Source: a virus
Lineage: Duplodnaviria; Heunggongvirae; Uroviricota; Caudoviricetes
DNA length: 64,000 nucleotides
IMG/VR virus record: IMGVR_UViG_2913177423_000001
Coordinates: 19,415 to 83,414 of that record
Direction: 5' to 3' (one strand)
The position numbers and the translations under genes are program-made. The notes below the pieces were generated by a model that was given only the letters and a program-made list of their open reading frames with translations, was not told the origin of the DNA and searched no databases. How positions within the stretch are numbered: position 1 is the first letter of the stretch; each line of letters opens with the position of its first letter. Below are positions 1 to 64,000 of this stretch, in pieces.

Positions 1-1
1 A

Positions 2-424
2 ATCGATACCGTTAAACCGACAGAATCTTACCTTGAAGAAATTTTGCCGCAGGCGCTCAATGGCAGGAGTGAAGACGAGTTCCTGACAGTATATCTTGCT
101 GGGATGGTTGAAAGGCTAAAGAAAGATCCACAGCTTTATCACCTTTATGGTCCGTGGTGGCCTGCGCTTAAAACGATATTGCTGGAGCGCGGCGACACAT
201 CATTTGGACAGGTTGTAGATAGCGATGTGGCAGAGATCTACAGAATGAGTCGCCCGGCGCTTACGGTTTTAGCCGGGCATCTGTATTCGAGCGAGCGCCT
301 GGAAAATGACGCGGTATACAATCCAGTTCATGCTCTGGAAGTTGCACCTTATGCTGATGATACAGAGCCATACGTATACACTAGTTACGACGAGTCTATA
401 GAGAAATATCGAATTATGGGGTAG
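2..424 (+). CDS. hypothetical protein, 5' end probably outside window
   Basis: Frame is open from nt 2 with no stop before the TTG at 44 used by the ORF track; no motif recognised. Confidence 0.5.
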   Translation: MDTVKPTESYLEEILPQALNGRSEDEFLTVYLAGMVERLKKDPQLYHLYGPWWPALKTILLERGDTSFGQVVDSDVAEIYRMSRPALTVLAGHLYSSERLENDAVYNPVHALEVAPYADDTEPYVYTSYDESIEKYRIMG

Positions 425-426
425 TC

Positions 427-687
427 ATGCGAAAGAACCGTCGGTTTACGCTCGAAGACCTAAAGGAATATTCCATATCGAAGGGGTATGTCCTTGAGTT
501 CCACCGTTACAAGAAGGTTTTTACGCTGCGAAAAGCAGAAAAACCAGCGAGCTGGAGCTGGGTATACTTCCCTCATACAGAAGACAAACTGGTAGAGCTT
601 GTTGACGATTTGACCTATGAAGGTTGGCTAATCGCAATCGACAAGACAATCACAGAAATATCCGAACCGGATAAAATAAATCTTTAA
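427..687 (+). CDS. hypothetical protein (86 aa)
   Basis: ATG ORF starting 3 nt after the upstream stop; no motif recognised. Confidence 0.5.
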   Translation: MRKNRRFTLEDLKEYSISKGYVLEFHRYKKVFTLRKAEKPASWSWVYFPHTEDKLVELVDDLTYEGWLIAIDKTITEISEPDKINL

Positions 688-826
688 AAATAACAGGTTG
701 GGTAAATGCCATGCGATTTACCCGCCTTGTTGATTAAGGTCACTCTTTACTCTAAAAGCAAATCCGACCTGTTGCATATAGCCCAGCCTTGAGTAGTATC
801 TCTCTTGTTTTACAAATCTAACGTAG

Positions 827-1318
827 TTGTTATTATTTCGCTTATTTACTATCAATGGGTGTGTTAGAAAAATAGCGCGAAAAAGAAGGCGTCGCAGTGA
901 ATATTCTGAAACATCCCCACATGCCGCAGCTCTCAGAGAACTGGAGAAAAACCCAGATCTAATCAAAAGGAACCATGAGCATTACGAGCAGGTTCGCGTC
1001 CTGGACTGGTTGTATCGCAATATGCGCTATGTGTATGAGCATACTCACGCCACTCCAAACGGCGGTCTGCGAGGCATAAGGACGGCAATAAAGATGGTGG
1101 CAGAAGGCCAAAAGAAGGGATATCCCGATCTTTCTATAGACCTTGCTTGCGGGGGATACCACGGAATGCGCATTGAGATGAAACATGGGAGAAATCGCCT
1201 GACTCCCGAACAACTCGTCTGGATGACTCGCCTCACTGAAGCAGGTTACTACTGCTTTGAGGCGCGCAGTGCCGCTGAAGCCATAAAAGCTATCACGGAA
1301 TATGTTTGTCTTGATTAA
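827..1318 (+). CDS. VRR-NUC (PD-(D/E)XK) nuclease domain protein; start uncertain
   Basis: Residues HEHYEQVRVLDWL...PNGG...GYPDLSI...RIEMK...LTPEQLVW fit the VRR-NUC pattern. The only in-frame start upstream of the domain is a TTG at 827 without an SD; an operator-like 17-mer lies inside at 861. Confidence 0.6.
   Translation: MLLFRLFTINGCVRKIARKRRRRSEYSETSPHAAALRELEKNPDLIKRNHEHYEQVRVLDWLYRNMRYVYEHTHATPNGGLRGIRTAIKMVAEGQKKGYPDLSIDLACGGYHGMRIEMKHGRNRLTPEQLVWMTRLTEAGYYCFEARSAAEAIKAITEYVCLD
861..877 (+). promoter_or_regulatory. operator-like 17-mer GTGTTAGAAAAATAGCG
   Basis: Member of the GTGTTAGAAAATTAATT word family repeated about 16 times in the window. Confidence 0.45.
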
Positions 1319-1332
1319 ACGGAGAAATCGTT

Positions 1333-1533
1333 TTGCGTTTACTTAACGTGGCTGAACTTATCCCTGCTGGTGCTAACGTTGTTGCTCGCCGTCGGTCCTG
1401 GCAGCAACCATTGTGTGTTGAGTTGTCGAAACACAGCAATGGAACAATAGAGGCTCGCAATATTGTTACTGGTGATAAGGTTCACATTACCCCGGAAAGT
1501 ACAGGCGCTGATGATTGGGAGTTTGTACATTGA
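1333..1533 (+). CDS. minimal DUF2829 (Tad2-like) domain protein, 66 aa
   Basis: TTG start 8 nt after GGAG. The pattern ...VARRRSW...TGDK...ADDWEFV matches the DUF2829 signature (G..vaRr.W ... D.lA.DWe.v). Confidence 0.55.
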   Translation: MRLLNVAELIPAGANVVARRRSWQQPLCVELSKHSNGTIEARNIVTGDKVHITPESTGADDWEFVH

Positions 1534-1829
1534 GCAAAAAACATTATGTGAACCTGACGTTTGCTGATGACGCCGGGAGAACGCGGAGCATAACGCTCAA
1601 CACTGCCCGCAAGGTGGTAACCGCGCCGTTAATCCGTGAAGCCCTCAGGGAGCTGGATATGGGTGAGAACTCGGCCCTGTTGTCGGTTAGCTGGCTAGGG
1701 AAAATGTCAGAGAAAGAATACGTAGACGGACTTACTCCAATAACAGCTATGAGACTGCTTTCATTGTTGCAATGGGCTATCGTGCCTTTATGCATCGTGT
1801 ATTTTATCTACCAGGCAATGACACAATAA
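1530..1829 (+). CDS. hypothetical protein with C-terminal transmembrane anchor
   Basis: TTG at 1530 is preceded by GGGAG (8-nt spacing) and overlaps the upstream stop (TTGA). Hydrophobic C-terminus LLSLLQWAIVPLCIVYFIY. The track start at 1515 lacks an SD. Confidence 0.5.
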   Translation: MSKKHYVNLTFADDAGRTRSITLNTARKVVTAPLIREALRELDMGENSALLSVSWLGKMSEKEYVDGLTPITAMRLLSLLQWAIVPLCIVYFIYQAMTQ

Positions 1830-1835
1830 CCGCTC

Positions 1836-1865
1836 AAAAACCCGCCGACTAGCGGGTTTTTTGTT
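1836..1865 (+). terminator. intrinsic terminator
   Basis: AAACCCGC-cgacta-GCGGGTTTTTTG stem-loop plus T-run just after the stop at 1829. Confidence 0.8.
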
Positions 1866-1903
1866 TATCACATCTTTCGCTCTTGTTCTCATGCTAATAA
1901 AAT

Positions 1904-1920
1904 GTGTTAGAAAACTAATT
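1904..1920 (+). promoter_or_regulatory. operator-like 17-mer GTGTTAGAAAACTAATT
   Basis: Word-family member, 12 nt upstream of the 406-aa ORF. Confidence 0.55.
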
Positions 1921-1931
1921 TTGCAAAAGTA

Positions 1932-3152
1932 ATGGGAACTGCAATGAGTCAACAAACTGATACTTCTAATCTGGAAATCATCTCAGCCGCGATTGAAACG
2001 CTGCGGACACAGATCGCCCTTATTCAAAAGCGGAATCCGGGGGATGACCTGTCTAGGCGACTACATGAGAGCGTCATTGCCACTACTGATAACCTGGTCG
2101 CGGAGATCAACCAGCTACTTGAGGAAGGGACGGTTGATTACAACAAGCTGGTGGATCAGTTTGAGGAATATCAGCAAGCTGTTAATGATGGCCTGATTCG
2201 TTTTTCACAAGTCACAGGCGTATCAGCGACAGTTGAAAGCCTGGGCGATGCAGTTAATCAATTTGCCGCTAATATGCGTAGTGAGATCGGCAATCTGGAA
2301 GCGCGTCTTGAACAGGCAAATACACTGCGCAAATCTGCTGAAGCCGATTTGAGCCGTTACAAAAAAGACTATCCGCCCAGCCTGTCAAAACGTCTGGATG
2401 TTGCGGAGAAGGATAACCGCGCACTGAAAAGAGAGCGCCGGGAGCTGAAAGAGCGTTTAACAGAGCTGAATCAGCAATGTATTAAGTATCAAGGTGAAGG
2501 CGTCACTCTGCGTAAGAAGTTAGCAGCTGCGCAGAACATTATTGAAACTCTGAAACGAGAGTGCTCACAGCTTGGGCATGATCTGAATCGCGCTTGTGGC
2601 ATGGGGCAAAGACCAGAGACATTTCCGCTTATGTATGATGGGAGGGAAGCTATTGCCTATATCCATGAGTTTCCGCATGGCCTGGTCGCGGAGACTGGGC
2701 AGCGAGGAGAAGCATTACTGACGGCTAATTACCATCAGCAAATCAGAACTAGCCGCCTGCTGACTATGGATGTGATCCCATCTGTATGGGGAACGCCGCT
2801 TTACTATCGCCTCCCCGGCTTCGAAAAGGACTGGAACAACGACATAGACGAATGTCTGGCAGATAAAATAATGGCGTACCTGGAGACTGATTTCCCACGC
2901 CTGCATCGCCGGATTATGGACTCTAAGGACGCGCCGATCGATGAATTGAAAATGCGCCCAGAGACGCTGGAGGCAATCAAGCAGACGGAGTTTGACACTG
3001 TATTCAGTGTGGCCTGCATTCCAAGCTGTTTCCATGAAAGTATCCCGTTCATGCAAGGCGATCGTCGTCAGGAAATCATTGATGCTTGTCGCGTATGGGC
3101 GAACGAATGGGACAAGAAGAATGGGGGAGTAGAAGATCTTTACGGGAAATAA
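1932..3152 (+). CDS. coiled-coil protein, 406 aa, unknown function
   Basis: Long ORF; the N-terminal half is heptad-like and charged (LEARLEQANTLRKSAEADL...KRERRELKERLTELNQQ). Bracketed by operator-like sites at 1904 and 3154. Confidence 0.75.
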   Translation: MGTAMSQQTDTSNLEIISAAIETLRTQIALIQKRNPGDDLSRRLHESVIATTDNLVAEINQLLEEGTVDYNKLVDQFEEYQQAVNDGLIRFSQVTGVSATVESLGDAVNQFAANMRSEIGNLEARLEQANTLRKSAEADLSRYKKDYPPSLSKRLDVAEKDNRALKRERRELKERLTELNQQCIKYQGEGVTLRKKLAAAQNIIETLKRECSQLGHDLNRACGMGQRPETFPLMYDGREAIAYIHEFPHGLVAETGQRGEALLTANYHQQIRTSRLLTMDVIPSVWGTPLYYRLPGFEKDWNNDIDECLADKIMAYLETDFPRLHRRIMDSKDAPIDELKMRPETLEAIKQTEFDTVFSVACIPSCFHESIPFMQGDRRQEIIDACRVWANEWDKKNGGVEDLYGK

Positions 3153-3153
3153 T

Positions 3154-3170
3154 GTGTTAGAAATTTAATT
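3154..3170 (+). promoter_or_regulatory. operator-like 17-mer GTGTTAGAAATTTAATT
   Basis: Starts 2 nt after the stop at 3152; nearly identical to the site at 13374 (minus). Confidence 0.55.
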
Positions 3171-3309
3171 TCAACATACGAACATGTTGATTGTAGGTGT
3201 AACATAACATAGAATTTTCCTTGCTGGTGGAGCGTTGCCACATTTCGCTTGCTGGGCTTGATAGTCACTTATTGGTTGTTGTTCGCCCACCAGCAAATAA
3301 CAAATTAAA

Positions 3310-3326
3310 GTGTTAGAAAATTACAG
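3310..3326 (+). promoter_or_regulatory. operator-like 17-mer GTGTTAGAAAATTACAG
   Basis: Word-family member at the entry to the non-coding RNA island. A 10-bp stem, TTGCTGGTGG/CCACCAGCAA (3221-3297), lies between this site and the one at 3154. Confidence 0.5.
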
Positions 3327-3526
3327 GTATACAGGGACTCGCTTTGGCACCGAGCAAGCCAAAGTTCGGCAGGTTTAGTGCGTAAAGTGGTTTCAGAGAG
3401 AGCACTTTACGGAGTAAACGACAAGACATGTTGAGCCACGGAAGGTCTTTTTAAGATGTTCATTGATGATGGTCCGGAAGAGAGTAACGGGACTCACCGC
3501 ATCGAATCATCATCAATGCACATCCT

Positions 3527-3692
3527 CAACATTAAGGAGGCGCAGGGTTGGTTTTGTGCTCGCTTTTTTACTGACTCTGAGTCTCCTTAATGTTGCGGTA
3601 ATGCACCTATGCGGATGCGGCCTTGCATTGTGTCTTGAAAGAATGGGGTAAGGCCGGGGATATCCCCAGGGGGAGGCACCCCCGCCGCAACG
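3527..3692 (+). repeat. structured repeat unit, copy 1 (full)
   Basis: CAACATTAAGGAG...CTCCTTAATGTTG stem, CGGTAATGC tail, GGGGG-AGGCA-CCCCC hairpin, then GCCGCAACG. Confidence 0.5.
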
Positions 3693-3912
3693 AACAGCCA
3701 TAGACGGCAGTCGAGTGATGAAAACGTGAAAAGACTTTAAACCTCGTTACGGCTGGCGTGGCAAACGCGACAACCGGGATAGGACGGTGACGGGCGGAGA
3801 GAGTGCCGCATCAAGAAAGAAGCCGACTTGTGATTACTTTCTGCGGGCCTTTGAAAGTGAATCCAGCTCAGGCAGTCGGCTTCTTTCTTGTGTGAGATGT
3901 AGTAGCGTGTTT

Positions 3913-3936
3913 GCCCATCTTCGGGTGGGCTTTTTT
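3913..3936 (+). terminator. intrinsic terminator
   Basis: GCCCATC-ttcg-GGTGGGC followed by TTTTTT. Confidence 0.7.
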
Positions 3937-4119
3937 AGGGTTTTCGTCATTGTTAGCGACTTTGCGGCTGTTTATAAACTGACCATTAAAGTAAATGCAA
4001 ACGATGATCTGATGATGGTAGCGGCCTAATAAGCCTGACGCCACGGGGTATGAGTCGTCCCCCGTCAAAAAATCGACCACAGAGTGTCCCCGTCTGTGTA
4101 TTAGGGAACGGGGAGGCAT

Positions 4120-4196
4120 AACAGGCAAGGGCGCTGGTGTGATTAACCAGATGAATGAGAAGGGTCAGGTCTTTCTGGTCAGCGCCCTTACCTGTT
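4120..4196 (+). repeat. structured repeat unit, partial (stem module only)
   Basis: AACAGGCAAGGGCGCTG...CAGCGCCCTTACCTGTT, a 17-bp stem resembling the CAACAGGTAAG... stems of the other copies. Confidence 0.4.
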
Positions 4197-4397
4197 ACGT
4201 CCCTCCCGCGTAACAGCCATTGCTTGATGGTATAGGGGAAAGTTTGTTGGTTACGGGTATATCCCGTCATGCTGAAGGCGCTAATCACGCTGGAAGCCAG
4301 GGTTATGCATCCCCTGTTACCGAATTGCAGCCAGGGCGCGTTGCGCCGAAAAGCATACGGAGGTGGAAGCCCTCGCCGGAGACGTACCCGGCACAAT

Positions 4398-4474
4398 GGT
4401 GGTGTAGCTCAGTAGGATAGAGCAGCAGCCTTCTAAGCTGTCGGTCGGTGGTTCGAATCCACTCACCATCGCCA
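4398..4474 (+). tRNA. tRNA-Arg (anticodon UCU, reads AGA)
   Basis: Cloverleaf folded by hand: acceptor GGTGGTG/CACCATC, D arm GCTC/GAGC, anticodon loop CTTCTAA, T arm GGTGG-TTCGAAT-CCACT, encoded CCA. Confidence 0.9.
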
Positions 4475-4478
4475 AATT

Positions 4479-4554
4479 GCCGATTTAGCTCAGTTGGTAG
4501 AGCAGTCGCTTTGTAAGCGAATGGTCAGCGGTTCGATCCCGTTAATCGGCACCA
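4479..4554 (+). tRNA. tRNA-Thr (anticodon UGU, reads ACA)
   Basis: Acceptor GCCGATT/AATCGGC, anticodon loop TTTGTAA, T arm AGCGG-TTCGATC-CCGTT, encoded CCA; 4 nt after tRNA-Arg. Confidence 0.9.
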
Positions 4555-4557
4555 ACA

Positions 4558-4632
4558 CAACAGGTAAGGGCATTCTCCCTTATGGGGCTTGGCTTAAATG
4601 CATCGAGTGCTCTTACCGTTGTGATGAAGTGC
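4558..4632 (+). repeat. structured repeat unit, partial (stem plus tail)
   Basis: CAACAGGTAAGGGCA...TGCTCTTACCGTTG stem followed by TGATGAAGTGC; begins 4 nt after tRNA-Thr. Confidence 0.45.
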
Positions 4633-4813
4633 AGCTCTTTGAAGCAACCAGAAGATAAGCATCTGGCTTCACAACATAAACCGCAGGAACGACCAATAAA
4701 CGGTAGTCCGTATGGCGAACACCCCGTTGAGGAAGAGGCCTGGCCGGAACCGTAACCGGCACTACAACGTTGAGAGCATTGGCGTAACGGGGTCATATCC
4801 CAATCTATGAATA

Positions 4814-4900
4814 AATGTTGCGTTGCAGCGTGACAACCAGTGTTTTCAACATTGTGGTGAATGCACAGGCTGATGTGCCGCAACTACAGTAGTGCGCGCT
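4814..4900 (+). repeat. structured repeat unit, partial (stem, tail, CCGCAAC)
   Basis: AATGTTG...CAACATT stem, GTGGTGAATGC tail, GCACA-ggctga-TGTGC hairpin, then CCGCAACTAC. Confidence 0.4.
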
Positions 4901-4972
4901 TTGCGGGGCTTGCTACAACCCTGTGTCGGAGTTCAGCGCCGACCATCACAATTTATTTAGAAACTGTCATCC

Positions 4973-5386
4973 ATGAGCGCGAGAACAGTAATTATGCAGA
5001 AAGAGCAGTTTGTTATTTCTCTAGTGGTTAGCACCAGTTATCAGGTCGATAAAGTTTCGAAAGAAAGCGTACCTGAAATTGATGTTGTCGATGTGTTCGG
5101 CAATGAACTCAAAATACCACTTCGTGAATTTAATGAAATAGCAGCTCCGTTGGGCAAAATTGAAGGCCTGGAAGAATACCACAAGCGGATGATTATCGAG
5201 CGCGCCCAACTATGCCAGCGCATAAATAAGCTGGTTAGATTTATCGGAACAGATAACTTTCTCGCCATCGGCTTGGACAGTCAGTTGGAATTACAAAATC
5301 AGCTCGAAAGCATGATTGAGTATCGAAAAGCTCTTGATTCGCGGTTGATTAAATTAACCGAATATGACCCATCAGTAAGCGGTTAA
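4973..5386 (+). CDS. hypothetical protein, 137 aa, helical C-terminus
   Basis: ATG ORF with ordinary composition, embedded between RNA repeat units; no motif recognised. Confidence 0.55.
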   Translation: MSARTVIMQKEQFVISLVVSTSYQVDKVSKESVPEIDVVDVFGNELKIPLREFNEIAAPLGKIEGLEEYHKRMIIERAQLCQRINKLVRFIGTDNFLAIGLDSQLELQNQLESMIEYRKALDSRLIKLTEYDPSVSG

Positions 5387-5441
5387 TTATAAATTTGGGG
5401 CGGATGGTTAGTCCGCCGTTAACTCCATGAAACGGAGTACG

Positions 5442-5638
5442 CAACAGGTAAGAGCATTCTCCTGTAACGGGTTCATATCCCAATCTACAGGTCCACCAAG
5501 AATGCTCTTTCCGTTGCGGTGAATGCGGCTAAGCGCACGCGGAACAGTTAAAACAATCTTCCTTAATGTTTAAGTCAAACATCCCGGCGTTAATTGTTAA
5601 CTGGTTAACGTCACCTGGAGGCACCAGGCACCGCAATC
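5442..5638 (+). repeat. structured repeat unit, copy 3 (full)
   Basis: CAACAGGTAAGAGCATTCT...AGAATGCTCTTTCCGTTG stem, CGGTGAATGCGGCTAAGCGCAC tail, CCTGG-AGGCA-CCAGG hairpin, then CACCGCAATC. Confidence 0.5.
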
Positions 5639-5889
5639 TAATAAAGTTTCAAGCAATGGAGTTTTTGTTGTCAGACTACAGATATAGATGGTTGTGGAAG
5701 AATATCCTGTCCATATTCAAGTTTTTTCTTCCGCTATTTGTCTGCTTTGTCATGCTTCCTGAGCTGAAATACGCAATTTCAGACACCTTAAGCACTATCG
5801 TTACTTTTGTGTTTTATCTTTACTTTGATTACTTATTGAGCACTAAAATCTATGAATTATCCGATGAAATGCAAGGTGGCTGTAAGTGA
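5566..5889 (+). CDS. possible small membrane protein (AT-rich); weak call
   Basis: Hydrophobic segments (FKFFLPLFVCFVMLP, IVTFVFYLYF). The 5' third overlaps the conserved RNA hairpin, so a later start (ATG at about 5656) is more likely if the gene is real. Confidence 0.3.
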   Translation: MFKSNIPALIVNWLTSPGGTRHRNLIKFQAMEFLLSDYRYRWLWKNILSIFKFFLPLFVCFVMLPELKYAISDTLSTIVTFVFYLYFDYLLSTKIYELSDEMQGGCK

Positions 5890-6026
5890 TGAATTTTTGG
5901 GCGTTTGCCGATAAGAACCCTGGTTGGACATTTTTATTTCTGCTGGTGGTTGCATATGGGGTCGAGCAAGCGGCAAAAGCCTTACGCGGTTCTGGCAAAA
6001 AGCGTAAGCGGAATTGACAGTAATCT

Positions 6027-6102
6027 GGCCCCTTAGCTCAGTGGTTAGAGCTGGCGACTCATAATCGCACGGCCATCGGTTCAAATCCGGTAGGGGCCAC
6101 CA
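6027..6102 (+). tRNA. tRNA with CAU anticodon, Ile2 (ileX-like, AUA reader) rather than Met
   Basis: Acceptor GGCCCCT/AGGGGCC, D arm and anticodon stem-loop GGCGA-CTCATAA-TCGC match my memory of E. coli ileX/ileY; encoded CCA. Confidence 0.85.
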
Positions 6103-6290
6103 TATTTGGTTGTAACACGGCGTCTGGCACATGCGTCGTTAGCGGTCTGGTGACGTTAAAGGGATTCCCTCCCTCGCTTAGGCAAACAAATCAGGTAGCC
6201 GGAATGTGCAAGCCACCGTTTAGTTCTTTCTCGGATAAAGGGGCTCACCACCCTGGCGACGCGGTGTGACAGCCGGAAGAGCACGGCGCA

Positions 6291-6447
6291 CAACAGGAAA
6301 AGGCGTTTAATTAGCGTGAGCGCCGTTTCCGTTGTGGTAATTGCGGCTATGCGCTCGTGACGAAGCCATTTTCATTCATTGCGGTTCTGATAAGTGTCGT
6401 CGCCGGGCGTGGCTGACCTGGCAGGTGGAGGCACCACCGCCACAACT
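6291..6447 (+). repeat. structured repeat unit, copy 4 (full)
   Basis: CAACAGGAAAAGGCG...CGCCGTTTCCGTTG stem, TGGTAATTGCGGCTATGCGC tail, GGTGG-AGGCA-CCACC hairpin, then GCCACAACT. Confidence 0.5.
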
Positions 6448-6558
6448 CCTTTCAATTCATCATATAGCCGCTCAGGCTGTAACCCTTAATTAATACGAAG
6501 TTTCGACATCTCTATCGGTTTAACCGAGGGATGGTCGCGCGTGTAAAAAGGAGACGTT

Positions 6559-7134
6559 ATGTTAACGGCGAACGATAACGCGTATGCAGAAGCAGATCTC
6601 ATATTGAGTGACTTCATCGGTCAGCGGGAACGCTGGACACAAAAGCGAGAGGAACTTTATGCCTCGTTAGTTCGCAAAGGTGTCAACATTGAAACCGCTC
6701 AAAGCGGCGATATGACGGTAGTCAGTGTTGGATTACATGGTGTGAGCGTGTCCGCAGCCAATCATGAGCCATACGTAGCGTTATCCGAGTCGATGGCAAG
6801 GCTAATTAAGTTTCTGAAGCAAACAGAAGCCAATAATGTTTTCATCGCCAAAAAGAACATCAATTTTTCTGCCGCCGTGTTCTGGATGATGAAGGGGCTT
6901 GACGCCCGCCGGGCATCATGGCCTAAAGGGAGCTATATGTCGATGTTCCGTGGCAGTATTGGCAGTAAAGAAAAGCTCGTCGAATTCCTGCCGGAAGAAG
7001 CATTCGATATTGTGGAAGGGTGCGATGTGATGGTTATGCCTCGCCTGGTAATGATGAATGGAGATTTACAGGCACAGACAGACTGGTTCGCCACTGGCGT
7101 GGATATTATCGCGACTGACTGGGAGGCATTCTGA
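6559..7134 (+). CDS. two-domain protein with C-terminal DUF2829 (Tad2-like) module
   Basis: AGGAG RBS. C-terminal FSAAVFWMMKGLDARRASWPKG...TDWFATGVDIIATDWEAF fits DUF2829; the N-terminal ~100 aa is unrecognised. Confidence 0.75.
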   Translation: MLTANDNAYAEADLILSDFIGQRERWTQKREELYASLVRKGVNIETAQSGDMTVVSVGLHGVSVSAANHEPYVALSESMARLIKFLKQTEANNVFIAKKNINFSAAVFWMMKGLDARRASWPKGSYMSMFRGSIGSKEKLVEFLPEEAFDIVEGCDVMVMPRLVMMNGDLQAQTDWFATGVDIIATDWEAF

Positions 7135-7526
7135 TGTACGAGACTACAAAATTAAGCATTCATGAAGCCACCAATATGGAGTGGAATATCGTCACCTGTA
7201 AGATTGTATCGTGTAATGCTGCGCGTACTGATGCAGGCCATAAGAGCACGATAACAGGCTACATGGTAATGGCTTATAGGGGATTGAGAGTTCGCTTTAT
7301 CTGGAAAGCTCGGCAATTGACACCATTCAGAGAGCCGTCAATGCCATTAGAGGTAGAACAGGATTATTTAAGCCTGCCGGAAATAGACGGTGCAACGCTG
7401 GTGGATTCTGATGGTCGTAAGGCTGATTTTGAAGTCAGCTTAAAGGTGGCGCAGGCCGTAATTAATAACTCACGTGGTAAGTGGATCGCTAAGGTAAAAC
7501 ACGTCGTTCGCTTATCTCGCTGGTAA
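7134..7526 (+). CDS. hypothetical protein, 130 aa
   Basis: ATGA stop-start overlap with the upstream gene; no motif recognised. Confidence 0.65.
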   Translation: MYETTKLSIHEATNMEWNIVTCKIVSCNAARTDAGHKSTITGYMVMAYRGLRVRFIWKARQLTPFREPSMPLEVEQDYLSLPEIDGATLVDSDGRKADFEVSLKVAQAVINNSRGKWIAKVKHVVRLSRW

Positions 7527-7557
7527 TGTTAGATAAATGGAATTAATTTTCTAATAT
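7526..7557. promoter_or_regulatory. overlapping inverted pair of operator-like 17-mers
   Basis: ATGTTAGATAAATGGAA (plus) overlaps the reverse complement ATATTAGAAAATTAATT. Sits between the stop at 7526 and the gene at 7635. Confidence 0.55.
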
Positions 7558-7634
7558 AGCTAACTTTTTGCCAGTCTATACAGAAATAACATTCTCATTA
7601 TCATCCCCTCGGTCATTTCCTGCCTGGGGGATTA

Positions 7635-8027
7635 ATGGAGCATATCAGCAGCGCAGAAATTGCGGATATCATGATTAGGGCTGACTGCTATCTGACAGTC
7701 ACCGAAATCACCACTCTCGCTAAAGAAAAATATCCTCACCTTCATGTTTCACGCGTAAGTGTAACCAACATCATTCGGCATTTTGTGCGGTCAAGCCGAG
7801 CTATTTGTGAGCTTGATGATCGTGTTTACCCACGGAAATACTGGTTGCATGGCCTGAACGGATATCAGTTCAAGGTGCGCGGGCGTACCCCTGAATACGG
7901 CAGTTTGCTGGTTAAAAACTGTAGCAGGAAGTCTGCCGAACTGGCGCGACAAGAGCAGCGCGAGCTGGTGGACATGGCTAATAAGCTGTGGAATGCCGCA
8001 GTTAAAAAGCGTGGTGTTGCTTTATGA
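7635..8027 (+). CDS. putative late-gene activator (positional analogue of P1 Lpa)
   Basis: Small gene directly upstream of pacA and behind an operator pair, as lpa/Op86 is in P1. Assigned by synteny only; no sequence motif recognised. Confidence 0.4.
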   Translation: MEHISSAEIADIMIRADCYLTVTEITTLAKEKYPHLHVSRVSVTNIIRHFVRSSRAICELDDRVYPRKYWLHGLNGYQFKVRGRTPEYGSLLVKNCSRKSAELARQEQRELVDMANKLWNAAVKKRGVAL

Positions 8028-9388
8028 GCCTGGTTAATTGGGAAGAGCACCGCGCCAAATTTATAGCGTTGCGTGAAGAAAAAGGGATCACCGTAAAGGA
8101 ATACTGCGAGCAACACGACCTTAGCTTCAATACCGCCAGAAAGCATCTCAATATGAAAAAAAATGAGGTGCGGTCGCAGGTGAAGACTACAAAAAAAAGC
8201 ACCAAATCACCTGAAAAAAAACGGGCAGGAAGAGCAAAAAAAAGGCCAGAAGAGGGTACAGAAACAACAAAATTTACAGAAACTGACAATTCACAGAGCG
8301 GAAGTTCTTTCCGGAGCATGCCGAGAAAGAAAACTTCGGATCATAAAAATAACGACAATAATAACAATGAGATAAAAGAATCTGTCAGGAGATCATTGCG
8401 CGAAAAAATGGCGAAAATGATCCCCGCCGAAGATAAATGCGCCTCAAAAACCGAGGGATCTTCAGCAATGATCCCTGGCGGTGCTGTGCAGCGTGCCACG
8501 TTGCCCACTACGAGTGTGGCTCGCGACATGATGAAGAACGGCGCAGAAGAGCACCTGCGGTTAGCAATTCAAATGGCGCAAGAACGCGCACTTCAGTACC
8601 AAAGCATTGTTGATCAGGAGGCCGAACGCCTACAGGCGGAGATAGACGCCCTGGGTGATGAACAGCCAGAAGGAATGCACCCTGGGCAGCGACTTCTCGG
8701 TCTAATCAGTGACGCGGCCTACTACATGAACGATTTTATCAGTAGGTTGGCAGCGATATATCAGTCCGAACAAAAGCTGCGACAGGGTGATGAAAAACTT
8801 CGTCAGGGTGCTCGCCAGCAAGCATTCAGAGAGGCCGAGGCCAGAGAAAAACTCGAATTAGCACGCCTACAGGCCGAACAGCGCGGCAAAGAGATTGAAT
8901 ATCGAATTGGCGCTGACGCACGCGCAGCCAGAGTTATCGCCGCCGCTATACGTATGCGTGAGCGCGAGGAACTGGACGATATCGGTGTTGCTGAATACAT
9001 CGAGCGTCAGGGTGTCAGTGTCCCGGCTATCCTCGCGGCGCGCGCGGCAAAAGCTATCGATCTTCTCGAACCGCCAGTTTCTGACATCAATGATGTTGAT
9101 GATGAACAGCTGGACAAAGAGGCAAGGGAGTATGCATTGCTTCAGGCAAACCATTCTCAATGGCTGGCAGAGCGCCGGGCAGATGTGGCTACCATTGTTG
9201 AAGACCTGGGGTGCGGAGATTACGACAGCAATGGCGAGCGTAAGGCTGGGGAATTCGAGGCCAACGACGAAGAGTTAGATATTGACCCTTCGGCAACGGC
9301 TGAAATTTACGGTGATTATGATGCATCAGACGTAGGGTATGACGCCGGAGATGATGATATCGCGATAGAACCTCCGGAGGACGATTAA
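8024..9388 (+). CDS. pacA: PacA-like small terminase / pac-recognition subunit
   Basis: N-terminal HTH-like segment (ITVKEYCEQHDLSFNTARKHL), Lys-rich linker and acidic tail. ATGA-type coupling on both sides; sits directly upstream of the large terminase, as in P1. Confidence 0.7.
   Translation: MSLVNWEEHRAKFIALREEKGITVKEYCEQHDLSFNTARKHLNMKKNEVRSQVKTTKKSTKSPEKKRAGRAKKRPEEGTETTKFTETDNSQSGSSFRSMPRKKTSDHKNNDNNNNEIKESVRRSLREKMAKMIPAEDKCASKTEGSSAMIPGGAVQRATLPTTSVARDMMKNGAEEHLRLAIQMAQERALQYQSIVDQEAERLQAEIDALGDEQPEGMHPGQRLLGLISDAAYYMNDFISRLAAIYQSEQKLRQGDEKLRQGARQQAFREAEAREKLELARLQAEQRGKEIEYRIGADARAARVIAAAIRMREREELDDIGVAEYIERQGVSVPAILAARAAKAIDLLEPPVSDINDVDDEQLDKEAREYALLQANHSQWLAERRADVATIVEDLGCGDYDSNGERKAGEFEANDEELDIDPSATAEIYGDYDASDVGYDAGDDDIAIEPPEDD
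8339..8473. promoter_or_regulatory. candidate pac site: cluster of five GATC (Dam) sites inside pacA
   Basis: GATC at 8339, 8391, 8419, 8457 and 8470 within 135 bp (contexts GGATCAT, AGATCAT, TGATCCC, GGATCTT, TGATCCC). P1 pac is a cluster of TGATCA/G hexamers inside pacA. Confidence 0.35.
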
Positions 9389-10896
9389 TGGCTGGCGGGC
9401 GCAAGATTAAATGCGTCACCAGCGATCCACGCTGGCGCGATTGGGTAATCAAATACCGCTACAACTTTACCAAGGCTGTTATTGATATTTTTGGATTGTT
9501 TCCCTCACCTCAGCAGCAGGAGATTATCCAGTCCGTACAGCAAAAAGGGAGCAGAACCACTGTTACCTCTGGTCACGGTACAGGGAAATCGTCGTTAACG
9601 GCTATGTTGTTGCTGATTTATTTGATTCTGTTCCCCGATGCCCGTGTCATCATTGTTGCTAACAAGATAGGCCAGGTTAAAACAGGCGTATTCAAATACG
9701 TTAAACAGTATTGGGCGAATGCAGTTAAGCGTCACGGGTGGTTACAGACCTATTTTGTCCTGTCTGACACCATGTTTTATGAACGTTCCCGCAAAGGGAT
9801 CTGGGAAGTTCTCTGCAAAGGTTATCGACTCGGTAACGAAGAAGCACTGGCGGGGGAGCACGCGGCACATTTGCTTCTAATTCTGGATGAAGCATCAGGT
9901 ATATCTGATAAAGCGATCGGCGTAATGACTGGCGCTCTGACTGAAGAAGATAACCGAATGTTGATGCTATCCCAGCCAACAAGGCCAAGTGGTTATTTCT
10001 ACGATTCGCACCATTCTCAAGCTAAAACCCCAGACAACCCGAAAGGGATCTGGACAGCAATTGTTCTTAACTCAGAAGAATCACCGTTCGTCACACCACA
10101 ATTCATCAGGCAGAAACTCCTGGAATATGGCGGTCGCGATTCTATTGAGTACATGGTTAAGGTGCTTGGTCAGTTCCCTCGGGAGATTAACGGCTATTTG
10201 CTTGGTCGTGATGAATGCGATCGCGCAGCGCGGCGCAAGGTGTTGTTGGAGAAAAACTGGGGATGGGTGGCAACAGCTGACGTTGGTAACGGGCGAGACA
10301 AGTCAGTTCTTAATATCTGTAAAGTGTCTGGTCACCGGGAAAAGCGGCGTGTTGTTAACTTTAAGATAATGGAAATGCCAGGGACTATGGACCCGCTGGC
10401 TTTTGCTGACTTTATATACAACGAATGCACGCCGGATAAATACCCGAATATTACAATCGCGGTTGACGCTGATGGTTTTGGTTCAGATACCTGTGCGCAG
10501 TTGGTGCGCCGTGGTGCTAATCCGGTACGTATTCGGTGGGGGAAACCCATGTTTTCGAACAAAGACAAGGAGCGTTTTGTTAACCAGCGTGCCTACGCAA
10601 ATATTATGGCTCGTGATGCCATAAAGTCAGGCCGTATGCGTATAGACAGTGACCCTAAAACGGCAGAGCAAGCGTCAAAAATCCCTTTTTTACTGAATGA
10701 AGAAGGGAAGATGGCGATGATGCGCAAAGAGCACATGCGGCAAAAGCTAAACATCAAATCGCCTGACCGATGGGATACCTACTGCTTCACTATGCTGGTG
10801 GACTATGTGCCTGCAAATGAAGATATCGGTGCGGAAATGGCTACCTTCCGCGACCAGGTTCTTGCAGACATAGAAATGCCGGATCTGGATATATAA
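9388..10896 (+). CDS. pacB: PacB-like large terminase subunit (ATPase plus nuclease)
   Basis: Walker A SGHGTGKSS, Walker B LLLILDEASG, 502 aa; TAATG overlap with pacA. Confidence 0.85.
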   Translation: MAGGRKIKCVTSDPRWRDWVIKYRYNFTKAVIDIFGLFPSPQQQEIIQSVQQKGSRTTVTSGHGTGKSSLTAMLLLIYLILFPDARVIIVANKIGQVKTGVFKYVKQYWANAVKRHGWLQTYFVLSDTMFYERSRKGIWEVLCKGYRLGNEEALAGEHAAHLLLILDEASGISDKAIGVMTGALTEEDNRMLMLSQPTRPSGYFYDSHHSQAKTPDNPKGIWTAIVLNSEESPFVTPQFIRQKLLEYGGRDSIEYMVKVLGQFPREINGYLLGRDECDRAARRKVLLEKNWGWVATADVGNGRDKSVLNICKVSGHREKRRVVNFKIMEMPGTMDPLAFADFIYNECTPDKYPNITIAVDADGFGSDTCAQLVRRGANPVRIRWGKPMFSNKDKERFVNQRAYANIMARDAIKSGRMRIDSDPKTAEQASKIPFLLNEEGKMAMMRKEHMRQKLNIKSPDRWDTYCFTMLVDYVPANEDIGAEMATFRDQVLADIEMPDLDI

Positions 10897-10917
10897 AGCC
10901 CCGGCGATGCGGGGCTT
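10897..10917. terminator. hairpin between convergent pacB and the repressor-position gene
   Basis: AAGCCCCG-gcgat-GCGGGGCTT. Confidence 0.6.
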
Positions 10918-10921
10918 GTGA

Positions 10922-11959
10922 TTACCAGAGTTTGGCGGCGCGCTGTGTTTGGGAGAAAGTGAACCCGTAACGTTCTTCTATGGTTTTACCGTATCTTTTA
11001 CGGGCATCTGTCAGTTTTATGCCCGTAAGGTCATCTCCGGACATCATCATTACGTCTATTAACTCCAGATCCATTTTATTCAGTCTCGCCATTGCTTCGC
11101 GCGCAGTTTGTATTTTACGCTCAATGATATGGCGAATAGCCGGATCGGCTTCTTCAAGCATTTTGGTCGATTTGTTCTTTAAGCTCTCACTGCGGATATC
11201 GATGTTCCGCAAGATGTATGACTTCGCAACATAGCTTGGTTGGTGCTTCTCCAGATCGCGAACGCGATAAAGACTAAAATCACCAATCAGGCCACAAGGT
11301 ATCGACTCGACCCCAGAATAAATAGTAATGCTGCGACGTTCGCCGACATTATTAACAACGGGTACTGTGGTATCCGGAAGTTTTGCGAAAACTAAGGCGC
11401 CATGTGCGCCGACCCTGAATCGTGACAGAGTATTGCTGTCTTCGATGTTTGTTGTCAGCACGACATCTGTATATCCCTCTTTGCGCGCCCGGTAAATTTC
11501 ACCTTCAGGTTCCGCCGCAAAAAAGCGGCGCTCTTCTTCAAGCGCCCCAACAATTTGTGAAAAAATCTTGTTTTTCAGGCTCTTCTTAATAATTGCGTCA
11601 TACTTTTTGAGCAAATTTTCGCGTGTAAATGAGCGAGTAGTAGTCGCGCTTTGCACAACAATATGCGTGCTTTGATTCGTGTCCTCTATGATGATTGGGA
11701 TCGGAGAATATACAGACTCAACAATGTTAGACGCTTTGCCGTCGGCATTACGGCACAAGTCAACAAAGGCTTTCCATTCTGCGAGGCACTTTTCAGCTTC
11801 TTCTAGTACATTCTGGTCATGCGTTAGTGCAACGTGGCGGAATTCCTCGCCAGCATAACTGGTATCATGGAAAACAGAGTTTGCGACCACCAGCTCTTTC
11901 CACCGTTCAGCGGTTTGCAGGAACCGTTTGTACTCTTTCTCGATCGACTTCTTACTCAT
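10922..11959 (-). CDS. putative immunity repressor (positional analogue of P1 C1)
   Basis: Convergent with pacB and divergent from the recombinase gene, as c1 is in P1. Three operator-like words lie in its upstream region (11972-12166). Only faint sequence resemblance to C1 as I remember it. Confidence 0.45.
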   Translation of the reverse strand: MSKKSIEKEYKRFLQTAERWKELVVANSVFHDTSYAGEEFRHVALTHDQNVLEEAEKCLAEWKAFVDLCRNADGKASNIVESVYSPIPIIIEDTNQSTHIVVQSATTTRSFTRENLLKKYDAIIKKSLKNKIFSQIVGALEEERRFFAAEPEGEIYRARKEGYTDVVLTTNIEDSNTLSRFRVGAHGALVFAKLPDTTVPVVNNVGERRSITIYSGVESIPCGLIGDFSLYRVRDLEKHQPSYVAKSYILRNIDIRSESLKNKSTKMLEEADPAIRHIIERKIQTAREAMARLNKMDLELIDVMMMSGDDLTGIKLTDARKRYGKTIEERYGFTFSQTQRAAKLW

Positions 11960-11971
11960 TATTCCTACTCG

Positions 11972-11988
11972 ATTTAGTTTTCTAACAT
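11972..11988 (-). promoter_or_regulatory. operator-like 17-mer ATGTTAGAAAACTAAAT
   Basis: 13 nt upstream of the ATG of the 345-aa minus-strand gene. Confidence 0.55.
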
Positions 11989-12060
11989 AAAATTACTATG
12001 ACAAATCTATGTCGAATAACAGGGTGAGTAAAGGATCAAGATGCGTTTTTTTATCATCAA

Positions 12061-12077
12061 ATTTAGAAAATTCTGCT
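12061..12077 (+). promoter_or_regulatory. weak operator-like word ATTTAGAAAATTCTGCT
   Basis: Shares the TTAGAAAATT core only. Confidence 0.3.
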
Positions 12078-12149
12078 TAAAAACTGCCAGGCATAACTTA
12101 AAGCCCACGCCAGCAATGCATTGCCCATCTACGCGGGAAGGAAAAAAAT

Positions 12150-12166
12150 TCCTAATTTTCTAACTT
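12150..12166 (-). promoter_or_regulatory. operator-like 17-mer AAGTTAGAAAATTAGGA overlapping the rox-like site
   Basis: Word-family member; overlaps the left arm of the recombination site by 6 nt. Confidence 0.45.
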
Positions 12167-12192
12167 TAGATAATTGGCATTATTTAAAGTTA
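12161..12192. other. rox-like recombination target (14-bp arm, 4-bp spacer, 14-bp arm)
   Basis: TAACTTTAGATAAT-TGGC-ATTATTTAAAGTTA. The arms are inverted repeats with one mismatch (G at arm position 9). Equals the reverse complement of the D6 rox site as I remember it, except for that base. Lies 150 bp upstream of the recombinase gene. Confidence 0.8.
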
Positions 12193-12201
12193 GTATATAA
12201 T
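12174..12201 (+). promoter_or_regulatory. sigma70-like promoter overlapping the rox-like site, pointing at the recombinase gene
   Basis: TTGGCA (12174-12179), 16-nt spacer, TATAAT (12196-12201). Two GATC sites follow at 12204 and 12213. Confidence 0.4.
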
Positions 12202-12344
12202 AATGATCAAACGATCAGTATTGACAGACTCAAAAAGTCATGGTTCGAATCAAGGGCTTAAATTTTAAATTCTCACGGATAACTAGCCTGTCATTTTTTG
12301 TTTTTTCGCGTAGCGACACCAATTTATAGAGGTGAAATGATTAC

Positions 12345-13373
12345 ATGAGTAAACTTATTATCTCCGGTAATCCTGGCATGTTTCTTCGTGATATTGGTGC
12401 TGAGTACCAGGAAGCCGCCAAAAATTTCATGCAGTTCCTTAATGACCAGGGCGCTTACTCACCTAATACACTGCGCGATCTGCGCCTGGTCTTTCACTCC
12501 TGGGCGCGTTGGTGCCACGCTCGTGGTCTTGCGTGGTTTCCGATCTCCCCGGAAGCTGCCCGCGAATACCTGCTTCAACTGCATGATGCGGATCTGGCTT
12601 CAACCACCATTGAAAAGCATTACGCCATGCTCAATATGCTGTTGTCACAATGCGGACTGCCGCAACTCTCTGATGACAAAAGCGTATCCCTGGCGATGCG
12701 GCGCATCCGGCGCGAAGCTGCAACCGAAAAAGGCGAACGCACAGGCCAGGCTATACCGTTGCGGTGGAATGATCTGAAATGGCTCGACGTGTTGCTGTCC
12801 CGTTCCGAGCGGCTGGTGGACCTGCGCAACCGGGCGTTTCTCTTCGTGGCATACAATACCCTGTTGCGTATGGCTGAAATGTCCCGCGTGCGTGTTCGCG
12901 ATCTGGAACAGACTGGTGACACTGTAACGCTTCACGTATCCCACACCAAAACCATCACGACCGCCGCCGGACTTGATAAGGTGCTCTCCCTCCGGACAAC
13001 TGCGGTTCTCAATGACTGGCTGGACGAGTCCGGACTACGTGATCACCCGGATGCGATACTTTTCCCGCCAGTACACCGGAGCAACAAAGCGCGGATCACC
13101 ACCACGCCACTAACCGCGCCCGCGATGGAGAAGATTTTCAGTGACGCCTGGGCGCTGCTGGGTAAGAGTGATGCCACCCCAAATAAAGGCCGTTACCGGA
13201 CGTGGACAGGCCACAGTGCGCGTGTTGGTGCCGCCATAGATATGGCTGAAAAACAGGTGTCTTTGGTTGAAATTATGCAGGAAGGTACATGGAAGAAGCC
13301 CGAAACACTGATGCGTTATCTTCGTCGTGGCGGTGTGACAGCAGGTGCCAATAGCCGCCTCATGGATTCATGA
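12345..13373 (+). CDS. dre: Cre-family tyrosine recombinase, Dre-like
   Basis: Colinear with Cre over its full length (AFLFVAYNTLLRMAE, GHSARVGAA, W...LMRYLRR with the catalytic Tyr). The sequence matches my memory of D6 Dre closely. Confidence 0.9.
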   Translation: MSKLIISGNPGMFLRDIGAEYQEAAKNFMQFLNDQGAYSPNTLRDLRLVFHSWARWCHARGLAWFPISPEAAREYLLQLHDADLASTTIEKHYAMLNMLLSQCGLPQLSDDKSVSLAMRRIRREAATEKGERTGQAIPLRWNDLKWLDVLLSRSERLVDLRNRAFLFVAYNTLLRMAEMSRVRVRDLEQTGDTVTLHVSHTKTITTAAGLDKVLSLRTTAVLNDWLDESGLRDHPDAILFPPVHRSNKARITTTPLTAPAMEKIFSDAWALLGKSDATPNKGRYRTWTGHSARVGAAIDMAEKQVSLVEIMQEGTWKKPETLMRYLRRGGVTAGANSRLMDS

Positions 13374-13390
13374 GATTAAATTTCTAACAC
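13374..13390 (-). promoter_or_regulatory. operator-like 17-mer GTGTTAGAAATTTAATC
   Basis: Starts 1 nt after the recombinase stop codon and upstream of the 13448 operon. Confidence 0.5.
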
Positions 13391-13447
13391 ACCTTTTTAG
13401 ATTGTTATCTTTGCTGTAAAGTACCCTCTCCTATTTCGGAGGGTGCT

Positions 13448-13792
13448 TTGCAGAGTCAAATCACGGAATCAAGACGCTTTAAGGTTGATGGTTACACCGT
13501 AACCTTCGCCGCTGGTGTTAAGAACAGTCATGCTGTCGTTGTATTTGGCATCATGACCGGACTTGAGGCCGTCCCTGTGTTTACCCTCGAAAAAAACTGG
13601 CGAAATCTGGAGGAAGCGGAAAGCTACGTCCGGAGAGTAACCATCGCTGCCGCCGAAAAACTCCTGTCCCACTATCAGGAAAATTATCGCACTATGGTCG
13701 AGAAGATTAATCTCGCTTTCACTCGCCCCACTACAGGCTTTATCGCCCCGGAGACTAATGCAGGTCGCTATCCTGCAAGGGGGCGTCGGTGA
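13448..13792 (+). CDS. hypothetical protein, 114 aa
   Basis: TTG start preceded by GGAGGG; first gene of a tightly packed plus-strand operon. Confidence 0.55.
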   Translation: MQSQITESRRFKVDGYTVTFAAGVKNSHAVVVFGIMTGLEAVPVFTLEKNWRNLEEAESYVRRVTIAAAEKLLSHYQENYRTMVEKINLAFTRPTTGFIAPETNAGRYPARGRR

Positions 13793-14265
13793 AAAATTAT
13801 TACCCATCTCTGAATTGTTACCCGTCTTCGTATCCGGAATTGTCCGGGAAGCTGTTAGCTCTATTGGCTAAATCACCAACTGAATGGTTTAGGCCAGTCG
13901 TTATCAATCCGCACTTCCTGGATTACGGATCTGTTCGCACTCGTAACGAACTCAAAAACCTGCTGGCGCATGGATTCATTCGACATCGCGCCGGGAAAGG
14001 CTATCAGTTAGCGATTGCGCCAGAAGAGGCCGTGCGGCTATTCGCATATCGTGACAGCCAGACAAAAGCGCGGGTAATAGCTCAAATACTTCATAACGGC
14101 AGCACCTATGCCCGCCAGTTTGGCGGCGACACGTCGCAGTTCTTGCGGGCTGTGCGATCGCTGGAAGAACAAGGAGTTATTGAAAGTTCCTGTCTTCCTG
14201 TTCCTACCGTTCCACATATCAAACGTCGGGTTTACACCTTCACGCAGAGAGCAAAAAAACAATGA
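13789..14265 (+). CDS. hypothetical protein, possibly winged-helix DNA binding
   Basis: GTGA overlap with the upstream gene; two segments look wHTH-like (weak). Confidence 0.55.
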   Translation: MKNYYPSLNCYPSSYPELSGKLLALLAKSPTEWFRPVVINPHFLDYGSVRTRNELKNLLAHGFIRHRAGKGYQLAIAPEEAVRLFAYRDSQTKARVIAQILHNGSTYARQFGGDTSQFLRAVRSLEEQGVIESSCLPVPTVPHIKRRVYTFTQRAKKQ

Positions 14266-14756
14266 TTTACGTAAAAGTGAAACGCCTACATCCGGCAGCG
14301 AAACTTCCAGCTTATGCCACTGCCGGATCGGCGGCGATGGATTTTGAGGCTGTTGAAATAACACCGTGCGTCGATAGCAATGGTGCAATTTCCTCAAGCT
14401 GGTGGGTGCATACCGGGCTGGCTATGGAGATCCCGCCCGGCTGGTGTCTGAAACTCTATCCGCGTTCCGGATTGGGCTGCAAAAAACATACTCGCCTGGC
14501 TAACTGTGTAGGAATTATCGACTCCGATTATCGCGGTGAAATCATGGCAAAACTGATTACTGATCCCGGCGGTGAAGGCGTTTGCCTCAAGCCAGGAATG
14601 GCGGTCATGCAAGGCATTTTTGAGCGTGTTGAACAAGTCTCTCTTGTCGAAGTTGAGGAACTCAACGAAACGGAACGTGGTGCTGGTGGCTTTGGTAGCA
14701 CATCAGAAGGCCGCTTTGAAATTAAGCGTTCACCGCTTCAGTACGAAAAGTTATAA
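14262..14756 (+). CDS. dut: dUTPase (trimeric Dut family)
   Basis: Motifs AGSAAMD, GIIDSDYRGE and RGAGGFGST. Confidence 0.85.
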   Translation: MIYVKVKRLHPAAKLPAYATAGSAAMDFEAVEITPCVDSNGAISSSWWVHTGLAMEIPPGWCLKLYPRSGLGCKKHTRLANCVGIIDSDYRGEIMAKLITDPGGEGVCLKPGMAVMQGIFERVEQVSLVEVEELNETERGAGGFGSTSEGRFEIKRSPLQYEKL

Positions 14757-14770
14757 GCAGAGGGACAACT

Positions 14771-15457
14771 ATGAAGGAAAAGCTTTTGAAGACGCTCCCT
14801 GAGTACAAATACCACGGAACCATTCGCGCATCGAAAATCAAAAAGATCAAGCCTATTGGCGGATTAATTCCTCTCTGGGGTGATATTGAGGTCACCGAAC
14901 CAAAAGGGGTAACGATTCGTGTTGATTTAATGTTTTTACAAAAATACCGACCACAAATTGGCGGGTATTTGGTCGTTCATGAGGACGGATATTTGTCCTA
15001 TTTATCAGAAAAAACATTTAAAGAGGGCTTTAGTCGAATTGATGACATCTCAGAAAATGAAACAACAGTCATCATTGCCGATGACAAAGGCATGATGATT
15101 AATCTTGCCGGGATCGTATCTATTTATGCTGATGACATCACTAACCAACAAGAAGAAATCGACCTTGAGGCAGCCGACTTTTCTGACGCGCTGATGTGGC
15201 TGAAGGATGGCAAGAAAGTTGCTCGACGCGGGTGGAACGGCGAAAACCAATTCTGCTGGCTGGTTCCTGACAAACAGGGCGCTTCAAGACTAACCCCTAT
15301 AAAACATGCCGCAAGCGGAGAGCTTGAAATCAATTTCGGCTCGCCCCTTGCTCCTTATGGAGAGCATTTCACTTTGAAAAATGCACAAGGTGTCTTTCTT
15401 CCGTGGCTACCTTCTGTCGGCGACCTGCTGGCATGTGACTGGTTTGTAGTGGAGTGA
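14771..15457 (+). CDS. two-domain protein with C-terminal DUF2829 (Tad2-like) module
   Basis: C-terminal FSDALMWLKDGKKVARRGWNGENQF...PWLPSVGDLLACDWFVVE is a textbook DUF2829 pattern; the N-terminal ~135 aa is unrecognised. Confidence 0.8.
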   Translation: MKEKLLKTLPEYKYHGTIRASKIKKIKPIGGLIPLWGDIEVTEPKGVTIRVDLMFLQKYRPQIGGYLVVHEDGYLSYLSEKTFKEGFSRIDDISENETTVIIADDKGMMINLAGIVSIYADDITNQQEEIDLEAADFSDALMWLKDGKKVARRGWNGENQFCWLVPDKQGASRLTPIKHAASGELEINFGSPLAPYGEHFTLKNAQGVFLPWLPSVGDLLACDWFVVE

Positions 15458-15463
15458 TTTGAC

Positions 15464-16237
15464 ATGGAAAGCACCAAAACAACTCAATACCGCTTGCGTA
15501 ATGGCCTGCTGGTGGCTGTTAACGCCGACATGTCACTGCCGTTTGACACGATAGAACGCACTATCATGACGTATCTCGGCTTTAATGAAGAGCTGAATGA
15601 AGAGCATGGCGTAGCTATATGGAGTGATGCAGACAGCGGCGTTCGTCGTTACATCACTGCCAGAGGCAAAGACTACTCTCTGGAAGAACTGTTTACCCTT
15701 GCGCAGTCTTTCGAATGTGTAGCATTGGACCTGTTTAATGATCCTGCTATAGCGCAACGACTTATCCGCGAGCTTGGGCTGTCGGTTACCCCAATTATCT
15801 TTAAAAATGGCAGCCTGACTGGCACATGGCGCGTAGAGCGCATCTCAAACTACCTTCCATATAACCGCCAGTTAAACGGGGTAATTTCCGGCGTCAATCA
15901 GCCTGTAGCGTGTGAAAACGCAAACCTGGTTGTCGCTGTTTTGGCAACTGCATGTCGCGTTATTGGTTTGACTAAACAGGCATTTATCCATTTTCCCAAT
16001 GGTGCAGAAGGTGGCGTAGAAATTATCGCGTGTGATTTCGAATTTACCTGGATGCTTCGTGAATATCTGGACCGAACAGTGTTCCGCGCCGAAGAACTGG
16101 ATCTGTATATCACGTCAACGATTCCTGATGATGTGCGAGCTGAAGCAATCGCTACAGCCAGAGCGAAATGCCGTGCGTCGATTGCAGAACAAGCCAAAGA
16201 AGAAGTTACAGTTAAGGAAGTGGCAGATGGTAACTAA
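15464..16237 (+). CDS. hypothetical protein, 257 aa
   Basis: ATG ORF in the operon; its 3' end overlaps the next gene's ATG at 16227. Confidence 0.65.
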   Translation: MESTKTTQYRLRNGLLVAVNADMSLPFDTIERTIMTYLGFNEELNEEHGVAIWSDADSGVRRYITARGKDYSLEELFTLAQSFECVALDLFNDPAIAQRLIRELGLSVTPIIFKNGSLTGTWRVERISNYLPYNRQLNGVISGVNQPVACENANLVVAVLATACRVIGLTKQAFIHFPNGAEGGVEIIACDFEFTWMLREYLDRTVFRAEELDLYITSTIPDDVRAEAIATARAKCRASIAEQAKEEVTVKEVADGN

Positions 16238-17321
16238 GAGCAATATTTATAAAGATCCGCGCTGGCTGTCGCTGGTGGAGAAATATAAAGACAATTGGGT
16301 ACTGGCAGCAAAAGAATTGTTTGATATTGATTTAAGCCACCAGCAACAACAAATTGTTGAAGCTATACAGCCCAATAATGCAAAAGCTACTGTCACCACT
16401 CCGCATGGGATCGGACGACCGCAAGTGCTTGCTGTTATTAGTACCCTTTATACGATTATGTATCCTGATTCCCGGACAGTAATTGTTTATCCAAAATCAA
16501 ATGCTTGCAAAAGAGGAATTGTTGCATATGTGTGGCAATGTTGGGAGGCATTGCTGAAAAAACAACCTTTTATCATTGAGTATTTTAAGGTCGGTGATAG
16601 CGGTCTGATGTTCAATGAATTTTGGGGAATGTGCTTTTGTAACTACCGCCTTAACTATGAAGATAGCATTGCAGGTCACTACGCCGACCATCTTTTATTC
16701 ATTATTGTGGATTCCGCACATATCAGCGATCGGGCATACAGTATTGTGTGGGCAAGCATGACTAGTGGTGATTCACGCATATTGCTCACTTCAATTCCGT
16801 CACCAGAGGAAATAGGCTTTTTTTATGATTCACATCATGGACGTGCTTTAGCTGAAGATAATCCGAGTGGTGTCTATAAAGCCATTAAGCTGAGTGCTGA
16901 GGATTCACCATTTATTACCCAAGAATATCTTGATCATTTTGCCGAAAGGTATGGCGGGCGAAATAGTGATGACTATCGTCGTATGATTCTTGGTGAGTTC
17001 CCTGGTATTAGGGAGGCTGTTCTTGAATCAGATATGCCGAAGACAATGCGCTTTTCGATGCCTGATGGTAGTGAATGGACAATGCCATTACGAGTGATAG
17101 CCCGGCATCATGCGCAGCACCACGCCAAAAAACATAGCGTCACGACATTAGAATGGTTGAAATCGCACACTATTCCACTCTTCACTGCAGATCACAATGC
17201 TATCGTTGAGTGGGCCAAAACAATTCCGTGGGAGCATGTCGCTGAATACGCTCACATGCTAAAACCGCCGAAAGACAGACACGAAATTAGCTGGCTGACA
17301 GCCGAAAAAATCATTGAATGA
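16227..17321 (+). CDS. paralogue of the PacB ATPase domain with degenerate Walker motifs and an unrelated C-terminus
   Basis: Colinear with PacB residues ~10-290 (DPRW, QQQxI, FYDSHH, DNPxG, SPFxT, YGGRxS, LGxFP). Walker A is TPHGIGRPQ (PacB: SGHGTGKSS) and Walker B is LLFIIVDSAH (PacB: LLLILDEASG). The last ~90 aa are His-rich and unrelated to the nuclease half. Confidence 0.75.
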   Translation: MVTKSNIYKDPRWLSLVEKYKDNWVLAAKELFDIDLSHQQQQIVEAIQPNNAKATVTTPHGIGRPQVLAVISTLYTIMYPDSRTVIVYPKSNACKRGIVAYVWQCWEALLKKQPFIIEYFKVGDSGLMFNEFWGMCFCNYRLNYEDSIAGHYADHLLFIIVDSAHISDRAYSIVWASMTSGDSRILLTSIPSPEEIGFFYDSHHGRALAEDNPSGVYKAIKLSAEDSPFITQEYLDHFAERYGGRNSDDYRRMILGEFPGIREAVLESDMPKTMRFSMPDGSEWTMPLRVIARHHAQHHAKKHSVTTLEWLKSHTIPLFTADHNAIVEWAKTIPWEHVAEYAHMLKPPKDRHEISWLTAEKIIE

Positions 17322-17330
17322 TATCAACAA

Positions 17331-17360
17331 AAAGCCCGCCTGGTCTGGCGGGCTTCTTTT
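17331..17360 (+). terminator. intrinsic terminator
   Basis: AAAGCCCGCC-tggtct-GGCGGGCTTCTTTT. Confidence 0.8.
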
Positions 17361-17749
17361 CATAACACAGGGCAATCGTCAAATTCCCCACTCCGGGCAT
17401 CATTGATGATGTGGGTGATCACGCCAAACACAGCATTGCTGCCTGTATATCCATCGTCATCCTTCGGCAACGCTTCCTTCTTGCCGGATCTTAAATCCTC
17501 CAGGTGCTGATGCGGATGCTTCCGGTATCTCTTTACGCGATATTCCCCCTCTATAGCACATACAAGCAGCGAACCATCAACTGGAGTGAGTGAGGAATCG
17601 ACCACAAGCAACGCTCCTTGCAATATGCCTTCGCGGTAATGGCTGTCAGCCGCCCGCATGAAGTAGGTGGCTGATGGATGCCTGATTAGGTGCTGATCAA
17701 GAGATATGCGGCGTTCAGCGTAATCCGCCGCAGGAGAAGGGAAGCCCAT
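17360..17749 (-). CDS. humD: UmuD'-like SOS mutagenesis protein (P1 HumD-like)
   Basis: Starts MGFPSPAADYAE, which corresponds to the processed UmuD' N-terminus; S24 peptidase core. Confidence 0.85.
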   Translation of the reverse strand: MGFPSPAADYAERRISLDQHLIRHPSATYFMRAADSHYREGILQGALLVVDSSLTPVDGSLLVCAIEGEYRVKRYRKHPHQHLEDLRSGKKEALPKDDDGYTGSNAVFGVITHIINDARSGEFDDCPVL

Positions 17750-17767
17750 AGCGTTTTCACCTCTAAA

Positions 17768-17787
17768 TACTGTTTATATATACAGTA
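17768..17787. promoter_or_regulatory. LexA SOS box
   Basis: TACTGTTTATATATACAGTA, a perfect CTG-N10-CAG palindrome 19 nt upstream of humD. Confidence 0.85.
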
Positions 17788-17847
17788 TACATTAAAGAGG
17801 CTTGAAGTGTGCAATAGAGCGATGCTTTGCGCTCGCCTGGTGGCGCG

Positions 17848-18099
17848 TTATTTTTTGGCTATATCATCTTTCTGATATACCGGATCGTTCCCTTTTGGCA
17901 GCTGGAGGCTTAACTGCCGGTAGTGCCGTAGCCGTTCCATGAAATAGGTGCGCAGGTTCTCCGGCTGCTCACGGGCTACCTGTTCCGCTATGACGGGTAT
18001 GTTCAATCGCTCTTTGTAGGCTACGCCGCTGGCAGCAAGATCTACGTTTACCTTGTCTCGCTCTTCCTGATTTTTAGCCGCAATATTCCAGTCTGACAT
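17848..18099 (-). CDS. hypothetical protein, 83 aa (last gene of the leftward accessory operon)
   Basis: ATG ORF with ordinary composition. Confidence 0.55.
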
Positions 18100-18120
18100 A
18101 AAATAGCCCTAATTTATTGA

Positions 18121-18534
18121 TTAGTGTTCATCCCAGGGAGACATATCCGGAAGGGTATCAACAATACGGAATTTACCGGGATAACGGTATCTACAGCCCG
18201 CCTGAGTCCATACAGTAACGACAAATCCCCCGCCCTGTTCATCTTCAGGTAGCAGGCGATCTGCTTGCTCGGAAACCATGTGGACCACAAAAGGAGCATC
18301 ACTACCGTCTTCGAATAGCACCTCAAGGGCGTCCCGGCCTTCCAGGCTACCTCTGCTGATGATGACATATTCTGCACCGCGCATTTCTTTCAACAAATGC
18401 TTTGCGGAGTCAGGCACAAGCAACCTGGCTGCGCCAGCGTTCCACGAGAGATACACATATCCAGCTCGTGCATTTTCTGACTTCCAGTAGTCAGTTTCCT
18501 TTAACGCCTGACCTTCGTTCTTAATGAAAAACAT
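18121..18534 (-). CDS. hypothetical protein, 137 aa
   Basis: ATG at 18534 is preceded by GGGAG with 5-nt spacing; the track start at 18567 lacks an SD. Confidence 0.6.
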   Translation of the reverse strand: MFFIKNEGQALKETDYWKSENARAGYVYLSWNAGAARLLVPDSAKHLLKEMRGAEYVIISRGSLEGRDALEVLFEDGSDAPFVVHMVSEQADRLLPEDEQGGGFVVTVWTQAGCRYRYPGKFRIVDTLPDMSPWDEH

Positions 18535-18616
18535 AAAAACTCCCTTTTCAAATTTTCGAGTAAACAACTTAGCGCGGAATCAGTATTCGCCCCAAGATGT
18601 AAAAAGTCCACCAGCG

Positions 18617-18889
18617 TTATGGTTCGCATTTCCATATGGTGTTCTGAACGCCAGTACCGGGCGCGAGATGGGGGTTAGCGTTCGCGCTATGCTGATATAC
18701 GGCTTTAGACTTTCCATATTGCTGACAGGCTTTATCTGCGGTTTTTTGCAGGCTATCCAGCCCATACCAGCCATCTGACTGAATGCTTACCTTTTCACCG
18801 TCGTTGTATTGCACCATCGCACACCCGGACATAGCCAACATCGCACCGACAATAACGCTTTTCCATAAAACTCTATGCAACATATACAA
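18617..18889 (-). CDS. putative lipoprotein
   Basis: Signal peptide ending in the lipobox LAMSGC. Confidence 0.6.
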   Translation of the reverse strand: MYMLHRVLWKSVIVGAMLAMSGCAMVQYNDGEKVSIQSDGWYGLDSLQKTADKACQQYGKSKAVYQHSANANPHLAPGTGVQNTIWKCEP

Positions 18890-18952
18890 AAATCCCCTCT
18901 GTGAATTAAGGGGATTTTAACATGGTGATCGGATATCAGCTTTATCCGGAAT

Positions 18953-19687
18953 TTAATCAGCCTCCAGTGGCAATAACGCCTTAGCCATTTCATGAATCAG
19001 CATGGCATCAATGACGCCTAGCGTATGGCCCGGCTTAATCTTTAATGCGGCCTCAAGATAGCCTCTTTCCAGAGTGGTTTTTACGCTTTTCCTGGGCGCT
19101 TGTTGGGGACTATCCGGAAGATCCGGATGGTTGCCAGCCTCATAAGCTACCCGCAACCAGTGCATGAATGTTTCCGCAGACACACAACCACAGTCCACAT
19201 CGATTTTCCCGCGTTGCTGTTCCAGCCATTGCTCAAAATCTAACTTGCAAGCCTTACTTTCAAGTTCATCACCATTGAACTCGACTTTCTGCGACGCTAT
19301 GAGAGCGGCTTCGTACTGTTCGCGAGAGACAACTGACTGGTATTCATCGCTATCAAGGTCACGAATTGGAAGCTCAATCTCACGACAAAAATTCCGCCCA
19401 TAGAACTGGTCTTTTTTGTGGTCTGAGCCAAAAGCAAAAGTCGCGCATGGCGCCATTAAATTGACACTGAGTATGTGACAATAACTCATGCCATCAGGCC
19501 ATCCGCCGCACTTAGGCAACTCCTTCACTAATAAGTCGATCAGCTTCATTGTTTTACCATCTTTGCAAGTCGCCAAAGCCATTTGAGCAAGCGCCAATAC
19601 TTCATCTGCCGTATATCCAGCACCGTGACCATACATTTCTATTCGGGAAATAATCTCTGATATACGCTCTTTATTGATTCTGATCAT
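18953..19687 (-). CDS. hypothetical protein, 244 aa
   Basis: ATGA overlap with the upstream gene at 19684-19687. Confidence 0.65.
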   Translation of the reverse strand: MIRINKERISEIISRIEMYGHGAGYTADEVLALAQMALATCKDGKTMKLIDLLVKELPKCGGWPDGMSYCHILSVNLMAPCATFAFGSDHKKDQFYGRNFCREIELPIRDLDSDEYQSVVSREQYEAALIASQKVEFNGDELESKACKLDFEQWLEQQRGKIDVDCGCVSAETFMHWLRVAYEAGNHPDLPDSPQQAPRKSVKTTLERGYLEAALKIKPGHTLGVIDAMLIHEMAKALLPLEAD

Positions 19688-19908
19688 AGTTCTATTTCCT
19701 TGCATGGTTCGCCTTTACGGCACACAGTAGCGCGATCATTTCTCACATTAACCACTGTCACCGTCCCATCATCACATTGAGTAACAATGAAAGGGTATTC
19801 GCTCTCTTTTATGCAATGTTGCTGTTCTCCAGCCGTTACAACAAAGGGGATTAATAAAGTCAAAAGCACTGCTAATTTACTAAATGTAGCCATAGCGATC
19901 GTTACCAT
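19684..19908 (-). CDS. small secreted Cys-containing protein
   Basis: N-terminal signal-like segment FSKLAVLLTLLIPFVVTAG. Confidence 0.5.
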   Translation of the reverse strand: MVTIAMATFSKLAVLLTLLIPFVVTAGEQQHCIKESEYPFIVTQCDDGTVTVVNVRNDRATVCRKGEPCKEIEL

Positions 19909-20108
19909 AACTTTCCTCCTGACTCAAAGTCAGCTATAAGCCAGGCTGCAAAAAGCGGAAACCCGCTCCAAAAACCACACGCCTCCGTACCCCATGTCAC
20001 ACCACCAGCCAACAAAACAAATAAACCGCAAAAGCATACAAACAAAAAAGTAATCCAAATTTCTTTCTGTTTTTCATTATGGTTGACTCCAGTTATCTTC
20101 AATAACAA
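19902..20108 (-). CDS. small membrane protein (two TM segments)
   Basis: Hydrophobic stretches ITFLFVCFCGLFVLLAGGV and GFPLFAAWLIA. Confidence 0.5.
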   Translation of the reverse strand: MLLKITGVNHNEKQKEIWITFLFVCFCGLFVLLAGGVTWGTEACGFWSGFPLFAAWLIADFESGGKLW

Positions 20109-20370
20109 TACTTAACCTCTGAAGCCATTCAGCTAATTTCAACATGGCTTCTCTTTCGCTTAAACCACGCGGAAAATCATCAAGCGAAATTGCTGGCTTG
20201 ATGATCCCCGAATTATCCATTTCAACGGTCAGATTTTGCTCCAGCACGGTATTCCTTACGCGGCTATTGTGCCGAAGCAAATATACTGAACGTGATTTAT
20301 TGGTTTTGTGGTCGAACGTATATTCGGTAAGTATCATCTGGCTTCCGCCATGATTATTACCGCGCCACAT
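20077..20370 (-). CDS. hypothetical protein (start uncertain; ATG at 20337 is possible)
   Basis: ORF in the operon; no motif recognised. Confidence 0.5.
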   Translation of the reverse strand: MWRGNNHGGSQMILTEYTFDHKTNKSRSVYLLRHNSRVRNTVLEQNLTVEMDNSGIIKPAISLDDFPRGLSEREAMLKLAEWLQRLSIVIEDNWSQP

Positions 20371-20382
20371 AATTACTCCGTG

Positions 20383-20799
20383 TTAATAAGAGAAATAGAC
20401 CGTTGCAACACTGTTATATTGGTCGAACGAAATAGCATTTACTTCATAGCTGGTGGGCAGCTTCTTACCAAGAATGTAGCCTGGCCATGAGTTCCACGGA
20501 ATTTCTGCACGGTCGTCGTCTTGCCACATTACGCAACCAAGAGAGCCAACCATTTCACCATATCGCTTGCCACAAGTAACAAAGCCGATATTCGGCTTTT
20601 CTTGTGTTACTGATACCGTGGTGGTATTGGCAGATGCATTGATTGCAGTACGCCGCGCTTGCTCGCTAGCGATAGAAGCATTTACTGCCGCCGTGGTCGC
20701 TGCTGTTGCCGCCGCTCCAGCGGCAATAACTGACGCGTGGGATAAATGACTGGCTGATAACATAGCCAGAAAAATAATAGCTCTTTGAAATTTAGCCAT
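20383..20799 (-). CDS. secreted protein with Ala/Thr-rich linker
   Basis: Signal peptide MAKFQRAIIFLAMLSASHLSHA. Confidence 0.55.
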   Translation of the reverse strand: MAKFQRAIIFLAMLSASHLSHASVIAAGAAATAATTAAVNASIASEQARRTAINASANTTTVSVTQEKPNIGFVTCGKRYGEMVGSLGCVMWQDDDRAEIPWNSWPGYILGKKLPTSYEVNAISFDQYNSVATVYFSY

Positions 20800-21073
20800 T
20801 GATATTCACCTTTATTGCGTACACCTTTACCGGATTCTCTCCAAAGTGCGGATGTGTAATTGTCTTTATTTCATACCCTTCATACGGGACGTCTATTCTG
20901 CGACTGGAGTCGTCGCGCTTCGGATATCCCCTTGTGATAATCAGGCGGTCATACTCCCGGAACATAATTCGCTTATTCCAGTAGTCATTACACAGGCGAT
21001 ACTCTTCCGTTTTCTCTCCGCGAATGATGGCATCGAAGTATTCACCTTTAACGGCAAGTTGCAGGTTAGCCAC
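20792..21073 (-). CDS. ASCH-domain-like protein
   Basis: GTG at 21073 is preceded by GGAG and overlaps the upstream stop. The pattern KGEYFDAIIRGEKTEEYR...ITRGYP resembles ASCH. Confidence 0.5.
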   Translation of the reverse strand: MANLQLAVKGEYFDAIIRGEKTEEYRLCNDYWNKRIMFREYDRLIITRGYPKRDDSSRRIDVPYEGYEIKTITHPHFGENPVKVYAIKVNING

Positions 21074-21575
21074 GGTTAACTCCTTGCTGTGTGGCGTCGA
21101 GTAATAAATCCCACAACCGCTGAGAGCAATTTCCGCATGTACAGCGTTGACCCACAACGTTTATCGCGTTGCTGATTTCCGGCGTTACCTGTTTAGGAAC
21201 CATAACCCAACCATCCGGAGTTACCGGAGAGTTGCGCATTGCGACCTTTAATGCCTCATAGAAGCAACTTTTCAGATTGTTGAACTGACGCCCATTTAGA
21301 GGGCCGTGTTCAGTCAGCATGTTGTGTAATTTCCATGCCGCGTCGTTTACTTCGTTGGATGACAGGGGAGGCAGCTTGTAAGCCTGGCTTACAGGCTCGT
21401 CACCATTAAGCATGGCAGCGCGGAGTTTCTGTATCTCCCGTGCCATTATTGCGTCCTGACGAGGAGTGAACATATCACCTGCAATAATTCTGTTTAGTTC
21501 CTCGTCAGTGAACTCATAATCATCAGGAACATTGTTAACCTCAGCATAAAGAGGCTTTTTGGTAGAAATGGTCAT
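21066..21575 (-). CDS. hypothetical protein, 169 aa
   Basis: ATGA overlap with the upstream gene. Confidence 0.65.
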   Translation of the reverse strand: MTISTKKPLYAEVNNVPDDYEFTDEELNRIIAGDMFTPRQDAIMAREIQKLRAAMLNGDEPVSQAYKLPPLSSNEVNDAAWKLHNMLTEHGPLNGRQFNNLKSCFYEALKVAMRNSPVTPDGWVMVPKQVTPEISNAINVVGQRCTCGNCSQRLWDLLLDATQQGVNRG

Positions 21576-22198
21576 CGTAAAACACCCTCCACACTTACCA
21601 GTCCGTTCCGCAAAAGATAATCCATCGCCCTATCTGGTAATTTGCAATCAGGTTTTGCTTTTTTCAGTTGGCTGACCAATTGTTTAACCAGCATTGTTAA
21701 TTCGATAACCTGGTAGCGCGGCAATGGTGAATTATCGGATTTGTCCTGACTGTCTGCGCTGCATGAATGCCCTTCCAGCCAAGCCAATGCTTGTCGCATG
21801 AAATACGCAATATGTTTGCCGTGGTAATCGTCTTCATCGATGTGAAAAGCGATACTGCGGATGTATTCAATTGCGTTTTCAATGGCCTCCGGCGTTATCG
21901 GCGCTGACATATTTTGATTTTGGAATGCCAAGACGCGGCTGGCATCCTCAACACCTTTAACTGCATCTGCGCAGTAGTTATAGCGATTGCATTCCACTAA
22001 CTTCTGCTTGAGATTTTCAATTGCTTGCGCGATTTTATCCGGCACTGGCGGTTCTGCCCGGCCTTTCCAGCCTTCCCACATGGCAGCCATCATCACGAAC
22101 CAGGTGTTTCCACAGCCATCTTTTTTGTTATCAAAGAACCAGTCAGCGAACTCTAGGCTCATGCCATTTTGTTCTGCTATTTCATATCGATTATCCAT
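21572..22198 (-). CDS. hypothetical protein, 208 aa; C-terminal module shared with the DUF4406 protein
   Basis: C-terminal KLPDRAMDYLLRNGLVSVEG parallels PLPNDAMNYLKSCGVVSEDA in the gene at 25272..25895. Confidence 0.65.
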   Translation of the reverse strand: MDNRYEIAEQNGMSLEFADWFFDNKKDGCGNTWFVMMAAMWEGWKGRAEPPVPDKIAQAIENLKQKLVECNRYNYCADAVKGVEDASRVLAFQNQNMSAPITPEAIENAIEYIRSIAFHIDEDDYHGKHIAYFMRQALAWLEGHSCSADSQDKSDNSPLPRYQVIELTMLVKQLVSQLKKAKPDCKLPDRAMDYLLRNGLVSVEGVLR

Positions 22199-22213
22199 TG
22201 TTCATCTCCTTGT

Positions 22214-22495
22214 TTAGCATGGCGGCGCGGCGTATAGCTTACGGGTCTGAACGCCTTCCCCAAGGCGTTTCTCTCCCTCGGCAAACCATTCGAAAGCACA
22301 TTCCCCGCAATCTTCCCATTCCCCCCATTCATCATTTTCTGCATCCCACTGGCGATACTGATATGCCACAGGCTCTGCTCCCAGCGATGCCAGCGCAATT
22401 TCATAAGCACGGCGCTCAATATTGTCTCTAACGTCCAGGCTACCGATTCGCTCTTTGATTTCTTTAATCAGTTCTTTGTCTGTAAAAGTGTTCAT
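22214..22495 (-). CDS. hypothetical protein, 93 aa
   Basis: ATG ORF in the operon. Confidence 0.6.
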   Translation of the reverse strand: MNTFTDKELIKEIKERIGSLDVRDNIERRAYEIALASLGAEPVAYQYRQWDAENDEWGEWEDCGECAFEWFAEGEKRLGEGVQTRKLYAAPPC

Positions 22496-22498
22496 AGG

Positions 22499-22687
22499 TT
22501 ATCCTCTAAGTGCCACAACGCGCACTTCCGGGTCAAAGGATGATGAATTTTCATCTGTAATATCAGCGACATGGACTACGAAATCGTTATAGTCACCCTC
22601 TGATTGGTCATAGCCCTGCCAGACCACGACAGCCTCAGGAGGCATTTTTCTGAGCTTGCTGATTAACTGCCTCACTGTCAGTGACAT
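22499..22687 (-). CDS. hypothetical protein, 62 aa
   Basis: ATG at 22687 is preceded by AAGGAG and overlaps the upstream stop; the longer track ORF overlaps its neighbour. Confidence 0.55.
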   Translation of the reverse strand: MSLTVRQLISKLRKMPPEAVVVWQGYDQSEGDYNDFVVHVADITDENSSSFDPEVRVVALRG

Positions 22688-22688
22688 A

Positions 22689-23243
22689 TCACTCTCCTTT
22701 GATGCGAATGCCAGCGGCGCGGATAGATTTCCATTGTTCCCACATTCGGTTGAAGTCTGTGCCTGATAAGGTTGCGTTACGGTATCCAGTTTCGGTACGC
22801 AATCCTTCAAGCGTCGATTTGGAGATACAAATTGAATGCATTACCCATGATTCAAACAAATCACGCTCCCGAGCTTCGCAACTTTGCTTACTCATATATT
22901 CGATACGATCAGCCATCGCAGCGCACTCTTCAAAGTTGCTAAATGCCTTTCGCTCCCATTCAGCGCATTGTTTTCTAAGCTCTGCAATCAGCTTGTCTTT
23001 GCCTTCCAGCTCAACGCGCAGCTTCCCTACCGTTAGCGCAATATCCTCATTCTCCTGATCGCGGTGTTTGATGTATTGCTGGTTTCTTTCCCGTTCATCC
23101 AGAAGCGCTAGCACAATGTGTGGCGTTATCAAGGACTCAAATTCGGTAACAGCTTGCTCACCTCGCTTGTAATTCTTAATCCCACCTAAATTTTTCGCGT
23201 TCTGTGCCGCCTCACGCAGTGCCTGGTAATTAATTTCGCTCAC
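22689..23243 (-). CDS. Ead/Ea22-like coiled-coil protein (paralogue A)
   Basis: The segment ALTVGKLRVELEGKDKLIAELRK is shared with the gene at 24267..24968. Confidence 0.65.
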   Translation of the reverse strand: MSEINYQALREAAQNAKNLGGIKNYKRGEQAVTEFESLITPHIVLALLDERERNQQYIKHRDQENEDIALTVGKLRVELEGKDKLIAELRKQCAEWERKAFSNFEECAAMADRIEYMSKQSCEARERDLFESWVMHSICISKSTLEGLRTETGYRNATLSGTDFNRMWEQWKSIRAAGIRIKGE

Positions 23244-23947
23244 TGGCTGCCTCCTTTGCGAAGCTCTGCGGCAAAGTCAGTGGCATGTTCACCGAGTAGT
23301 TTCCAGTTATCGCGTATATCAGATGCAAGCGACTGTTCGGATTTTGAGTTACATTTCTGTGCAAACATCTCCACCCCCTGCGCCCGCACTTCAGCCAGGA
23401 AAGCGCCAGTAGCAGGAGTGTCAATGCAAACACTGTCACGAAGGATGAAGAACGCATTAAGCATTCCTCTTTCTGGTACATCGTCCTGGCATTCCTCATA
23501 TGCAGCCAATGCATCCATCATTTTCTGACCGAATTGCGGAGGTTGTGCAGATTTCAGTGCTATATTCTCCGCCGCCAGCGTCGCGCGATTGCTCTCCAGT
23601 TCTGCAATGCGCTGTTTTGCGGCATCAAGTTCAATCGACAATTTTTCCAACTGCTCTTTATGCTTTTTGTATGCCTGATATGCGTGCCAGGACTGTCCTT
23701 TGCGCACACTTTCAGTAATATCAGAAATCTGTTCTGGTGTTAGCGTGGTCAGTGGCTGCGCCGGGAAAATCAGCACTTTCCCGGCATCCCAATCAAAACC
23801 CGCCTGAATTGACTGAACCTCAACTGATGGTGTTGAACCAATGCTACCTGGTGAATGGATAACAATCGCCATGTCCATATCACGATGCTGGCAGTGTTTG
23901 TTGGACAAGATACGATTCACCAACTCAGAAAATTTGGAAAATTTCAT
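23240..23947 (-). CDS. Ead/Ea22-like coiled-coil protein (paralogue B)
   Basis: ATGA overlap at 23944-23947. [23 protein letters not shown] parallels [23 protein letters not shown] in paralogue C. Confidence 0.65.
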
Positions 23948-24270
23948 GCTGATTCCCTTTGCTCTTCTTGGATAATGTTGTTGCAATCTTTCACGCACTC
24001 GTCACAGATGAAAACGTTGTCCCCGGCAATTAACTTTTTGACGGTGTGCTGGGATTTATTGCAGAAGCTGCAATAAAGCGTTGGACTGGCTGATACGGAT
24101 GGTGCTCCGGATGTCAGCCGCGCGATGTCGTCCTTGCGGCGCAACATCACACGGCAGCACTCAGCAAGTTTCTCCGGGGAGATTCCTTCCTCCGTGGCGA
24201 GTGCCTCCAGTCGTTCAAGCACGTGGAAGGCTTTTTCCTGGGTAAATGCAGAATGTGATATGGCCATCAT
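23944..24270 (-). CDS. small protein carrying a ClpX-type C4 zinc-binding domain
   Basis: C-terminal [39 protein letters not shown] is nearly superimposable on the E. coli ClpX N-domain ([39 protein letters not shown], from memory). Confidence 0.8.
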
Positions 24271-24968
24271 CTCTCCCCTTCAAAGTTCGGGCGCAGGCAG
24301 GATTGTCCTTTACGAAGCAGGGCTGCGAACCTGTCAGCCGCATCCGCGCAAGCAGAAGCAACGGAATCAAAAAATGGATCATCTCCGGTATCGCGCATCG
24401 TCAAAGCGAATGCCTCCAATCCCTGAGCCTGTATTTCTACAAGATAAGCCTCAGATATAGTGCTTTTCGCTTCACCTAACTCGTTATGAGCTATGTTCGC
24501 TACACATGCGATGTCTATATCTGGATGATTAATTGGGAGATGGCTAAGAATTGCCTCAAGTGCTGCTTTTTTGTTTTGGCATTCCGCCACCAGCGCCCCG
24601 CTATTGCTTTCCAGCTCTGCAATACACTTTTTAGCGGCCTCCAGCTCAACACGCAGCTTCTCAAGCGTTAGGGCCATCTCCACTTTCTCGTCCAGCAGTT
24701 CAATCACATCAGGATCGCTACCATCAACTACTGATATGCGCGAATTTTTGTAATGCTCGTCAGCATAAGTTCGTCCAGTTTTGAAGCGTCCGTCAGCCTC
24801 CATGCCGGAACAGGCATAAACAACATGTGATCCAGATATGCGTTCCATTGACATTTCCTCGCCACAAACAGAGCATTTAGGCGCTGGTTTCGGTGAATAA
24901 CGTTCACGTAACGGATAGTAAAGCTCGATCTCCGCCAGTTGCTCTGGCGTTAAACCTTCAGACTTCAT
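24267..24968 (-). CDS. Ead/Ea22-like protein with N-terminal zinc ribbon (paralogue C)
   Basis: CSVCGEE...YACSG Cys cluster plus the shared coiled-coil segment. Confidence 0.65.
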
Positions 24969-25275
24969 GCACTCTCCTTTCGAAATAAACGTACTGATTA
25001 ATCATGCCCAGGGGCATTTCGAGTTTTTCCGCGATCTCACGGCGGGGAACGCCACACTGATGAAGCTGCCGCGCCAGCTCTATATCGCTCTGCCGATATT
25101 TGGCTGACTGGTGAAAGTCACCTTTCAGAATCATTCTGATCCCCAGTTCCCGCGCTTTAGTCCTGACAGCATCTCCGGTACGCCCGATCAGCCTCCCGAT
25201 ACTCTCGACTGTCATAGTTCCGGCGCACTGGCGGAGTATCATGATTTCTGCCCTTCTCCATCCCCGCCATCTCAC
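24958..25275 (-). CDS. small DNA-binding-like protein (two HTH-like segments)
   Basis: GTGA overlap with the upstream gene; contains MTVESIGRLIGRTGDAVRTKARELGI and RREIAEKLEMPLGMINQY. Confidence 0.55.
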   Translation of the reverse strand: MRWRGWRRAEIMILRQCAGTMTVESIGRLIGRTGDAVRTKARELGIRMILKGDFHQSAKYRQSDIELARQLHQCGVPRREIAEKLEMPLGMINQYVYFERRVHEV

Positions 25276-25895
25276 GCTGACATCCTCTGAGACATAAACT
25301 CCACAAAACGAACTGCATCTTCAGAAACAACGCCGCATGACTTCAGATAATTCATTGCGTCATTAGGTAGCGGATTAGTTGGTTCGGCATTTGCCAGGGG
25401 TTGAGATAAACGCGTGATTAATTTGACCATTCTCCGCTGCCGGAGGTTGTATCCTTCAGCTAAAGACAGGTAACTGGAAAGGGTATTGCTTAAGCGGGCG
25501 CGAAGCTGATCCGTGCCGTGACATTCAATAGCAACATCACGTAACGCATCGACCAGTTCACGGTAAATATGCGCAGCCATTCTGCAATCTGAGTCAGACG
25601 GCGCTTCATAAATTACCGTCAGCTCCAGTTTTTCAGCCAGGGCGTGTTCTGCTCGTGCTCCTGCGGACGCTTCCCAGCCATTAAGCAGATAGATAGCATC
25701 AGCAGAACGCACCATTGCCAGGCAAATATCCATGTATTCGCTCTGACAAAGGCCACCAGGTAATACCGCCGGATTAAGAACGATATGCCCTTCAGCCATC
25801 AGCTCGCTCGCTTTCGCATTAAACGCCGCGCGGTTGTAATCTGGATAACCAGTCATCGGACCCGCGATGTAAATTTTCAAAACACGTTTCACCAT
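25272..25895 (-). CDS. DUF4406 (nucleoside 2-deoxyribosyltransferase-like) protein with C-terminal extension
   Basis: KIYIAGPMTGYPDYNRAAF...NPA...AIYLLNGWEASAGARAEHALA fits DUF4406. The ATG at 25895 overlaps the upstream stop (TGATG). Confidence 0.7.
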   Translation of the reverse strand: MVKRVLKIYIAGPMTGYPDYNRAAFNAKASELMAEGHIVLNPAVLPGGLCQSEYMDICLAMVRSADAIYLLNGWEASAGARAEHALAEKLELTVIYEAPSDSDCRMAAHIYRELVDALRDVAIECHGTDQLRARLSNTLSSYLSLAEGYNLRQRRMVKLITRLSQPLANAEPTNPLPNDAMNYLKSCGVVSEDAVRFVEFMSQRMSA

Positions 25896-26050
25896 CAAAA
25901 TTTCCCCAGCATCGTGACGCAAAACATAAGCACTGCAAAAAGCTCAATACCAAGCTCAAGTAGCGCCAACGCGCCGAAAAACAGCACATAAAACAGGCCG
26001 ATCTCATTCACAGGTGGCTGGTGGATCGCACTTAAGGCTATAAGCATCAT
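25895..26050 (-). CDS. 51-aa membrane peptide, first gene of the leftward operon (not in the ORF track)
   Basis: GGAGGAC then ATG. Translation is MMLIALSAIHQPPVNEIGLFYVLFFGALALLELGIELFAVLMFCVTMLGKF. Its stop overlaps the next ATG. Confidence 0.5.
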   Translation of the reverse strand: MMLIALSAIHQPPVNEIGLFYVLFFGALALLELGIELFAVLMFCVTMLGKF

Positions 26051-26089
26051 GTCCTCCAAACAGTAAACAGCGACTGATATTAATGTTTT

Positions 26090-26121
26090 GTGTTAGAAAA
26101 TCAATTTTGAATATCTAACAA
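26090..26121. promoter_or_regulatory. overlapping inverted pair of operator-like 17-mers in the divergent control region
   Basis: GTGTTAGAAAATCAATT (plus) and TTGTTAGATATTCAAAA (minus). Located between the leftward operon (start 26050) and ref (start 26169). Confidence 0.6.
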
Positions 26122-26168
26122 ATATGATCAATCATAAAAAAATCGCTGATAAGTAAGAGGCAGCCAAC

Positions 26169-26747
26169 ATGCAGAGACAGAGTTATTGGGAGAAACAGAG
26201 ACAAAAAGCCATGCAAAAACTGGCTGATCCGGAATGGCGGGAAGAGCAAAGGGCAAAACGTCTTCAGCAGGCTCAACGCCAGCAGCAACGCGCAAGGGAA
26301 AAAGCCGCATCGCCTGAATATCGTCAAAAGAAACTTGAAAAAGTGAGGCAAAGTGAACAGCGCAGAAGAGAGAGGGCGGCGTCAGCCCTCCCCAAAAAAA
26401 CGCGCCCGTCACGCGGATTAAAAGGGAGATCACTCACAGCAGAAGAGCGCCGGATACAGGAGGCTATAGGCAAACTCCCCTGTATTGCCTGCCATCTTCA
26501 CGGGAAGCATAGCCCTGTCGTATCTCTCCACCACATATTTGGCAGAACGGCTAAAGATGCCCATAAATACGTTCTCCCTTTGTGTAAATGGCACCACCAG
26601 CACGCAGCGCCAGCAGAGATCCGCGAACAATATCCCTGGTTGGTTCCTGTTCATGCTGATGGAAAAATAGGCGGGAAAGCAGATTTTATACGGCACAATG
26701 CCGAAGAGATGACGCTCTATCAGACGGTGCAAGAAATGGTGAATTAA
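26169..26747 (+). CDS. ref: Ref-like RecA-dependent HNH endonuclease
   Basis: Charged N-terminus, then SRGLKGRSLTAEERRI, LPCIACH, VSLHHI, LPLCKWHHQHAAPAEIREQYPWLVPVHADG; matches P1 Ref as I remember it. Confidence 0.85.
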   Translation: MQRQSYWEKQRQKAMQKLADPEWREEQRAKRLQQAQRQQQRAREKAASPEYRQKKLEKVRQSEQRRRERAASALPKKTRPSRGLKGRSLTAEERRIQEAIGKLPCIACHLHGKHSPVVSLHHIFGRTAKDAHKYVLPLCKWHHQHAAPAEIREQYPWLVPVHADGKIGGKADFIRHNAEEMTLYQTVQEMVN

Positions 26748-26758
26748 TTTTCTAACAT
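26742..26758 (-). promoter_or_regulatory. operator-like 17-mer ATGTTAGAAAATTAATT
   Basis: Overlaps the ref stop codon and sits just upstream of a possible promoter (TTGAGT...TGTACATT) for the immI-like region. Confidence 0.55.
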
Positions 26759-26875
26759 TTTATGTTGAGTTTGAAATTTACTGATTGTACATTTTGATTA
26801 GATTGGTTCACCGCTCGACGCAACGAGACAAATCCTCAAGGATTTCGTATGATTGCCAATGTCATAGTTATGGCA

Positions 26876-26942
26876 GCGCAATACAGGTGGCTAAAAGCCC
26901 CCGTTGACTCACGGTGTTCCAACCTGTATTGCGCCGCCACCA
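26876..26942 (+). ncRNA. candidate C4-like (tRNA-like) antisense regulatory RNA
   Basis: Perfect 13-bp closing stem GCGCAATACAGGT/ACCTGTATTGCGC enclosing two small hairpins (GGC-taaaa-GCC and CCGT-tgactc-ACGG), followed by CGCCACCA. Position (operator, RNA, small ORFs, antirepressor-like gene) mirrors P1 immI. Confidence 0.35.
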
Positions 26943-26986
26943 GACCGTGGAACAGTCTGTGACGGCTTCGAAAGCAAGGAGTCACT

Positions 26987-27082
26987 ATGAACAATTACAA
27001 ACTTTTCCCATCACTCACCGTCTACTCACGCAATAACCTGCGTTCTTTGCTCCCATCAAAACTGGAGGGAGTATCAAAATGA
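26987..27082 (+). CDS. 31-aa leader ORF (weak call)
   Basis: AAGGAG RBS; its stop overlaps the next ATG (ATGA). Confidence 0.3.
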   Translation: MNNYKLFPSLTVYSRNNLRSLLPSKLEGVSK

Positions 27083-27246
27083 CCGTTCGCTACCTGAATT
27101 ATCAAATCCAGAACATCACTGGCGGTTGCTATGACTGGTTTGTCACTCTTGGTAAAGAAGTGATCACCGGGAAGCTGGATGAAGTGAAAGCTAAAGCAAT
27201 GGCCTACGCCTGCAAGCAAGCCCAAAAGAAGAAAAGAAAAGCATAA
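27079..27246 (+). CDS. 55-aa basic-tailed protein (not in the ORF track)
   Basis: GGAGGGAG RBS 7 nt upstream. Translation is MTVRYLNYQIQNITGGCYDWFVTLGKEVITGKLDEVKAKAMAYACKQAQKKKRKA. Confidence 0.5.
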   Translation: MTVRYLNYQIQNITGGCYDWFVTLGKEVITGKLDEVKAKAMAYACKQAQKKKRKA

Positions 27247-27352
27247 GAAAACACACTGTTGCGCCCTGGCATTATCGTGGGGTATATTTCTACGGCACCT
27301 TAGAAAAACGGGTGCCGGGATTGGTCTCCCGGTAATGTCAAAGGCGACACAT

Positions 27353-27374
27353 AGACGCCGCAAGCGTCTTTTTT
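27353..27374 (+). terminator. intrinsic terminator inside the immI-like leader
   Basis: AGACGC-cgcaa-GCGTCT followed by TTTTT. Confidence 0.7.
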
Positions 27375-27538
27375 GTTGTCGGCGCACTCGCACACCTATC
27401 AATGGTGGGCTGTGTGGTGGCTTCCTCGGAAGCGCCGGTTCCCTTTGACGCCGGTAAGACCAACTCCACACAGTCCACCGCCAGTAAGATTGGTCTCTTC
27501 GGCGGTGGTATCGTTCACTGTCAAAGGAGGCTGCCAAT

Positions 27539-27754
27539 ATGGCTACTACCCCTACCCCAACTCATTCTGAATTTATCTGGCGTTTCTATTCCTGCCAAAA
27601 ACACCTGTATATCTGCGTAATGGCTGCTACCGAAGCAGAAGCTCGCTCATACCTTCCTGATACTCCCTGCATTTTTGCTGCCCGCTTCACTCTTGATGCG
27701 ATGGAGATCCTCAATTACTGGAATCTGCCGATGAACTGCGTGGAGGTGCACTGA
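27539..27754 (+). CDS. 71-aa protein in the position of P1 icd
   Basis: AAGGAGG RBS; its stop overlaps the ATG of the antirepressor-like gene (TGATG). Assigned by position only. Confidence 0.5.
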   Translation: MATTPTPTHSEFIWRFYSCQKHLYICVMAATEAEARSYLPDTPCIFAARFTLDAMEILNYWNLPMNCVEVH

Positions 27755-28680
27755 TGAATCTGTCCATCTCTCAAAAAGCGACAATGACCAGCATTGAGAT
27801 CGCGGAGCTGGTAGGTAAGCGTCCTGATAACGTTAAACGCACCATTGAACACCTAGCGGAACGGGGCGTAATATCTTTTCCTCAAATTGAGGAAAAGCCC
27901 ACCGCAGGGCGCCCGGCGAGCTATTACGTCTTCGAAGGCGAGCAAGGCAAGCGCGACAGCATTATTGTCGTCGCACAGCTTTCTCCTGAATTTACCGCCC
28001 GGCTGGTGGACCGCTGGCGCGAACTGGAGAATGCCAGGGGACCGTTAAAAACAAAGGCCGAAATTCTGGCTGAAATGGCGCAAATGCATCTTGAGCATGA
28101 ACGCAGGATCAACGCCGTAAATGCCCAGGTAGCCGAAGTTTCGGCACAAGTGTCCAGGGTCGCTGAAACCGTCGAGCAAATAAAGAAAGGCAATATGCCG
28201 GAAGGTTACATTGGCTACCGCCAGCTGGCGGCGAAATGTGGCTTGACTGAAGCCAAATGTCGCAACCTGGTCAACGCTTACCGTATCCCCACCGATACGC
28301 ATGAGTTTTTAACGCCCGATGGTTTGCTTGCCCGACGCTCCATTGTGGCCCTGGCCCCCTTCCGGAAAGCCTTTAAGCAGGTTATGTCGGAGGCCGAACC
28401 ACGTAATAAACGCTGGTATCATCCAAAAATGGGCCTCTTTCAGGCAATCCACCATCCTTTACCGAAAATCCCAAAAGATAATCTGTCACTGCATACAGCC
28501 AGAGAGAAGATCAGAAGTGGATATGCAACGGTATGCCGTCGTGCCTCATGGTCTGAAGGTGTATGGGTATGGCCCGAAGGCGGATCAAGGAAGCACTGGC
28601 GCACTATCCGAGATGGTAAAATTCATGCTATTGATTTAGCGCCAGAGGATATGGTTGCTATGGACTGGATTGTTAGTTAA
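27754..28680 (+). CDS. Rha-family antirepressor-like protein fused to a C-terminal DUF2829-like module
   Basis: N-terminal MTSIEIAELVGKRPDNVKRTIEHL fits Phage_pRha. C-terminal ...CRRASWSEGVWVWPEG...APEDMVAMDWIVS fits DUF2829. Confidence 0.7.
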   Translation: MNLSISQKATMTSIEIAELVGKRPDNVKRTIEHLAERGVISFPQIEEKPTAGRPASYYVFEGEQGKRDSIIVVAQLSPEFTARLVDRWRELENARGPLKTKAEILAEMAQMHLEHERRINAVNAQVAEVSAQVSRVAETVEQIKKGNMPEGYIGYRQLAAKCGLTEAKCRNLVNAYRIPTDTHEFLTPDGLLARRSIVALAPFRKAFKQVMSEAEPRNKRWYHPKMGLFQAIHHPLPKIPKDNLSLHTAREKIRSGYATVCRRASWSEGVWVWPEGGSRKHWRTIRDGKIHAIDLAPEDMVAMDWIVS

Positions 28681-28688
28681 TTACTGTT

Positions 28689-28710
28689 GCCCCGGCCTGT
28701 CCGGGGCTTT
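28689..28710 (+). terminator. intrinsic terminator
   Basis: GCCCCGG-cctgt-CCGGGGC followed by TTT. Confidence 0.7.
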
Positions 28711-28739
28711 AACTGCTAAATAATCGGATTCTCCGCACG

Positions 28740-29051
28740 ATGAAGAAAATAGATTTCACTTACTCTGCCGCCACAGTCCAGCGACGTTTCAGTCTCATAA
28801 GGGAAGTGGAACTATCAAAAACCGGGTATCAGGTTCTGTTGGATGAAGAGTTATCACTGATGGTAATAGCAGAAAAATTGGCTATGCCGAATGATCGGCA
28901 CAAAGTCATTGCAAGCCTTGACCTGGTAACAAACAGATACTGGGAAGCAGAGGGACCACATGGAGATGGTGTAATACGCGAAATGATTGAACAAGCGACG
29001 CCCCTACGCTATCGGATACGAAATGAAGTCACCATAATTGAAAGGTCTTAA
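28740..29051 (+). CDS. hypothetical protein, 103 aa
   Basis: ATG ORF; no motif recognised. Confidence 0.5.
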   Translation: MKKIDFTYSAATVQRRFSLIREVELSKTGYQVLLDEELSLMVIAEKLAMPNDRHKVIASLDLVTNRYWEAEGPHGDGVIREMIEQATPLRYRIRNEVTIIERS

Positions 29052-29182
29052 CGATAGTCTGCCACGAATAGTAACTTCCACTGCCTTAAGTTATTTAATT
29101 GCATTACAAAGTGTAAATTAGTAATATTAGAGTCTCACACAGCACTATAACTATATGTTTTTTATGTAAAAGGACGATAATT

Positions 29183-29533
29183 TTGGCTACTAAAGTTAAA
29201 CTAGAAAATCCGCAAACTGGCGAGTCAATAACAGGTTTTTATGGCTTTTCCTGGACTACATTCTTGTTTGGCGCTTTTCCAGCTTTGTTCAGGAAAGACT
29301 TTATAACTTTTGTTGGGGTATTCGTTGTGATGCTGATACTGGCATGCCTCACATTCGGAATTGGCCCTTGGATAGCCTCGTTTATCTGGGCGTTCATGTA
29401 CAATAAATATTTCACCGTAAATAAGATAAAACAAGGATTCGTATTTGCTAGTTCTCACACAGAAAATGAGTTAGCCGCCAGCAAACTTGGATTAGCCTTA
29501 AATCAAAACAACTGCAAAACTATTACCGCGTGA
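29183..29533 (+). CDS. small inner-membrane protein (DUF2628-like), AT-rich moron
   Basis: TTG start; two TM segments after the FYGFSWTTFLFGAFPALFRKDF motif. Confidence 0.5.
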   Translation: MATKVKLENPQTGESITGFYGFSWTTFLFGAFPALFRKDFITFVGVFVVMLILACLTFGIGPWIASFIWAFMYNKYFTVNKIKQGFVFASSHTENELAASKLGLALNQNNCKTITA

Positions 29534-29537
29534 AACC

Positions 29538-29570
29538 AAAAAAGCAGGCTTATTTTAAGCCTGCTTTTTC
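29538..29570. terminator. bidirectional intrinsic terminator
   Basis: AAAAAAGCAGGCTTA-tttt-AAGCCTGCTTTTT between convergent genes. Confidence 0.8.
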
Positions 29571-29575
29571 GATTA

Positions 29576-30451
29576 CTAGTCCTGCTGACAATTAAGGAAC
29601 ATAAACGCACGTTTGTCCGTTAAATCAGTAACATAATATTCACGAATACCATTCGGTTTTATGCGGCGAGCATACACAAACTTATGAACTGGCTGGTCGC
29701 TGCCATAACTAACCTCAGTGCGAAATTCATCGACCGTGCTACCATCCTTTTCTGTCTCTTTGCGTATCAGTTTATTGTTCAGATCTGGCTGAGTCTCATC
29801 CATTCCGCTAAATGCATCTTGCCCGGTACTATTACCCCGGTTGCCACGTGGTAAATCCCACGAAAAATAAGTCCCATAGTCTGTAATTACCTGATCCCAC
29901 GCCCCGGTTTCATCCATATAATGACTACGCTTCCCTTGGTATGTTACGTCAACCTTACAGGAAAACGTTGGCGCGCTATTACTTGCAGCTGAGGCCGTTG
30001 AAGATTGTGTAACACTGCCATTGTTGGCATTTCCATAGTTCCAGCCATCATGCAACGCTTTAACCCACAGATTAGTCAGGGATAGCGTAACATCATTCCC
30101 CAACGCCTGGCTGATTCGAAGCCTCTGTATCCGGCGTAACCCATACTCATAGGCTTCATCGTCATTAATCACTCGCCCACGTTGAGCGGCTACCACCCCA
30201 GATTGCCACGCACGATTAATTTCACGAATAAGATACACTTGTGGATCAACGCCGTATCTGTTGTATTCATAGTAAAGGCTCATTGCGCCGTGTTGGCTCT
30301 GGTATTCATTAGCCCATGATATAACCGCGTTTCTTCCATAATCCGCGAGCGCAGAATGACTTGACAGAAGAAGAGCAACGCCAACAGTCTTCAGTAATTT
30401 GAATCGGCACAACTTTTTAATAATACGATTGGGAAATGTTTTTTTGCTCAC
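29576..30451 (-). CDS. secreted protein of unknown function, 291 aa (moron)
   Basis: Signal peptide LLKTVGVALLLSSHSALA; own terminator; surrounded by AT-rich DNA. Confidence 0.65.
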   Translation of the reverse strand: MSKKTFPNRIIKKLCRFKLLKTVGVALLLSSHSALADYGRNAVISWANEYQSQHGAMSLYYEYNRYGVDPQVYLIREINRAWQSGVVAAQRGRVINDDEAYEYGLRRIQRLRISQALGNDVTLSLTNLWVKALHDGWNYGNANNGSVTQSSTASAASNSAPTFSCKVDVTYQGKRSHYMDETGAWDQVITDYGTYFSWDLPRGNRGNSTGQDAFSGMDETQPDLNNKLIRKETEKDGSTVDEFRTEVSYGSDQPVHKFVYARRIKPNGIREYYVTDLTDKRAFMFLNCQQD

Positions 30452-30573
30452 TTTTCAACCTTTTGCCACAAATCCAGACCAACTACCTAATAATAATAAC
30501 TAACCACTCTGTTTTTTTGATAAGCACCAAATCGTTTACAAAAAAAATAGCAAATGACTATTGACACTATTCT

Positions 30574-30596
30574 GGAAATCACAAACTGCACATAAT
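30574..30596 (+). promoter_or_regulatory. late-promoter-like box GGAAATCACAAACTGCACATAAT
   Basis: 20 of 23 positions identical to the box at 62260; family consensus is GAAATCACAAA, N6-7, then a -10-like hexamer. Confidence 0.55.
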
Positions 30597-30680
30597 CCAT
30601 CGCGCTAACGGCTCCCGTTGAAGGTTCTTTTGACGATTAACTTTCAGCCGAAGCGCGGTAGGGAGTCATAACGCCAAAGC

Positions 30681-30706
30681 AGGCCGCCATGTGCGGCCTT
30701 TTTTTG
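30681..30706 (+). terminator. intrinsic terminator between a late-promoter-like box and its first gene
   Basis: AGGCCGC-catgt-GCGGCCT followed by TTTTTTT; lies 27 nt before the ATG at 30733. Confidence 0.7.
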
Positions 30707-30732
30707 TATCCGTCATCCGTGGAGGAAGGACA

Positions 30733-31386
30733 ATGGAAAAGATCGCAATATTCAGCCTGACCACCAGCAAACCGCAAATGCTCACTGCAATACTGAAAGA
30801 CGGCGCTCTCGTGATTAACGAAGTAAAACCCCTTCCCGCGTCAGCATTGGAACAAAAGCAAAAAATTCCTCCAGCTATAGCAGCCCTGCGGAAAAGCAAA
30901 TTTAAGGTGCTGGTTGACGAAATTACGCCAACGATCTCCGCTGGCACCGGAGCAAGCCAGGTAACACTCAAGACACGTCATGCCGACGGCAGAGCTGCGA
31001 TCATCGTAGGGATGGAAAGATACAGAGAGCTAAAACTCCAGAAGCTATTATCCCTGCCGCAAAATAACAAAGGAGCTTTCGAAATCCCCGACTCCATCGT
31101 TGACACCGAATACAACGGTAACGGAGAAGAAGTCTACCGAGTGAACTGGCAGGATATCAGGCCGGAACATATTCTGATGATCCTGTGTTGCTACGCGACC
31201 GTATACCACAACGTTGCCAGCGCGGATTACGTGGAACAGATGACAGGCACAGTCGAGAAAGAGCACAAAACAGGCATCCTCGCTTCGTTCCTGTCCATTA
31301 TTGGGCATGAAAAGGTTAAAGCAGGCACCTCCCAGCCAAAGTCACTGGCTGGGAAAGAAGTTGATGAAGATACCGTGATACTTTGA
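30733..31386 (+). CDS. hypothetical late protein, 217 aa
   Basis: ATG preceded by GGAGGAAGGA; the track start at 30691 lies inside the terminator. Confidence 0.65.
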   Translation: MEKIAIFSLTTSKPQMLTAILKDGALVINEVKPLPASALEQKQKIPPAIAALRKSKFKVLVDEITPTISAGTGASQVTLKTRHADGRAAIIVGMERYRELKLQKLLSLPQNNKGAFEIPDSIVDTEYNGNGEEVYRVNWQDIRPEHILMILCCYATVYHNVASADYVEQMTGTVEKEHKTGILASFLSIIGHEKVKAGTSQPKSLAGKEVDEDTVIL

Positions 31387-31715
31387 TCACATCAGTAGCT
31401 TTGTTAACTCCCTCAATACCAGGTAGAAGAGTAACAAAAATACTGACGCCAGTATTTGCGTGGTCAATGAAGCGTTCATAAACAGATCAATTAGCATTAT
31501 TAATTCGAAAATAACATCCATGTCATTCGCTCAGTTTAATTTTTAATCTACTGCCAGTAAGTAATGAAGCTGGCCCCGCATAAAGATTAATGAAAGTCAC
31601 TTGTCACCAGTGAGGGGATTTATGAATCACATCTCCCTGAGCTGGTGGCCTGTCTGTTTCTCGCATTTCACACCCTGCATACAGTTTCCCCAGGTTATGA
31701 CTGAGGATTTTTGTT

Positions 31716-32045
31716 ATGGGCTATAGCAGACTCGACGATCGATACATTGAAGACGATATTCTGCGCGCACTGTTCCACCAGGAGATGATTAAACGGGTAT
31801 CGGAATATCACCCGGATAACTTCCAGTACACGATAAAAATTGATGAAGTCTATCGTTCAGACCTGGCTGCCTACCGGGCGTATGGGAACGCAGATTTACG
31901 CTGGGTATTCAGAGTGCTGGTGGGGCATGAATCAGAAATGGAAGAAATGCCCGCCGGGACCACGTTAACTCTCCCTGATGTGGCATGGCTGAGAAACAAG
32001 ATCCGTGATTATGCTGGCGCTGAACCGGAGATAAAAAATGCCTGA
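31716..32045 (+). CDS. hypothetical late protein, 109 aa
   Basis: ATG ORF; overlaps the next gene by 8 nt. Confidence 0.6.
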   Translation: MGYSRLDDRYIEDDILRALFHQEMIKRVSEYHPDNFQYTIKIDEVYRSDLAAYRAYGNADLRWVFRVLVGHESEMEEMPAGTTLTLPDVAWLRNKIRDYAGAEPEIKNA

Positions 32046-33234
32046 TTTCCTGAAAAACCAGGACGGGCGCTATATCACTGACGGCCTGTCCTCTAAGGAC
32101 TTCACGCGTATATTCGACCTTATCAGGAAAGAACAAACCCGTAAGCGCCGACAAGCTCACCGAACGCTTACACCTGGCAGACTGAGGAACAAATCCGCCG
32201 AAGATATTCTCAAGTTAGGGAAGAAGAAAGGCGGCACGTTCTTTACGCGAGACGATCTGAAAGGTTTCGAAAAGCTACGGAGTAAAACGCGCGAAAAATA
32301 TGACAGCAAGACGGCTGGCATTACATACGCCCAGCTGGTGGCGTCCAGCCAGGCTATCGATATTAAGCGTGCAAATAACGCCGTAGACGACGGTTCCGGT
32401 ATCAAAAGAGCTACGCCCGTATCTCTTCGCCACAACGTGATTAATATCCGCGTAGAAGCATCAGATATATCCGTCCACCAGCATCATATCGTCCGGATAC
32501 GCTTTGAAGAATGGGATCAGATGGTCGATGACATCGCAGAAGACGATAAATCAGCCCTGAAAGTCACTAAATCACTGTGTGCTGGGCGGGTATCTTTCGA
32601 TTGTGACTGTGGTCGTCATCAATACTGGTATCGTTACATCGCCACTGCGGGTAACTTTGCCCTGGCACCGCCAAAAGAATACGCCTATCCAAAAGTTCGC
32701 AACCCGAAGCTGCAAGGCGTCGCCTGTAAACACGTGATCCACTCAATGACGCGGTTACAGTCCGCCAGTTGGCAAATGAGTATTGCTCGTGCGCTACAAA
32801 AGGCTGCAACGCAAATTGCATTTGGTGACGATCGCCGCCGTACAACCAAACACTTCTCAAAAGAAGACGAGAAGGAGTTTAATCGCAATCGTAGCAGTAA
32901 AACGAACGTTGAAGCCGCCAAACGCGAATGGAGGCTCTATCAGAAACGCCAGGCCGCTTTAAGCACAAAACTGGCAAAGGACAACGGCAAGATTGACATG
33001 CTACGTGACCAGCTGACCAGGGCCAGAAAGTTGTCAGACGCACAGAAAAAACGAGCGGCAGCAAAAGAAGCGGCCTTGCAACGCGAGAAACAGAAAAACA
33101 AGGAGCTTCAGCAACGCCTTGCCGATCAGTTCGCACTGAAGAAGCAGGCGTTCATTGATGCGCTTGTCATGGCAGGAACGTCACCTGAGCAAGCTGAAAA
33201 AATGTTTATGGAGTATGTGAAGAAAGGTTCTTAA
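32038..33234 (+). CDS. SWIM-zinc-finger-like protein with basic coiled-coil tail
   Basis: CDCGRHQYWY...GVACKHVIH matches the CxC...CxH SWIM pattern; the C-terminus is Lys/Arg/Gln-rich coiled coil. Confidence 0.6.
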   Translation: MPDFLKNQDGRYITDGLSSKDFTRIFDLIRKEQTRKRRQAHRTLTPGRLRNKSAEDILKLGKKKGGTFFTRDDLKGFEKLRSKTREKYDSKTAGITYAQLVASSQAIDIKRANNAVDDGSGIKRATPVSLRHNVINIRVEASDISVHQHHIVRIRFEEWDQMVDDIAEDDKSALKVTKSLCAGRVSFDCDCGRHQYWYRYIATAGNFALAPPKEYAYPKVRNPKLQGVACKHVIHSMTRLQSASWQMSIARALQKAATQIAFGDDRRRTTKHFSKEDEKEFNRNRSSKTNVEAAKREWRLYQKRQAALSTKLAKDNGKIDMLRDQLTRARKLSDAQKKRAAAKEAALQREKQKNKELQQRLADQFALKKQAFIDALVMAGTSPEQAEKMFMEYVKKGS

Positions 33235-33267
33235 TTTACAACAAAGGCGGTTATCCCGCCTTTTATA

Positions 33268-34005
33268 TTACTTGTCCTTTGATGTCGATTGAGACTCATA
33301 TATTGCCTCTACGTCATCTATTAGTTTATTAATACCCCACAATCCAGTGTCTTTATAAAAATCGCTTTCTTCAATTGCTTTTAATAAATCGGCAAAATCT
33401 TCTTGGGTGGAAATTCTTTTCTTTTTTGCTTTATATACATCGACAATTACTTTTATGCCGTGATACAGAGCCACTCTGGCACTCTCAATCTCTCTCTTCT
33501 TCTCTTCAATTGCAGACAATAATTTATATTGATCTTCTGTTTGCTTTTCTAGACTTAAAAGCTTGTTCTCTTTTTGCTTCAGGTTGATCTGCAATTCTTT
33601 TATTCTTGCTCTCTCTTCTAAATCAAACTCATAGTCAATGTATCTGATTCTTGCATAGTTCCTCCCTGTTGCTTTTGATATACACATTGTTATATAAGGC
33701 ATTACCACTGACGCAGTGGTTCCATATATAAATGGCATAACAAAATGAGCCACAAACGGAGATACAACGATGGGACCAATATAAGGAAAGTGATATTTCT
33801 CGCCAACCCATACTATAGACAATGTTGTATATATATCGTACTTTGATTTAAATAAAATAATAATATCCTGCCAGTTAACGACAAAAAAAGAAACCACAAC
33901 ATATGCAAACAACTTATTAAATAACTTGTCTCTTATGGCTTCTTCGATTGTGTTCTTGACTGTGACATTTTCATCTTTATTTTCTAGTGATGAATCTTTG
34001 CTCAT
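33268..34005 (-). CDS. membrane-anchored coiled-coil protein on an AT-rich island; candidate exclusion/abortive-infection factor
   Basis: Three hydrophobic segments followed by heptad-rich LEERARIKELQINLKQKENKLLSLEKQTE. Visibly lower GC than its neighbours. Start could be the ATG at 34005 or the TTG at 34017. Confidence 0.6.
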   Translation of the reverse strand: MSKDSSLENKDENVTVKNTIEEAIRDKLFNKLFAYVVVSFFVVNWQDIIILFKSKYDIYTTLSIVWVGEKYHFPYIGPIVVSPFVAHFVMPFIYGTTASVVMPYITMCISKATGRNYARIRYIDYEFDLEERARIKELQINLKQKENKLLSLEKQTEDQYKLLSAIEEKKREIESARVALYHGIKVIVDVYKAKKKRISTQEDFADLLKAIEESDFYKDTGLWGINKLIDDVEAIYESQSTSKDK

Positions 34006-34066
34006 ATAAACAATCAAACCTTCTTATCTTTATTTTTGGTAAAGGCGGTCATCCAGACCGCCAAAC

Positions 34067-34426
34067 TCAAACACCAACCAGGCTTTCAAGAGGAATACCA
34101 AACTGGGAATGTAAACGACGAATCATAGGTAACGTCAAATTTCGTGTCCCATTAAGCACTTCGTAAACACGGTTTGACTTACCAATTGCCGGTTCCAGAT
34201 CCTTCACTGTCAGCCCTTGCTGTTCCATACGAAACTTAATGGCTTCAATAGGTGATGGTGGCTCTATTGGGTAATGCTTTTTCTCGTACTCTTCAATGAG
34301 CAGGCACATTACTTCAAAGAAATCGCCTTCCGGTGTGTTCATTTCCGGTTCGTTATCGAACATCGGTTCGACCGCACGCAGTGCGGCCTCATAATCTTGT
34401 TCTGTACGGATAGGTTTAATGTTCAT
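34067..34426 (-). CDS. higA: HigA antitoxin (XRE HTH)
   Basis: C-terminal GLTVKDLEPAIGKSNRVYEVLNGTRNLTLPMIRRLHSQFGIP resembles E. coli HigA; lies downstream of higB in the reversed TA order. Confidence 0.8.
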   Translation of the reverse strand: MNIKPIRTEQDYEAALRAVEPMFDNEPEMNTPEGDFFEVMCLLIEEYEKKHYPIEPPSPIEAIKFRMEQQGLTVKDLEPAIGKSNRVYEVLNGTRNLTLPMIRRLHSQFGIPLESLVGV

Positions 34427-34429
34427 GAT

Positions 34430-34732
34430 TTACTCCAGTTCTATTGTATCCGCTTCAATGGCATCGTATTCCTTATGTGTTCCAATAAACTTAACGAACA
34501 TCCATCCTCGCTGATAAGCAATTGCGACAATTAACCTGTAATCATTTCCCTTAATATTGAACACCACGCGCCTGTTTTTAAGGATGCTGGCTGTCCGGTA
34601 CTGTTCTTTGATCTCAGCCGGATTTTTCCAGTCAGCCTTTGTTGCTTCATCAACCCATGCCTTTAATGGCTGTTCTGCATCGGGATTCTTCGCCCAGAAA
34701 TCCCTTAGTGTTTTTACCGAAATTATTTTCAT
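34430..34732 (-). CDS. higB: HigB mRNA-interferase toxin
   Basis: MKIISVKTLRDFW...FNIKGNDYRLIVAI...GTHKEYD; GAAGGAA RBS before the ATG at 34732. Confidence 0.8.
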   Translation of the reverse strand: MKIISVKTLRDFWAKNPDAEQPLKAWVDEATKADWKNPAEIKEQYRTASILKNRRVVFNIKGNDYRLIVAIAYQRGWMFVKFIGTHKEYDAIEADTIELE

Positions 34733-34762
34733 CACAGATTCCTTCTCTCTGAAAGCAGAGTA

Positions 34763-34807
34763 GTCCCAATATGGGACAATGTAAAGCACTTTAGTCCCAT
34801 GCTGGGA
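34763..34807. promoter_or_regulatory. two palindromes upstream of higB (likely HigA operators)
   Basis: GTCCCAATATGGGAC (34763-34777) and TCCCATGCTGGGA (34795-34807). Confidence 0.55.
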
Positions 34808-34814
34808 TATGAAT

Positions 34815-34837
34815 TGAAATCACAATCTCCAGACAAT
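34815..34837 (+). promoter_or_regulatory. late-promoter-like box TGAAATCACAATCTCCAGACAAT
   Basis: Family member; its -10 overlaps the track ATG at 34836, which argues for a downstream start. Confidence 0.5.
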
Positions 34838-34877
34838 GCACCTTCGATACCTGATACATCGACCTTTGAGGATGCTT

Positions 34878-35669
34878 ATGGGCCGTTTTGACGAATGGTT
34901 TGCTGACGATGCAAACCTGGTAAGTAAGGAGTCAGAACATGACAGCACGCAGAGAGAAACGCCAGCGCCGATTGAAGAGGATGCAGGAGGCGCGCCGGAA
35001 CATGGCAATACCGGATCGGATTCATTCAGCATTCTGGAAGAGCAATCCACCGCCGAAGCTGATCGCCATGATAATTTCCCTGGTAGCGGCGGTAGTTTTA
35101 CTCCGGACACTGGAGAACCTGATATAGCCATTCTGCCATCTTCCCTGGCAGGCAGAGAACCAACTCCACAGCTAAAAACACGCTATAACGGGCATAAAGC
35201 CTTTAACGACCAGATCCGTGCTGACTGGATGTTAATTATTGAATCCAGCCCAGACGCGTTCCAGGCGCTCTTATACCGACCTGATGTCGGCACATATGGC
35301 GTGGTCAGCGACGAAACTGGAGAAGAGTCATTCACTGAACTGGATAACAACCAGCGCGAACTGACTTACCAGGAACCTGAAATCGTTTATGTGCTGGATA
35401 ACCCTGATGGGCGTGACTCTTTCCATGCTCTTGACTCAGACGGTGAGCAGGACGGTCTGACTGATGACGTCCTTATTCTGCGAATCGCCGCAAATAACGT
35501 ACCCGTCGGCTCAATTCTTGAGTGGAATGAAGAGATGGCAAATGGTGTAGCTCGCCGCTGGTGGTATGTACACCGTATTTTCAGTTACGGCACACAGCAT
35601 GTCGGCTCGCTTTACTACTGCATACCCGCAAGAAACTTTGATACGACTCAGAATGGGGTGATCGAGTAA
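34878..35669 (+). CDS. acidic late (virion/baseplate module) protein
   Basis: ATG at 34878 lies 6 nt after GAGG and downstream of the promoter box; TAATG overlap with the next gene. Confidence 0.6.
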   Translation: MGRFDEWFADDANLVSKESEHDSTQRETPAPIEEDAGGAPEHGNTGSDSFSILEEQSTAEADRHDNFPGSGGSFTPDTGEPDIAILPSSLAGREPTPQLKTRYNGHKAFNDQIRADWMLIIESSPDAFQALLYRPDVGTYGVVSDETGEESFTELDNNQRELTYQEPEIVYVLDNPDGRDSFHALDSDGEQDGLTDDVLILRIAANNVPVGSILEWNEEMANGVARRWWYVHRIFSYGTQHVGSLYYCIPARNFDTTQNGVIE

Positions 35670-36433
35670 TGTCAAACAATACCCTCCTGGCGCGGATCGG
35701 CGAATGGCAGACAACACGCACAGGGAAATTCCAGACTACTGGCCTTGAGAGCGTGGATAACGCGTTCGCTTCGCTCATTAGCAACATTTTTTCAGATATC
35801 TTGCTGGTGGAACCTACGCGAGAAGAAAAGCGTTTTGCATCGTTTCTGAATCGCCCACCAGCCGAACGTGTTTACGTGGCTCGTTTCGATAATGCTATTG
35901 AGTTTCTTAAAGCCGTGCGCCGCGCAAATGCCGGGCAAGGAAGAAAACCGGAAAACCAGAACATTAATCGCGATGCCTTGCCGTTGATCAACATCTCCCG
36001 GTCTATGGATATCAGCTATATCAATGATGATCAGCAGATAGACCGCAGGCAAACTGCCAGTTTTTGCAACCCGGATACTGGAATGCCTTTAGCGACTCTG
36101 GAATACACCCAGGCTATCCTGACTTATGACGTTACGTTAATGGCTACTGATAAAGCAACCATGAGTCTGATGTGTAATTCGCTGGGCGCGCGGCTCCGCC
36201 TGATGACCGGAACACAATTTGAGGCAAACACTAACCTGGTGCGTGTTCCTGTTCCTCTGATTTGCTCCATTCAGGATGCTAAAGACGTTGGATTTACGGA
36301 TGTTTCGGCACCCGTGGGAGAAGAGAGGATTTATGCTACTCAGGCACCTGTAAGCGTCATTGCGGATGTAATCACAGCCTGGGAATTGGACGCGAAACGC
36401 GTTGTTACTGAAACCTCGCTGGCTATGGGGTAA
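35669..36433 (+). CDS. late structural-module protein, 254 aa
   Basis: Translationally coupled within the baseplate gene block; no motif recognised. Confidence 0.6.
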   Translation: MSNNTLLARIGEWQTTRTGKFQTTGLESVDNAFASLISNIFSDILLVEPTREEKRFASFLNRPPAERVYVARFDNAIEFLKAVRRANAGQGRKPENQNINRDALPLINISRSMDISYINDDQQIDRRQTASFCNPDTGMPLATLEYTQAILTYDVTLMATDKATMSLMCNSLGARLRLMTGTQFEANTNLVRVPVPLICSIQDAKDVGFTDVSAPVGEERIYATQAPVSVIADVITAWELDAKRVVTETSLAMG

Positions 36434-36436
36434 TCA

Positions 36437-37417
36437 ATGTCCCAGGAGTTACAACAATACTTCCTCCAGTCAGTCACAATTAACGATAACAAAGTGCCAC
36501 GAGACTGGATTTTTACCGCAGTGTACGTGGAAAAGAGCAGCCTTAAAGCGCCGTTATTGAAGCTGGAAATTCATGACATGACAGGCACCATAATTGATGA
36601 CTGGAAAGCTAAATACGGTGCATCGCTGGTGGCTGAAATGGGCGATCCAAACGGTAATGCTGGCACTTTTAAAACAACTTTTTTTGTTACGTCAGCAATG
36701 CTGGCTGGGGATGTAGTTACCGTTATTGCGGTCAGTGAAGACGTGCATCGGTTTAAGATCCCCTCCCCTCGCACCAATCTACACACGAACAAAACGCCGG
36801 ACACCATATTCAAGGCGTATAGCGGCAATCTTAAAATTTCCAGCAGTGTCCTAAAGCGTGCGGTTACATATCACCTGAACGCAGGCGACAAGCCGTCAAA
36901 AATGCTCTCAGAGATAGCACGCGACAAAGGTGCATTGTGTTGGGTCTGCCGGGGAGAATTTAACTTTTACACCCTGGCTGATCTGATGAAGCAAACTCCA
37001 TCCTTCACCTACGAAGGTAATAATCCACAAGCGAAATACACCTTGTCAAAAATGCGCATGATTCAACAGGAACATGCGACAACAGCAAAGAATCAGTACC
37101 GTTTTGTGGGCTATTCCATGACTGATGGTTATATCGAATATGGCGATAGTTCCCTGCCTGTACGTTACATATCCGATTCCGATATGGAAACTCTTCGCAA
37201 TATGCAGCTGTCTCTCGTCCCCAAAATGGATATAGAAGTTGCAGGCAATCCGGATATAAAGCCAGGAATGCTGATAGAGATTCTTGTATACCGTTATGAT
37301 CAAGAAAACCGTATCGATGAATCAATGCCACGTAAGCTCATAGTGAAAAACGTCGCTCACTTTGAAGATCGTATAGGCTACACAACCAGAATGATATTAG
37401 GAGTGCCAAATAAGTGA
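36437..37417 (+). CDS. baseplate hub / gpD-like tail protein
   Basis: The size, position before the spike gene, and C-terminal ...VKNVAHFEDRIGYTTRMILG resemble P2 gpD-family ends. Confidence 0.5.
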   Translation: MSQELQQYFLQSVTINDNKVPRDWIFTAVYVEKSSLKAPLLKLEIHDMTGTIIDDWKAKYGASLVAEMGDPNGNAGTFKTTFFVTSAMLAGDVVTVIAVSEDVHRFKIPSPRTNLHTNKTPDTIFKAYSGNLKISSSVLKRAVTYHLNAGDKPSKMLSEIARDKGALCWVCRGEFNFYTLADLMKQTPSFTYEGNNPQAKYTLSKMRMIQQEHATTAKNQYRFVGYSMTDGYIEYGDSSLPVRYISDSDMETLRNMQLSLVPKMDIEVAGNPDIKPGMLIEILVYRYDQENRIDESMPRKLIVKNVAHFEDRIGYTTRMILGVPNK

Positions 37418-38067
37418 AGCGTAGAGCGCAGATAGTAGGAACCGAACACCCGGCAGGACTCATGCGCGCTCAGGTTCGAATTTTACCTGACTGGAATGGA
37501 GTTCCCGACGATGATCTCCCCTGGGCAGAATACCAGTTACCCATAGGTAACGCGTTTGTACCTACAGTAAAAGGCGACCTGGTATGGGTAGAGTTTCCTT
37601 ATCTGGATGTTAATGGTCGAATTGATACCAGACGCCCAATGATAGTTGGCGCGGCTCAGGATGCGCCTGGTGGAGTACCAAACGTCGCGCCGGAGGCGTC
37701 AGGCAATGGTAGCGGCTGGACGCCACCTGAAGTAGACGGAGCGCCTCCCCGCCCGCAATTTTCGGCGACAAAAGATTTCGTTATTCACCGCAACAATGTG
37801 CTCGAAGTGCGAACGGTTGGCGGTGGATATGAAATAGCGAATACGGCAGCAGGCTCAAGGATAGGAATGAATGAATCAGGGCAGATATACATCATTGGCC
37901 CGGCTGATGTAGTAGTGAATGCGGGAGGGAGTGTTAACGTCAAATCAGCCGATAACATCAGCGTTAATGGCAAAAACATTTCTGTGACAGCCGACGAAAA
38001 TATTGATTTCAAGGCAGGAGGCACCTTCCAGGCTATCGCAAGCAACTTTGATTTCAAGAAGGGATAG
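37414..38067 (+). CDS. baseplate spike (gpV / Mu gp45-like)
   Basis: N-terminal OB-like GDLVWVEFPYLD...PMIVGA, then a repetitive beta-helix-like tail (VVNAGGSVNVKSADNISVNGKNISVTADENIDFKAGG). Confidence 0.65.
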   Translation: MKRRAQIVGTEHPAGLMRAQVRILPDWNGVPDDDLPWAEYQLPIGNAFVPTVKGDLVWVEFPYLDVNGRIDTRRPMIVGAAQDAPGGVPNVAPEASGNGSGWTPPEVDGAPPRPQFSATKDFVIHRNNVLEVRTVGGGYEIANTAAGSRIGMNESGQIYIIGPADVVVNAGGSVNVKSADNISVNGKNISVTADENIDFKAGGTFQAIASNFDFKKG

Positions 38068-38077
38068 AAAACACATC

Positions 38078-38120
38078 CAATTGTGTTAGATAATTGAATA
38101 GAATTTTCTAACACAATTGG
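38078..38120. promoter_or_regulatory. 43-bp palindrome containing an inverted pair of operator-like 17-mers
   Basis: CCAATTGTGTTAGATAATTGAATAGAATTTTCTAACACAATTGG, located 7 nt upstream of rdgC. Confidence 0.65.
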
Positions 38121-38126
38121 TGAAAC

Positions 38127-39032
38127 ATGAGATCTGTCGCTTTCAAAAACATCTTCATCTATCGTCTTTCACGTGAAGTTAACTGGAGTGCCGCAGAAGT
38201 ATCCGATGCTCTTAGCAAATTCGTGTTTACTCCTTGCGGTTCTCAGGACACAGCTAAAGTCGGTTGGACACCTGTTCTTGGTGACAACCTCACCCATGAA
38301 TACCAGGGTTTTCTGCTAATACAGCATAAGCGAGAAGAAAAAATTCTCCCTTCGCAGGTGCTCAAGGAAGAGTTGCAGAAAAAAGTCCTGAAACTCGAAG
38401 AAGAGCAAGCACGCAAGCTGAAGAAAACGGAAAGAGACAGTCTTAAAGATGAAGTCCTGCATTCCCTTTTGCCTCGCGCGTTCACGAGAAAATCACTCGC
38501 CAAAATCCTGATCGACCGCAGCAACCATCTGGTATTCGTTGAGGCAAGCAGCGCCAAAAAGGCAGAGGATCAGCTGGCTTTATTGCGAAAATCGCTCGGC
38601 AGCCTGCCCGTCATTCCATTCACACCACGCGAACCGCTGGAAATCACAATGACCGAGTGGTTTAAAAACGGCTTCCCTGCCGGATTCACAGCAGGTGAAG
38701 ATGCCACATTAAAGGCTCTGTTTGATGATGGTGGTGCCGTTCGCTGCAACAAAGTTGATCTACAGTCCGACGAGATTATGTCTCACATTGAGGCGGGGAA
38801 AGTAGCTACGACCGTTGCAATTAACTGGATGGACCGCGCGTCGTTCAGAGTAAACGATGATATGAGTATCAAAGCCCTGACATTCTGTGATGATCTCTAT
38901 GACCAGAATGACGATATCGACCGGGAGGATGTAGCACAACGATTTGATGCTGATTTCGTGCTCTTTACGGGCGAATTATCTGCACTGTTTAACGCGCTGG
39001 TGGAGGCCATTGGCGGTGAAGCAGAACGATAA
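38127..39032 (+). CDS. rdgC: RdgC recombination-associated protein
   Basis: Colinear with E. coli RdgC as remembered ([67 protein letters not shown]). Confidence 0.9.
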
Positions 39033-39048
39033 TAACCGACCGCTTGTT

Positions 39049-39696
39049 GTGAGTGTGTGTGATTTTACGGGGGGAATGGTTGCCCCCTGGCTGGAATACG
39101 GTGTCGATGCCGCTATCGTCGATCCACAGCACTTATCGACCAGTGACGAGCTGATGCAATCAGGTGCCGTTCTGACGCGTATTAGTGCGATCATCGATAG
39201 CGATGAAGTATACGCTTTTCTCCGTAAGAATTTGCAGCGCATCGTGTTTCTGGCCGGGTTCCCACCGTGTACTGACCTGGCTGTTTCCGGCGCGCGCTGG
39301 TTTTCGGACAAGGCTAATAAAGATCCGGTCTTCCAGTTCAAAGCAATGCAGGTTGTCTGGCAGTGTTATGACATTGCAAAGATGATCGGTTGTCCGTACA
39401 TGATTGAAAATCCGGTCAGCAAAATATCGACATTCTGGCGTAAGCCAGATCACATCTTTCACCCTTACTTCTTCACTGCATATTGTCAGGAAGATAACTA
39501 CACCAAAAAAACATGCCTCTGGAGCGGCCAGGGCTTTGTCATGCCTGATGCCCTAATGGACGAATCATTAGGCAAGCCAGATAACAGAATCCATGCCGCG
39601 CCACCAGGGCCTGACAGGGCTAATTTTAGAAGTGCTACTCCACATGGATTCGCAAAGGCAGTTTTCGAAGCGAATAAGGGGGTGCTCTATGAGTAA
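39049..39696 (+). CDS. C5-cytosine-methyltransferase-like protein (short)
   Basis: CDFTGGM (motif I-like), GFPPCTDLAVSG (motif IV, PC dipeptide) and MIENPV (motif VI, ENV). GTG start chosen just after the rdgC stop; start uncertain. Confidence 0.6.
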   Translation: MSVCDFTGGMVAPWLEYGVDAAIVDPQHLSTSDELMQSGAVLTRISAIIDSDEVYAFLRKNLQRIVFLAGFPPCTDLAVSGARWFSDKANKDPVFQFKAMQVVWQCYDIAKMIGCPYMIENPVSKISTFWRKPDHIFHPYFFTAYCQEDNYTKKTCLWSGQGFVMPDALMDESLGKPDNRIHAAPPGPDRANFRSATPHGFAKAVFEANKGVLYE

Positions 39697-40594
39697 ATCT
39701 ATAGCAAGCATAGCCATAGAAAAACGGGATACGATGGCTGAAATTAGCTATATGCGCACCATTCGGACTCCGGATGAATATGAGCGTCCGATCTTCAAAT
39801 GGGTAGGTGGTAAATTCTCAGAATTGCCTACAGTGCTTGAGCATCTACCACACGGCAAGCGGTTAATAGAACCGTTCGTTGGTGGCGGTTCCGTATTTAC
39901 GAATGCAGGATTTCGCCACAACCTGCTTAATGATATTAACGGTGACCTGATTAACTTCTATCAGACATTGCAGCGGGAAGGACATTCGCTCGTCACGCTG
40001 TCATATAGTTTTTTCAAAAATTACAACAACGCTGACGCTTACCTCGAAGTGCGTGAGGCATTTAACAGAGGAAAGTATGACCAGCTACATCATGCTGCCG
40101 CCTTTTTGTACCTTAATCGGCACTGTTTTAATGGCGTAACACGGTACAACCAAAATGGCGATTTCAACGTGGGGTATGGCAAATACAAAGCGCCCTACTT
40201 CCCACATGCAGAGATGGAGGCGTTTTTGGCTGATGACGTACTCAAAAACACATCCTTTGTATCAGGTGACTTTGCTGGCGTCATCGAGGCGGCTGGTGAA
40301 GACGATGTGATTTTTTGCGATCCGCCGTATGAACCGCTGCCGGATACAGAGGGATTTACCAGCTATTCAGGAAATAGCTTCCGTTTCGATGAACAAAAAA
40401 GGCTTGTATCACTGTTGGTGGCTGCCCACCAGCGCGGCGCGAAGGTAGTGATAACAAACAGTGGCGCGCCCAAAATTCGCGAATTGTACGAAAGAAACGG
40501 TTTTAAGCTGTACCACATGCCAGCCAGACGGTCCGTGTCATGCAAAGCATCCACGCGAATAGTCGCTAACGATATCATTGCAACGCTCAAATAG
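39689..40594 (+). CDS. dam: Dam-type N6-adenine DNA methyltransferase
   Basis: FKWVGGK, EPFVGGGSV and DPPY motifs; its ATG overlaps the upstream stop. Confidence 0.9.
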   Translation: MSKSIASIAIEKRDTMAEISYMRTIRTPDEYERPIFKWVGGKFSELPTVLEHLPHGKRLIEPFVGGGSVFTNAGFRHNLLNDINGDLINFYQTLQREGHSLVTLSYSFFKNYNNADAYLEVREAFNRGKYDQLHHAAAFLYLNRHCFNGVTRYNQNGDFNVGYGKYKAPYFPHAEMEAFLADDVLKNTSFVSGDFAGVIEAAGEDDVIFCDPPYEPLPDTEGFTSYSGNSFRFDEQKRLVSLLVAAHQRGAKVVITNSGAPKIRELYERNGFKLYHMPARRSVSCKASTRIVANDIIATLK

Positions 40595-40595
40595 A

Positions 40596-40617
40596 AAAAG
40601 CCCCAGGCGGGGCTTTT
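40596..40617 (+). terminator. intrinsic terminator
   Basis: AGCCCC-aggc-GGGGCT followed by TTT. Confidence 0.7.
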
Positions 40618-40661
40618 GATGCCGATACAGTGTCAATTTGATATCAATATGGTTGTATATT

Positions 40662-40720
40662 AACACCATTACGGCACCACTTTGACACCATTATTGCACC
40701 GGTACATGATAGACACCAAT
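40662..40720. repeat. RCACCA repeat cluster downstream of the ParA/RHH operon
   Basis: aaCACCAtt, ggCACCAct, gaCACCAtt, tgCACCggt and gaCACCAat at roughly helical spacing. Confidence 0.5.
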
Positions 40721-40737
40721 GAGGCATCAAATCGGTA

Positions 40738-41022
40738 TCATTTTGCATCCTCTGACTCAGCAAGCATGAGGATGGCATGTCGAATCAGGTTCAATTTGCT
40801 GCGGTTAAGCTTTTTGCTTAACGCATCGAGCACCCCGTACTCATATTCATTAAAGCTCACGCGTATGGATTTAAAGTCACGCGGCGCATCTTTATCTGGA
40901 GTTTGAGTTGCAGCCTCAACGCCCGGCACCAAATCGGCTTTAATGGCGAACTCTTCAATGCGGCGCTCTAGTTCAGGGTCTTTTACAGCTTGTGCATTCA
41001 CTGGCTCACGGCGCTTAATCAC
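40738..41022 (-). CDS. ribbon-helix-helix partition/centromere-binding protein (ParG-like)
   Basis: C-terminal RVSFNEYEYGVLDALSKKLNRSKLNLIRHAILML is RHH-like; overlaps the parA stop. Confidence 0.65.
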   Translation of the reverse strand: MIKRREPVNAQAVKDPELERRIEEFAIKADLVPGVEAATQTPDKDAPRDFKSIRVSFNEYEYGVLDALSKKLNRSKLNLIRHAILMLAESEDAK

Positions 41023-41651
41023 GATAACAACTCCTTAATCAACATCTGGATCTCGCCCTTTGCTTTCCCGTTGTCCATTTCAACAACACCCTTCCCTTCT
41101 GCCATGCAGTCACGATAAATCTTACGGTCACGGACGACAGTTTTCAGGAGTTCAAGTTGCGGGTATTCAGCAAGATATTCCCTTGCCTCATTGGCTTCGT
41201 TAACGACCGGGTTGGATGGTGCCATAGTCAGCATGGCATACGCCTTAAGTTTAGGGTTGAAATCCATCGCCTCAGCTATAACCTCAACAAGGTGCGGTAG
41301 AGTATCCAGATCCGGCTGGGAAGGACGGAACGGCACCAGAAGCACATCTGCCGCTGTCATGCCTGTACGCATCTCACGACTGTCGCGACCAGCAGTATCG
41401 ACGACAACGTACTCGTAACGTTTATCCAGATCGAGCAGCGTCTCACGAATATTATCGAACTTCTGCACGCAGTGAATGACAGGGGCAACCTCACCTGCAT
41501 TACGGTCTGACGCCCATCGAGCTGCCGTTCCCTGTTTATCAGCATCAATCAAGACGACATCTTTGTTTTTTCGGGCCAGCTCGGCACAAATATTGACGCT
41601 GGTGGTTGACTTGCCACAGCCTCCCTTTTGACTTGCTACCAGGATAATCAT
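41019..41651 (-). CDS. parA: small ParA-family partition ATPase (type Ib, ParF-like)
   Basis: Deviant Walker A SQKGGCGKST; 210 aa with no N-terminal HTH. Confidence 0.85.
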   Translation of the reverse strand: MIILVASQKGGCGKSTTSVNICAELARKNKDVVLIDADKQGTAARWASDRNAGEVAPVIHCVQKFDNIRETLLDLDKRYEYVVVDTAGRDSREMRTGMTAADVLLVPFRPSQPDLDTLPHLVEVIAEAMDFNPKLKAYAMLTMAPSNPVVNEANEAREYLAEYPQLELLKTVVRDRKIYRDCMAEGKGVVEMDNGKAKGEIQMLIKELLS

Positions 41652-41727
41652 GTCCGCACCTCGGCTTTATTACGGCTCTATTTTCACACTAAAACAGTAC
41701 CGATTTAACACATCAACGGTACAGCAA

Positions 41728-41890
41728 TAGCACCATTCTTAATGCCAGGAGTATAACATCAAATCCGATGGATACTGGTACACGTTTTGCGCCTGAATAG
41801 CACTAAATTAGCACCAAATATGCACCAGTACATTAACAACACCAATTCGGCGTTGTTTTGGTGCCACTTCAACACCATTTTGACACCAAA
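41728..41890. repeat. RCACCA repeat cluster upstream of parA (candidate centromere/operator)
   Basis: agCACCAtt, agCACCAaa, tgCACCAgt, aaCACCAat, inverted GGTGcc, aaCACCAtt, gaCACCAaa. Confidence 0.55.
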
Positions 41891-41897
41891 ACTGAAC

Positions 41898-41922
41898 AAA
41901 AAAGGCTGCAATTTGCAGCCTT
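41898..41922 (-). terminator. intrinsic terminator of the parMR operon
   Basis: On the minus strand: AAGGCTGCA-aat-TGCAGCCTT followed by TTTTT. Confidence 0.75.
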
Positions 41923-41940
41923 AAGATAGTGTATGAACCG

Positions 41941-42285
41941 TCAATCAGGTAGAGAGTCAGCCAGATTGCGCGCCGACGCGCTTTTGGCAACAACTTGCTC
42001 CTTCACTGGCTCAATGGAGGCAGGTCGCTCTTCAACCGCAGCAGGTAGTTCCAGGAAGGACGCCAGCATTTTTCGGATCAGATCCGGGTTATTGTCTTCG
42101 GTTAGCAGGGAAGCCAGTAATCCTGGAAGCCTGCTATCGACTTCTCCCAGCGCAAGCCCTGCCAACAATGCAGTTCTTGCCATATCGCTATGTTTTTTTA
42201 TCTTCTCGCTCGCCGCCTTTTCATTGGCATAAGCCTCTGGGCGAAGATAAATCATCACTTTCTTACGTTCCTGAGACATGGACAT
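41941..42285 (-). CDS. parR: ParR-like centromere-binding protein
   Basis: Small RHH-like N-terminus (KKVMIYLRPEAY) directly downstream of parM. Confidence 0.6.
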   Translation of the reverse strand: MSMSQERKKVMIYLRPEAYANEKAASEKIKKHSDMARTALLAGLALGEVDSRLPGLLASLLTEDNNPDLIRKMLASFLELPAAVEERPASIEPVKEQVVAKSASARNLADSLPD

Positions 42286-42291
42286 ACCTCG

Positions 42292-43248
42292 TTAACCGAT
42301 TGCTTTCAGGCCATGAACAAGAGCAAGTTGCGGGTCATCCGCCACGAAGAAACGGTCATCGCGAATATTAACTTGCTCGCGAATTGCATCAGCCACCAGT
42401 GGTGCGCCGCCACCGATCACCATGACATGCGTATATCCTTTAAAGTCGCCAATCACATCAAGAACGCGGGTACGCAGACGGTCAATACTTGCAGCAATGG
42501 CCTTTTTCACATCACCAATAGCTGATGGGTCATTGATATTGTCGTTCAGATAATCTTCATCGTGGCGGTTAATAATGAGCTGATCGACATTGTAATTTGA
42601 CGTTTCGGTATTGGCTCTGGCAAGTGCTTGCCTTACTTCCCTGGTAACCAGAGAGACGCCAAGATTCGAATCGCCAAAAACACGGGAAACTGCCGTCATT
42701 TGCCCGGCGACCATTGAAACATCAAGGGTAGTTCCACCCAAATCGACGATAAGAACAGAGTGGGCAGGGTTCAGATTGTCGCACAGGCCAATTCCTGCCG
42801 GAATAGACTCCGGGCGTACCGTAACTTTCTTAATCGTGAACACATTGCCTTTATTCAGCGTGACGGGGCGCATAAGGCTGGCTTTTTTGCGCTCGATGTT
42901 ATCGAGATTGTATTGCGCGTCGTCGTCGTAAAACTCCGCCAGAGGCAGCGTGACCACGATTTCTACTTCCTGCGGCTCAATGCCACTGGTCAGCAAAGCA
43001 TGGTGAACAGCCAGGACGTTAAGCGGGCTGTATTGCCATTCCACGTTATTCGTCGGCAGAACATCTGGCGAGATCAAATCATACGAATACTTTTCGTCGT
43101 CAATGACATAGTTAAACGGCTTGCCAGCACCAAATGTTGCGGACCAGCCGCGCTTAAAGCTGTTAGGACTGATGTGCGTGCGAGTTTCCCCGTCGTGTTC
43201 CCACAGCATTTTGATATTTGTTGAACCATCGTCGATAAAAATGCGCAT
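42292..43248 (-). CDS. parM: ParM actin-like segregation ATPase
   Basis: MRIFIDDGSTNIKMLW matches the ParM/StbA N-terminus. The ATG at 43248 follows GGAG with 8-nt spacing. Confidence 0.85.
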   Translation of the reverse strand: MRIFIDDGSTNIKMLWEHDGETRTHISPNSFKRGWSATFGAGKPFNYVIDDEKYSYDLISPDVLPTNNVEWQYSPLNVLAVHHALLTSGIEPQEVEIVVTLPLAEFYDDDAQYNLDNIERKKASLMRPVTLNKGNVFTIKKVTVRPESIPAGIGLCDNLNPAHSVLIVDLGGTTLDVSMVAGQMTAVSRVFGDSNLGVSLVTREVRQALARANTETSNYNVDQLIINRHDEDYLNDNINDPSAIGDVKKAIAASIDRLRTRVLDVIGDFKGYTHVMVIGGGAPLVADAIREQVNIRDDRFFVADDPQLALVHGLKAIG

Positions 43249-43272
43249 CTTCTTGCTCCACTTCTGAGACAC

Positions 43273-43430
43273 ATTTGAGAATCAAATCATGATTTTAAAA
43301 GAGAAGGAATCGAAAATCCACACAATTCGAGATGAAAGAGAGTCGTTATTGAGATTATTTTGAGAATATCTTTAACCACTTTCTGGGTTTGATGCAAAGG
43401 TGAGAACAATTCGAGAATAAAACGAGAATT
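43273..43430. repeat. parC-like iteron array (YGAGAAT words, partly at 11-bp phase)
   Basis: TGAGAAT 43276, CGAGATG 43328, TGAGATT 43350, TGAGAAT 43361, TGAGAAC 43401, CGAGAAT 43412, CGAGAAT 43423. Confidence 0.6.
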
Positions 43431-43449
43431 TTAAATATTTCGTGATTTC
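43428..43449 (-). promoter_or_regulatory. late-promoter-like box on the minus strand (GAAATCACGAAATATTTAAAAT)
   Basis: Matches the family spacing with a TAAAAT -10; points through parC towards parM. Confidence 0.3.
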
Positions 43450-43466
43450 ACTCTCTCTTTGAGTGA

Positions 43467-43489
43467 CGAAATAACAAAGTGATGACAAT
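43467..43489 (+). promoter_or_regulatory. late-promoter-like box CGAAATAACAAAGTGATGACAAT
   Basis: Family member 25 nt upstream of the PAAR gene. Confidence 0.5.
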
Positions 43490-43513
43490 AGGCGAATAAC
43501 CAGGAGATGAAGA

Positions 43514-43798
43514 ATGAGCGCAATAGCCACCAGCGACACACTTTGTTCCGGTCACGGAGGATTCCCGCCGCGGCTGGTTGCTGAAACCGTTCCCTGGTTC
43601 ACCGTCAACGGTAAGCCAGTTGTTGTGGATGGTGCCATGTTCCCCAGCCATACAGACGGTAACAGCACACATCCGGGATCGGCTGTATCGACGCGGGCAT
43701 GGTATTCAATAGGTGGAAAGGGAGTCGTCTGCGTAGGCGATCCGCTTTCTTGTGGTTCTGTTATCGCCAACGGCGAGGATATTTTTCAGGTCGCATAA
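43514..43798 (+). CDS. PAAR-domain spike-tip protein
   Basis: CSGHGG...VNGKPVVVDGAMFPSH...H...IGGKGVVCVGDPLSCG fits the PAAR repeat pattern. Confidence 0.75.
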   Translation: MSAIATSDTLCSGHGGFPPRLVAETVPWFTVNGKPVVVDGAMFPSHTDGNSTHPGSAVSTRAWYSIGGKGVVCVGDPLSCGSVIANGEDIFQVA

Positions 43799-44601
43799 TG
43801 CTTGATTCAATAGGTGAAGTTAAAGCCTTCCAAATTCTGTCCGGCGCTGGTGCCTCCACACCGGAATCAATATCCATAAGCCGGGCGGCTTCTTCAAAAG
43901 CTTCGTCACTCGCAAGCGACATACAGGAAATGGTTCATCCTGATAAAACCTATCCTGATTCAGTGTCTGCCTGGACGACTCAATTGCTTGGATTTTCCGA
44001 ACAACTCAATGAGGCAAGCAAGGCATCATCAGCCCTGGCTGACTCTCTTTCCCCATACACGACGCCATCAGAGCTGTTACAGATGAAGATTGGCTGGGAG
44101 TGCCACGCAAAAGGTAATGAACTGATCCCCACGCCAGCGTTCGCCCTGGTTGAGGGGATGGGGAATGTTTCCATACCGCAATCACTAACGGACGCATTGG
44201 CGGCGCTGAAACTTGACGATCTGAATACCGCCATGAACGCCATAAACGCAAAAATTGAAGCTGCCGGGAGTGCTGGGGGTGATAGTGATGGTGGACAGGC
44301 TGGTGGTGGGGCAGCTCAGGCTCCGGACATTACTCAGGATGAAATTGATGATTTACGGGAAGCTGTAACAGTAGCTGAAGTTTCACTCTCCGGGATTAAT
44401 TCAGCAAGTGAGAGTGTCGTAGCCCTTGCTGACCGCATTAAAACGTCAACAACTCAGGCCGCCAAGGGGCTAGAGAACGCTGTAGCCATCACCTTAACAG
44501 GTTCTCTACTGGGCGATGCAGTAATGAGTCCGGCAATCAGTTTAATCATGCCACAAGGCGTTATCGATGCGCTCCAAAAGAGCACCAAAAAGGAACCATA
44601 G
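43798..44601 (+). CDS. hypothetical late protein, 267 aa
   Basis: ATG overlaps the PAAR stop (TAATG); the track start at 43699 would overlap the PAAR gene. Confidence 0.6.
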   Translation: MLDSIGEVKAFQILSGAGASTPESISISRAASSKASSLASDIQEMVHPDKTYPDSVSAWTTQLLGFSEQLNEASKASSALADSLSPYTTPSELLQMKIGWECHAKGNELIPTPAFALVEGMGNVSIPQSLTDALAALKLDDLNTAMNAINAKIEAAGSAGGDSDGGQAGGGAAQAPDITQDEIDDLREAVTVAEVSLSGINSASESVVALADRIKTSTTQAAKGLENAVAITLTGSLLGDAVMSPAISLIMPQGVIDALQKSTKKEP

Positions 44602-44656
44602 CAGCACCACTTAGGCACATAAACGGATGTAAATTGGTACATGTTTAACACCAAAA

Positions 44657-45130
44657 GTGAACCTGAAGAGGATGGTTTTGAAAAAGATAATTTTGATTGT
44701 AATTGCGCTTTTAGCCATTTCTGGAATTTACCGAACAACGACGGCAGTTATCGAACACATCAGGTATGTCCGGTCGCTTGAAGACTCAAAATCACTACTG
44801 GAAAGCACAAACAACACGCTTTCTACCGCATTACAGTTAAGTGAGAACGCTCGCTCTGCCATGCAGGCCGAAAACGAAAGAGTCAAAGCTCTGGAAAAGG
44901 AGTACCAGCGAAAAACAGCAGAACTGAATACCAAACTGATCAAACAACGGGAGGAAAGCCAGAATGAAATCACTCGTCTTGAAACTGCGTTACGCCGTGC
45001 TGGGATTAACGATGTGCGTGTGCCTGATGACGTTATCAGGATGCAGCGGGAACGGGCAAAAGCCATCAACCAGCGTGCCAGTGAAAATTACCGTAGAAGC
45101 CACCAGCAAGCCGCAGGCAAATCTGATTGA
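44657..45130 (+). CDS. i-spanin (Rz-like)
   Basis: N-terminal TM anchor KKIILIVIALLAISGIY followed by coiled coil; the o-spanin gene is overlapped in another frame. True start is probably the TTG at 44678 (GAAGAGG with 6-nt spacing) or the ATG at 44672. Confidence 0.7.
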   Translation: MNLKRMVLKKIILIVIALLAISGIYRTTTAVIEHIRYVRSLEDSKSLLESTNNTLSTALQLSENARSAMQAENERVKALEKEYQRKTAELNTKLIKQREESQNEITRLETALRRAGINDVRVPDDVIRMQRERAKAINQRASENYRRSHQQAAGKSD

Positions 45131-45296
45131 TTACTCCCCTTGTTTAGTGCCAGAGGACACGCCAGTGCTGTTAAACAAGTATCCAACATACACAGAACAG
45201 TTATTCAGCACGATCGATGAATGCAACCAACGAAACGCACTGAATAACCAAAGGAATAGGGAGATTTGGGAAGGGAAGGGGGATCACGGCTCCTGA
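44964..45296 (+). CDS. o-spanin (Rz1-like lipoprotein), overlapped architecture
   Basis: Lipobox LMTLSGC and a Pro-rich mature part; starts inside the i-spanin gene in a different frame. Confidence 0.7.
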   Translation: MKSLVLKLRYAVLGLTMCVCLMTLSGCSGNGQKPSTSVPVKITVEATSKPQANLIDYSPCLVPEDTPVLLNKYPTYTEQLFSTIDECNQRNALNNQRNREIWEGKGDHGS

Positions 45297-45742
45297 AGCC
45301 AGATATCCTGGCTGTCAGCTTCTTCGAAACCGTGGCAGACGTTAAAGTCACTCAAACGATACTGACGCTGACGGCCTCTATTTCGCTCATGCCAATGCAT
45401 ATATCCACCAGCAAATGCCAGCGGGCAATCGCTATAGTCTATATAGCCAATACCATTCCCCAGGCGGGCCTCGCGTGCGCCAGCTTTCCAGGACAACAAA
45501 AACGAGTCACGATCTGCCAGCATGACAACAAAATCATCCGGCTCACCTATGCAGTGAAGAATCCCTGCTTTACATAACTGTTTTAGCGCCTTCGATTGGC
45601 CCAGGATGTCTTCGCCATAATACTGAAAACAATCATCAACAACAGCGGGATAACCAGCAGGGGGATTCAGGCTGGTTGGTATCGCTGACGCGATTGCCAG
45701 CATTAAGCGATATTGTGATTTTGATGGATTTGCGTGACTCAT
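45284..45742 (-). CDS. hypothetical protein (about 152 aa)
   Basis: ATG at 45742 follows AGGCAGGAAAAA; the alternative ATG at 45769 overlaps the upstream gene. Confidence 0.55.
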   Translation of the reverse strand: MSHANPSKSQYRLMLAIASAIPTSLNPPAGYPAVVDDCFQYYGEDILGQSKALKQLCKAGILHCIGEPDDFVVMLADRDSFLLSWKAGAREARLGNGIGYIDYSDCPLAFAGGYMHWHERNRGRQRQYRLSDFNVCHGFEEADSQDIWLQEP

Positions 45743-45756
45743 TTTTTCCTGCCTGT

Positions 45757-46149
45757 TCACTGTCGCCATGCGTTTTTTAACTCTGGGATATCAGCCATTT
45801 CAATTAACTTTCGCAGTCCAGCACTGACTTTCCCATTGCCAATCATAGCAAGCCAGTCTCTCACAGCTTTCGGCATATAGAGCGTAGCTGTTACCGGCTC
45901 TTCAACTCTCGCGGGACATCCGCATACAGGCCATTTAATTGATTCCATAACTTCGGAGGCCGGGGTGAGGGCGGGAACATTAAGAATATCTCTACCAGAA
46001 AACTGGATGACGATTCGTTCAGCGAGGGAGAGTATCTCACTTTCAGCAAGAATTGATGCCAGTTGCGCCTCAACAAGAAAGCGGCTCGTTGTGTTCAGGG
46101 AGTGGCTTTTCGCGCCATTTTTATACGAAACAAAGATCCGATACGCCAT
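45757..46149 (-). CDS. hypothetical protein, 130 aa, operator-controlled
   Basis: ATG ORF with an operator-like word 15 nt upstream. Confidence 0.6.
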   Translation of the reverse strand: MAYRIFVSYKNGAKSHSLNTTSRFLVEAQLASILAESEILSLAERIVIQFSGRDILNVPALTPASEVMESIKWPVCGCPARVEEPVTATLYMPKAVRDWLAMIGNGKVSAGLRKLIEMADIPELKNAWRQ

Positions 46150-46163
46150 AACCGTAATGATTT

Positions 46164-46180
46164 ATGTTAGAAAATTAAAA
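46164..46180 (+). promoter_or_regulatory. operator-like 17-mer ATGTTAGAAAATTAAAA
   Basis: Word-family member in the divergent region between the 45757 operon and the head-like gene. Confidence 0.5.
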
Positions 46181-46235
46181 TTAAACCACATAACAACGTG
46201 CGTGTTAATAGATTTTATTTTACTAATGCTATTGA

Positions 46236-46258
46236 CTAAATCACAAAGTTGGTATTGT
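46236..46258 (+). promoter_or_regulatory. late-promoter-like box CTAAATCACAAAGTTGGTATTGT
   Basis: Family member 50 nt upstream of the 565-aa ORF. Confidence 0.5.
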
Positions 46259-46307
46259 TAGCGCGTCAAAAGAACCTTCACGCCGCGCCCGAATTTAGGG
46301 CTTAACC

Positions 46308-48005
46308 GTGAATAAAAACATTCAGCCAGCTCGTGATCGCGAGCGCGATATTATGAATCGGGCGGCAAGCGTCATGGCTATGACCGTCGATCCGACCACC
46401 GATGCTGCGGGCAATATGATTGCTGATCAGGCAGTGATGATGGAGAACCTGGACAAAGCTATCCAGAAGGAGGCTATGTTTGAAGGCGTAAATCCAGAGG
46501 TTGCACGTCAGATCGCTGGTGGGTGGGCTATGTCTCTGCATGAGTACAAGCGCCAGCATGGTCACTACCCGGCAAGCGACATCCTGGCAAACGCACACAT
46601 GGCACTTGAGCGCCTGATGACTGAATGTGCCAGCGATAAGCATGAAGGTACTGGCAGGGCAATGTTTGAGTCTGTCGCTCAATCGATGCGCAGCTCTGAT
46701 GGTGTAATGAAAGTAGCTCAGTATGCAGCTCTGATTCTGCCTGCATCGCTGGGTGCTGCTACCAGTGATGCCTGTACTTTTGTTCCTTGTGAACGTGACG
46801 AGTCAAATATCTATGAACTGGTCAACGTAGCAGGCACAAAATTCGGCACCTTCAAGCAAGGTGACGAACTGAATATGCAGTCCGCAGGTGTTTATTCTCA
46901 AATGAAACGCCTGTATACCCTTTCCACTAAAGGTGATGGCAGCACCAAAACTTTCCAGTTCGACATCCAAAATTTTGAGGGCCAATCCTGCCCGCTGCGC
47001 GCTGGTTATAACAAACTGCTGATCAACCGCAAACCGTCCAAGGTTGACGACGGCGATGGCAACCTTTATTTCAATGATAAAGACAGCAAAGGCAATGCTT
47101 TCTCCGCCACCGCAAAAGTCGCTTATGACACTGGCGTCATCGACATTACCTTCACTCAAGCGCCAGCAGAAGGGACTGAAATTGCTGTTCAGGTCGAAAT
47201 TAACATCGAGCGCAATCCAAGCCTGATTCCGGTAATCAACCAGGCTATGCGCAAGTATGAAGTTCGCCCATCTCAGTACGTAATTGCTTCCGAACACACA
47301 GTAATGTCCGCTTCCGATTTAAGCCGCGAACACGGCCTTGAATTGGCAGCTCTTCAGTTCTCTGCAATGCGCAACTGGATCTCCCATGAAACCGACATCA
47401 TGCGTCTTCGCACCCTGGTATTCCATACCGTTTATGGTCGTGAATTTGATGTGGCTCTGCCTGAAGCTCAAAACTATGAGTCCTGGGTCGGCCTCCTGCG
47501 CCACGCAGTAAACGCCCTGTCTCAGGAAATGGCAAACCGCACCCTGACCACGGGTATTCGCGGCGGCTTCGCAGGTGGTGACGCAGCTAACTTCCTGCGT
47601 TCTCTGCCTCCACAGCACTTCCAAATCGCGCCGGGCTACGTTCAGTCACCGTATGTGCAGTACATCGGCACCCTGTTTGGCACGATTCGTATTTACGAAG
47701 TGCCGCAGCCTGTATGTGAGCAATTCCAGGCACAGGGATATGACTTAGGTCTGGATGACATTTATTTCTATGGTCGCGGTGAAGGCATCGGTAAAGCCGG
47801 GCTGATCGCTGGTGATGCGGTCCCAGCAATCCCGTATGTGCACGAAACCAATCCATCTCTCGTTAACCGCACCACTCTCTGGGGTAGTGCTATCAACGAA
47901 GTCCACCCGCGCAACGGTGAGAATTATTTCGCCCGCCTGCGTCTGACTCGTGCCAAAGAAGGTGCAATCGACATGCTGACCGGGAAGGTCAACGAAAAAA
48001 AGTAA
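46308..48005 (+). CDS. putative major head protein precursor (P1 gp23-sized)
   Basis: 565-aa late ORF behind a late-promoter-like box, followed by an Ig-like decoration ORF, and ending in a -1 slippery site (a head/tail-structural habit). No direct motif; the start could be the GTG at 46308 or the ATG at 46353. Confidence 0.5.
   Translation: MNKNIQPARDRERDIMNRAASVMAMTVDPTTDAAGNMIADQAVMMENLDKAIQKEAMFEGVNPEVARQIAGGWAMSLHEYKRQHGHYPASDILANAHMALERLMTECASDKHEGTGRAMFESVAQSMRSSDGVMKVAQYAALILPASLGAATSDACTFVPCERDESNIYELVNVAGTKFGTFKQGDELNMQSAGVYSQMKRLYTLSTKGDGSTKTFQFDIQNFEGQSCPLRAGYNKLLINRKPSKVDDGDGNLYFNDKDSKGNAFSATAKVAYDTGVIDITFTQAPAEGTEIAVQVEINIERNPSLIPVINQAMRKYEVRPSQYVIASEHTVMSASDLSREHGLELAALQFSAMRNWISHETDIMRLRTLVFHTVYGREFDVALPEAQNYESWVGLLRHAVNALSQEMANRTLTTGIRGGFAGGDAANFLRSLPPQHFQIAPGYVQSPYVQYIGTLFGTIRIYEVPQPVCEQFQAQGYDLGLDDIYFYGRGEGIGKAGLIAGDAVPAIPYVHETNPSLVNRTTLWGSAINEVHPRNGENYFARLRLTRAKEGAIDMLTGKVNEKK
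47996..48002 (+). promoter_or_regulatory. canonical -1 frameshift heptamer A_AAA_AAG in the zero frame
   Basis: The last sense codons are gaA AAA AAG, then TAA. An SD-like GGAAGG lies 7 nt upstream. The -1 frame is open for 35 codons, to 48109. Confidence 0.5.
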
Positions 48006-48152
48006 TGGTGGCGAACGTGTCGGTATCACCTACGTCAGTTGACGTAAATGAAGGTGAAACTATCGCCGCGAGCACTTCAAAGGCACAGAAAAAAACAAAG
48101 CAGAAGTAAGGCAAAAACACGCCCCTGAATAAGGGGCGTTCAGGAGAAAAGA

Positions 48153-48431
48153 ATGGCAAACATTCAAGTAACTATCACGCCATCTGACGCAACAGACAAA
48201 TCTTTCACTGTTGAGTCCGATCACCCTGAAATTGTCCAGGTTGATGGCACTACATGTACCGCTCTTAAGGCAGGGCAGGCAGTGCTGACAATCAAAACTA
48301 ATGACGGCAATAAAACCGCACAGTGCACGGTCACTGTTAGGGAGGCACCTAAAAGCGTAAGCGCCGTCAGTGTTGAACCGACTACGAAAGAAGTAACCGT
48401 AGGCGACAACTTCACGGTAAGCGAATCCTGA
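48153..48431 (+). CDS. Big_2 (bacterial Ig-like) domain protein, likely decoration
   Basis: ITPSDATDKSFTVESDHPEIVQVDGTTCTALKAGQAVLTIKTNDGNKTAQCTVTV fits Big_2. It ends with the opening strands of a second Ig-like repeat (VSVEPTTKEVTVGDNFTV). Confidence 0.75.
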   Translation: MANIQVTITPSDATDKSFTVESDHPEIVQVDGTTCTALKAGQAVLTIKTNDGNKTAQCTVTVREAPKSVSAVSVEPTTKEVTVGDNFTVSES

Positions 48432-48499
48432 TCAGAGGCTACCCATTAACCGTGGGTAGCCTTGCCTCGTTCTCTCGCTTTAGAGGATAAGAACACAGC

Positions 48500-50155
48500 A
48501 TGAATAAGATTAGTTTTTCGGTAGGGCAGGCAGCTGGCGTTGCTGTAATGGCGGTAAATGCTGACGCTACCCTCACCAATACCAGCGGTGGCGCATCCGT
48601 CTTTGCTGGACTTGTAATATCGCGTCGTGGCGCACCGGGTAAAGTGCTGAAAGTTGACGATACGACTTTTCAAAGCGTATTAGGTTCACCTATTCACCCT
48701 CGCCAGGGATCGGCATTTGAACCATACCGCCACGTGGAACGTGCCGTAAAAGGCGGCTCTGGTTATGTCGTTCGTGTTTGCGCTAAAGACATGAAGGTGC
48801 CGGGTATTTCTGTTTCCGTTGCGGGCAGAGCAAAAGCGGCTAAGGCGAACAAAACACTTACCGTGGAACCTACTGAAACCACAGTAAATCCAGGTGACAC
48901 ATTGAGCGTTGCCGTTGCTTCAACTGCAACAACGAAATCAGTAACCTTCACTCCAAAAGAGACACCCCAGATTGATGATGGGATGGCCGTATTCTTCATC
49001 AAAGATGGTGATGCATCTCAAAACCGCATGTTATCACTAACTCGCGATGATGAAGAAAGCGAACTCTTTACGCTGACGCTGAAAGAAAAACAAACCGATG
49101 GGTCCGTTGAGGTGCTGGAAAGCCACCAGGTGTCCTTCAATCCAGAAGGCACTAACGACATGGGCCAACCAGCATGGATTCCGACACTGCTTGAAAGCCA
49201 GTCCACTCGCATTGGTGCCGTCCTGGCAGATAATGCGGAAGCATCTGCTGCTCAACTCATGTTTGAGGATGTGGCTTTTGAAGGCGGCACTGATGGCGAT
49301 CTGTCCACCATTGACACTGAAGACTATCTGGAAGCATTAAAAGTCCTCGAAGCTTCAGAGGTTAATTACACCGCATTGCTGTCACTGGGCTGCTATGACG
49401 CTTCCGTCTTAGCCGCGCTCAAAAATCTGGCTGAAGACGTTCGCGTAGACATGTTCTACGACCTGAATGGCAATCAGATGCCAGAAAATGCCATTTCAGA
49501 AGCCAAAAGCCATAGTTTTGGTGGCTCACATCAACCAAGTCGTTATTACTTCCCATTCTCCTGTCGAGACACCTTCACTGGTATGAATGTTGTTTACGGC
49601 ATCAGTTGCGACGCATTTGTCGCAAAAGCGAAAGGTGTTGCGCTGGTTTCTGATGTTGGTGGCTGGCACTACGCTCCGGCAGGTGTATCTCGCGCGACGA
49701 TTGATCGACAGAATATTGCCCGAATACCAAATATCGGTGCCGTTGATCGCGAAGCGTTCGTCCTTGCACGCATTAATCCAGTTTCTGTTGCTGCTGATGG
49801 TTCTGTCTACATCGACGACTCTTTAACAACTTTCAGTAAAAACAACTACCTGCGATTCCAGCACGTTTCGTCTCTGATGAATGCTATTGCCCGCAATTTC
49901 TATGAAGTTGCTCAGACAATTAAGCATGAACCTGACGGCATTACCCAAGCGACGCTGATGAAAGCAATGACTGAATTGCTTGATCGATTCTATGCCTCAG
50001 GTGCGCTAGTGACGCCTCGTGACAAGTCTCAAGGCGAAGATCCATATGTTGTCCAGGTTGTCCAAAAAGACATCGACCTGTGGGAAGTATCCTGGTCTGT
50101 CTGCCCAACTGGAACTGCTCGCCGAATTGTCGGCAAACCAATTCTGATGCGCTGA
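48500..50155 (+). CDS. contractile tail sheath protein
   Basis: 551 aa. The N-terminal region (...VISRRGAPGKVLKVDDTTFQSVLG) and overall size are sheath-like; contains an inserted Ig-like stretch (LTVEPTETTVNPGDTLSVAV). Confidence 0.65.
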   Translation: MNKISFSVGQAAGVAVMAVNADATLTNTSGGASVFAGLVISRRGAPGKVLKVDDTTFQSVLGSPIHPRQGSAFEPYRHVERAVKGGSGYVVRVCAKDMKVPGISVSVAGRAKAAKANKTLTVEPTETTVNPGDTLSVAVASTATTKSVTFTPKETPQIDDGMAVFFIKDGDASQNRMLSLTRDDEESELFTLTLKEKQTDGSVEVLESHQVSFNPEGTNDMGQPAWIPTLLESQSTRIGAVLADNAEASAAQLMFEDVAFEGGTDGDLSTIDTEDYLEALKVLEASEVNYTALLSLGCYDASVLAALKNLAEDVRVDMFYDLNGNQMPENAISEAKSHSFGGSHQPSRYYFPFSCRDTFTGMNVVYGISCDAFVAKAKGVALVSDVGGWHYAPAGVSRATIDRQNIARIPNIGAVDREAFVLARINPVSVAADGSVYIDDSLTTFSKNNYLRFQHVSSLMNAIARNFYEVAQTIKHEPDGITQATLMKAMTELLDRFYASGALVTPRDKSQGEDPYVVQVVQKDIDLWEVSWSVCPTGTARRIVGKPILMR

Positions 50156-50196
50156 TTTATTACCCCCGCAGGAATGCGGGGGAGAGAGGTTTGAAA

Positions 50197-50931
50197 ATGA
50201 AAAATTATACTGCTGATCCTTTTATGCGTGCGATTTTTGGTTCTGGCTGCTTTGAAAGCGGTGATAAATCCACGCTGGGAAATGATGATAAAGCCATGCT
50301 GGAAAGCGCCGAACAGAAAGGAACTAACACTCAAGCAAAGCCAAAAGAAGATATTGAAACCGCGATGATGGAAGCGGTTGAGTCTCGCGCACAAGGAGAT
50401 ATGCGCAGCCTGGCGGCTTCCATGCTTGCTGGCTGGATTGAGGATGGCGATCCGGAAGCTGACTCATTTGATGCGTTAGCAATCACTATGGCTGGCCTGG
50501 CTGATATCGATGAAGACACCGATTTTACCGATGAACAAGTCGATGCTTATAACGATGCTCTTGCAGCCCTTGCAGATGCTGCTGTTGCGCTTGGCGCAGA
50601 CCAGGACGACGTAACCGAGATGATCGACGATGAAGATGACTCTGCTGCCGAACGTGTATATGACGCGCTTTCCGAAAGCGACGCCGACATGATGGAAGCG
50701 GCTATTGCCATTTACACCGTTGCTGGTGGTGACAGCGCAATGCTGGAAGCGGTACGTAAAAAAGTGGTCCGTGATGGCAAGGTTACCATTATCCGTAAGC
50801 GCCCGCGCCCTCGCCGCATGACATCATTGCAAAAACAGGCGCTGAAAAAAGCACGCCGCAAAGCGCACACATCCGTAGCAAATATCAACCGCAAAAAATC
50901 AATGCGCATTCGCAAAAAACGCGGTTTGTAA
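50197..50931 (+). CDS. very acidic protein with a strongly basic C-terminal tail (scaffold/internal-protein-like)
   Basis: ATG at 50197 follows GGGGAGAGAGG. The Asp/Glu/Ala-rich body ends in IRKRPRPRRMTSLQKQALKKARRKAH...RIRKKRGL. Confidence 0.6.
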   Translation: MKNYTADPFMRAIFGSGCFESGDKSTLGNDDKAMLESAEQKGTNTQAKPKEDIETAMMEAVESRAQGDMRSLAASMLAGWIEDGDPEADSFDALAITMAGLADIDEDTDFTDEQVDAYNDALAALADAAVALGADQDDVTEMIDDEDDSAAERVYDALSESDADMMEAAIAIYTVAGGDSAMLEAVRKKVVRDGKVTIIRKRPRPRRMTSLQKQALKKARRKAHTSVANINRKKSMRIRKKRGL

Positions 50932-50979
50932 GTGACACAGGCCGCCTGCAAAGGTGGCCTCTTTCTGGGAGGAATAGCT

Positions 50980-51576
50980 GTGTATTGCGGGGCAAGTTTA
51001 GCTGATGGCATAAGCCCTTTTTTAAAGGTTTATATTATAAACGAGTCCAATACAGATATGGTGGTTGGCTATATCGGAGAAGGTTCGTCTGCGGAATTAG
51101 CATCACTATGGCAATCTCCATTTGAAGATAAAGCTATGGGAAGTTTGTTAGGAACAATTAGTGATGCAGCTTCATCATTGACTGGCATAGTACAAACTTT
51201 AAGTGGCCGTACAAGCAAAAGCCGATTCAATTCCACGTTAATCTGGGAAGGGCAACAACCACCAGAGTTCAATCTAGTGCTGGATTTCTTAGCAACATCC
51301 AATGCGAAAATTGAAGTTAATGACGCAATTACAACCTTATTAAAAATGGCCTCTCCAGAGTTAAATGACGTTGCGCCAATGGGAAGGATTCCTGAAACAG
51401 TCACAATTAATATTGGCAGAAACGTCCTGCTGACTGGCGTTGTTATCAAAAGCGTAAGTTACCAGCTGGACGCCCCGCGCACACCGGAAGGCTATTTCAC
51501 TCATAACACGGTAACCCTGCAATGCAGCGGAAATACCTCGATTAACCGTAGCAACATATCATCTGTTTTTGTGTAG
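50980..51576 (+). CDS. tail-module structural protein, 198 aa
   Basis: GTG at 50980 is preceded by GGGAGGAA with 7-nt spacing; the track start at 50932 lies inside a hairpin. Confidence 0.55.
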   Translation: MYCGASLADGISPFLKVYIINESNTDMVVGYIGEGSSAELASLWQSPFEDKAMGSLLGTISDAASSLTGIVQTLSGRTSKSRFNSTLIWEGQQPPEFNLVLDFLATSNAKIEVNDAITTLLKMASPELNDVAPMGRIPETVTINIGRNVLLTGVVIKSVSYQLDAPRTPEGYFTHNTVTLQCSGNTSINRSNISSVFV

Positions 51577-51584
51577 GAGTATTT

Positions 51585-52076
51585 ATGTCCGGTTTTGCAA
51601 ATACAAAAGCCGATATCGCCTTTCTGAAATCTCGGTTTAATAAAAACCTGGCTGCGGGCGAAAAACTTATTGGCTCTGAATATTGGATGACCATTAAAGG
51701 TTATGAGCATTTGTCTGTGCTGGTTCGTACTGCTCAGTTACCAGAAATGACACGCGAAGATGTGGAAGATTACGCTCCTGGTGGCATGAAATTCAACCAG
51801 CACGGACCACTACGCAACTCTGGTGAATTTCAGGTCACATGTGCGGAAACCATCGAGGGCGCAGTTCTCGCTGCTGTAAAACAAATGGTATACGGCAAAG
51901 AATATCTGGAAATTACATTACAGGCAGCTGCTGAATCCAATAGCGGTAACCATAAAGGTCTGATCCGCACATATTCTCACTGCAAAGTGTATTCCGACGC
52001 CGTGGACTTCTCCTCCGAAGACGTAACGGCTGTTGTTAAACCTTCTCTGCGTATTGTTTACAACTGGGCAGAATAA
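51585..52076 (+). CDS. possible tail tube protein, 163 aa
   Basis: Size and position downstream of the sheath gene; no strong motif. Confidence 0.4.
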   Translation: MSGFANTKADIAFLKSRFNKNLAAGEKLIGSEYWMTIKGYEHLSVLVRTAQLPEMTREDVEDYAPGGMKFNQHGPLRNSGEFQVTCAETIEGAVLAAVKQMVYGKEYLEITLQAAAESNSGNHKGLIRTYSHCKVYSDAVDFSSEDVTAVVKPSLRIVYNWAE

Positions 52077-52130
52077 TCCCCGCTCCCGCCCTTGTGGCGG
52101 GAACATCTTTGTTTTGGAGTTGTAGGCACG

Positions 52131-52682
52131 ATGACACCAACCGAATTATTAGAAAGCGTTAAGGCACGATTTAATCCACTGCTTGTGCGTGAAGAAGAAA
52201 CGCTGAAAGCCTTCCTGATCAAAGCTCTGACCACGTATCAGGACAGGGCAGGGGTAGTGAAAACGTTAAAACTTGAAAAAGCTGGTGGTACTGCAATTCC
52301 ATTGCCAGAAGATTATCTCTCTCTGGTTCATGTTACCGACAACAATGGCCTGTTGGTCTATTCGGATGAATTATCCGGCTTTATTGAATTAGAGCTAACA
52401 GGTTCAGAACGCTGGCCTTTTCGGATGCTCTATCTGGTTAATCTACGCGACAGAAAGCTGGATGAATGGCAAGTGCCTCCTGCAATCATTGGAATGCTGG
52501 AGGAATATCTGGAGGCGCTTATCAATGTCAGAAATGTCGCCCGGCAGCGTAGAGCGTCCATCGACGGGAAATTTGACTACTCCGATCTGCCCGATGAAGC
52601 CACGCTATATGCCCGCGTGCAGGAGATTGAGGAAAAAATGTCCTCAAACCGGGCCATTATTCCGGGGGCTACCATTTTTTAA
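52131..52682 (+). CDS. late structural-module protein, 183 aa
   Basis: ATG downstream of the hairpin CCCGCC-cttgt-GGCGGG. Confidence 0.55.
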   Translation: MTPTELLESVKARFNPLLVREEETLKAFLIKALTTYQDRAGVVKTLKLEKAGGTAIPLPEDYLSLVHVTDNNGLLVYSDELSGFIELELTGSERWPFRMLYLVNLRDRKLDEWQVPPAIIGMLEEYLEALINVRNVARQRRASIDGKFDYSDLPDEATLYARVQEIEEKMSSNRAIIPGATIF

Positions 52683-52697
52683 CGCTGGAGGCGCAGA

Positions 52698-53405
52698 GTG
52701 AGTATTTTCAGCAGCGTTGGTAGAACGTTGACCACCGCATTGTCATTTAACACGAAATCATTCACCAGCAACCTCATTAGCGACATTCTTGATAAAGCCA
52801 TATCAGGCGGCGGGGTAAGCGGGAATTACAGTAGCGATATTGCCTACGGGAAAAATATTGTTGCTACCGCTATGCGTATCCGTTACGCCCAGGGGTGGCA
52901 GTGGACCGTTGAAGTGGATGGTCTGAACGGCTTCGATATGTTCGTGAAGGATATCACCTACAGCAGTGGGAACATTGAGACAGAAAGCAAGGTGATAGGC
53001 AGCGTGGAGTTCAGTAAGCCAACCTACGTTAGCGCCGGGCCTGTCACTATGACCGTAAGGGATACCGAAGACGGCAAGATCATGAACTGGTTCAAAGAGC
53101 GTCGCTCTCGCGTAACAAATCCGGACGGAACAATAAACCTTCCTCCTGAATATCTGATGAAAATCCGTCTCTACCGGGTAACTCAGGACGGAGGAAAAGA
53201 ACTGGAAGAAGAAATGCGCGTATTTCCTACGCAACTTGGGGAAATCACACGTTCACGTGATCAGGTGTCAGAGTTCTTGTCATACCCAATCACTTTCCAG
53301 AAATACACATCCGCAGGCTCAGGTGTTTCTGCTTTGGTCAACGGTGCAGCAGGTATGGCCACAAGTGCGTTAAAGGGGGCTATCAGTGGAGTGATCAAAT
53401 TCTGA
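52698..53405 (+). CDS. late structural-module protein, 235 aa
   Basis: GTG start after GGAGG; no motif recognised. Confidence 0.55.
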   Translation: MSIFSSVGRTLTTALSFNTKSFTSNLISDILDKAISGGGVSGNYSSDIAYGKNIVATAMRIRYAQGWQWTVEVDGLNGFDMFVKDITYSSGNIETESKVIGSVEFSKPTYVSAGPVTMTVRDTEDGKIMNWFKERRSRVTNPDGTINLPPEYLMKIRLYRVTQDGGKELEEEMRVFPTQLGEITRSRDQVSEFLSYPITFQKYTSAGSGVSALVNGAAGMATSALKGAISGVIKF

Positions 53406-53495
53406 AACGCTTTAATTATGTGTGCTGGCGGGATGATCATTTCCCGTCAGCAACCACGCCCCCAACGATAGCGGGTAGGGAAGGATGCGCAATTT

Positions 53496-53789
53496 TGAGG
53501 GCATTTTTTACATCATCAATCCATCTGTAATGATGGCATTCTTTACACATTCCAATGTAATCAATAAGTTAACCTAACAAACGATTAAGGAAAATAGCAA
53601 TAAGAATGCCAGACACACACGATATAGACTGAGGGTGATTTTTACATAATCATTGTATATCAATAGGTTACATGAAAACCTAAACTATAAACGACAAGAT
53701 ACATGCGATTTAGATGTAAAAATTGCCCTCAATTGCCGATCGTTGAGGGCAAATTCTACACCTACAGAGTGGTGTAAAAATTGCCCTTA
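53496..53789. repeat. incA-like iteron field downstream of repA (five 19-bp iterons, mixed orientation)
   Basis: TGAGGGCATTTTTTACATC 53496(+), TGAGGGTGATTTTTACATA 53630(+), 53713-53731(-), TGAGGGCAAATTCTACACC 53744(+), 53771-53789(-). Confidence 0.7.
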
Positions 53790-54542
53790 AGACTGTTGAT
53801 AGGTAAATTTTATCCTGGAAACTTTGCCGCCTTCCGTCACTTCTGAGAAGACTATTTTCATTTTTGTATTTTTTTCAATCTCTGCTACAGCCTTCGTTAA
53901 AAAACTTCTCTTAAATTCAGCATACCGCTGGTAGCTTTTTGGCAGCCCGTAACGCTCCCGCATCCATTCGACGCCCAGTATGGCAAAACCGCTTCCATCA
54001 TCCTTTCTGTACTGGCATAAGGACTCATAAAGCCGCATAGAATAAGGATTTGTTAGGCGAGATACTTCGGTAAAATTCAGCCTTGTGAATCTCTTATCAA
54101 GCAGAGTAAAAAATGGCATGAGATATGGATTCAGATGAATAATGTAAGTCCCGCGCCGTGGTGAATAGGCATCCTTAATCATCCAAGGATAAGACTCATA
54201 ACTGTCTTCTGATTCAGTCGATTCATCAGGGTTATATATCGTGACTTTCTTCTCGCTAAGTCCTGAGATGGCCTTACGAATATCCTTGCTGGCTTCGGCA
54301 GAGGGCAAATTATACATCTCTGCATATTCGTTGACCGTTAACTCACAGGCACCTGAACCAAGAACGCCATCCTTAGAAGCATAACGAAGTCTTCCCACCA
54401 CAATAAACAACAATCGCTTTTGGTCGCGCGTCAGGTGATAAGCCGCCTCTGTGATCTCGTTGGCCTGGGCCAGACTACGACTAATTGGTGTCGCTGATTC
54501 AATAAGACTGACGGCTTTTGCCGTTAATTCCGCTCTGTTCAT
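53787..54542 (-). CDS. repA: iteron-binding replication initiator RepA (Rep_3-like)
   Basis: Flanked on both sides by 19-bp iterons. ATG at 54542 chosen; the track TTG at 54575 lies inside an iteron. Confidence 0.75.
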   Translation of the reverse strand: MNRAELTAKAVSLIESATPISRSLAQANEITEAAYHLTRDQKRLLFIVVGRLRYASKDGVLGSGACELTVNEYAEMYNLPSAEASKDIRKAISGLSEKKVTIYNPDESTESEDSYESYPWMIKDAYSPRRGTYIIHLNPYLMPFFTLLDKRFTRLNFTEVSRLTNPYSMRLYESLCQYRKDDGSGFAILGVEWMRERYGLPKSYQRYAEFKRSFLTKAVAEIEKNTKMKIVFSEVTEGGKVSRIKFTYQQS

Positions 54543-54566
54543 AACCCTGTGTGATCCTTCAAATGG

Positions 54567-54684
54567 TGAGGGCAATTTTTACATCACTTTGAGGGTAATT
54601 ACTACACCTTTTGAGGGCAAATCTTACACCTTCTGAGGGCAAATCTTACACCGATCACGCTTAGTTGAGGGCAAATCTTACACC
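54567..54684 (+). repeat. incC-like array of five direct 19-bp iterons upstream of repA (origin core)
   Basis: TGAGGGCAAATCTTACACC-type repeats starting at 54567, 54590, 54612, 54634 and 54666. Confidence 0.8.
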
Positions 54685-54724
54685 TTCCTCCTCTACAGGC
54701 CGCGCCACCACTGGCTCCAGCGAT

Positions 54725-54788
54725 GCCTAAAAAGGATCTAAAAATGATTAAAAATGGAAAAAGGTTTATAAAAATACTCTGTGGATAT
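54725..54788. promoter_or_regulatory. AT-rich unwinding-type block with one GATC, followed by a DnaA-box-like 9-mer
   Basis: Tandem A5-rich words AAAAAGGATC, TAAAAATGATT, AAAAATGGAA, AAAAGGTTTA, TAAAAATACT. TGTGGATAT at 54780-54788 matches 8 of 9 positions of TGTGGATAA. Confidence 0.55.
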
Positions 54789-54806
54789 GTGAATAGCGTC
54801 ACTTAA

Positions 54807-54825
54807 GGTGTAAAAATCACCCTCA
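54807..54825 (-). repeat. inverted outlying iteron
   Basis: Reverse complement is TGAGGGTGATTTTTACACC. Confidence 0.6.
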
Positions 54826-54868
54826 ATAATCACTACACGATTGACAAAATCATCACTCAATCCCCCTC

Positions 54869-54891
54869 CGAAATCACACACTCCCTATCCT
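54869..54891 (+). promoter_or_regulatory. late-promoter-like box CGAAATCACACACTCCCTATCCT
   Basis: Family member 39 nt upstream of the 54930 gene. Confidence 0.45.
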
Positions 54892-54929
54892 CTGGAAAAT
54901 GAACAGATACCTGCTTATCGGAGGAATAC

Positions 54930-55751
54930 TTGAACATTCCAAAATTCCCATTGCCTTCCCGCCCTGAGACAGAAATTCAGTTCCACGCACCCACCGTGAA
55001 GGATGCGCTGAAATATTCTGACCTGAACCCGGCAGAAGATGAAGCAACTACTACAGAGTACCTGAACTCTATGCAGGATGGCGAAATTAACGACAGTGCT
55101 TACTGGACAGTCCAGGATCGCAGAACTGCCCTTTGGTGGATATTTGTTAATTCACGTCCCGATGCAGTAATGACCTACTCCTATGAGTGCAGTCACTGCG
55201 GTAATACGCATCACGCTGATATAAACCTGAGCGATCTGGCTCAAACAGTAGAGATACTCACTGTACCGCCTTACGTAAAAACCAACGTACCGGTAAACGG
55301 TGTACCAACTGACTGGATACTTAAACCATTAACCGGGAAAGGCGCGGAACTCCTTGAACGTATGCGTGCGTCACTTCCTGATATGAAAAGCCCTGAATAC
55401 AGTGCAGGCGTGGCCCGTATGCGCATTGCAGAACTCGCTTTATGCACGGCACTGGACGACGATCCGGAAGACTTCACTCAAGCAGCTAACCGCCGTTTCG
55501 ACATCATTGAAAGCATGGCGCTTGAAACGGAGTTTACTCCGCTTGTAGCTCGCATACAGCTTATGCAAAAAGACCTTCGCCACGGCCTGAAAATGTCTAT
55601 TGAGAGAGGCAAAAGCCGCCTAATCCTGCCTCCGCAACATTGCAAAAACGCTAAGGAGGGTGCAGACGTGACTACCACGCTGTACGTCCCCTTTCTCAAT
55701 AGAGAGTTTATCCCATCAATTAGATCTGAATGGATGGCTAACCATTATTAA
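54930..55751 (+). CDS. putative tail assembly chaperone (gene preceding the tape measure)
   Basis: TTG start, position immediately upstream of the tape-measure gene, and a CSHCGNTHH Cys/His cluster. A second frame continues to the tape-measure start. Confidence 0.5.
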   Translation: MNIPKFPLPSRPETEIQFHAPTVKDALKYSDLNPAEDEATTTEYLNSMQDGEINDSAYWTVQDRRTALWWIFVNSRPDAVMTYSYECSHCGNTHHADINLSDLAQTVEILTVPPYVKTNVPVNGVPTDWILKPLTGKGAELLERMRASLPDMKSPEYSAGVARMRIAELALCTALDDDPEDFTQAANRRFDIIESMALETEFTPLVARIQLMQKDLRHGLKMSIERGKSRLILPPQHCKNAKEGADVTTTLYVPFLNREFIPSIRSEWMANHY

Positions 55752-55871
55752 CAACCTGACTCTGTATGGATATCAGCCTGTTAGTGACGTTGAACAATTA
55801 CCGCAATGGCGAGCACTCCACATGTCAAAAGCCCTGGAAGAAAAATACAAAGCTCAAGCCGGGAATAAACG

Positions 55872-58800
55872 TTGATCGCCGCTGGCAAAAGAGAGGTTAT
55901 TTTGAAAGAGAATAAAGACCGCATCGCAATAATTGACGCTATTCAGGGGGCGAGCACAAACGAACTCAAGGCTCTTGCTGAGATCAAAGACGCCATTCTC
56001 TCTGGTAGAGGGTCTATAACTCAACTTAATGAAAGGCAGGGTAAAGTTAGTCAAAGACTATCCCGTAGACGCATAGCAAGCGAACCCGATGCCTCTGATG
56101 ATGCCAAGAATACCCAGGCCAACCCATATATAAAGCGCCTTCCGATGAAAAAAGGGAGGACACAGGTCAACAACGGAGAAAAACGACTCATTGTTGCAAC
56201 CAACACATCAGAGCGCGTTCATTTTGCGTCATCACGCCAGTCCGCCCAAAAGTTGAAAGGTTCTGTACCAGTAGCCGCCAATTCTGCCCCTCTTGAACCA
56301 CAATCCCCCCAAAGCCAAAAAGGACCGCTTCGGGATAGTAATGGACGCTTTGTATCCCAGAAAAACAACGAGGATATAGCCAGAAAAAAAGAATGGCAGA
56401 ACGCACGTAAGGCCGACGCCAAACTACAAGAAGGCTTCCTCCGGAAATTAGGCTCCATTATGGGGGTAGATGGCAATCGGTCTTCCAGTGAAGAGTCCTT
56501 AACAGATGCCGCAGGTGTCGGCGCTGGTGGCCCGTTGTGGATGGCTGCTCGCGGCATGTACGACATTACTAAAGAGATCACAGGTAAAGCAGAATCTCTT
56601 AAAGAATGGGTAGAAAAGGGGAAAGGTGAGGCTTCAGCTTCAAAAGTGACATCGCCAGCAATCACTTATCCGGCAGCGGTGAATGCTCAAAAAGCAACAT
56701 CCGCAAAAGCGTTTAATAATGCTGTTGAGACAAAATCCACACAGGCAGTAGAAGAGCAAACAAAAATCCTTCAGACCAATGACAACAAAATAATTGATGG
56801 TCTGGAAAATGTCTCTGACGAAGTAGTTAAACTCCGCAAATCGGTGTCTTCTGGGAATAAGTTCGGCTTAAGTGATCTCTGGAGAAATCGACAAGGCGGA
56901 AGAAATAAAATCAATTTTGGCGATCAGACAAGTAAAAACAAAAGGCGTAAATCGAAAAGGAAAGGTCGCAATCTGGGGAAAAAAGCCCTTTCCGTTGGTG
57001 AAAAAGCCGCTGCCGGAACCGCTGCCGCTGGAGCTGGTGCCGGAGCTGCAAAGACTGTTAAAACAAAGGTTAGTAAAGCCAAAGACATCAGCACCACTAG
57101 CGACGTATCTAAGGGTATTGGTAAAGAGGCAAAAAACACTGCAAAGGCAGTTAAGCCAGTAGGTGTAGTTGCCGAAGAGGCCACAATTAAAACAGGTGAA
57201 ACTGTTGCAAAGAAAAAAACCGAATCCGTAGCCCTCAAAAGTGCTGCAAAAATAGGCGTTAAATCAGCTGCATCTACAGCTGCAAGAGCTATCCCGATCA
57301 TCGGATCGCTGGCTATGGCGGGATATGACGCAATAGATGGTTACACTGATACAGATGCGCAAAAGGCAGCCTTTGGCTTAAGTGATGATGATGCAGTATC
57401 CACACAGCAAAAATCCGCTTACGCAACAGCTAATGTGCTTGATATGGGCGGCTTAGTGTCGGGCGCAACCAACCTGATAGGCAAAGGGATTTCTGCGTTA
57501 GGCTTCGAAAGGGCAGGTGAAAAACTTCAGAATTTTGATACCGGAGATATTGCTCGTGGTGTTAATGGCGCAGTAGATATCACTAAATCTGCTTTTGGAA
57601 GCCTTAAGGATAAATTTTTATCCACTGATGAAAACACGAAGCAAGTAAAAAAAGCGGTTGAGGATGGCACCAAGAAGACTGTCGATGCGATTCATTCTTT
57701 AGGTGAGCAGCTACAAGGCGGGCGTGATGGTGAAGATGGTGTTGGTGAGCACGGGTATACTTCCCCGGCTGAATTTAATGCCCCTACCAGCAACACCATT
57801 GCAGCGGATCTGAATATTGGTGGCAGCAACGCTAAAAACCGCAATTACCGGAATAATAATCTCGGCAACCTTGTTTTCGCTAATCAGGAAGGGGCGACGC
57901 TGGAAGCGCCAAATGCAAAAGGTGAGCAACGTTTTGCGCGATTTAACACGCCTGAAGAAGGGATCAGGGCGCTGGCAAACCAGGTGTCAAGCTATTACAA
58001 CGGCACCAGTGCCGCAGCGGGACACCAGAAGTTACAGACGGTATCAAGCATCATTTCCAAATGGGCGCCGCCAAATGAGAACAATACCAATCAATATATT
58101 GATAACGTCAGTAAATATCTTGGCGTCTCGCCTAATGAAAAAATAGATGTCAGCAACCCAGAGGTTATGACGCAATTAGTTCGTGCAATAGCAACGAAAG
58201 AAGGCGGAAACCCGGCGGTTAACAATGAGTTCATAAAGAATGCTCTTGGGACATTCAACGCAAATACTGGTCGTTGGGAAGGGCGTTTCTCCGATGAAAC
58301 ATTGGCGCGACTTAATAAAATTCAGAAAGAGAATGGCGGTCAGCTAATTGCTCGTGATTCGCAATATAGCGTTGGTCGCAAGGTGAAATATGCTGATGGA
58401 ACATCTCCGGCAAAATCTGTATTGAATGCAGTTCCAACAGCAACACCTAAGCCAATTGAAGTTGCACAACATGCCCAGGCAGCCAAAAAGCCACTAAAAC
58501 CAGGCAACCAACCACAACCGATTAATCCAGAGAACGCTGATGTTAATACCGGCACGCCATCAAGTTTGCCTGAGCGGTTAATCGCCATAAATGAAAGCGG
58601 AATTAGTGGCGTAACTAATTTGTTTGGCGGCGCGGCTACCAGCCTTGCTGGAACACACCTGGACTTGGTGAAGGATTTTGCGTCGGCTACTTCATTAGGT
58701 TCTGTATCTTCGCTTTCCGAAAAAGCGAAGGGAATGGACCAGGCTCTGACTGAAAAAATATCCGGATTAACAGGCAAACCTTTTGGATTCAAAAAAGCCT

Positions 58801-59561
58801 CCCAGGTAGCTGATATCAGAGAGGCTATACAAAAAAGGCCAACCCATGAACGCGATATATCTTCAGTCGATCTTCTCGCTGGCGCGTCACAGCCAACAGA
58901 GAATAAAAAAACACCTGTAAACCCAAAAGGGATTCCGGTCTATGACAATGGCTACAAGGTAATAGACGGCGAAGATAAGGGATTTCTTGGCTCTTTGTTT
59001 GATTCGTCATTAACAGGCATGAAGCGCATTGGTTCGGCTGTATTACCTGCAATTGGTGACAACGTTTCACAACTTGTAGGCGGCATCGATGGCACTGGCA
59101 TATTGAATGATTTTGTCTATCAGGCTACAGGGCAGAATTCAACAATCGCCAGGGCGATTAGCCCACTTACAAGAAGTGCTGGTGGTTGGCTAAATAATGG
59201 CATTCAACAAACCGCTGATAGCATCAGGGGAATATCAACTGAGGCAAATAATGCCATATTTGGCTCTGCGTCAGCCGTGCAGGAACCTTTTCTTGCTATG
59301 CCGCCACAGCTTCCCACTGTAACCGATCTTGCTCGAAGCGGAATAAGGCAACCATTAACTACTGACACTGCAAATAACGATCCTGCTATGTTGAAGGCAT
59401 TGGATAACGTCTGTTCTATCCTGAACGACCTTCTGAATGTGAGCAAAAATAATACGAAAGGCGATCCGGATAAGGTTGTCAAAACATCGCAGCCACAGCC
59501 GCGACCACGTGCGAGCACAACCATTAATGACCCGTCGCTGGATGCTCTGCTTGAGGATTAA
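55872..59561 (+). CDS. tape-measure / injection protein (P1 Sit-like), 1229 aa
   Basis: Very long Ala/Lys/Gly-rich ORF with an internal globular module (NLGNLVFANQEGATLEAPNAKGEQRFARFNTPEEGIRALANQV...ISKWAPPNENNT). TTGA coupling to the upstream alternative frame. Confidence 0.75.
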   Translation: MIAAGKREVILKENKDRIAIIDAIQGASTNELKALAEIKDAILSGRGSITQLNERQGKVSQRLSRRRIASEPDASDDAKNTQANPYIKRLPMKKGRTQVNNGEKRLIVATNTSERVHFASSRQSAQKLKGSVPVAANSAPLEPQSPQSQKGPLRDSNGRFVSQKNNEDIARKKEWQNARKADAKLQEGFLRKLGSIMGVDGNRSSSEESLTDAAGVGAGGPLWMAARGMYDITKEITGKAESLKEWVEKGKGEASASKVTSPAITYPAAVNAQKATSAKAFNNAVETKSTQAVEEQTKILQTNDNKIIDGLENVSDEVVKLRKSVSSGNKFGLSDLWRNRQGGRNKINFGDQTSKNKRRKSKRKGRNLGKKALSVGEKAAAGTAAAGAGAGAAKTVKTKVSKAKDISTTSDVSKGIGKEAKNTAKAVKPVGVVAEEATIKTGETVAKKKTESVALKSAAKIGVKSAASTAARAIPIIGSLAMAGYDAIDGYTDTDAQKAAFGLSDDDAVSTQQKSAYATANVLDMGGLVSGATNLIGKGISALGFERAGEKLQNFDTGDIARGVNGAVDITKSAFGSLKDKFLSTDENTKQVKKAVEDGTKKTVDAIHSLGEQLQGGRDGEDGVGEHGYTSPAEFNAPTSNTIAADLNIGGSNAKNRNYRNNNLGNLVFANQEGATLEAPNAKGEQRFARFNTPEEGIRALANQVSSYYNGTSAAAGHQKLQTVSSIISKWAPPNENNTNQYIDNVSKYLGVSPNEKIDVSNPEVMTQLVRAIATKEGGNPAVNNEFIKNALGTFNANTGRWEGRFSDETLARLNKIQKENGGQLIARDSQYSVGRKVKYADGTSPAKSVLNAVPTATPKPIEVAQHAQAAKKPLKPGNQPQPINPENADVNTGTPSSLPERLIAINESGISGVTNLFGGAATSLAGTHLDLVKDFASATSLGSVSSLSEKAKGMDQALTEKISGLTGKPFGFKKASQVADIREAIQKRPTHERDISSVDLLAGASQPTENKKTPVNPKGIPVYDNGYKVIDGEDKGFLGSLFDSSLTGMKRIGSAVLPAIGDNVSQLVGGIDGTGILNDFVYQATGQNSTIARAISPLTRSAGGWLNNGIQQTADSIRGISTEANNAIFGSASAVQEPFLAMPPQLPTVTDLARSGIRQPLTTDTANNDPAMLKALDNVCSILNDLLNVSKNNTKGDPDKVVKTSQPQPRPRASTTINDPSLDALLED

Positions 59562-59941
59562 TGCTGATGCTTTACGAAATAGACGCAAGACTTCAAACGA
59601 ATGAGAGTGGCGTCATTATTGCAGAGGGTAGTAACGCTACCTGGATGGCCCGCCTTGACGAGTGGCTACGAACCCCCGAAGGGAGCGTTTATGGCTTACC
59701 GTCATGGGGAAACCCAATGGAAGAGTTTAAGCACGAACCATTCGGTTCTGAAACTTCGCACATAGTTGAAGTGGCTATCGAAGGGAGAATGATGACAAAA
59801 CTACGACAAGACCTGCCCGGTTTAGATGTGCAGGGGATTCGCTGTACATCCATTTCTGAAGATTCTTTATTAATCAGTTTTTATGCGAAAGGGGGGAGCA
59901 TGGATATTGTTATGCAGAAATCAAGCGAGGTGGGTGCGTGA
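59561..59941 (+). CDS. gp25/gpW-like baseplate wedge protein
   Basis: 126 aa with the pattern ...G..YGLPSWGNP......IVEVAIEGRMMTKLRQDLPGL.V; ATGA-type couplings on both sides. Confidence 0.55.
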   Translation: MLMLYEIDARLQTNESGVIIAEGSNATWMARLDEWLRTPEGSVYGLPSWGNPMEEFKHEPFGSETSHIVEVAIEGRMMTKLRQDLPGLDVQGIRCTSISEDSLLISFYAKGGSMDIVMQKSSEVGA

Positions 59942-61368
59942 CGATTACCGAATTACTCGACAAATTTAATACCAAGCTGAATGAAAACCCCTGGTGGTCA
60001 CGTTTTGTAAACAGTCAGTTTGTACAGATGCAGGCGGTGTTCGGTGCGCAGGTGATTTATATTGCGCGCACATTTGCAAGTCGCGCTCTGACCGAGGGAT
60101 TTATTTCAACGGCCACACGGAGAGCAAGCATTTTAGCGGGAGCTGAAGACCGCAGTTACGTCGGGCGATTTGTGAGTGCTTCATACGGCACAATTTCGAT
60201 AACGAATAAAACAGATCGGGATATAACGTTGCCTGCGGGAGCAGAGTTGCTTGCCAGCGACCAAACGCCACTTGCAATTATTAACAGTGTTATTGTTCCT
60301 GCCGGGGGAGCTGTTCACGGTGTTGAAACCAAACAGCATGAAGCCGTGAGCGTGACATTTGATGTTGAAAAAGAAACCGCCTTTCTTACGCTGTTGCTTT
60401 CCAGGGAACTGACAAAAGAAGTGTCCAGCCTCGATGTTACTGTGATTATTAATGGTGCAGAAGAGAAATGGACCTACAACCCATTATTTCGAATGTCCAG
60501 AGACAAGAGCAAACACTATGTATTGGCATATAAGCCAACGGAACAACTTGGCGTCAAATTTGGTGATGGTTCTATGGGGATGATGCCGCCAGCTGGGTGC
60601 CAGGTGCGAATTGATGTAATGGCAAGTCTCGGTGACTACACTTTGGCTGAAGGACAAAAGTTAGAACCTGCTGGAAATATTGCTCAATATGTAGAGTCAC
60701 TGGAAATTAAAACCGATTCGATTATTACCGGAGGCGGTGGAATGGAAACCACAGAAGAAACCCGAAACCGTGCACAGTATTATGTTGCATACGATGAACA
60801 AGTCGTATGGGGAGGTGATTATCGTCAATTCATCCAGAACGTGGTACACGGCACGTCATGGCTTAACGTTTGGGGGGAAGCGTTACAAGAAAAAATAACC
60901 GGATTTGATGTGCGCAACATCAATAAGATTTTCTTTTGTGGGCATAAGCCGGGCGTAAGCCAGGAACAACTAAAGTCAGAAATACTTAAAGCCCTGGAGA
61001 ATGTGCCAAACGAATTGAACAAGCGGTTCGAATATGTGGACACAAATGAGCAGCCATTTACTATAACTTTCACAGGCATTGCACGTAAAAACGTTCTGAT
61101 AGATGACGCTAAAAACGCCATTAGAAAGGCGTTAGAGGATAATTTTGGTCGTGATTCGTCTTCATTTAGTTTGTTGTTACAGAGCGATGATGATTCCCAG
61201 CAATGCTATGCGCAGGTAAAAGTTAAAGACATTTGGCGCGTTATAGAATCACTGGATATGTTTCTCTCTTACGATATTACAACACAGAATATGAAGGATG
61301 CTGTTTACTTCAATGACTTTATATACCTTGACGTAAATTCATCTACCTTCAGTATTTCCTATCCGTAA
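59938..61368 (+). CDS. baseplate J-like protein
   Basis: 476 aa immediately after the gp25-like gene, the conserved myovirus order. Confidence 0.55.
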   Translation: MTITELLDKFNTKLNENPWWSRFVNSQFVQMQAVFGAQVIYIARTFASRALTEGFISTATRRASILAGAEDRSYVGRFVSASYGTISITNKTDRDITLPAGAELLASDQTPLAIINSVIVPAGGAVHGVETKQHEAVSVTFDVEKETAFLTLLLSRELTKEVSSLDVTVIINGAEEKWTYNPLFRMSRDKSKHYVLAYKPTEQLGVKFGDGSMGMMPPAGCQVRIDVMASLGDYTLAEGQKLEPAGNIAQYVESLEIKTDSIITGGGGMETTEETRNRAQYYVAYDEQVVWGGDYRQFIQNVVHGTSWLNVWGEALQEKITGFDVRNINKIFFCGHKPGVSQEQLKSEILKALENVPNELNKRFEYVDTNEQPFTITFTGIARKNVLIDDAKNAIRKALEDNFGRDSSSFSLLLQSDDDSQQCYAQVKVKDIWRVIESLDMFLSYDITTQNMKDAVYFNDFIYLDVNSSTFSISYP

Positions 61369-61378
61369 TGAGGCTGAA

Positions 61379-62224
61379 ATGAAAGAGAATTGGTTTAAGG
61401 AGCGGTTAACTAAAGCAAAACAGGATTCTAAGCTCTGGAGCGCCTTCATAGGCGCTTTACAGGACGTCTGGGATGAAGCTGTAGAACCGATATTAACCAG
61501 AATAAGTAACAGAAAATCATTCTTCACGATGGCAAGTGAAGATATGGATACTCGTATCGCGGAATACGGGCGCTTTTTCGTTATTACCGAAAAAGATAAG
61601 ACCCGTAGACCAATGCTTCTGGCCCAACGTTTAGATGAAGTGCATTTTAAAGGAACTCTCCGCCCGATTGAGCAGACGTTCTGGCGTGAATTCGGCACAA
61701 TCCCTGTAACATGGGAGCCTCTTTACGCCCCCGTAGATTTAGAAAAGCATCCCTATGGTTCGTATTTTGCTACAGCAATTGAGATACCTACAGCGCAGGC
61801 CCAATTTGGAGAATTCTTTCTAACATCACGAGGGCTGGTTGTTGTTGATCAGAATAAGCTCTATCGCTCATATGGCGAGTATAATAAAGGTACGGCAGTA
61901 CAGAAATTATTAGCAGATTTTGAAACAGTAATCGCGCCTTTGTTACCGCTGCATATTGTTTTTGATGGAGTGTCCTTCCAGCTTAGTGCTGTATTCCCTG
62001 AAGTGGCAGAAATACTAAATTGCTTGTCTACGGACGTTTCGGTAATTGAAGGTGTTTATGTTACTGATAGTATGACTGATATGCTATCCCGTAGTGATAA
62101 CTCCTGCCAGGTAGACAATATTTCGCTTGATGCTATTCCGAACAGAACGGCAGAAAAGCAACTACATCTTGATATAATCCCACTAGATGCCTGGCCTTTA
62201 GATTACCACCTTCAGCCTGTTTGA
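61379..62224 (+). CDS. baseplate/tail protein (gpI-position)
   Basis: Position after the J-like gene and before the fibre genes. Confidence 0.5.
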   Translation: MKENWFKERLTKAKQDSKLWSAFIGALQDVWDEAVEPILTRISNRKSFFTMASEDMDTRIAEYGRFFVITEKDKTRRPMLLAQRLDEVHFKGTLRPIEQTFWREFGTIPVTWEPLYAPVDLEKHPYGSYFATAIEIPTAQAQFGEFFLTSRGLVVVDQNKLYRSYGEYNKGTAVQKLLADFETVIAPLLPLHIVFDGVSFQLSAVFPEVAEILNCLSTDVSVIEGVYVTDSMTDMLSRSDNSCQVDNISLDAIPNRTAEKQLHLDIIPLDAWPLDYHLQPV

Positions 62225-62259
62225 TAATTCTTCCCCCGGGCGTGCGGGGGAAGAACAAC

Positions 62260-62282
62260 GGAAATCACAAACTGAGCATACT
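62260..62282 (+). promoter_or_regulatory. late-promoter-like box GGAAATCACAAACTGAGCATACT
   Basis: Family member following the hairpin CTTCCCCC...GGGGGAAG (62230-62253); 39 nt upstream of the gene at 62321. Confidence 0.55.
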
Positions 62283-62320
62283 CTCCTTCGGTTCATTGCT
62301 TATGAAGGGGCTATGTTCGT

Positions 62321-62767
62321 ATGGCAGAAAATTTAAAGGCAAGAGATGGCAATAGCCTGTATAAGGCACAATTGCTTTCCTACTACTATTCACGCCGTGC
62401 CGAATCAGCGATCGGTAAAGGTGCGCGTTTCGTTATCTCTAAGGCGTATTGGTGCAAATCTGGACTGGTAACTGCAAATGGTGCTGGTGGCTGGAATATT
62501 GCTGACATTCCACTCGATTTTAAATTGAGTGACGCTCAACAGTTTGCTGCTTCCGATCTGATATTGTCCAGTGTGGATGGAATTATCACTATCAATGCTG
62601 CCTTCCCTCAAGAAAGAATGCCGGATAACACGCCCTATGACTTTAACACGCTTGTGCTTGTTGATGCTGAAGATCAGGCTTTTGGCGTGCTTTGTACCCA
62701 ACAGGATACTCTCTACAAAGGTAAGCGTTACAGCATTCTCATGACAATCGAGCAAGTTGAGGGATGA
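62321..62767 (+). CDS. tail-fibre-associated protein (P1 R-position)
   Basis: 148-aa gene directly upstream of, and coupled to, the tail fibre gene. Confidence 0.5.
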   Translation: MAENLKARDGNSLYKAQLLSYYYSRRAESAIGKGARFVISKAYWCKSGLVTANGAGGWNIADIPLDFKLSDAQQFAASDLILSSVDGIITINAAFPQERMPDNTPYDFNTLVLVDAEDQAFGVLCTQQDTLYKGKRYSILMTIEQVEG

Positions 62768-62769
62768 TT

Positions 62770-64000
62770 ATGGGAGCTGATAAAACGAAAAGCATAATGA
62801 CACTATCTTCACGTGTCACGCAGCCACTGCTTGCTGATGTTCAATATTTCGAACTGTATAGTAGTTCGGCTCTTAACAGGAAGTTAAAAAATATTGTTTT
62901 GCCAGGTTTTTACTGCGGATTTGAACCAGTTCCCGGCACAGGATTGAGTGTCCGTATTACTTCTGAAAATTCAGATGGTAAGGGTGCTGCTTCAGTAGAT
63001 GTAAATAATGTTCAGATATCCGTTCAACAAATAGAAGATGTGATTGTTCCGGTAAAGGCCGGGGCTACGAACATTATTGTGCTGGAAGCTAATTTTGAAC
63101 ATGGTGTAAAAACTACCCAGGTAGATATCACATCTTCTGTCAGTGCTGCCAGAATATACGCTCGCACGGACAACACTATCGGGCAGAATCAAATTGAATT
63201 ATGTCGAGTTGTCGTGCCTAGCGGTGCTACAGCCGTGACTAAAGAAATGATTGTGCTTAAATACCGCGTCAATCGTGCTGTTGGCGTTGAGTTCTCTAAT
63301 GAAATAAGCAGTACAGAAGAGAGAAAAGCGGCTACTCCCCTGGCTGTCAAAACCCTCCATGATTTGGTTGATACAAAAGCCCCGATCGACAGCCCGAATC
63401 TGACAGGGACGCCAACTTCGCCTACACCAGAACCTGGTACAAACAACACACAGATCGCAAATGCGGCCTTTGTCTATGCGGCTATAAATGCGCTGATCAA
63501 TGGCGCACCAGGGACTCTGGATACACTGAAAGAAATTGCGTCCGCCATCAACAACGATCCGAAGTTCAGTGAAACTATTAATAAAGCACTGGCTCTTAAA
63601 GCACCTTTGGCAAGTCCTGCATTAACGGGAATCCCTACTGCGCCTACCGCTGCACAGGGAACAAATAATACTCAGATCGCTACGACTGCTTACGTACGGG
63701 CTGCTATATCTGCATTGGTCGGCTCATCACCAGAAGCTCTTGATACCCTGAATGAGCTTGCAGCAGCACTTGGCAATGACCCGAACTTTGCGACAACAAT
63801 GACAAATGCGCTGGCAGGCAAACAGCCCCTTGACGCAACTTTAACCGCACTTGCGGGGCTTGCAACTGGCGCAAATAAATTGCCGTACTTTACAGGTAAA
63901 GATACTGTTGCCCAGACTGATTTAACTTCAGTCGGTCGCGATATCCTGGCTAAAACAAGTGTCCTTGCTGTTATCCAATACCTTGGTTTAAGAGAACTCG
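62770..64000 (+). CDS. tail fibre protein (P1 S / Mu S-like), 3' end outside window
   Basis: My own translation from the ATG at 62770 stays open to the window end. Contains SPNLTGTPTSPTPEPGTNNTQIANAAFV and SPALTGIPTAPTAAQGTNNTQIATTAYV repeats plus DTLNELAAALGNDPNFA, typical of these fibres. Confidence 0.8.
   Translation, partial: MGADKTKSIMTLSSRVTQPLLADVQYFELYSSSALNRKLKNIVLPGFYCGFEPVPGTGLSVRITSENSDGKGAASVDVNNVQISVQQIEDVIVPVKAGATNIIVLEANFEHGVKTTQVDITSSVSAARIYARTDNTIGQNQIELCRVVVPSGATAVTKEMIVLKYRVNRAVGVEFSNEISSTEERKAATPLAVKTLHDLVDTKAPIDSPNLTGTPTSPTPEPGTNNTQIANAAFVYAAINALINGAPGTLDTLKEIASAINNDPKFSETINKALALKAPLASPALTGIPTAPTAAQGTNNTQIATTAYVRAAISALVGSSPEALDTLNELAAALGNDPNFATTMTNALAGKQPLDATLTALAGLATGANKLPYFTGKDTVAQTDLTSVGRDILAKTSVLAVIQYLGLREL

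Follow-up and report, generated by a model that had tools for sequence, protein, structure and literature searches.

A predicted minimal Tad2-fold module in an antirepressor-position protein and in c4-controlled loci of D6-like phage-plasmids

The antirepressor-position gene in the immI-type operon of a D6-like phage-plasmid encodes a protein in which a Rha-type regulator is followed by a small C-terminal module with a predicted Tad2-like fold (PF11195, formerly DUF2829). The module occurs in three arrangements, namely fused to the Rha-type protein, as a separate gene coupled to it and as a solo gene, and in the fused lineage it is under purifying selection. The reading tentatively preferred here, with a probability of roughly 0.45, is that the module is an autonomous Tad2-fold binder gated by the c4 antisense RNA, probably a sponge of altered specificity, which has been fused to a co-expressed antirepressor. 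The DNA analysed is a stretch of 64,000 nucleotides, referred to as the window, from an element related to Escherichia phage D6, which is itself a plasmid prophage of the P1 family, with positions 27000-29600 being 87.8% identical to D6.

The gene is the ortholog of D6 orf82, annotated as 'anti-repressor Ant', and its translation is the 308-residue one first quoted. At least 118 full-length homologs (301-314 aa, 76-96% identity) are found on ~90-kb E. coli and Salmonella phage-plasmid contigs, under the NCBI name 'Rha family transcriptional regulator'. Indexed searches returned close relatives only, none of them with a precomputed PF11195 annotation. From its position and synteny, a match to PHROG 63 (4e-64) and the D6 annotation, we infer that the gene acts as an antirepressor, by way of its Rha-type part. 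Similarity to P1 Ant1 is marginal (~80 aa; in a 3-protein database, blastp E 0.011 and phmmer E 0.004), and the protein was therefore not accepted as a P1 Ant1/Ant2 ortholog or as a KilA homolog. The presumed target of the antirepressor is a gene which the first-pass annotation had placed in the repressor position, a label justified by its identity to D6 c1 (Table 1). No Pfam domain was found in this ORF, and in the phage collection no similarity to P1 C1 could be detected. Since c1 is D6-like and the ant-slot protein lacks Ant1 orthology, both repressor and antirepressor are of a non-P1 type.

As read from its sequence, the operon around positions 27398-28680 has the layout of P1 immI, with c4, icd and ant, which agrees with the earlier assignment of the gene to the ant slot of an immI-like operon. 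A c4 RNA, two pairs of a/b targets, one of them over the ribosome-binding site of the first ORF, and a coupled icd homolog have all been detected, the icd stop codon overlapping the ant start (TGATG). The 8-nt c4 target match is weak when taken alone, being reached in 24 of 500 shuffles; the paired and duplicated arrangement of targets recurs in all four loci examined by complementarity search, and the sister loci have an Rfam c4-a1b1 match at the equivalent position of the leader. In P1, c4 prevents the first ORF from being translated and thereby the coupled downstream genes from being expressed. A GC-rich hairpin immediately after the ant stop codon possibly marks the end of the operon; it is absent from the terminator-scan list because its T-run is short.

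Table 1. Coordinates, within the window, of the features discussed
Feature	Position	Strand	Evidence or remarks
Stand-alone 66-aa module paralog (D6 orf11 homolog)	1333..1533	+	tblastn E 0.03 to module; phrog_7206
D6-type c1 repressor homolog, presumed Ant target	10922..11959	-	89% identical to D6 c1, annotated 'phage repressor protein'
Leader segment upstream of c4, with a1 and b1 targets and terminator-like hairpin	27295..27374	+	Rfam isrK, 61 bits (cutoff 50)
a1 target, TTGGTCT	27321-27327	+	Complementary to c4 positions 60-66
b1 target, GTCAAAGG	27337-27344	+	Complementary to c4 positions 45-52
Terminator-like hairpin in leader, followed by T-run	27353-27369	+	Terminator scan
c4 antisense RNA	27398..27485	+	Rfam RF01695, 73.7 bits (cutoff 45), E 1.7e-12, full model length
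a2 target, TTGGTCT	27490-27496	+	Direct complementarity search
b2 target, GTCAAAGG	27520-27527	+	Direct complementarity search; overlaps icd Shine-Dalgarno, begins 19 nt before ATG
icd-like gene, 71 aa	27539..27754	+	64% identity to P1 Icd; phrog_1426 at 9e-41; D6 orf83 annotated Icd-like
Antirepressor-position gene, Rha::mini-Tad2 fusion	27754..28680	+	308 aa
Rha winged-helix domain, aa 11-93	27784..28032	+	Pfam PF09669 Phage_pRha, 30.6 bits (cutoff 29.9), full profile length
Long helix, aa 101-144	28054..28185	+	AF2 full-length model
Middle HTH-like alpha/beta domain, aa 152-213	28207..28392	+	AF2 model; HTH matches weak
Linker, aa 214-244 (AF2: low confidence 214-245)	28393..28485	+	pLDDT 31-40; without internal start signal
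Mini Tad2-like (DUF2829-fold) module, aa 245-308, 64 aa	28486..28677	+	Predicted fold, profile homology
GC-rich hairpin GCCCCGG-CCTGT-CCGGGGC, then TTT	28689..28710	+	Just 3' of ant stop; read from sequence

Domain boundaries, a check proposed in the first-pass annotation, were obtained from Pfam and AF2 and divide the protein into five successive parts (Table 1). The Rha-type N-terminus which had been claimed is recognized by PF09669 above its cutoff, and the AF2 model places a winged helix at aa 4-94 with a pLDDT of about 80; the threshold of NCBIfam TIGR02681 was missed by the 308-aa protein (12.7 vs 45.95). The long helix that follows is probably a coiled coil. In the full-length model, which has an overall pLDDT of 63 and, like the separate model of the module, represents a monomer, the ~30-aa, presumably flexible linker that precedes the module makes no contacts with other parts of the protein. 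The linker was also searched for an internal start from which the module could be translated in the fused gene, and neither an ATG nor a Shine-Dalgarno sequence was found.

The last ~65 residues had been described as carrying the DUF2829 pattern. Searches of the full 308-aa protein against Pfam and NCBIfam gave no DUF2829 match. When a 69-aa segment was excised, PF11195 was the sole match and extended from end to end, but at 9.9 bits and E 1.4, below the gathering threshold of 25 bits. When 1.84 billion representatives were searched exhaustively with phmmer, only six matches emerged, stand-alone relatives of the module among them; P0132 (ankyrin) and P0133 (WD40/STAND) were discarded as repeat-protein false positives. 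The best family member, a stand-alone relative of 96 aa (P0131), reaches 23.9 bits (E 6e-5) over the whole PF11195 profile, and 5 of the 14 module-family members match this profile at E up to 10. The reference set for profile comparison consisted of nine genuine DUF2829 proteins from annotated phages, a consensus having been used as bait only; SPO1 Tad2 is gp34.65, and the sequence retrieved reproduces the published residue numbering. Compared with these nine proteins by hhalign, the module family gave a probability of 88.5% (P 2.8e-6, 63 columns), with 60 column shuffles giving at most 3.8% and a reversed profile 0.1%.

Structure prediction points in the same direction. The AF2 model of the module alone, a monomer built from a shallow 14-sequence alignment, has a pLDDT of 85.7 and a pTM of 0.70, and shows a helix, four strands, a short helix and a further strand, an order which agrees with the published description of Tad2. 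In a Foldseek comparison with the PDB, the first 15 ranks are all occupied by Tad2 (SPO1 Tad2 and ModTad2) at a probability of 1.00 and TM 0.68-0.76 (about 0.72), followed by a drop to probability 0.38 and TM 0.34 at rank 16. PDB chains matched by sequence or profile search (TcdA repeats, IF-1, aequorin) were false, and Tad2 was not reached in this way. Far from being structurally unrelated to DUF2829, the segment has a predicted Tad2-like fold, and the DUF2829 pattern first described is upheld by both hhalign and Foldseek, though the Pfam threshold was missed. On these profile and model grounds the module represents a divergent and minimal version of the Tad2-like fold, and proteins as short as 65-75 aa are found among those annotated as Tad2-like. 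A conserved subfamily of the fold is missed by the PF11195 threshold.

The ligand pocket of the module differs from that of characterized Tad2 proteins. In SPO1 Tad2, W25, N26, W73 and D79 are the main contacts for gcADPR, with contributions from I63, T65, D67, H71, S76 and T78, and in HgmTad2 the contacts are W21/N22 and S90/T92/D93. Known Tad2 proteins are homotetramers with the ligand pockets located between protomers, and as sponges they bind 1''-3' gcADPR or His-ADPR and block Thoeris. Residues were mapped by MAFFT and hhalign, since a 9-sequence DUF2829 HMM aligned the C-terminal motif only in hmmsearch. Three MAFFT modes agree that R22, W25, D67, H71, D79 and D84/W85 are kept (as R263, W266, D287, H291, D299 and D304/W305 of the window protein), and that W73, S76 and T78 are replaced (by I293, A296 and E298). 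The N26 position corresponds to S267 or a gap in the window protein in MAFFT and is Pro in 110 of 119 aligned sequences, hhalign differing from MAFFT by one position in the W25/N26 register. At the W73 position, members of the module family have I, V, Y or F. The equivalents of W25, D79, R22 and D84/W85 are invariant in the family, G17 is also conserved, and the family has an invariant motif of its own (vCRRxxWxxGxWxWP). The beta2-beta3 insertion (SPO1 residues 36-59), which in known Tad2 carries helix alpha2, forms a dimer interface and in larger Tad2 proteins has a cyclic dinucleotide site, is absent from the module. As two of the four principal gcADPR contacts are conserved and two replaced, neither binding of gcADPR nor sponging of a known immune signal can be taken for granted, and the residue pattern makes another ligand or another mode of action likely. 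The replacement of two gcADPR contacts, the changes at S76 and T78, the absent alpha2 insertion and the missed Pfam threshold would weaken any reading of the module as a sponge.

Outside the fusion, the module has been found as a separate gene in a second immI-like operon of D6, which adjoins repL and comprises c4, icd (orf19), a 235-aa Rha-type Ant (orf18) and a separate 65-aa gene, orf17. The latter, annotated as 'hypothetical protein', is the module, and its ATG overlaps the stop codon of orf18 (TGATG). The same layout is seen on a metagenomic contig (L006), and split loci generally follow a Rha protein of 235-242 aa. Rha proteins of the orf18 type share 68-76% identity with residues 1-237 of the window protein, and orf17 only ~45% with the module of the window. 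In PLSDB, ~110 plasmids have the split form and ~100 the fused form, with both present in some of the listed examples; in IMG/VR, 19 fused and 21 split loci were identified, and six contigs hold both. A c4 RNA lies upstream in 21/21 split and 17/19 fused IMG/VR loci, the remaining two fused loci being truncated. The recognition sequences of c4 were found by complementarity search to differ between types of immI locus, so the two operons of one element are probably separately controlled. A second immI locus was not found inside the window; by comparison with D6, whose copy lies upstream of darB, it would precede the first base of the window.

Two further arrangements separate the module from the Rha-type protein altogether. 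On phage-plasmids of 88-110 kb (L002/L003, a Raoultella plasmid, and L004; proteins P0131 and P0130), the module is the first ORF, 44-52 nt after c4, with a1/b1 upstream and b2 15-23 nt before the ATG, and neither icd nor a Rha gene occurs at these loci. In another locus (L039), icd has lost its 3' end and ant about 225 codons through a deletion that left c4, a truncated 59-aa icd and an intact module; the remaining 83-aa ORF, linker plus module (P0003), was seen on 7 contigs. ORFs of 81-83 aa named 'transcriptional regulator' (P0005, P0003) were considered as a separate family and rejected, as they represent an IS26-truncated remnant (L018) and this deletion derivative, respectively. The existence of split, solo and Rha-deleted forms makes the module look like an autonomous unit rather than an allosteric sensor that forms part of Ant. 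Beyond these elements, the module was found in none of 50,697 phage records except D6 (two GenBank records), and 185,579 species-representative genomes gave one partial match, in a Nitrospirota MAG.

A third, stand-alone paralog lies within the window itself, downstream of darB in a ulx / pmgM-like / pmgR neighbourhood that corresponds to the D6 run of darB, ulx, orf13, a pmgM-like gene and orf11. Its family aligns with the module family in hhalign at 79% (P 1.6e-5; shuffles at most 1.8%), and its direct comparison with DUF2829 was not significant (2.8%), so that on profile evidence it is linked to DUF2829 transitively only, through the module family. D6-like genomes thus have three diverged module paralogs, the two immI copies being about 45% identical to each other. 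The third copy is found in the darB-ulx anti-restriction neighbourhood, and the existence of several diverged copies fits an arsenal of binders better than a single repressor-contact surface.

These observations can be accommodated in a model where transcription would proceed from the leader with a1/b1 through c4, icd and the ant-slot gene, and c4 would pair with a2/b2 over the icd ribosome-binding site. Through this pairing, icd and the coupled ant-slot gene would be off in the lysogen; icd, the Rha-type protein and the module would be made upon infection, heteroimmune superinfection or failure of c4 control. The module itself might act on its own as a small homo-oligomeric sponge of a nucleotide-derived molecule, its pocket altered relative to gcADPR-binding Tad2; its oligomerisation, ligand binding and any anti-defence role are putative. 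Its fusion to Ant could have arisen from co-transcription and translational coupling, as a Rosetta-stone fusion of adjacent genes. Gating by c4 would restrict the module to the lytic or early phase and keep counter-defence shut down in the lysogen. Sponges described so far have to be expressed early, and fusions with other proteins are frequent among them (bioRxiv 10.1101/2023.05.01.538930, 10.1101/2025.07.12.664507).

Residue conservation was assessed on an alignment of 119 sequences, the window protein and its 118 homologs. Among the latter, conservation is uneven, with pairwise identities of 0.78 for the Rha domain (the most variable), 0.99 for the middle domain and 0.91 for the module. Against D6-type alleles, dN/dS in the fused lineage is 0.03 for the middle domain, about 0.1 for the linker and 0.06-0.11 for the module at a dS of about 0.6. 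Split-type copies of the module have values of 0.5-1.1 on very few substitutions, which include changes at otherwise invariant positions. The module is retained in 118/118 full-length homologs, and its frame is intact in these and in 40/40 IMG/VR loci, including those that have lost the Rha body or carry a frameshift in it. In some IMG/VR alleles the Rha body is interrupted by indels or stop codons, which fall mostly in homopolymer runs and may be sequencing errors. Since the fused form, linker included, is under purifying selection, the fusion may matter functionally.

In the main alternative, the module would be part of the antirepressor machinery, the Tad2 fold having been re-used to bind the D6-type C1 or to multimerise Ant, and at the solo loci it would itself be the antirepressor. 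The strict association with c4, which extends to the solo loci, is consistent with this, as is the degraded pocket. Where the module is the sole c4-controlled ORF, tight antisense repression would fit a disruptor of immunity better than a harmless sponge. Nonetheless, the two immI paralogs in one phage are only ~45% identical although the C1 they would face is the same, the third paralog lies outside any immunity region, and the middle domain, from its 99% identity and low dN/dS, is a better candidate for repressor contact. We know of no Tad2-fold protein that acts through repressor binding, and this alternative is considered somewhat unlikely.

A second alternative was raised in the first-pass annotation, where it was suggested that the lysis-lysogeny switch might be wired to an immune or nucleotide signal. 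The module would then bind such a messenger and switch Ant allosterically or through oligomerisation, triggering or blocking induction. Physical fusion through a linker that is itself conserved speaks for a ligand-gated antirepressor, as do the fold, which is shared with a known signal-binding protein, and the retention of the W25 and D79 equivalents in the module. In the split form, translational coupling matches production of the module to that of Ant, and a non-covalent complex could form. Against this, the split, solo and Rha-deleted forms demonstrate that the module need not share a polypeptide with Ant, and the ~30-aa linker is modelled without contacts to the remaining domains. Production of Ant is already gated by c4, and a specific higher-order assembly would be needed, as Tad2 pockets lie between the protomers of a tetramer. 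No precedent for such an antirepressor is known to us. The anatomy on which the suggestion was based has held; the comparative data do not favour the wiring itself, which the separable forms make unnecessary and which appears very unlikely. That the C-terminal segment is a decaying and functionless remnant of a formerly separate gene is extremely unlikely: the sub-threshold Pfam score, the altered pocket residues and the dN/dS near 1 of the few split-type substitutions would agree with decay, but the low dN/dS of the fused lineage at a dS of about 0.6, the frame preserved at every locus and the confidently predicted AF2 fold do not.

The module and its operon can be compared with several known systems. 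Tad2-type sponges are known either as products of single early genes in lytic and temperate phages or as parts of fusions with other sponges. With Tad2 (Thoeris anti-defense 2) the module shares the succession of alpha1, four beta strands, a short helix and a last strand, the conserved G17, R22, W25, D79 and D84-W85, and its occurrence as a small phage protein, being also found stand-alone (65-96 aa). It differs in its sub-threshold score, in the replaced N26, W73, S76 and T78, in the missing alpha2 insertion, in its fusion to a Rha-type regulator and in its control by c4 antisense RNA. Fusions of Tad2 to other sponges, Acb4 and Sequestin (PF21825), have been published and similarly consist of a Tad2 domain joined by a linker to a partner, with each part also found alone; there, however, the partner is a sponge, whereas the partner in the window protein is a regulator of DNA-binding type encoded in an immunity operon. 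AcrIIA7 (DUF2829; PDB 8kbi), a reported Cas9 inhibitor whose mechanism is not established, has no sequence-level or contextual similarity to the module beyond the shared fold.

The operon resembles P1 immI (c4, icd, ant1/ant2) in its paired a/b targets, icd homolog, translational coupling and adjoining sim-like genes. Unlike in P1, the ant-slot gene is not an Ant1/2 ortholog, the repressor is of the D6 type without detectable similarity to P1 C1, two operons of this kind, which differ in their c4 recognition sequences, are present in D6-like elements, and the window operon ends in a Tad2-fold module which is absent in P1. Rha/Roi regulators (PF09669; phiP27, HK97 Roi, APSE P42) share the N-terminal Rha winged helix and, in lambdoid relatives, have c4/isrK-like RNA elements upstream, but they lack the C-terminal module throughout the 50,697 phage records, with D6 as the sole exception. 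Prophage-encoded Tad2-like genes have been noted in the literature, and the second c4/icd region of D6-like plasmids has already been remarked on. In the searchable literature, no description was found of a Tad2-fold module fused to a Rha-type antirepressor or under c4 control. Both the fold and the operon type are known; the combination and its regulatory context are new, as is the observation that the module is separable and always follows c4.

Whether fused, split or solo, a minimal and divergent Tad2-fold module is thus tied to the immI operons of phage-plasmids that form a common family in E. coli and Salmonella. Two or more copies are present in most such elements, and the third, stand-alone paralog is also found in D6 and in the window. 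As phage D6 can be cultivated and has the full set of three copies, the question of their function is directly testable. Recruitment of the Tad2 fold into a P1-type switch, either as a sensor that ties antirepressor activity to a host immune second messenger, so that the prophage would abandon an alarmed cell, or as a new kind of antirepressor in the solo loci, where the module is the sole product under c4 control, is distinctly unlikely; if antirepression or signal sensing were true, bacterial immune signalling would be linked to the lysis-lysogeny decision. If the module is a sponge, a ligand other than gcADPR is indicated, and a temperate element would keep its counter-defence silent in the lysogen and release it on lytic entry.

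Variation along the 308-aa product of the ant gene is unevenly distributed. Among homologs that are otherwise 85-95% identical, the most variable stretch is the recognition segment of the Rha winged helix (about aa 11-60, window 27784..27930), which also contains a 5-aa indel; across the middle domain (aa 151-213), conservation stands at 99%. Taken together, this pattern suggests that the N-terminus of the protein has allele-specific targets. A second discontinuity appears in the comparison with D6, where dS reaches 0.6-0.9 in the linker and the C-terminal Tad2-fold module (28393..28677), two to three times the 0.2-0.3 found in the coil and middle domain (28054..28392), which suggests a recombination breakpoint near the domain boundary between these two parts.

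Further copies of the module have been found in fused, split and solo arrangements. The solo protein P0131, from the phage-plasmid locus L002, carries a 25-aa N-terminal extension and begins with MTTPQ..., resembling the MATTPT... start of Icd in the window, a hint that the solo locus may have been born of a deletion joining the start of icd to the module. In several IMG/VR contigs of the fused type (L032, L034-L038), the Rha body is broken by indels or stop codons, including an additional C in a C-run at gene nt 601 shared by three contigs from three samples (L036-L038), and the module frame is still open despite these interruptions, which reflect either homopolymer sequencing errors or natural splitting and pseudogenisation. 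In the split-type module genes (L042-L061) the differences are mostly non-synonymous, with 4-13 non-synonymous against 0-3 synonymous changes and dN/dS of 0.5-1.1, and otherwise invariant positions are altered (CRR to CCR, G to E and G to D). These copies could be under relaxed or diversifying selection, the counts being too small to tell. The sole match among species-representative genomes came from a distant phylum, in a Nitrospirota MAG contig (CAVUHW010000031.1, L021), and is partial, covering residues 9-38 at 43% identity to the CRR..W..G.W.WP motif.

Features of the window and of one related locus are listed in the table below.

Coordinates of the features discussed (window positions unless another locus is named)
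Feature	Position	Strand	Assignment
Stand-alone 66-aa ORF, D6 orf11 homolog	1333..1533	+	phrog_7206; sequence MRLLNVAELIPAG...ADDWEFVH
tRNA genes (three)	4398-4471, 4479-4551, 6027-6099		Rfam tRNA, 65-68 bits
D6-type c1 repressor homolog, 344 aa	10922..11959	-	phrog_1678
Leader with c4 a1/b1 target copies and terminator-like hairpin	27295..27374		Rfam isrK model match
pmgF-like gene and gene for 116-aa predicted membrane protein	28740..29533		phrog_7349 and phrog_4915; downstream of ant
Solo module protein P0131	L002 6001-6291		

No Pfam domain was found in the c1 homolog, and none of the collection's other phage repressors was detectably similar to it; c1 of this type is the master repressor of this common phage-plasmid family. 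Regarding the leader RNA upstream of c4, isrK is an Hfq-binding sRNA of Salmonella, and the equivalent leader position in sister loci is matched by the c4-a1b1 model, not by isrK. Beyond the pmgF-like and membrane-protein genes lies a simB-like gene, which is encoded on the other strand. Like the window with its three tRNA genes, D6 carries tRNA-Asn and tRNA-Thr in the corresponding region.

The stand-alone ORF, flanked by a VRR-NUC (pmgM-like) gene on one side and a pmgR-like gene on the other, with ulx and darB upstream, is distantly paralogous to the module, with an hhalign probability of 79% against the module family. The Tad2-fold mini-proteins or domains thus number three in D6 and three in the window, immI copies included. 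Outside the window, D6-like phage-plasmids (locus L017, which is D6 15792-23986, and the metagenomic contig L006) carry two immI-like operons, each comprising c4, icd, a Rha-type Ant and the module, which is fused in one operon and split in the other. Since the c4 recognition sequences differ between the two (TTGGTCT/GTCAAAGG versus TTGACAG/GTTAGTGA), this arrangement implies that a single D6-like element would possess two antirepressor circuits under independent control.

Follow-up and report, generated by a model that had tools for sequence, protein, structure and literature searches.

Recurrent upstream boxes as probable Lpa-activated late promoters in a D6-like phage-plasmid

The closest described counterparts of the sites reported here are the late promoters of phage P1, of which 11 are annotated (LPs, LPsit, LP23, LPmat, LPdar, LPlyz, LPpro, LP26, LPpmgL, LPpac and LPhot); in each of them 4 nt separate a 9-bp '-22 region' from a -10 hexamer. 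The late promoters of Mu and of P2/P4 are weak sigma-70 promoters, their -35 element being poor or absent, that depend on a small phage-encoded DNA-binding activator (C in Mu, Ogr and Delta in P2/P4), and for these we know of no SspA co-activator. P1 Lpa is described as a sequence-specific DNA-binding activator that acts with host SspA (PMC1891329), and the P1 repeat is described as the Lpa-binding site (PMC10695390). P1 Lpa is also cited as a precedent for the PigR model of Francisella SspA/MglA (PMC1891329), and PMC4461284 deals with Mu C.

We analysed a stretch of viral DNA of 64,000 nucleotides, referred to here as the window. By sequence comparison it is a D6-like, P1-related plasmid prophage, that is, a phage-plasmid of the D6 type, with about 91% identity to phage D6. 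Phage-plasmids of the D6 group are common in E. coli, Salmonella and Shigella, and Lpa of this type is found on more than 100 PLSDB plasmids. The D6 records examined carry no promoter annotations, and a literature search found no paper naming both phage D6 and Lpa.

A preliminary description of this DNA listed six 23-mers as copies of a recurrent word, and all six are present on the plus strand at the coordinates given below. Their recurrence is confirmed as a real, statistically non-random motif. The pattern nGAAATCACAAAsT-N3-nAnnnT accommodates every site gap-free: in 6/6 the 11-mer is followed by 5 nt and a hexamer whose second base is A and whose sixth is T, and the box itself runs two bases beyond the 11-mer, as (C/G)T. 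The ACA at positions 8-10 of the 23-mer is invariant. Since the spacing is constant in all six, the spacer given earlier, N6-7, is slightly off. Allowing at most one mismatch, GAAATCACAAA occurs 10 times in the window where 2.3 occurrences are expected, a count reached in none of 100 shuffles. A matrix made from the six sites scores them at 21.8-29.4 bits and the next-best match at 18.5, and chance matches of at least 21.8 bits are expected 1.6e-3 times in 64 kb on both strands. Similarity between the copies ends at the edges of the 23-mer, and the box is non-palindromic. The stretch that polymerase would occupy is overlapped by the box.

Between the hexamer end and the start codon of the gene that follows there are, in the order of the six sites, 136, 40, 24, 49, 38 and 38 nt. 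They had been placed on the plus strand, 25-140 nt upstream of structural gene blocks; strand and position stand (24-136 nt), whereas the term structural does not suit mat, which acts in maturation control. Using the D6 gene starts, all six are non-coding and each is upstream of a late gene block on the same strand; only about 3.8% of strand positions are both non-coding and no more than 140 nt upstream of a same-strand gene, and the rough estimate for 6/6 is ~3e-9. The proposal of a -10-like hexamer without a -35 holds at 6/6 for the hexamer and, for the missing -35, at the four of the six sites covered by a sigma-70 consensus scan (positions 30000-48000), which called no -35/-10 promoter at any of them; ordinary sigma-70 promoters are rejected on this ground.

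Comparison with D6, Enterobacter plasmid NZ_CP085744 and Citrobacter plasmid NZ_CP114569 shows the motif kept at orthologous positions in four lineages, and in the two plasmids the box stands at a matching distance from the start codon within diverged intergenic DNA. The downstream genes were assigned as virion and maturation genes by homology with D6 and P1. The first candidate late promoter (30574..30596, plus strand; 29.4 bits) has the box GAAATCACAAACT at 30575-30587 and the -10 hexamer CATAAT at 30591-30596, and precedes the mat homologue (start 30733) with a 136-nt leader; the D6 copy is identical, the Enterobacter and Citrobacter plasmids have counterparts, and the distances to mat are 136/136/130/129 nt. 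The second (34815..34837, plus strand; TGAAATCACAATCTCCAGACAAT; 25.4 bits) faces the tail and baseplate genes 7-24-6-5, with gene 7 starting at 34878 in the D6 annotation, and its box is conserved in D6, Enterobacter and Citrobacter between flanks that have diverged, at 40/41/37/39 nt from the start codon. The third (43467..43489, plus strand; CGAAATAACAAAGTGATGACAAT; 24.9 bits) precedes upfC, a PAAR-like gene starting at 43514, and upfB; its D6 copy is identical and its Citrobacter counterpart is 30 nt from upfC. Candidate late promoter 4 (46236..46258, plus strand; CTAAATCACAAAGTTGGTATTGT; 21.8 bits), which has TGG ahead of the hexamer, lies before the major capsid gene 23 (start 46308), followed by sheath gene 22 and by 21, pmgG, bplB, pmgC and tub. 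It is the positional equivalent of P1 LP23, and its distance to the start codon is 49/49/49/52 nt in the four lineages. The fifth (54869..54891, plus strand; CGAAATCACACACTCCCTATCCT; 25.0 bits), before pmgB (start 54930), sit, pmgA, bplA and 16, is retained by D6 and by both plasmids, and its distances to the start codon in the four lineages are 38/38/34/30 nt. The sixth (62260..62282, plus strand; GGAAATCACAAACTGAGCATACT; 28.5 bits) is located between gene 16 and R, the position of P1 LPs, and is followed by the tail-fibre genes R and S, with R starting at 62321; the D6 copy is identical. Several of the sites adjoin plasmid-maintenance genes.

A genome-wide motif scan, which the preliminary description had proposed as a check, was made on the complete D6 genome and finds the box also before the lysin, lydA holin, portal, darB and ddrB genes. 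The best 11 matches in D6 are the six orthologues and these additional sites, which lie outside the window, and all are correctly oriented. A scan for Lpa in species-representative genomes gave only 4 loci, so complete plasmids were used for the survey instead. Gap-free alignment of 35 sites yields the consensus AAAtcACAnACT-N4-A-N3-T, in which the hexamer's A and T do not vary, with the reservation that the sites from other lineages are the best matrix match in each upstream region and the consensus is partly circular. This concern is reduced by a matrix-independent check, 6-mer enrichment upstream of late operons: ATCACA is found in 8/11 regions in D6 (p = 2e-10), CAGACT and ATCACA are enriched in Enterobacter and ACAGAC in Citrobacter, and the known ACAAGT and GTGACT words of P1 were recovered as a control.

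Among the lesser matches, a weak candidate seventh site at 31663..31685 (plus strand; GCATTTCACACCCTGCATACAGT) scores only 11.4 bits and is situated 30 nt upstream of the start (31716) of the gene 26 homologue; it is unchanged in five D6-like variants, and a good box, ATAAATCACAGACTACTGACAAT, stands at the equivalent place in the Enterobacter plasmid. The site at 7582-7604, upstream of lpa, was considered as a seventh promoter driving lpa-pacAB and rejected, since D6 has only a degraded form of the box and the Enterobacter plasmid has none. In the D6 and Enterobacter lineages neither terminase gene, pacA or pacB, has a conserved late box, and the motif therefore does not cover every late function. 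The other near-matches are not promoter-like: those at 38640 and 44801 are within genes and lack a -10 hexamer; those at 4998-5020 and 26759-26781, both on the minus strand, have defective hexamers and neither has a counterpart listed in the D6 genome scan; and that at 43428-43450 (minus strand) reaches only 11.8 bits. Rfam gives no match at the boxes, on which ground an RNA-family reading of them is rejected, and elsewhere in the window only C4, isrK and three tRNAs. A CRP-like half-site (TCACA), judged by eye, was also discarded, its partner half-site being absent and its position near -22 wrong.

The small gene at 7635..8027 (plus strand), said in the preliminary description to occupy the lpa position, does encode an Lpa-family protein according to both Pfam (PF25716 BPP1_LPA, E = 6.7e-55) and PHROG (1704, E = 1.2e-58), and is the presumed activator. 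It is directly upstream of pacA, whose start (8024) its stop codon overlaps, and its orthologue is labelled lpa-like in the D6 record. The protein shares only 26-31% identity with P1 Lpa. Between the Citrobacter Lpa and that of the window, identity is only 36-38%, depending on the alignment. Its predicted fold (pLDDT 88.9) is a winged helix-turn-helix followed by a long C-terminal helix, and the closest solved folds to the model in Foldseek are all winged-helix regulators, in weak matches (E = 3e-3 to 5e-2). Lpa proteins form three clades. At helix 3 of the predicted winged helix the D6 and Citrobacter clades, which have the box core ACAnAC in common, show VTN(I/V)(I/V)RxF, and the P1 clade, whose box is AAGTGACTT, shows VYLRLKxI; the predicted recognition helix of the P1 clade is unlike that of the D6/Citrobacter clades, and the type of box changes along with it.

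The resemblance to P1 is extensive. Both have a -10 hexamer without a -35 and a conserved box directly upstream of it at constant spacing, both have about 11 copies per genome before the same orthologous operons (mat, 23, the sit block, R/S, lysis and portal), and both have an Lpa-family activator gene beside pacA. The box was said to stand where P1 late promoters carry their Lpa-dependent element, and it does occupy the place of the P1 '-22 region': counted from the hexamer's first base, the P1 box spans -13 to -5 and the present one -16 to -4. It differs from P1 in sequence, being AAATCACAAACT with the core ACAnAC rather than AAGTGACTT; in having no inverted repeat, whereas the 9-bp box of P1 is one; in ending 3 nt before the hexamer (4 nt in P1) and reaching further upstream; and in its activator, which has the divergence from P1 Lpa given above and a different predicted recognition helix. 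The P1-type -22 box was rejected as the late signal of the window: AAGTGACTT with at most one mismatch gives 13 matches there against 15 expected, with no enrichment, and a P1-derived matrix finds only one strong site, at 31584-31605 (minus strand), which is none of the six. Mu and P2/P4 share with these sites the use of weak sigma-70 promoters switched on by a small phage activator; unlike here, their activators are unrelated proteins and act at sites further upstream, around -35 to -55. The Francisella PigR model resembles the arrangement suggested here in that a DNA-bound activator is thought to act via an RNA-polymerase-associated protein of the SspA family, although it serves a host virulence regulon rather than a phage late programme, and its DNA-binding protein and sites are unrelated.

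The six sites are probably late promoters of a D6-type phage-plasmid, activated by Lpa by analogy with P1, and the parts of the first interpretation that could be checked are supported. The box and its presumed activator are a diverged variant of the known Lpa system. With weak hexamers (nAnnnT) and the -35 absent, host sigma-70 RNA polymerase alone should use the sites poorly. The box immediately upstream of the hexamer, GAAATCACAAAsT, measures 12-13 bp, and its core in related lineages is AAAtcACAnACT. A plausible sequence of events is that derepression of the prophage leads to production of the predicted winged-helix protein encoded at 7635-8027, whose recognition helix (about residues 40-52) would bind the box, and that Lpa together with RNA-polymerase-associated host SspA would then recruit or activate the sigma-70 polymerase. 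Transcription would start about 6-8 nt downstream of the hexamer and turn on the maturation, head, tail, baseplate and tail-fibre operons, and the lysis, portal and anti-restriction genes outside the window would be switched on likewise. From the analogy with P1 we infer the binding of Lpa to the box, the requirement for SspA, and the starts and timing of the transcripts.

If the promoters are activator-dependent, the box might still be read by another phage or host factor, or Lpa might work through RNA polymerase and SspA without contacting it. A PadR-like winged-helix dimer would normally be expected to have a symmetric site, and the non-palindromic box lacks that symmetry; against this, we know of no late activator other than Lpa in the P1/D6 phage family, and a homologue is present. 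The predicted recognition helix of Lpa moreover changes between clades exactly where the box does, and the P1 repeat is described as an Lpa-binding site (PMC10695390; PMC1891329). Either alternative is, we think, quite unlikely.

The box could also be an operator through which a C1-like immunity repressor, or another repressor, silences the late operons in the lysogen, with -10 hexamers that need no activator. P1 C1 operators do adjoin some late-gene promoters (for example Omat and O26), and the overlap of the box with the polymerase-occupied region would suit repression. However, the hexamers have neither a -35 nor, apart from the TGn at 46236, an extended -10 by which they could function unaided, and strict orientation, constant spacing to the hexamer and a position equal to that of the P1 activator box all speak for activation. 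A search of the window for the P1 C1 operator gave 0 matches at up to 3 mismatches; with nothing like the P1 operator in the window, the C1 form of this proposal is rejected, and repression in general seems to us very unlikely. Still less credible, and in our judgement extremely improbable, is that the motif is not a promoter signal and marks either duplicated intergenic cassettes of shared ancestry or a site for partition, replication or packaging. The partial inverted copy at 43428-43450 (minus strand), beside site 3 and facing the stbA/parM partition genes, might be taken that way, as might the proximity to plasmid-maintenance genes. Yet the similarity between copies stops at the 23-mer edges, every copy is oriented with the late genes that follow at 24-136 nt, all 35 sites share the A and T of the -10, and the box is kept in four lineages while its flanks diverge.

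Reading the sites as Lpa-activated late promoters provides a regulatory map of the late programme of the D6 group of phage-plasmids, and leaves the view of late transcription in the phage family unchanged. It suggests that the Lpa system has diverged into at least two, possibly three, box specificities that track one predicted recognition helix. This natural set of activators and promoters allows direct tests of the specificity code and of cross-talk when P1-like and D6-like prophages share a cell, and it is of use in annotation, in the design of induction reporters and in the choice of orthogonal parts for late expression.

Each of the two phages also has a promoter of the other's type. The D6-like element carries at 31584-31605 (minus strand) a perfect P1-consensus late promoter, GACAAGTGACTT-TCAT-TAATCT, about 60 nt before an ORF for a hydrophobic protein of 44 residues, and in P1 a perfect D6-type promoter, GGAAATCACAAAGTACATACCGT, lies 38 nt upstream of lydC, a holin homologue. 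It is quite unlikely, in our estimate, that P1- and D6-type activator/promoter pairs are mutually specific and that each phage deliberately keeps one promoter of the other type before a small membrane protein; if so, such promoters could sense a superinfecting or co-induced related phage and lead to exclusion or to abortive or coordinated lysis. Transfer of P1 LydC as a D6-type holin is rejected, as it is no nearer to D6 LydA than P1 LydA is. When the region of the P1-type promoter in the window is compared with P1, the box itself is the only match. For either cross-type promoter the chance expectation is about 2e-3 per genome, and each is conserved in the lineage that carries it.

The window carries what is in kind the known Lpa late-promoter system, named for the late-promoter activator of phage P1, with a diverged box and a diverged activator. 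Genes were named after their homologues in the D6 and P1 records; phage D6 is distantly related to P1, and its prophage exists as a circular plasmid. When a 20-kb stretch of the window was compared with the phage collection, Escherichia phage D6 was the only match (91% identical across 85% of the stretch, in the opposite orientation), and the closest plasmid match to the window, CP042620.1, is ~95% identical. The gene order starts with ulx/pmgM/pmgS, followed by lpa-pacA-pacB, c1 and a recombinase, then an extended minus-strand early block and the immunity region; beyond these lie mat, 26-25, 7-24-6-5, the partition genes, upfC-upfB, 23-22-21-pmgG-bplB-pmgC-tub, a replication gene, pmgB-sit-pmgA-bplA-16 and R-S. 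We note that the immunity region contains, ahead of the antirepressor gene, an isrK-like Hfq-binding RNA (27295-27374, + strand; Rfam, 61 bits) directly upstream of a C4 antisense RNA (27398-27485, + strand; 73.7 bits). Three tRNA genes, Arg-TCT, Thr-TGT and Met-CAT, are located on the plus strand at 4398-4474, 4479-4554 and 6027-6102; the D6 record lists Ser?/Thr/Asn tRNAs on the strand equivalent to the window minus strand, and because both set and strand differ from the D6 annotation, this segment suggests mosaic exchange.

All six 23-mers reported in the preliminary description are present on the plus strand, beginning at 30574, 34815, 43467, 46236, 54869 and 62260. They align without gaps as n-GAAATCACAAA-(C/G)T-N3-nAnnnT, such that the spacing between box and hexamer is fixed in all six rather than varying between six and seven bases as had been proposed; the box is also two bases longer than described. 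Each site has a -10-like hexamer (CATAAT, GACAAT, GACAAT, TATTGT, TATCCT and CATACT), always with A as the second base and T as the sixth, and the reported lack of a -35 agrees with a consensus scan of 30000-48000: this range includes four of the six sites, none of which has a -35/-10 pair of sigma-70 type. With one mismatch or fewer, GAAATCACAAA occurs 10 times in the window where 2.3 are expected, and none of 100 shuffles reached 10. With a position weight matrix derived from these six sites, their own scores are 21.8-29.4 bits and the next best window match reaches 18.5; 1.6e-3 chance matches of at least 21.8 bits are expected. From the hexamer end to the start codon (using the D6 starts) the distances are 136 nt for mat, 40 for gene 7, 24 for upfC, 49 for gene 23, 38 for pmgB and 38 for R. 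Five of the sites lie in divergent intergenic regions heading a plus-strand late block, and the sixth, between gene 16 and R, is in the exact place of the P1 promoter LPs. If ORFs are called mechanically, ~3.8% of strand positions fall outside coding sequence and no more than 140 nt ahead of a gene on the same strand; the probability of all six sites being there can then be roughly estimated at ~3e-9.

The box also precedes D6 late operons outside the window: the 11 best matrix matches in the complete D6 genome are the six orthologous sites and five more. These five are in the genome part absent from the window, each correctly oriented, before a peptidoglycan hydrolase gene (orf16), the lydA holin gene, the portal gene, darB and ddrB, and the D6 operons with the box are the same set driven by the 11 annotated late promoters of P1. 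Two more distant complete phage-plasmids were also compared, one from Enterobacter hormaechei (NZ_CP085744), with an Lpa of the D6 clade, and one from Citrobacter freundii (NZ_CP114569), with an Lpa that shares only 36-38% identity with that of the window, depending on the alignment. Box and hexamer are found in both at a nearly constant distance from the orthologous start codons, within intergenic DNA that has diverged; in the window, D6, Enterobacter and Citrobacter respectively the distances are 136, 136, 130 and 129 nt for mat, 40, 41, 37 and 39 nt for gene 7, 49, 49, 49 and 52 nt for gene 23, and 38, 38, 34 and 30 nt for pmgB, with the lysin, lydA, portal and darB promoters behaving similarly. 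The consensus of 35 sites is nnAAAtcACAnACTnnntAnnnT, with almost no variation in the ACA or in the A and T of the hexamer. Because the 35 sites were picked with the matrix, a matrix-free 6-mer enrichment was also run, comparing the 110 nt upstream of late operons with random windows of the same genome. ATCACA is present in 8 of 11 D6 regions (p = 2e-10), CAGACT and ATCACA are enriched in Enterobacter and ACAGAC and TATCCT in Citrobacter; P1 served as the positive control and gave ACAAGT and GTGACT, the words already known for it.

Alignment of the 11 late promoters annotated in P1 gives AACAAGTGACTT-N4-TAnAAT, and the literature describes the P1 repeat as the site bound by Lpa (PMC10695390). 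Counted from the first hexamer base, the box occupies -13 to -5 in P1 and -16 to -4 in the window. The position is the same; the sequences differ, and the inverted symmetry of the P1 box is missing from the asymmetric window box. The window shows no enrichment of the P1 box (13 found, 15 expected), and the Enterobacter and Citrobacter plasmids contain no P1-type matrix matches. The terminase genes are a further point of difference. Neither the D6 nor the Enterobacter lineage has a conserved late box for pacA/pacB; a box-like site before lpa, AGAAATAACATTCTCATTATCAT (7582-7604, + strand; 16.2 bits), is degraded in D6 and absent from the Enterobacter plasmid. As this site is not conserved and lpa, pacA and pacB (7635-10896, + strand) overlap end to end, the terminase genes of the D6 lineage apparently have no separate late promoter, whereas P1 has LPpac and the Citrobacter plasmid has the box before a separate pacA.

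The suggestion that the small gene at 7635-8027 (+ strand) is lpa is borne out by matches to Pfam PF25716 (late promoter-activating protein; E = 6.7e-55) and PHROG 1704 (E = 1.2e-58). Its product has 130 residues and is 31% identical to P1 Lpa, and its stop codon overlaps the pacA start. Lpa homologues in a large protein collection form three clades, D6-type, Citrobacter/Leclercia/Atlantibacter-type and P1-type. An AlphaFold model of the window Lpa, from 28 sequences (mean pLDDT 88.9), combines three helices with a beta-hairpin wing and a long helix at the C-terminus, and the predicted fold is a winged helix-turn-helix; all of the nearest solved structures belong to winged-helix regulators (Fur, PadR/LmrR, MarR-type and forkhead), with modest E-values. 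Helix 3, the usual recognition helix, corresponds to residues 40-52, and reads VTN(I/V)(I/V)RxF in the D6 and Citrobacter clades, both of which use an ACAnAC box, and VYLRLKxI in the P1 clade, for which the box is AAGTGACTT. We also note that some proteins join the N-terminal part of Lpa to KilAC antirepressor domains (PF03374 + PF25716; P0053, P0063, P0064) and that P1 Lpa residues 1-79 match the antirepressor Ant family (PHROG 63), which hints at a winged-helix module common to Lpa and antirepressors.

A plausible scenario, whose sequence-level steps are seen directly and for which we infer the binding, SspA dependence, start sites and timing, is that derepression would lead to synthesis of the Lpa homologue, which would bind the box through helix 3 and, together with SspA, a host RNA-polymerase-associated protein, would enable sigma-70 polymerase to use hexamers lacking a -35, after which the late operons would fire. 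The box might instead be read by some other factor, and here the agreement between helix 3 and box across the clades is the best indirect support for Lpa as its reader. It might also be an operator, but the window has no P1-type C1 operator and the geometry of the box fits an activator site. That the motif is not a promoter at all is countered by its orientation, fixed spacing, invariant hexamer bases and conservation across lineages. We consider these three alternatives unlikely even when taken jointly, and favor late promoters activated by the Lpa homologue. The D6 GenBank records have no promoter annotation, and the searchable literature, with its partial coverage, yielded nothing pairing phage D6 (or 'D6-like') with Lpa or late promoters, so an earlier description is possible.

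Among various other features, the mat late promoter is followed by a structured leader of ~105 nt (within 30597-30733, + strand), ending just before the mat ribosome-binding site in a hairpin (30681-30699) and T run that form an intrinsic terminator, the highest-scoring in the region. In all four lineages (window, D6, Enterobacter and Citrobacter) the leader is conserved in sequence and fold; P1, in which 20 nt separate LPmat from the start of mat, lacks it, and no Rfam family matches it. A late small RNA is one possible role for it, an attenuator needing antitermination another. A partial inverted copy of the box, TGAAATCACGAAATATTTAAAAT (43428-43450, - strand; 11.8 bits), lies 17 nt upstream of the third late promoter, that at 43467, and faces the partition genes stbA/parM; it may reflect chance or be part of the partition-site repeats.

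Two promoters of the opposite type are also present, one in each lineage. Window 31584-31605 (- strand), equivalent to 71093-71114 (+ strand) of D6 MF356679, is a perfect P1-consensus late promoter, GACAAGTGACTT-TCAT-TAATCT (22.3 bits with a P1-derived matrix; ~2e-3 chance matches expected), the only one of its kind in the D6 lineage, which has a late box of another type. It points away from gene 26 and is ~60 nt upstream of a 44-residue hydrophobic ORF (D6 orf77, PHROG 38362) that converges on mat. DNA homology to P1 around it is no wider than the box itself. Five D6-like variants all have the site unchanged, and ~100 D6-like plasmids contain the segment around it. Reciprocally, P1 (NC_005856) has one perfect D6-type site, GGAAATCACAAAGTACATACCGT, at 31571-31593 (- strand; 22.2 bits, 1.6e-3 expected by chance), 38 nt upstream of lydC, a holin homologue, where the P1 record annotates no lydC promoter on the same strand. 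These cross-type promoters may represent cross-talk, relics or something functional; that they act as sensors, firing when a related phage superinfects or is induced in the same cell and leading to exclusion, abortive lysis or coordinated lysis, has a low probability. The 23-mer of the P1 lydC site is found exactly in 28 IMG/VR contigs, several of which are P1-like in length (90-103 kb).

Follow-up and report, generated by a model that had tools for sequence, protein, structure and literature searches.

The phd-doc module of phage P1 is a type II toxin–antitoxin (TA) addiction module that stabilises the plasmid prophage by post-segregational killing. With respect to the genes considered here it is a functional analogue, its protein families being unrelated and its genomic position different. 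For D6-like plasmids, phd-doc has been cited and higA-higB has been described as a post-segregational killing system (PMC6799933). The same slot of the same phage-plasmid family is represented by orf70-orf73 of phage D6 (MF356679). In D6, orf72 encodes a HigA (HigA119) 98% identical to that of our window (the whole 64-kb stretch of DNA that was analysed), and orf73 a homologous membrane protein, which is a different allele with 35-40% identity depending on the alignment. D6 lacks higB. Its place is taken by orf70 and orf71, which encode a RelE/ParE-type toxin and another HigA and have an operator of a different kind, so that orf72 is an orphan antitoxin.

The E. coli K-12 HigB-HigA system (YgjN-YgjM; 5IFG, 5YCL, 6KML/6KMQ) combines a toxin of the same Pfam family (PF09907) with an antitoxin of the same two-domain layout, and resembles the window pair also in having the toxin gene upstream of the antitoxin gene and palindromic sites in the promoter. 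The two differ in sequence (about 25-35% identity), in antitoxin length (119 aa in the window versus 138 aa) and in setting, the K-12 pair being chromosomal whereas that of the window lies on a plasmid prophage, is followed by a membrane-protein gene and has a variant-specific operator sequence. The defence system PD-lambda-2 is likewise a three-gene operon, with a HigB-like first gene and a HigA-like N-terminal part in the second. According to Vassallo et al. (2022, PMC9519451), the toxicity of PD-lambda-2 lies in component B, which has an ImmA/IrrE peptidase at its C terminus; the HigB-like component neutralises this toxic partner, and defence depends on component C, a relative of a P4 antitoxin. 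HigB-like proteins can take unexpected roles, a point that speaks against the explanation favoured below. As to the membrane-protein gene, its likeness to lambda RexB/SieB, P22 SieA, HK97 gp15, T4 Imm and P2-like cargo concerns only context and architecture. Prophage morons are comparable in being small, AT-rich, variably present genes in a late operon, on the strand opposite to their neighbours or set apart from them in another way, the gene being here one for a membrane protein with old alleles exchanged at one site.

A Cargo Slot in a D6-Type Plasmid Prophage

The feature under study comprises the minus-strand genes at positions 33268-34732 of the window (Table 1). The element carrying them is a D6-type (P1-related) plasmid prophage and is not integrated. 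All 95 E. coli matches are on plasmids of about 90 kb, so that of the "prophage" label given in the initial annotation the prophage part stands and integration does not. In PLSDB, 115 of 118 matches are non-mobilizable plasmids (75-97 kb, with Escherichia, Salmonella and Shigella as hosts, among the matches listed), and a P1-type C4 antisense RNA was found in the window. A tblastn search of the 64-kb window for P1 phd-doc gave no match, the test being a weak one with approximate query sequences. The plasmid lifestyle had initially been overlooked, as had the modular turnover of the slot and the repeated placement of the membrane gene 3' of swappable TA pairs.

Table 1. Features of the cargo slot and its flanks (window coordinates).
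Feature	Coordinates	Strand	Basis
P1 gene 25 homologue (tail protein), left flank, last gene before the slot	32038..33234	+	phrog_1722 tail protein, 4e-196
Bidirectional intrinsic terminator hairpin, AAAGGCGG-TTATC-CCGCCTTT	33243..33263		terminator scan and folding
9-bp direct repeat AAAGGCGGT, left copy	33243..33251		
245-aa membrane-anchored coiled-coil protein ("MCC")	33268..34005	-	phrog_8191, 4e-116, function unknown
9-bp direct repeat AAAGGCGGT, right copy	34041..34049		
Hairpin GGCGGTC-ATCCA-GACCGCC, directly 3' of higA	34044..34062	-	folds at -15.7 kcal/mol, z -3.4
higA antitoxin, 119 aa	34067..34426	-	HTH_3, 3.5e-5, residues 63-115
higB toxin, 100 aa, RelE-fold, YgjN type	34430..34732	-	PF09907 HigB_toxin, 3.3e-34
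Predicted higBA promoter	34757..34785	-	read from sequence
Putative operator O1, TCCCAATATGGGA, in the promoter spacer	34764..34776		
Putative operator O2, TCCCATGCTGGGA, 9 nt upstream of the -35	34795..34807		
Candidate D6-type late promoter, right edge of the slot	34817..34837	+	-22-like box AAATCACAA, 6 nt, -10-like GACAAT
P1 gene 7 homologue (tail protein), right flank	34878..35669	+	phrog_1906 tail protein, 3e-114

As first proposed, three minus-strand ORFs are present between plus-strand virion genes, which PHROG, Pfam and the D6 annotation identify as homologues of P1 genes 25 and 7. The left-flank product is 57% identical to P1 gp25 (tblastn) and its D6 counterpart, orf74, is annotated as "similar to P1 gene 25"; D6 orf69 is annotated as "similar to P1 gene 7". 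Both P1 and Cronobacter phage JK004 have gene 7 directly behind gene 25, with 3 nt between them, in agreement with the proposal of a true insertion between late (tail) genes. A comparison of related genomes, which the initial annotation had suggested, revealed no islet in P1 and JK004 and a varying content among D6-type plasmids, minus-strand cargo being always present at their 25/7 junction in at least seven arrangements. All slot variants rejoin at AAATCACAATCTCC, and the edge of the variable slot is position 34816. The upstream virion operon ends at 33234, as originally placed; the restart put at about 34815 does not hold equally well, the start of gene 7 being most likely 34878, RefSeq's choice in relatives, rather than 34815 or 34836. 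The phrog_1906 alignment begins at residue 14 of the longest gene 7 ORF.

The AT-richness that had drawn attention to the islet was borne out, with a GC content of 0.333 in the 245-aa gene, 0.444 in higA and 0.416 in higB, against 0.495 and 0.505 in the flanks and 0.472 in the whole window. The insert has the traits of an accessory gene ("moron"), namely extra DNA between genes that adjoin each other in related phages, deviant composition and its own transcription signals, the latter consisting of a predicted promoter with operators and a terminator, with a probable late promoter restarting the downstream operon. On the left, the hairpin at 33243-33263 serves both strands. Read on the plus strand it terminates gene 25 and folds at -11.7 kcal/mol; read on the minus strand it terminates the 245-aa gene, folds at -15.4 kcal/mol and is followed by UUUGUUGU (z about -4.4). 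The two copies of AAAGGCGGT bound a cassette of about 800 bp with the 245-aa gene, one at each end. In plasmids L004 and L006, which do not carry this gene, the gene 25/higA junction has a single hairpin, ACAACAAAGGCGGTCATACAGACCGCCAAACTCA.

On the right, the box AAATCACAA occurs six times in the window versus 1.16 expected (none of 100 shuffles reached six), with a -10-like hexamer 6 nt past it in five of the six copies. The copy at the slot edge is kept in 11 of 11 cargo variants. The layout of this candidate late promoter is like that of P1 LP26, and it would probably restart transcription of genes 7-24-6-5. The P1-type late promoter pattern TGACTA-N3-6-TANNNT was discarded for this role, being found at chance-level frequency and nowhere near the locus.

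The HigBA Module

The HigB product matches PF09907 over profile positions 1-74 of 74 (117 bits versus a cut-off of 27) and the K-12 HigB structures 5YCL/5IFG/6KML at 1e-7, and the C-terminal TH-x-(E/D)-YD motif is kept in all three HigB versions aligned. HigA consists of an N-terminal domain followed by a C-terminal Xre-type helix-turn-helix, whose HTH_3 match scores above the cut-off, and residues 6-112 match the K-12 HigA structures 5YCL/5IFG at 2e-8. The genes are in reversed order, higB being upstream of higA with a 3-nt gap. By these sequence matches the pair is classed as canonical type II TA, belonging with YgjN/YgjM of E. coli K-12 (PF09907).

The palindrome TCCCA-N3-TGGGA, TCCCANNNTGGGA, has two copies in the 64 kb, both of them here, versus 0.04 expected. 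Together with the Pfam and K-12 structure matches, this count supports the initial description of a higB-higA pair with two palindromic operators. The putative operators are 31 bp apart from centre to centre. Every HigB-type variant carries them and no RelE-type variant does; in other HigBA versions a different pair of palindromes occupies the same position. On the coding strand the predicted promoter would be made of a -35 TTTACA (34785-34780), a 17-nt spacer and a -10 TACTCT (34762-34757), the latter being weak, with TACTAT as the -10 of relatives. Because a consensus promoter scan left it below threshold and uncalled, we infer this promoter.

The initial annotation had suggested addiction as one reading of HigBA, and this has become the natural one since the element is a plasmid prophage; the published killing-system annotation (PMC6799933) agrees with it. 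Post-segregational killing is thus probably the role of HigBA, which in this element is a routine find, another addiction-type module that was already annotated in D6 and relatives. Against this role stands the loss and replacement of higB in most D6-type plasmids, which indicates that this particular HigB is dispensable for plasmid maintenance.

That the main role of HigBA would be anti-phage abortive infection instead of addiction is a rather improbable alternative. It finds its grounds in the PADLOC profiles of PD-lambda-2, since HigB matches PD-Lambda-2_A (PDLC03979) over its full length at 1e-41 and HigA matches PD-Lambda-2_B at 7e-43 (only over profile positions 1-119 of 402), in the defence of this kind that several TA systems give (Vassallo et al., PMC9519451) and in the nature of the locus, since variable hotspots with old alleles are a usual setting for defence cargo. 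Membership in PD-lambda-2 was nevertheless rejected, given that neither the peptidase fusion, from which the toxicity of that system stems, nor component C is present, the 245-aa protein being unrelated to it and the slot having no further gene. With peptidase fusion and third component missing, the PADLOC match reflects shared domains only. In addition, the selective benefit of addiction is obvious for a low-copy plasmid prophage, and post-segregational killing is the published interpretation (PMC6799933). The two roles of HigBA are mutually compatible.

The 245-aa Membrane Coiled-Coil Protein

This product had been described as having three hydrophobic segments and a long coiled coil. The long helix and two hydrophobic segments of sufficient length to cross a membrane (about residues 31-53 and 77-108) are retained in our analysis, but the middle segment (59-68) is too short to span the membrane and is missing in distant relatives. 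In the AlphaFold model (pLDDT 84), TM1 comprises residues 31-53, a helix of about 110 residues (83-193) includes TM2, and a C-terminal bundle is formed by residues 201-243; an earlier model built from a narrow alignment (pLDDT 66) was discarded as poor. No family match was obtained in Pfam, PADLOC or NCBIfam, nor any match among solved or viral folds, and neither sequence nor fold homology was detected to RexB, SieA/SieB, Imm, HK97 gp15 or 2TM/SLATT-type effectors. The gene is under purifying selection (dN/dS 0.15-0.26) and 73 relatives, counted as cluster representatives, share the architecture of the product. The protein is real and functional, as attested by these dN/dS values, relatives and model confidence.

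Relatives of the gene recur in diverse contexts. One, in a P2-like prophage, is flanked by tail gene S and baseplate gene V and runs opposite in strand to them; another adjoins ogr in a P2 remnant, and a further one is located in the nin/replication region of a lambdoid prophage. Others reside in genomic islands and in a chromosome. The scan of a genome collection found a single chromosomal relative, in an Enterobacter species. A second, profile-based protein search added essentially no further relatives. P2 orf30 found no support as a family member, the tblastn search with the P2-type relative having matched only D6 orf73 in the phage collection.

The location of the gene inside the tail-gene clusters of D6-type plasmids, Citrobacter-type plasmids and a P2-like prophage could suggest a virion or morphogenesis component. 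This seems highly improbable, as the gene is AT-rich and lies on the strand opposite to the tail genes in both D6-type and P2-like elements, its product has predicted membrane helices, and relatives are found also in the lambdoid replication/nin region and in non-phage contexts. Furthermore, it is absent from P1 and JK004, as well as from D6-type plasmids such as RL465 plasmid II and pEC7-3, where none of the flanking tail genes has been lost. A role in superinfection exclusion or abortive infection, expressed in the lysogen, is plausible from context, that is, because of the accessory position, the AT-richness and the old alleles swapped at one site.

Transcription of the 245-aa Gene

It had been proposed that each unit of the islet has its own hairpin terminator. 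This applies to the distal hairpin at 33243-33263, which is bidirectional and does have a U-tract, UUUGUUGU, but not to that at 34044-34062, which was not called in the terminator scan and is followed on the coding strand only by UUUA. Because of this short UUUA, a leaky terminator or attenuator with read-through into the 245-aa gene is probable, and since the hairpin after higA is devoid of a U-tract, the 245-aa gene probably does not form a separate transcription unit. The hairpin is kept with the higA module in all variants. Where higA is truncated, as in the D6 arrangement found most often, only 27 bp separate it from the start of the membrane gene. No consensus promoter was found by scanning the 61-bp gap between higA and the 245-aa gene. 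On the other hand, the 3' end of higA contains a promoter-like site (34150-34122, 9 of 12 matches) from which the 245-aa gene could be transcribed independently.

Module Turnover and the Relation between the Three Genes

The membrane gene has a dS of 0.5-2.0 versus 0-0.24 in neighbouring genes, which points to old alleles swapped at the slot. The TA genes are turned over as well. A RelE/HigA pair is found instead of this HigB in 16 of 21 loci of the viral collection, and in each of two lineages, independently, other TA pairs have replaced higB and left behind an antitoxin that is orphaned or truncated. Each time the higA remnant corresponds to the N-terminal half only, which is presumably the toxin-binding part. 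In a second phage-plasmid lineage a relative of the membrane gene is again directly 3' of a TA pair, either HigBA or TacAT beside a higA remnant.

Such recurrence raises the question of whether the three genes constitute one TA-gated defence or exclusion system, in which a membrane effector or sensor under the control of HigBA and its autoregulated promoter would fire at antitoxin loss, such as might occur in the course of phage infection. The order TA pair, hairpin and membrane gene, all on one strand, recurs in three deeply diverged versions (window, L035 and L019), with pairwise identities of 22-54% (HigB), 29-53% (HigA) and 24-40% (membrane protein), and in two phage-plasmid lineages with different insertion sites. 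The trio has also moved together, as seen between the window and L002/L030, where its dS is 0.03-0.08 versus 0.48 and 1.5 in the flanks. There is no clear separate promoter, the intervening hairpins are without U-tracts, and PD-lambda-2 is a precedent for a HigB-based three-gene system (PMC9519451). We nonetheless regard a single system as unlikely, because the membrane protein also exists without a recognisable TA pair in P2-like and lambdoid prophages, genomic islands and a chromosome; the upstream neighbours of these lone family members showed no Pfam TA domains and no tblastn match to HigA or HigB. Likewise, HigBA is found without the membrane gene, and the upstream partner of the latter is interchangeable, comprising two HigBA subtypes, RelE/HigA and TacA/GNAT. 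Co-variation of the trio as a unit was not found, the membrane protein tracking the plasmid backbone while the TA pair is swapped independently of it.

Proposed Explanation

The reading that we favour, and hold to be probable with some reserve, is that of an accessory-cargo slot of a D6-type plasmid prophage that harbours a higBA addiction module and a membrane effector gene. The slot would open between tail genes 25 and 7, bounded on one side by a terminator and on the other by a probable late promoter. HigB would be a toxic, ribosome-dependent mRNA endonuclease and would be neutralised by the N-terminal domain of HigA, whereas the C-terminal helix-turn-helix of HigA would bind both TCCCA-N3-TGGGA operators and repress the operon. 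On a low-copy plasmid prophage HigBA would most likely serve addiction, with abortive infection as a possible second role.

The 245-aa gene would be transcribed, probably at least in part, by read-through from the TA promoter. Its predicted product is an inner-membrane protein with two TM helices, a long coiled coil, a small bundle at the C-terminal end and both termini in the cytoplasm, and it belongs to an uncharacterised accessory family of temperate phages. Most plausibly it would act as a lysogen-expressed membrane effector of exclusion or abortive infection.

A bolder and quite doubtful extension is that the 245-aa protein may define a widespread, uncharacterised membrane-effector family of temperate phages, its gene in phage-plasmids being the last of an autoregulated TA operon that is turned on at antitoxin loss. 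If this were true, antitoxin loss through plasmid loss, stress or infection would switch the membrane effector on, and the overwriting of higB with retention of the N-terminal half of higA would record a competition of addiction and anti-addiction between rival phage-plasmids.

Significance

Overall, as accessory islets go the locus is ordinary; what is of interest is the way in which its modules have been replaced, and it includes one gene family that is uncharacterised. The parallel replacement of TA pairs in two lineages offers a testable case of addiction-module competition. Now that its boundaries are exact, the slot of the D6 lineage provides a convenient natural "socket" for studies of accessory-gene exchange. 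The 245-aa family, being carried as cargo in four kinds of temperate elements and kept under purifying selection, is a reasonable place to look for a new function in exclusion or defence. Clinical E. coli, Salmonella and Shigella commonly carry D6-type plasmids, so that factors which stabilise such plasmids or keep out their rivals bear on the persistence of these elements.

Insertion of the Islet into a Plasmid Prophage

Between two plus-strand tail genes of the window, three open reading frames run on the minus strand (see the table): a gene for a membrane-anchored coiled-coil protein (the membrane gene), higA and higB. The initial annotation had described this stretch as an AT-rich islet of a prophage, probably serving defence or addiction. 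The observation stands as a whole with minor corrections, the GC content being 0.333 in the membrane gene, 0.444 in higA and 0.416 in higB, against 0.495-0.505 in the flanks and 0.472 in the window, and the interpretation is partly supported. The element is indeed a prophage, but a plasmid-borne one. Phage D6 matches the region at 90%; complete E. coli genomes give 95 matches, every one on a plasmid and none on a chromosome; and PLSDB holds 118 matching plasmids (93 from Escherichia, 19 from Salmonella and 6 from Shigella), of which 115 are non-mobilizable, with sizes of 75-97 kb among the matches listed. Relatedness to P1 is confirmed by the isrK and C4 RNAs, whose region (27295-27485) we take to be the P1-type immunity region immI. 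The plasmid-only matches, the similarity to D6 and the C4 RNA thus identify a D6-type, P1-related plasmid prophage.

Gene 7 begins 3 nt past gene 25 in both P1 and Cronobacter phage JK004, inside the operon 26-25-7-24-6-5. At this junction the islet is a genuine, sharply bounded insertion. Complete E. coli genomes include about 110 D6-type plasmids with the junction, and all of those examined have minus-strand cargo at it. The left edge is a bidirectional terminator, and at the right edge 11 cargo variants all rejoin at AAATCACAATCTCC. The window contains six copies of the motif AAATCACAA, where 1.16 would be expected (0 of 100 shuffles reach six), and at five of the six sites, all upstream of late-type genes, a -10-like hexamer (CATAAT, GACAAT, TATTGT, CATACT or TTAATG) follows exactly 6 nt past it. 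Two of the copies, at 45721 and 46238, form a divergent pair; the remaining one, at 38641, has no such hexamer and is probably due to chance. This layout is like that of LP26 and other P1 late promoters, with their -22 box and -10, and is a candidate D6-type late promoter. From the enrichment, the fixed spacing and the likeness to LP26 we infer such a promoter at the right edge, where it would restart transcription of genes 7-24-6-5.

Features of the islet and its surroundings (window positions unless a compared locus, L, is named)
Feature	Position	Strand	Remarks
Three tRNA genes	4398-4554, 6027-6102		Arg(tct), Thr(tgt), Met(cat)
isrK	27295-27374		Rfam, 61 bits
C4 antisense RNA	27398-27485		Rfam, 74 bits; P1-type
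Left tail gene	32038-33234	+	phrog_1722; D6 counterpart annotated as P1 gene 25 homologue
Islet	33235-34835	-	interval that holds the three ORFs
Bidirectional terminator	33243-33263
Direct repeat AAAGGCGGT, 9 bp	33243-33251, 34041-34049		bounds membrane-gene cassette
Membrane gene	33268-34005	-	ORF, 245 aa
higA	34067-34426	-	ORF, 119 aa
higB	34430-34732	-	ORF, 100 aa; ATG giving the relatives' annotated product
Predicted higBA -10	34757-34762
AAATCACAATCTCC	34816 onward		right edge
Inferred late promoter	34817-34837
Right tail gene	ends 35669	+	phrog_1906; D6 counterpart annotated as P1 gene 7 homologue; longest ORF from 34836; ATG at 34878 favoured by PHROG alignment, GAGGA ribosome-binding site and relatives' RefSeq annotation
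AAATCACAA	30576, 34817, 38641, 46238, 62262	+
AAATCACAA	45721	-
YjaZ-like gene	L007:1760-2299		pSX4-3
Helix-turn-helix gene	L008:1599-1799		66 aa
Truncated higA, D6 lineage	L005:2312-2506		65 aa; also L037-L045, L050
Truncated higA, Citrobacter lineage	L022/L023:4710-4916		78 aa; also L028
P0020 and P0047 neighbourhoods	L013:724-1191; L052:2-487		each just downstream of a umuC/impB-type gene
P0043 and AAA_15/AAA_21 + DUF4435 pair	L055:1-1529, 4001-4696		about 2.5 kb apart

The HigBA Pair

The identification of a higB-higA pair was borne out, the 100-aa protein being a HigB toxin (PF09907, 3.3e-34) and the 119-aa protein carrying a C-terminal HTH_3 domain, with the E. coli K-12 HigB-HigA structures 5YCL, 5IFG and 6KML as distant homologues (1e-7 for HigB, 2e-8 for HigA). 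The toxin gene comes first, 3 nt from higA, and the motif TH-x-(E/D)-YD is kept in all three HigB versions aligned. The two palindromes reported near the pair are also real: TCCCANNNTGGGA matches only these two sites in 64 kb, against 0.04 expected. Read on the coding strand, the predicted promoter consists of a -35 TTTACA, a 17-nt spacer filled by one palindrome and a -10 TACTCT, and the other palindrome lies 9 nt upstream of the -35, with centres 31 bp apart. Every HigB-type variant has the TCCCANNNTGGGA palindromes, and they are missing where HigB is replaced by a RelE-type pair, which carries a palindrome of its own; in L019 and L035 the HigBA versions show different paired palindromes at the equivalent position. 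Such placement and inheritance fit autoregulation by HigA. Four other HigB-type plasmids (L002, L004, L009 and L010) read TACTAT at the -10, and TACTCT may be a promoter-down change in the window copy.

PADLOC matched HigB to PD-Lambda-2_A (1e-41) and HigA to PD-Lambda-2_B (7e-43), the latter over only profile positions 1-119 of 402. The islet was rejected as a PD-lambda-2 system, which needs the P4-antitoxin-related component C for defence: both this component and the peptidase fusion that defines PD-Lambda-2_B are absent, and the match therefore reflects shared domains only. HigBA is firmly a canonical pair in a plasmid-prophage cargo slot, and it likely acts as an addiction module; higA-higB and phd-doc are listed as post-segregational killing systems of D6-like plasmid prophages (PMC6799933).

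Modularity of the Slot

The slot is modular. The window arrangement, with the membrane gene, the 119-aa HigA and HigB, is in the minority (9/118 plasmids, 4/21 viral contigs), and other plasmids have only the HigA and HigB. D6 itself combines the membrane gene and an orphan intact 119-aa HigA with a second HigA (112 aa) and a RelE/ParE toxin; this set also occurs without the membrane gene and, most commonly among the matches listed, with the orphan HigA cut to its N-terminal 65 aa. The cargo can also be a YjaZ-like 'stationary phase growth adaptation protein' (NCBIfam NF007263, 4e-101) or a 66-aa helix-turn-helix regulator preceded by a long AT-rich stretch.

Plasmids without the membrane gene have one intact hairpin at the point of its cassette, and in them a U-tract comes after the higA hairpin. 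The window instead has its U-tract behind the distal hairpin, past the membrane gene, with only UUUA after the higA-proximal one. This difference, and a 61-bp gap between higA and the membrane gene with no consensus promoter, suggest read-through from the toxin-antitoxin promoter, so that the membrane gene is likely at least partly co-transcribed with HigBA.

As a rival reading, the three genes may form a single functional system, their adjacency being recurrent. Moreover, the window differs from L002/L030 by a dS of only 0.03-0.08 across the trio, against 0.48 in gene 25 and 1.5 in gene 7, which shows its recent transfer as a block. However, the membrane gene is also found alone and its toxin-antitoxin partners are interchangeable. 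In plasmid pairs with dS of 0.15-0.19 in gene 25 and 0-0.24 in higB/higA, the membrane gene reaches 0.5-2.0, and its alleles at the slot share 35% to 96% protein identity; by these comparisons they are old and were swapped by recombination, not diverged in place. L035, a divergent D6-type backbone, joins the K-12/L019 HigBA subtype to a D6-clade membrane-protein allele, meaning that the membrane protein follows the backbone and that exchange around it affects the toxin-antitoxin pair.

A second lineage of phage-plasmids, non-mobilizable, Citrobacter-type and of about 97 kb, carries the relatives P0035 and P0034 on the late-gene strand after a baseplate gene. In this lineage L019 has HigB (PF09907), HigA, a hairpin and the membrane gene, whereas in L022, L023 and L028 the membrane gene comes after TacA, a GNAT toxin and a truncated higA of which the N-terminal 78 aa are left (tblastn 2e-23). 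Taken with the RelE/HigA loci of the D6 lineage, these indicate that higB was overwritten by another toxin-antitoxin pair in two lineages, leaving N-terminal higA. In both, the helix-turn-helix part is deleted and the surviving 65-78 aa directly precede the membrane gene. The fragment might be retained as a toxin-binding, anti-addiction piece, or the parallel decay may be coincidence.

The Membrane Protein Family

The membrane protein belongs to an uncharacterised family, phrog_8191, with no match of its own in Pfam, PADLOC or NCBIfam; matches to these across the aligned family are scattered and inconsistent, and are attributed to coiled-coil composition. An exhaustive profile search returned 73 relatives, mostly 200-270 aa in length; 25 scored below 1e-10. 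Their common layout is a hydrophilic N-terminal stretch, a first membrane helix with conserved S-x4-N-W and KSK, a second hydrophobic helix in which P, G and P are conserved, then a coiled coil and, at the C terminus, a small helical domain. Two of the three hydrophobic segments initially annotated are of membrane-spanning length; the third is short and confined to the D6-slot clade. An AlphaFold model from a diverse alignment (pLDDT 84) places helices at 31-53, a short helix and beta-hairpin at 58-80, a single helix at 83-193 and a bundle at 201-243.

Among the distant relatives, P0029, whose sole reciprocal tblastn match in the phage collection is D6 orf73, the D6 version, is a single opposite-strand gene that separates tail gene S from baseplate gene V in a P2-like prophage. 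P0031, likewise on the opposite strand, belongs to a lambdoid replication/nin region; P0033 and P0040 are in genomic islands, and P0025 is on an Enterobacter chromosome. P0043 adjoins ogr in what is left of a P2 prophage, and 2.5 kb away lie two genes with AAA_15/AAA_21 and DUF4435 domains, a combination described for the PARIS defence system. Two distant members (P0020, P0047) recur just downstream of a translesion polymerase gene.

A role of the membrane protein in superinfection exclusion or abortive infection is plausible, although no homology backs it. HigBA was already known from annotation, and novelty is limited to the membrane-protein family and the parallel toxin-antitoxin replacement. 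The dN/dS of the membrane gene, 0.15-0.26 against 0.03-0.10 in the structural flanks, indicates that it is functional, and it can be firmly regarded as a member of an uncharacterised membrane-anchored coiled-coil family that behaves as a temperate-phage accessory gene.
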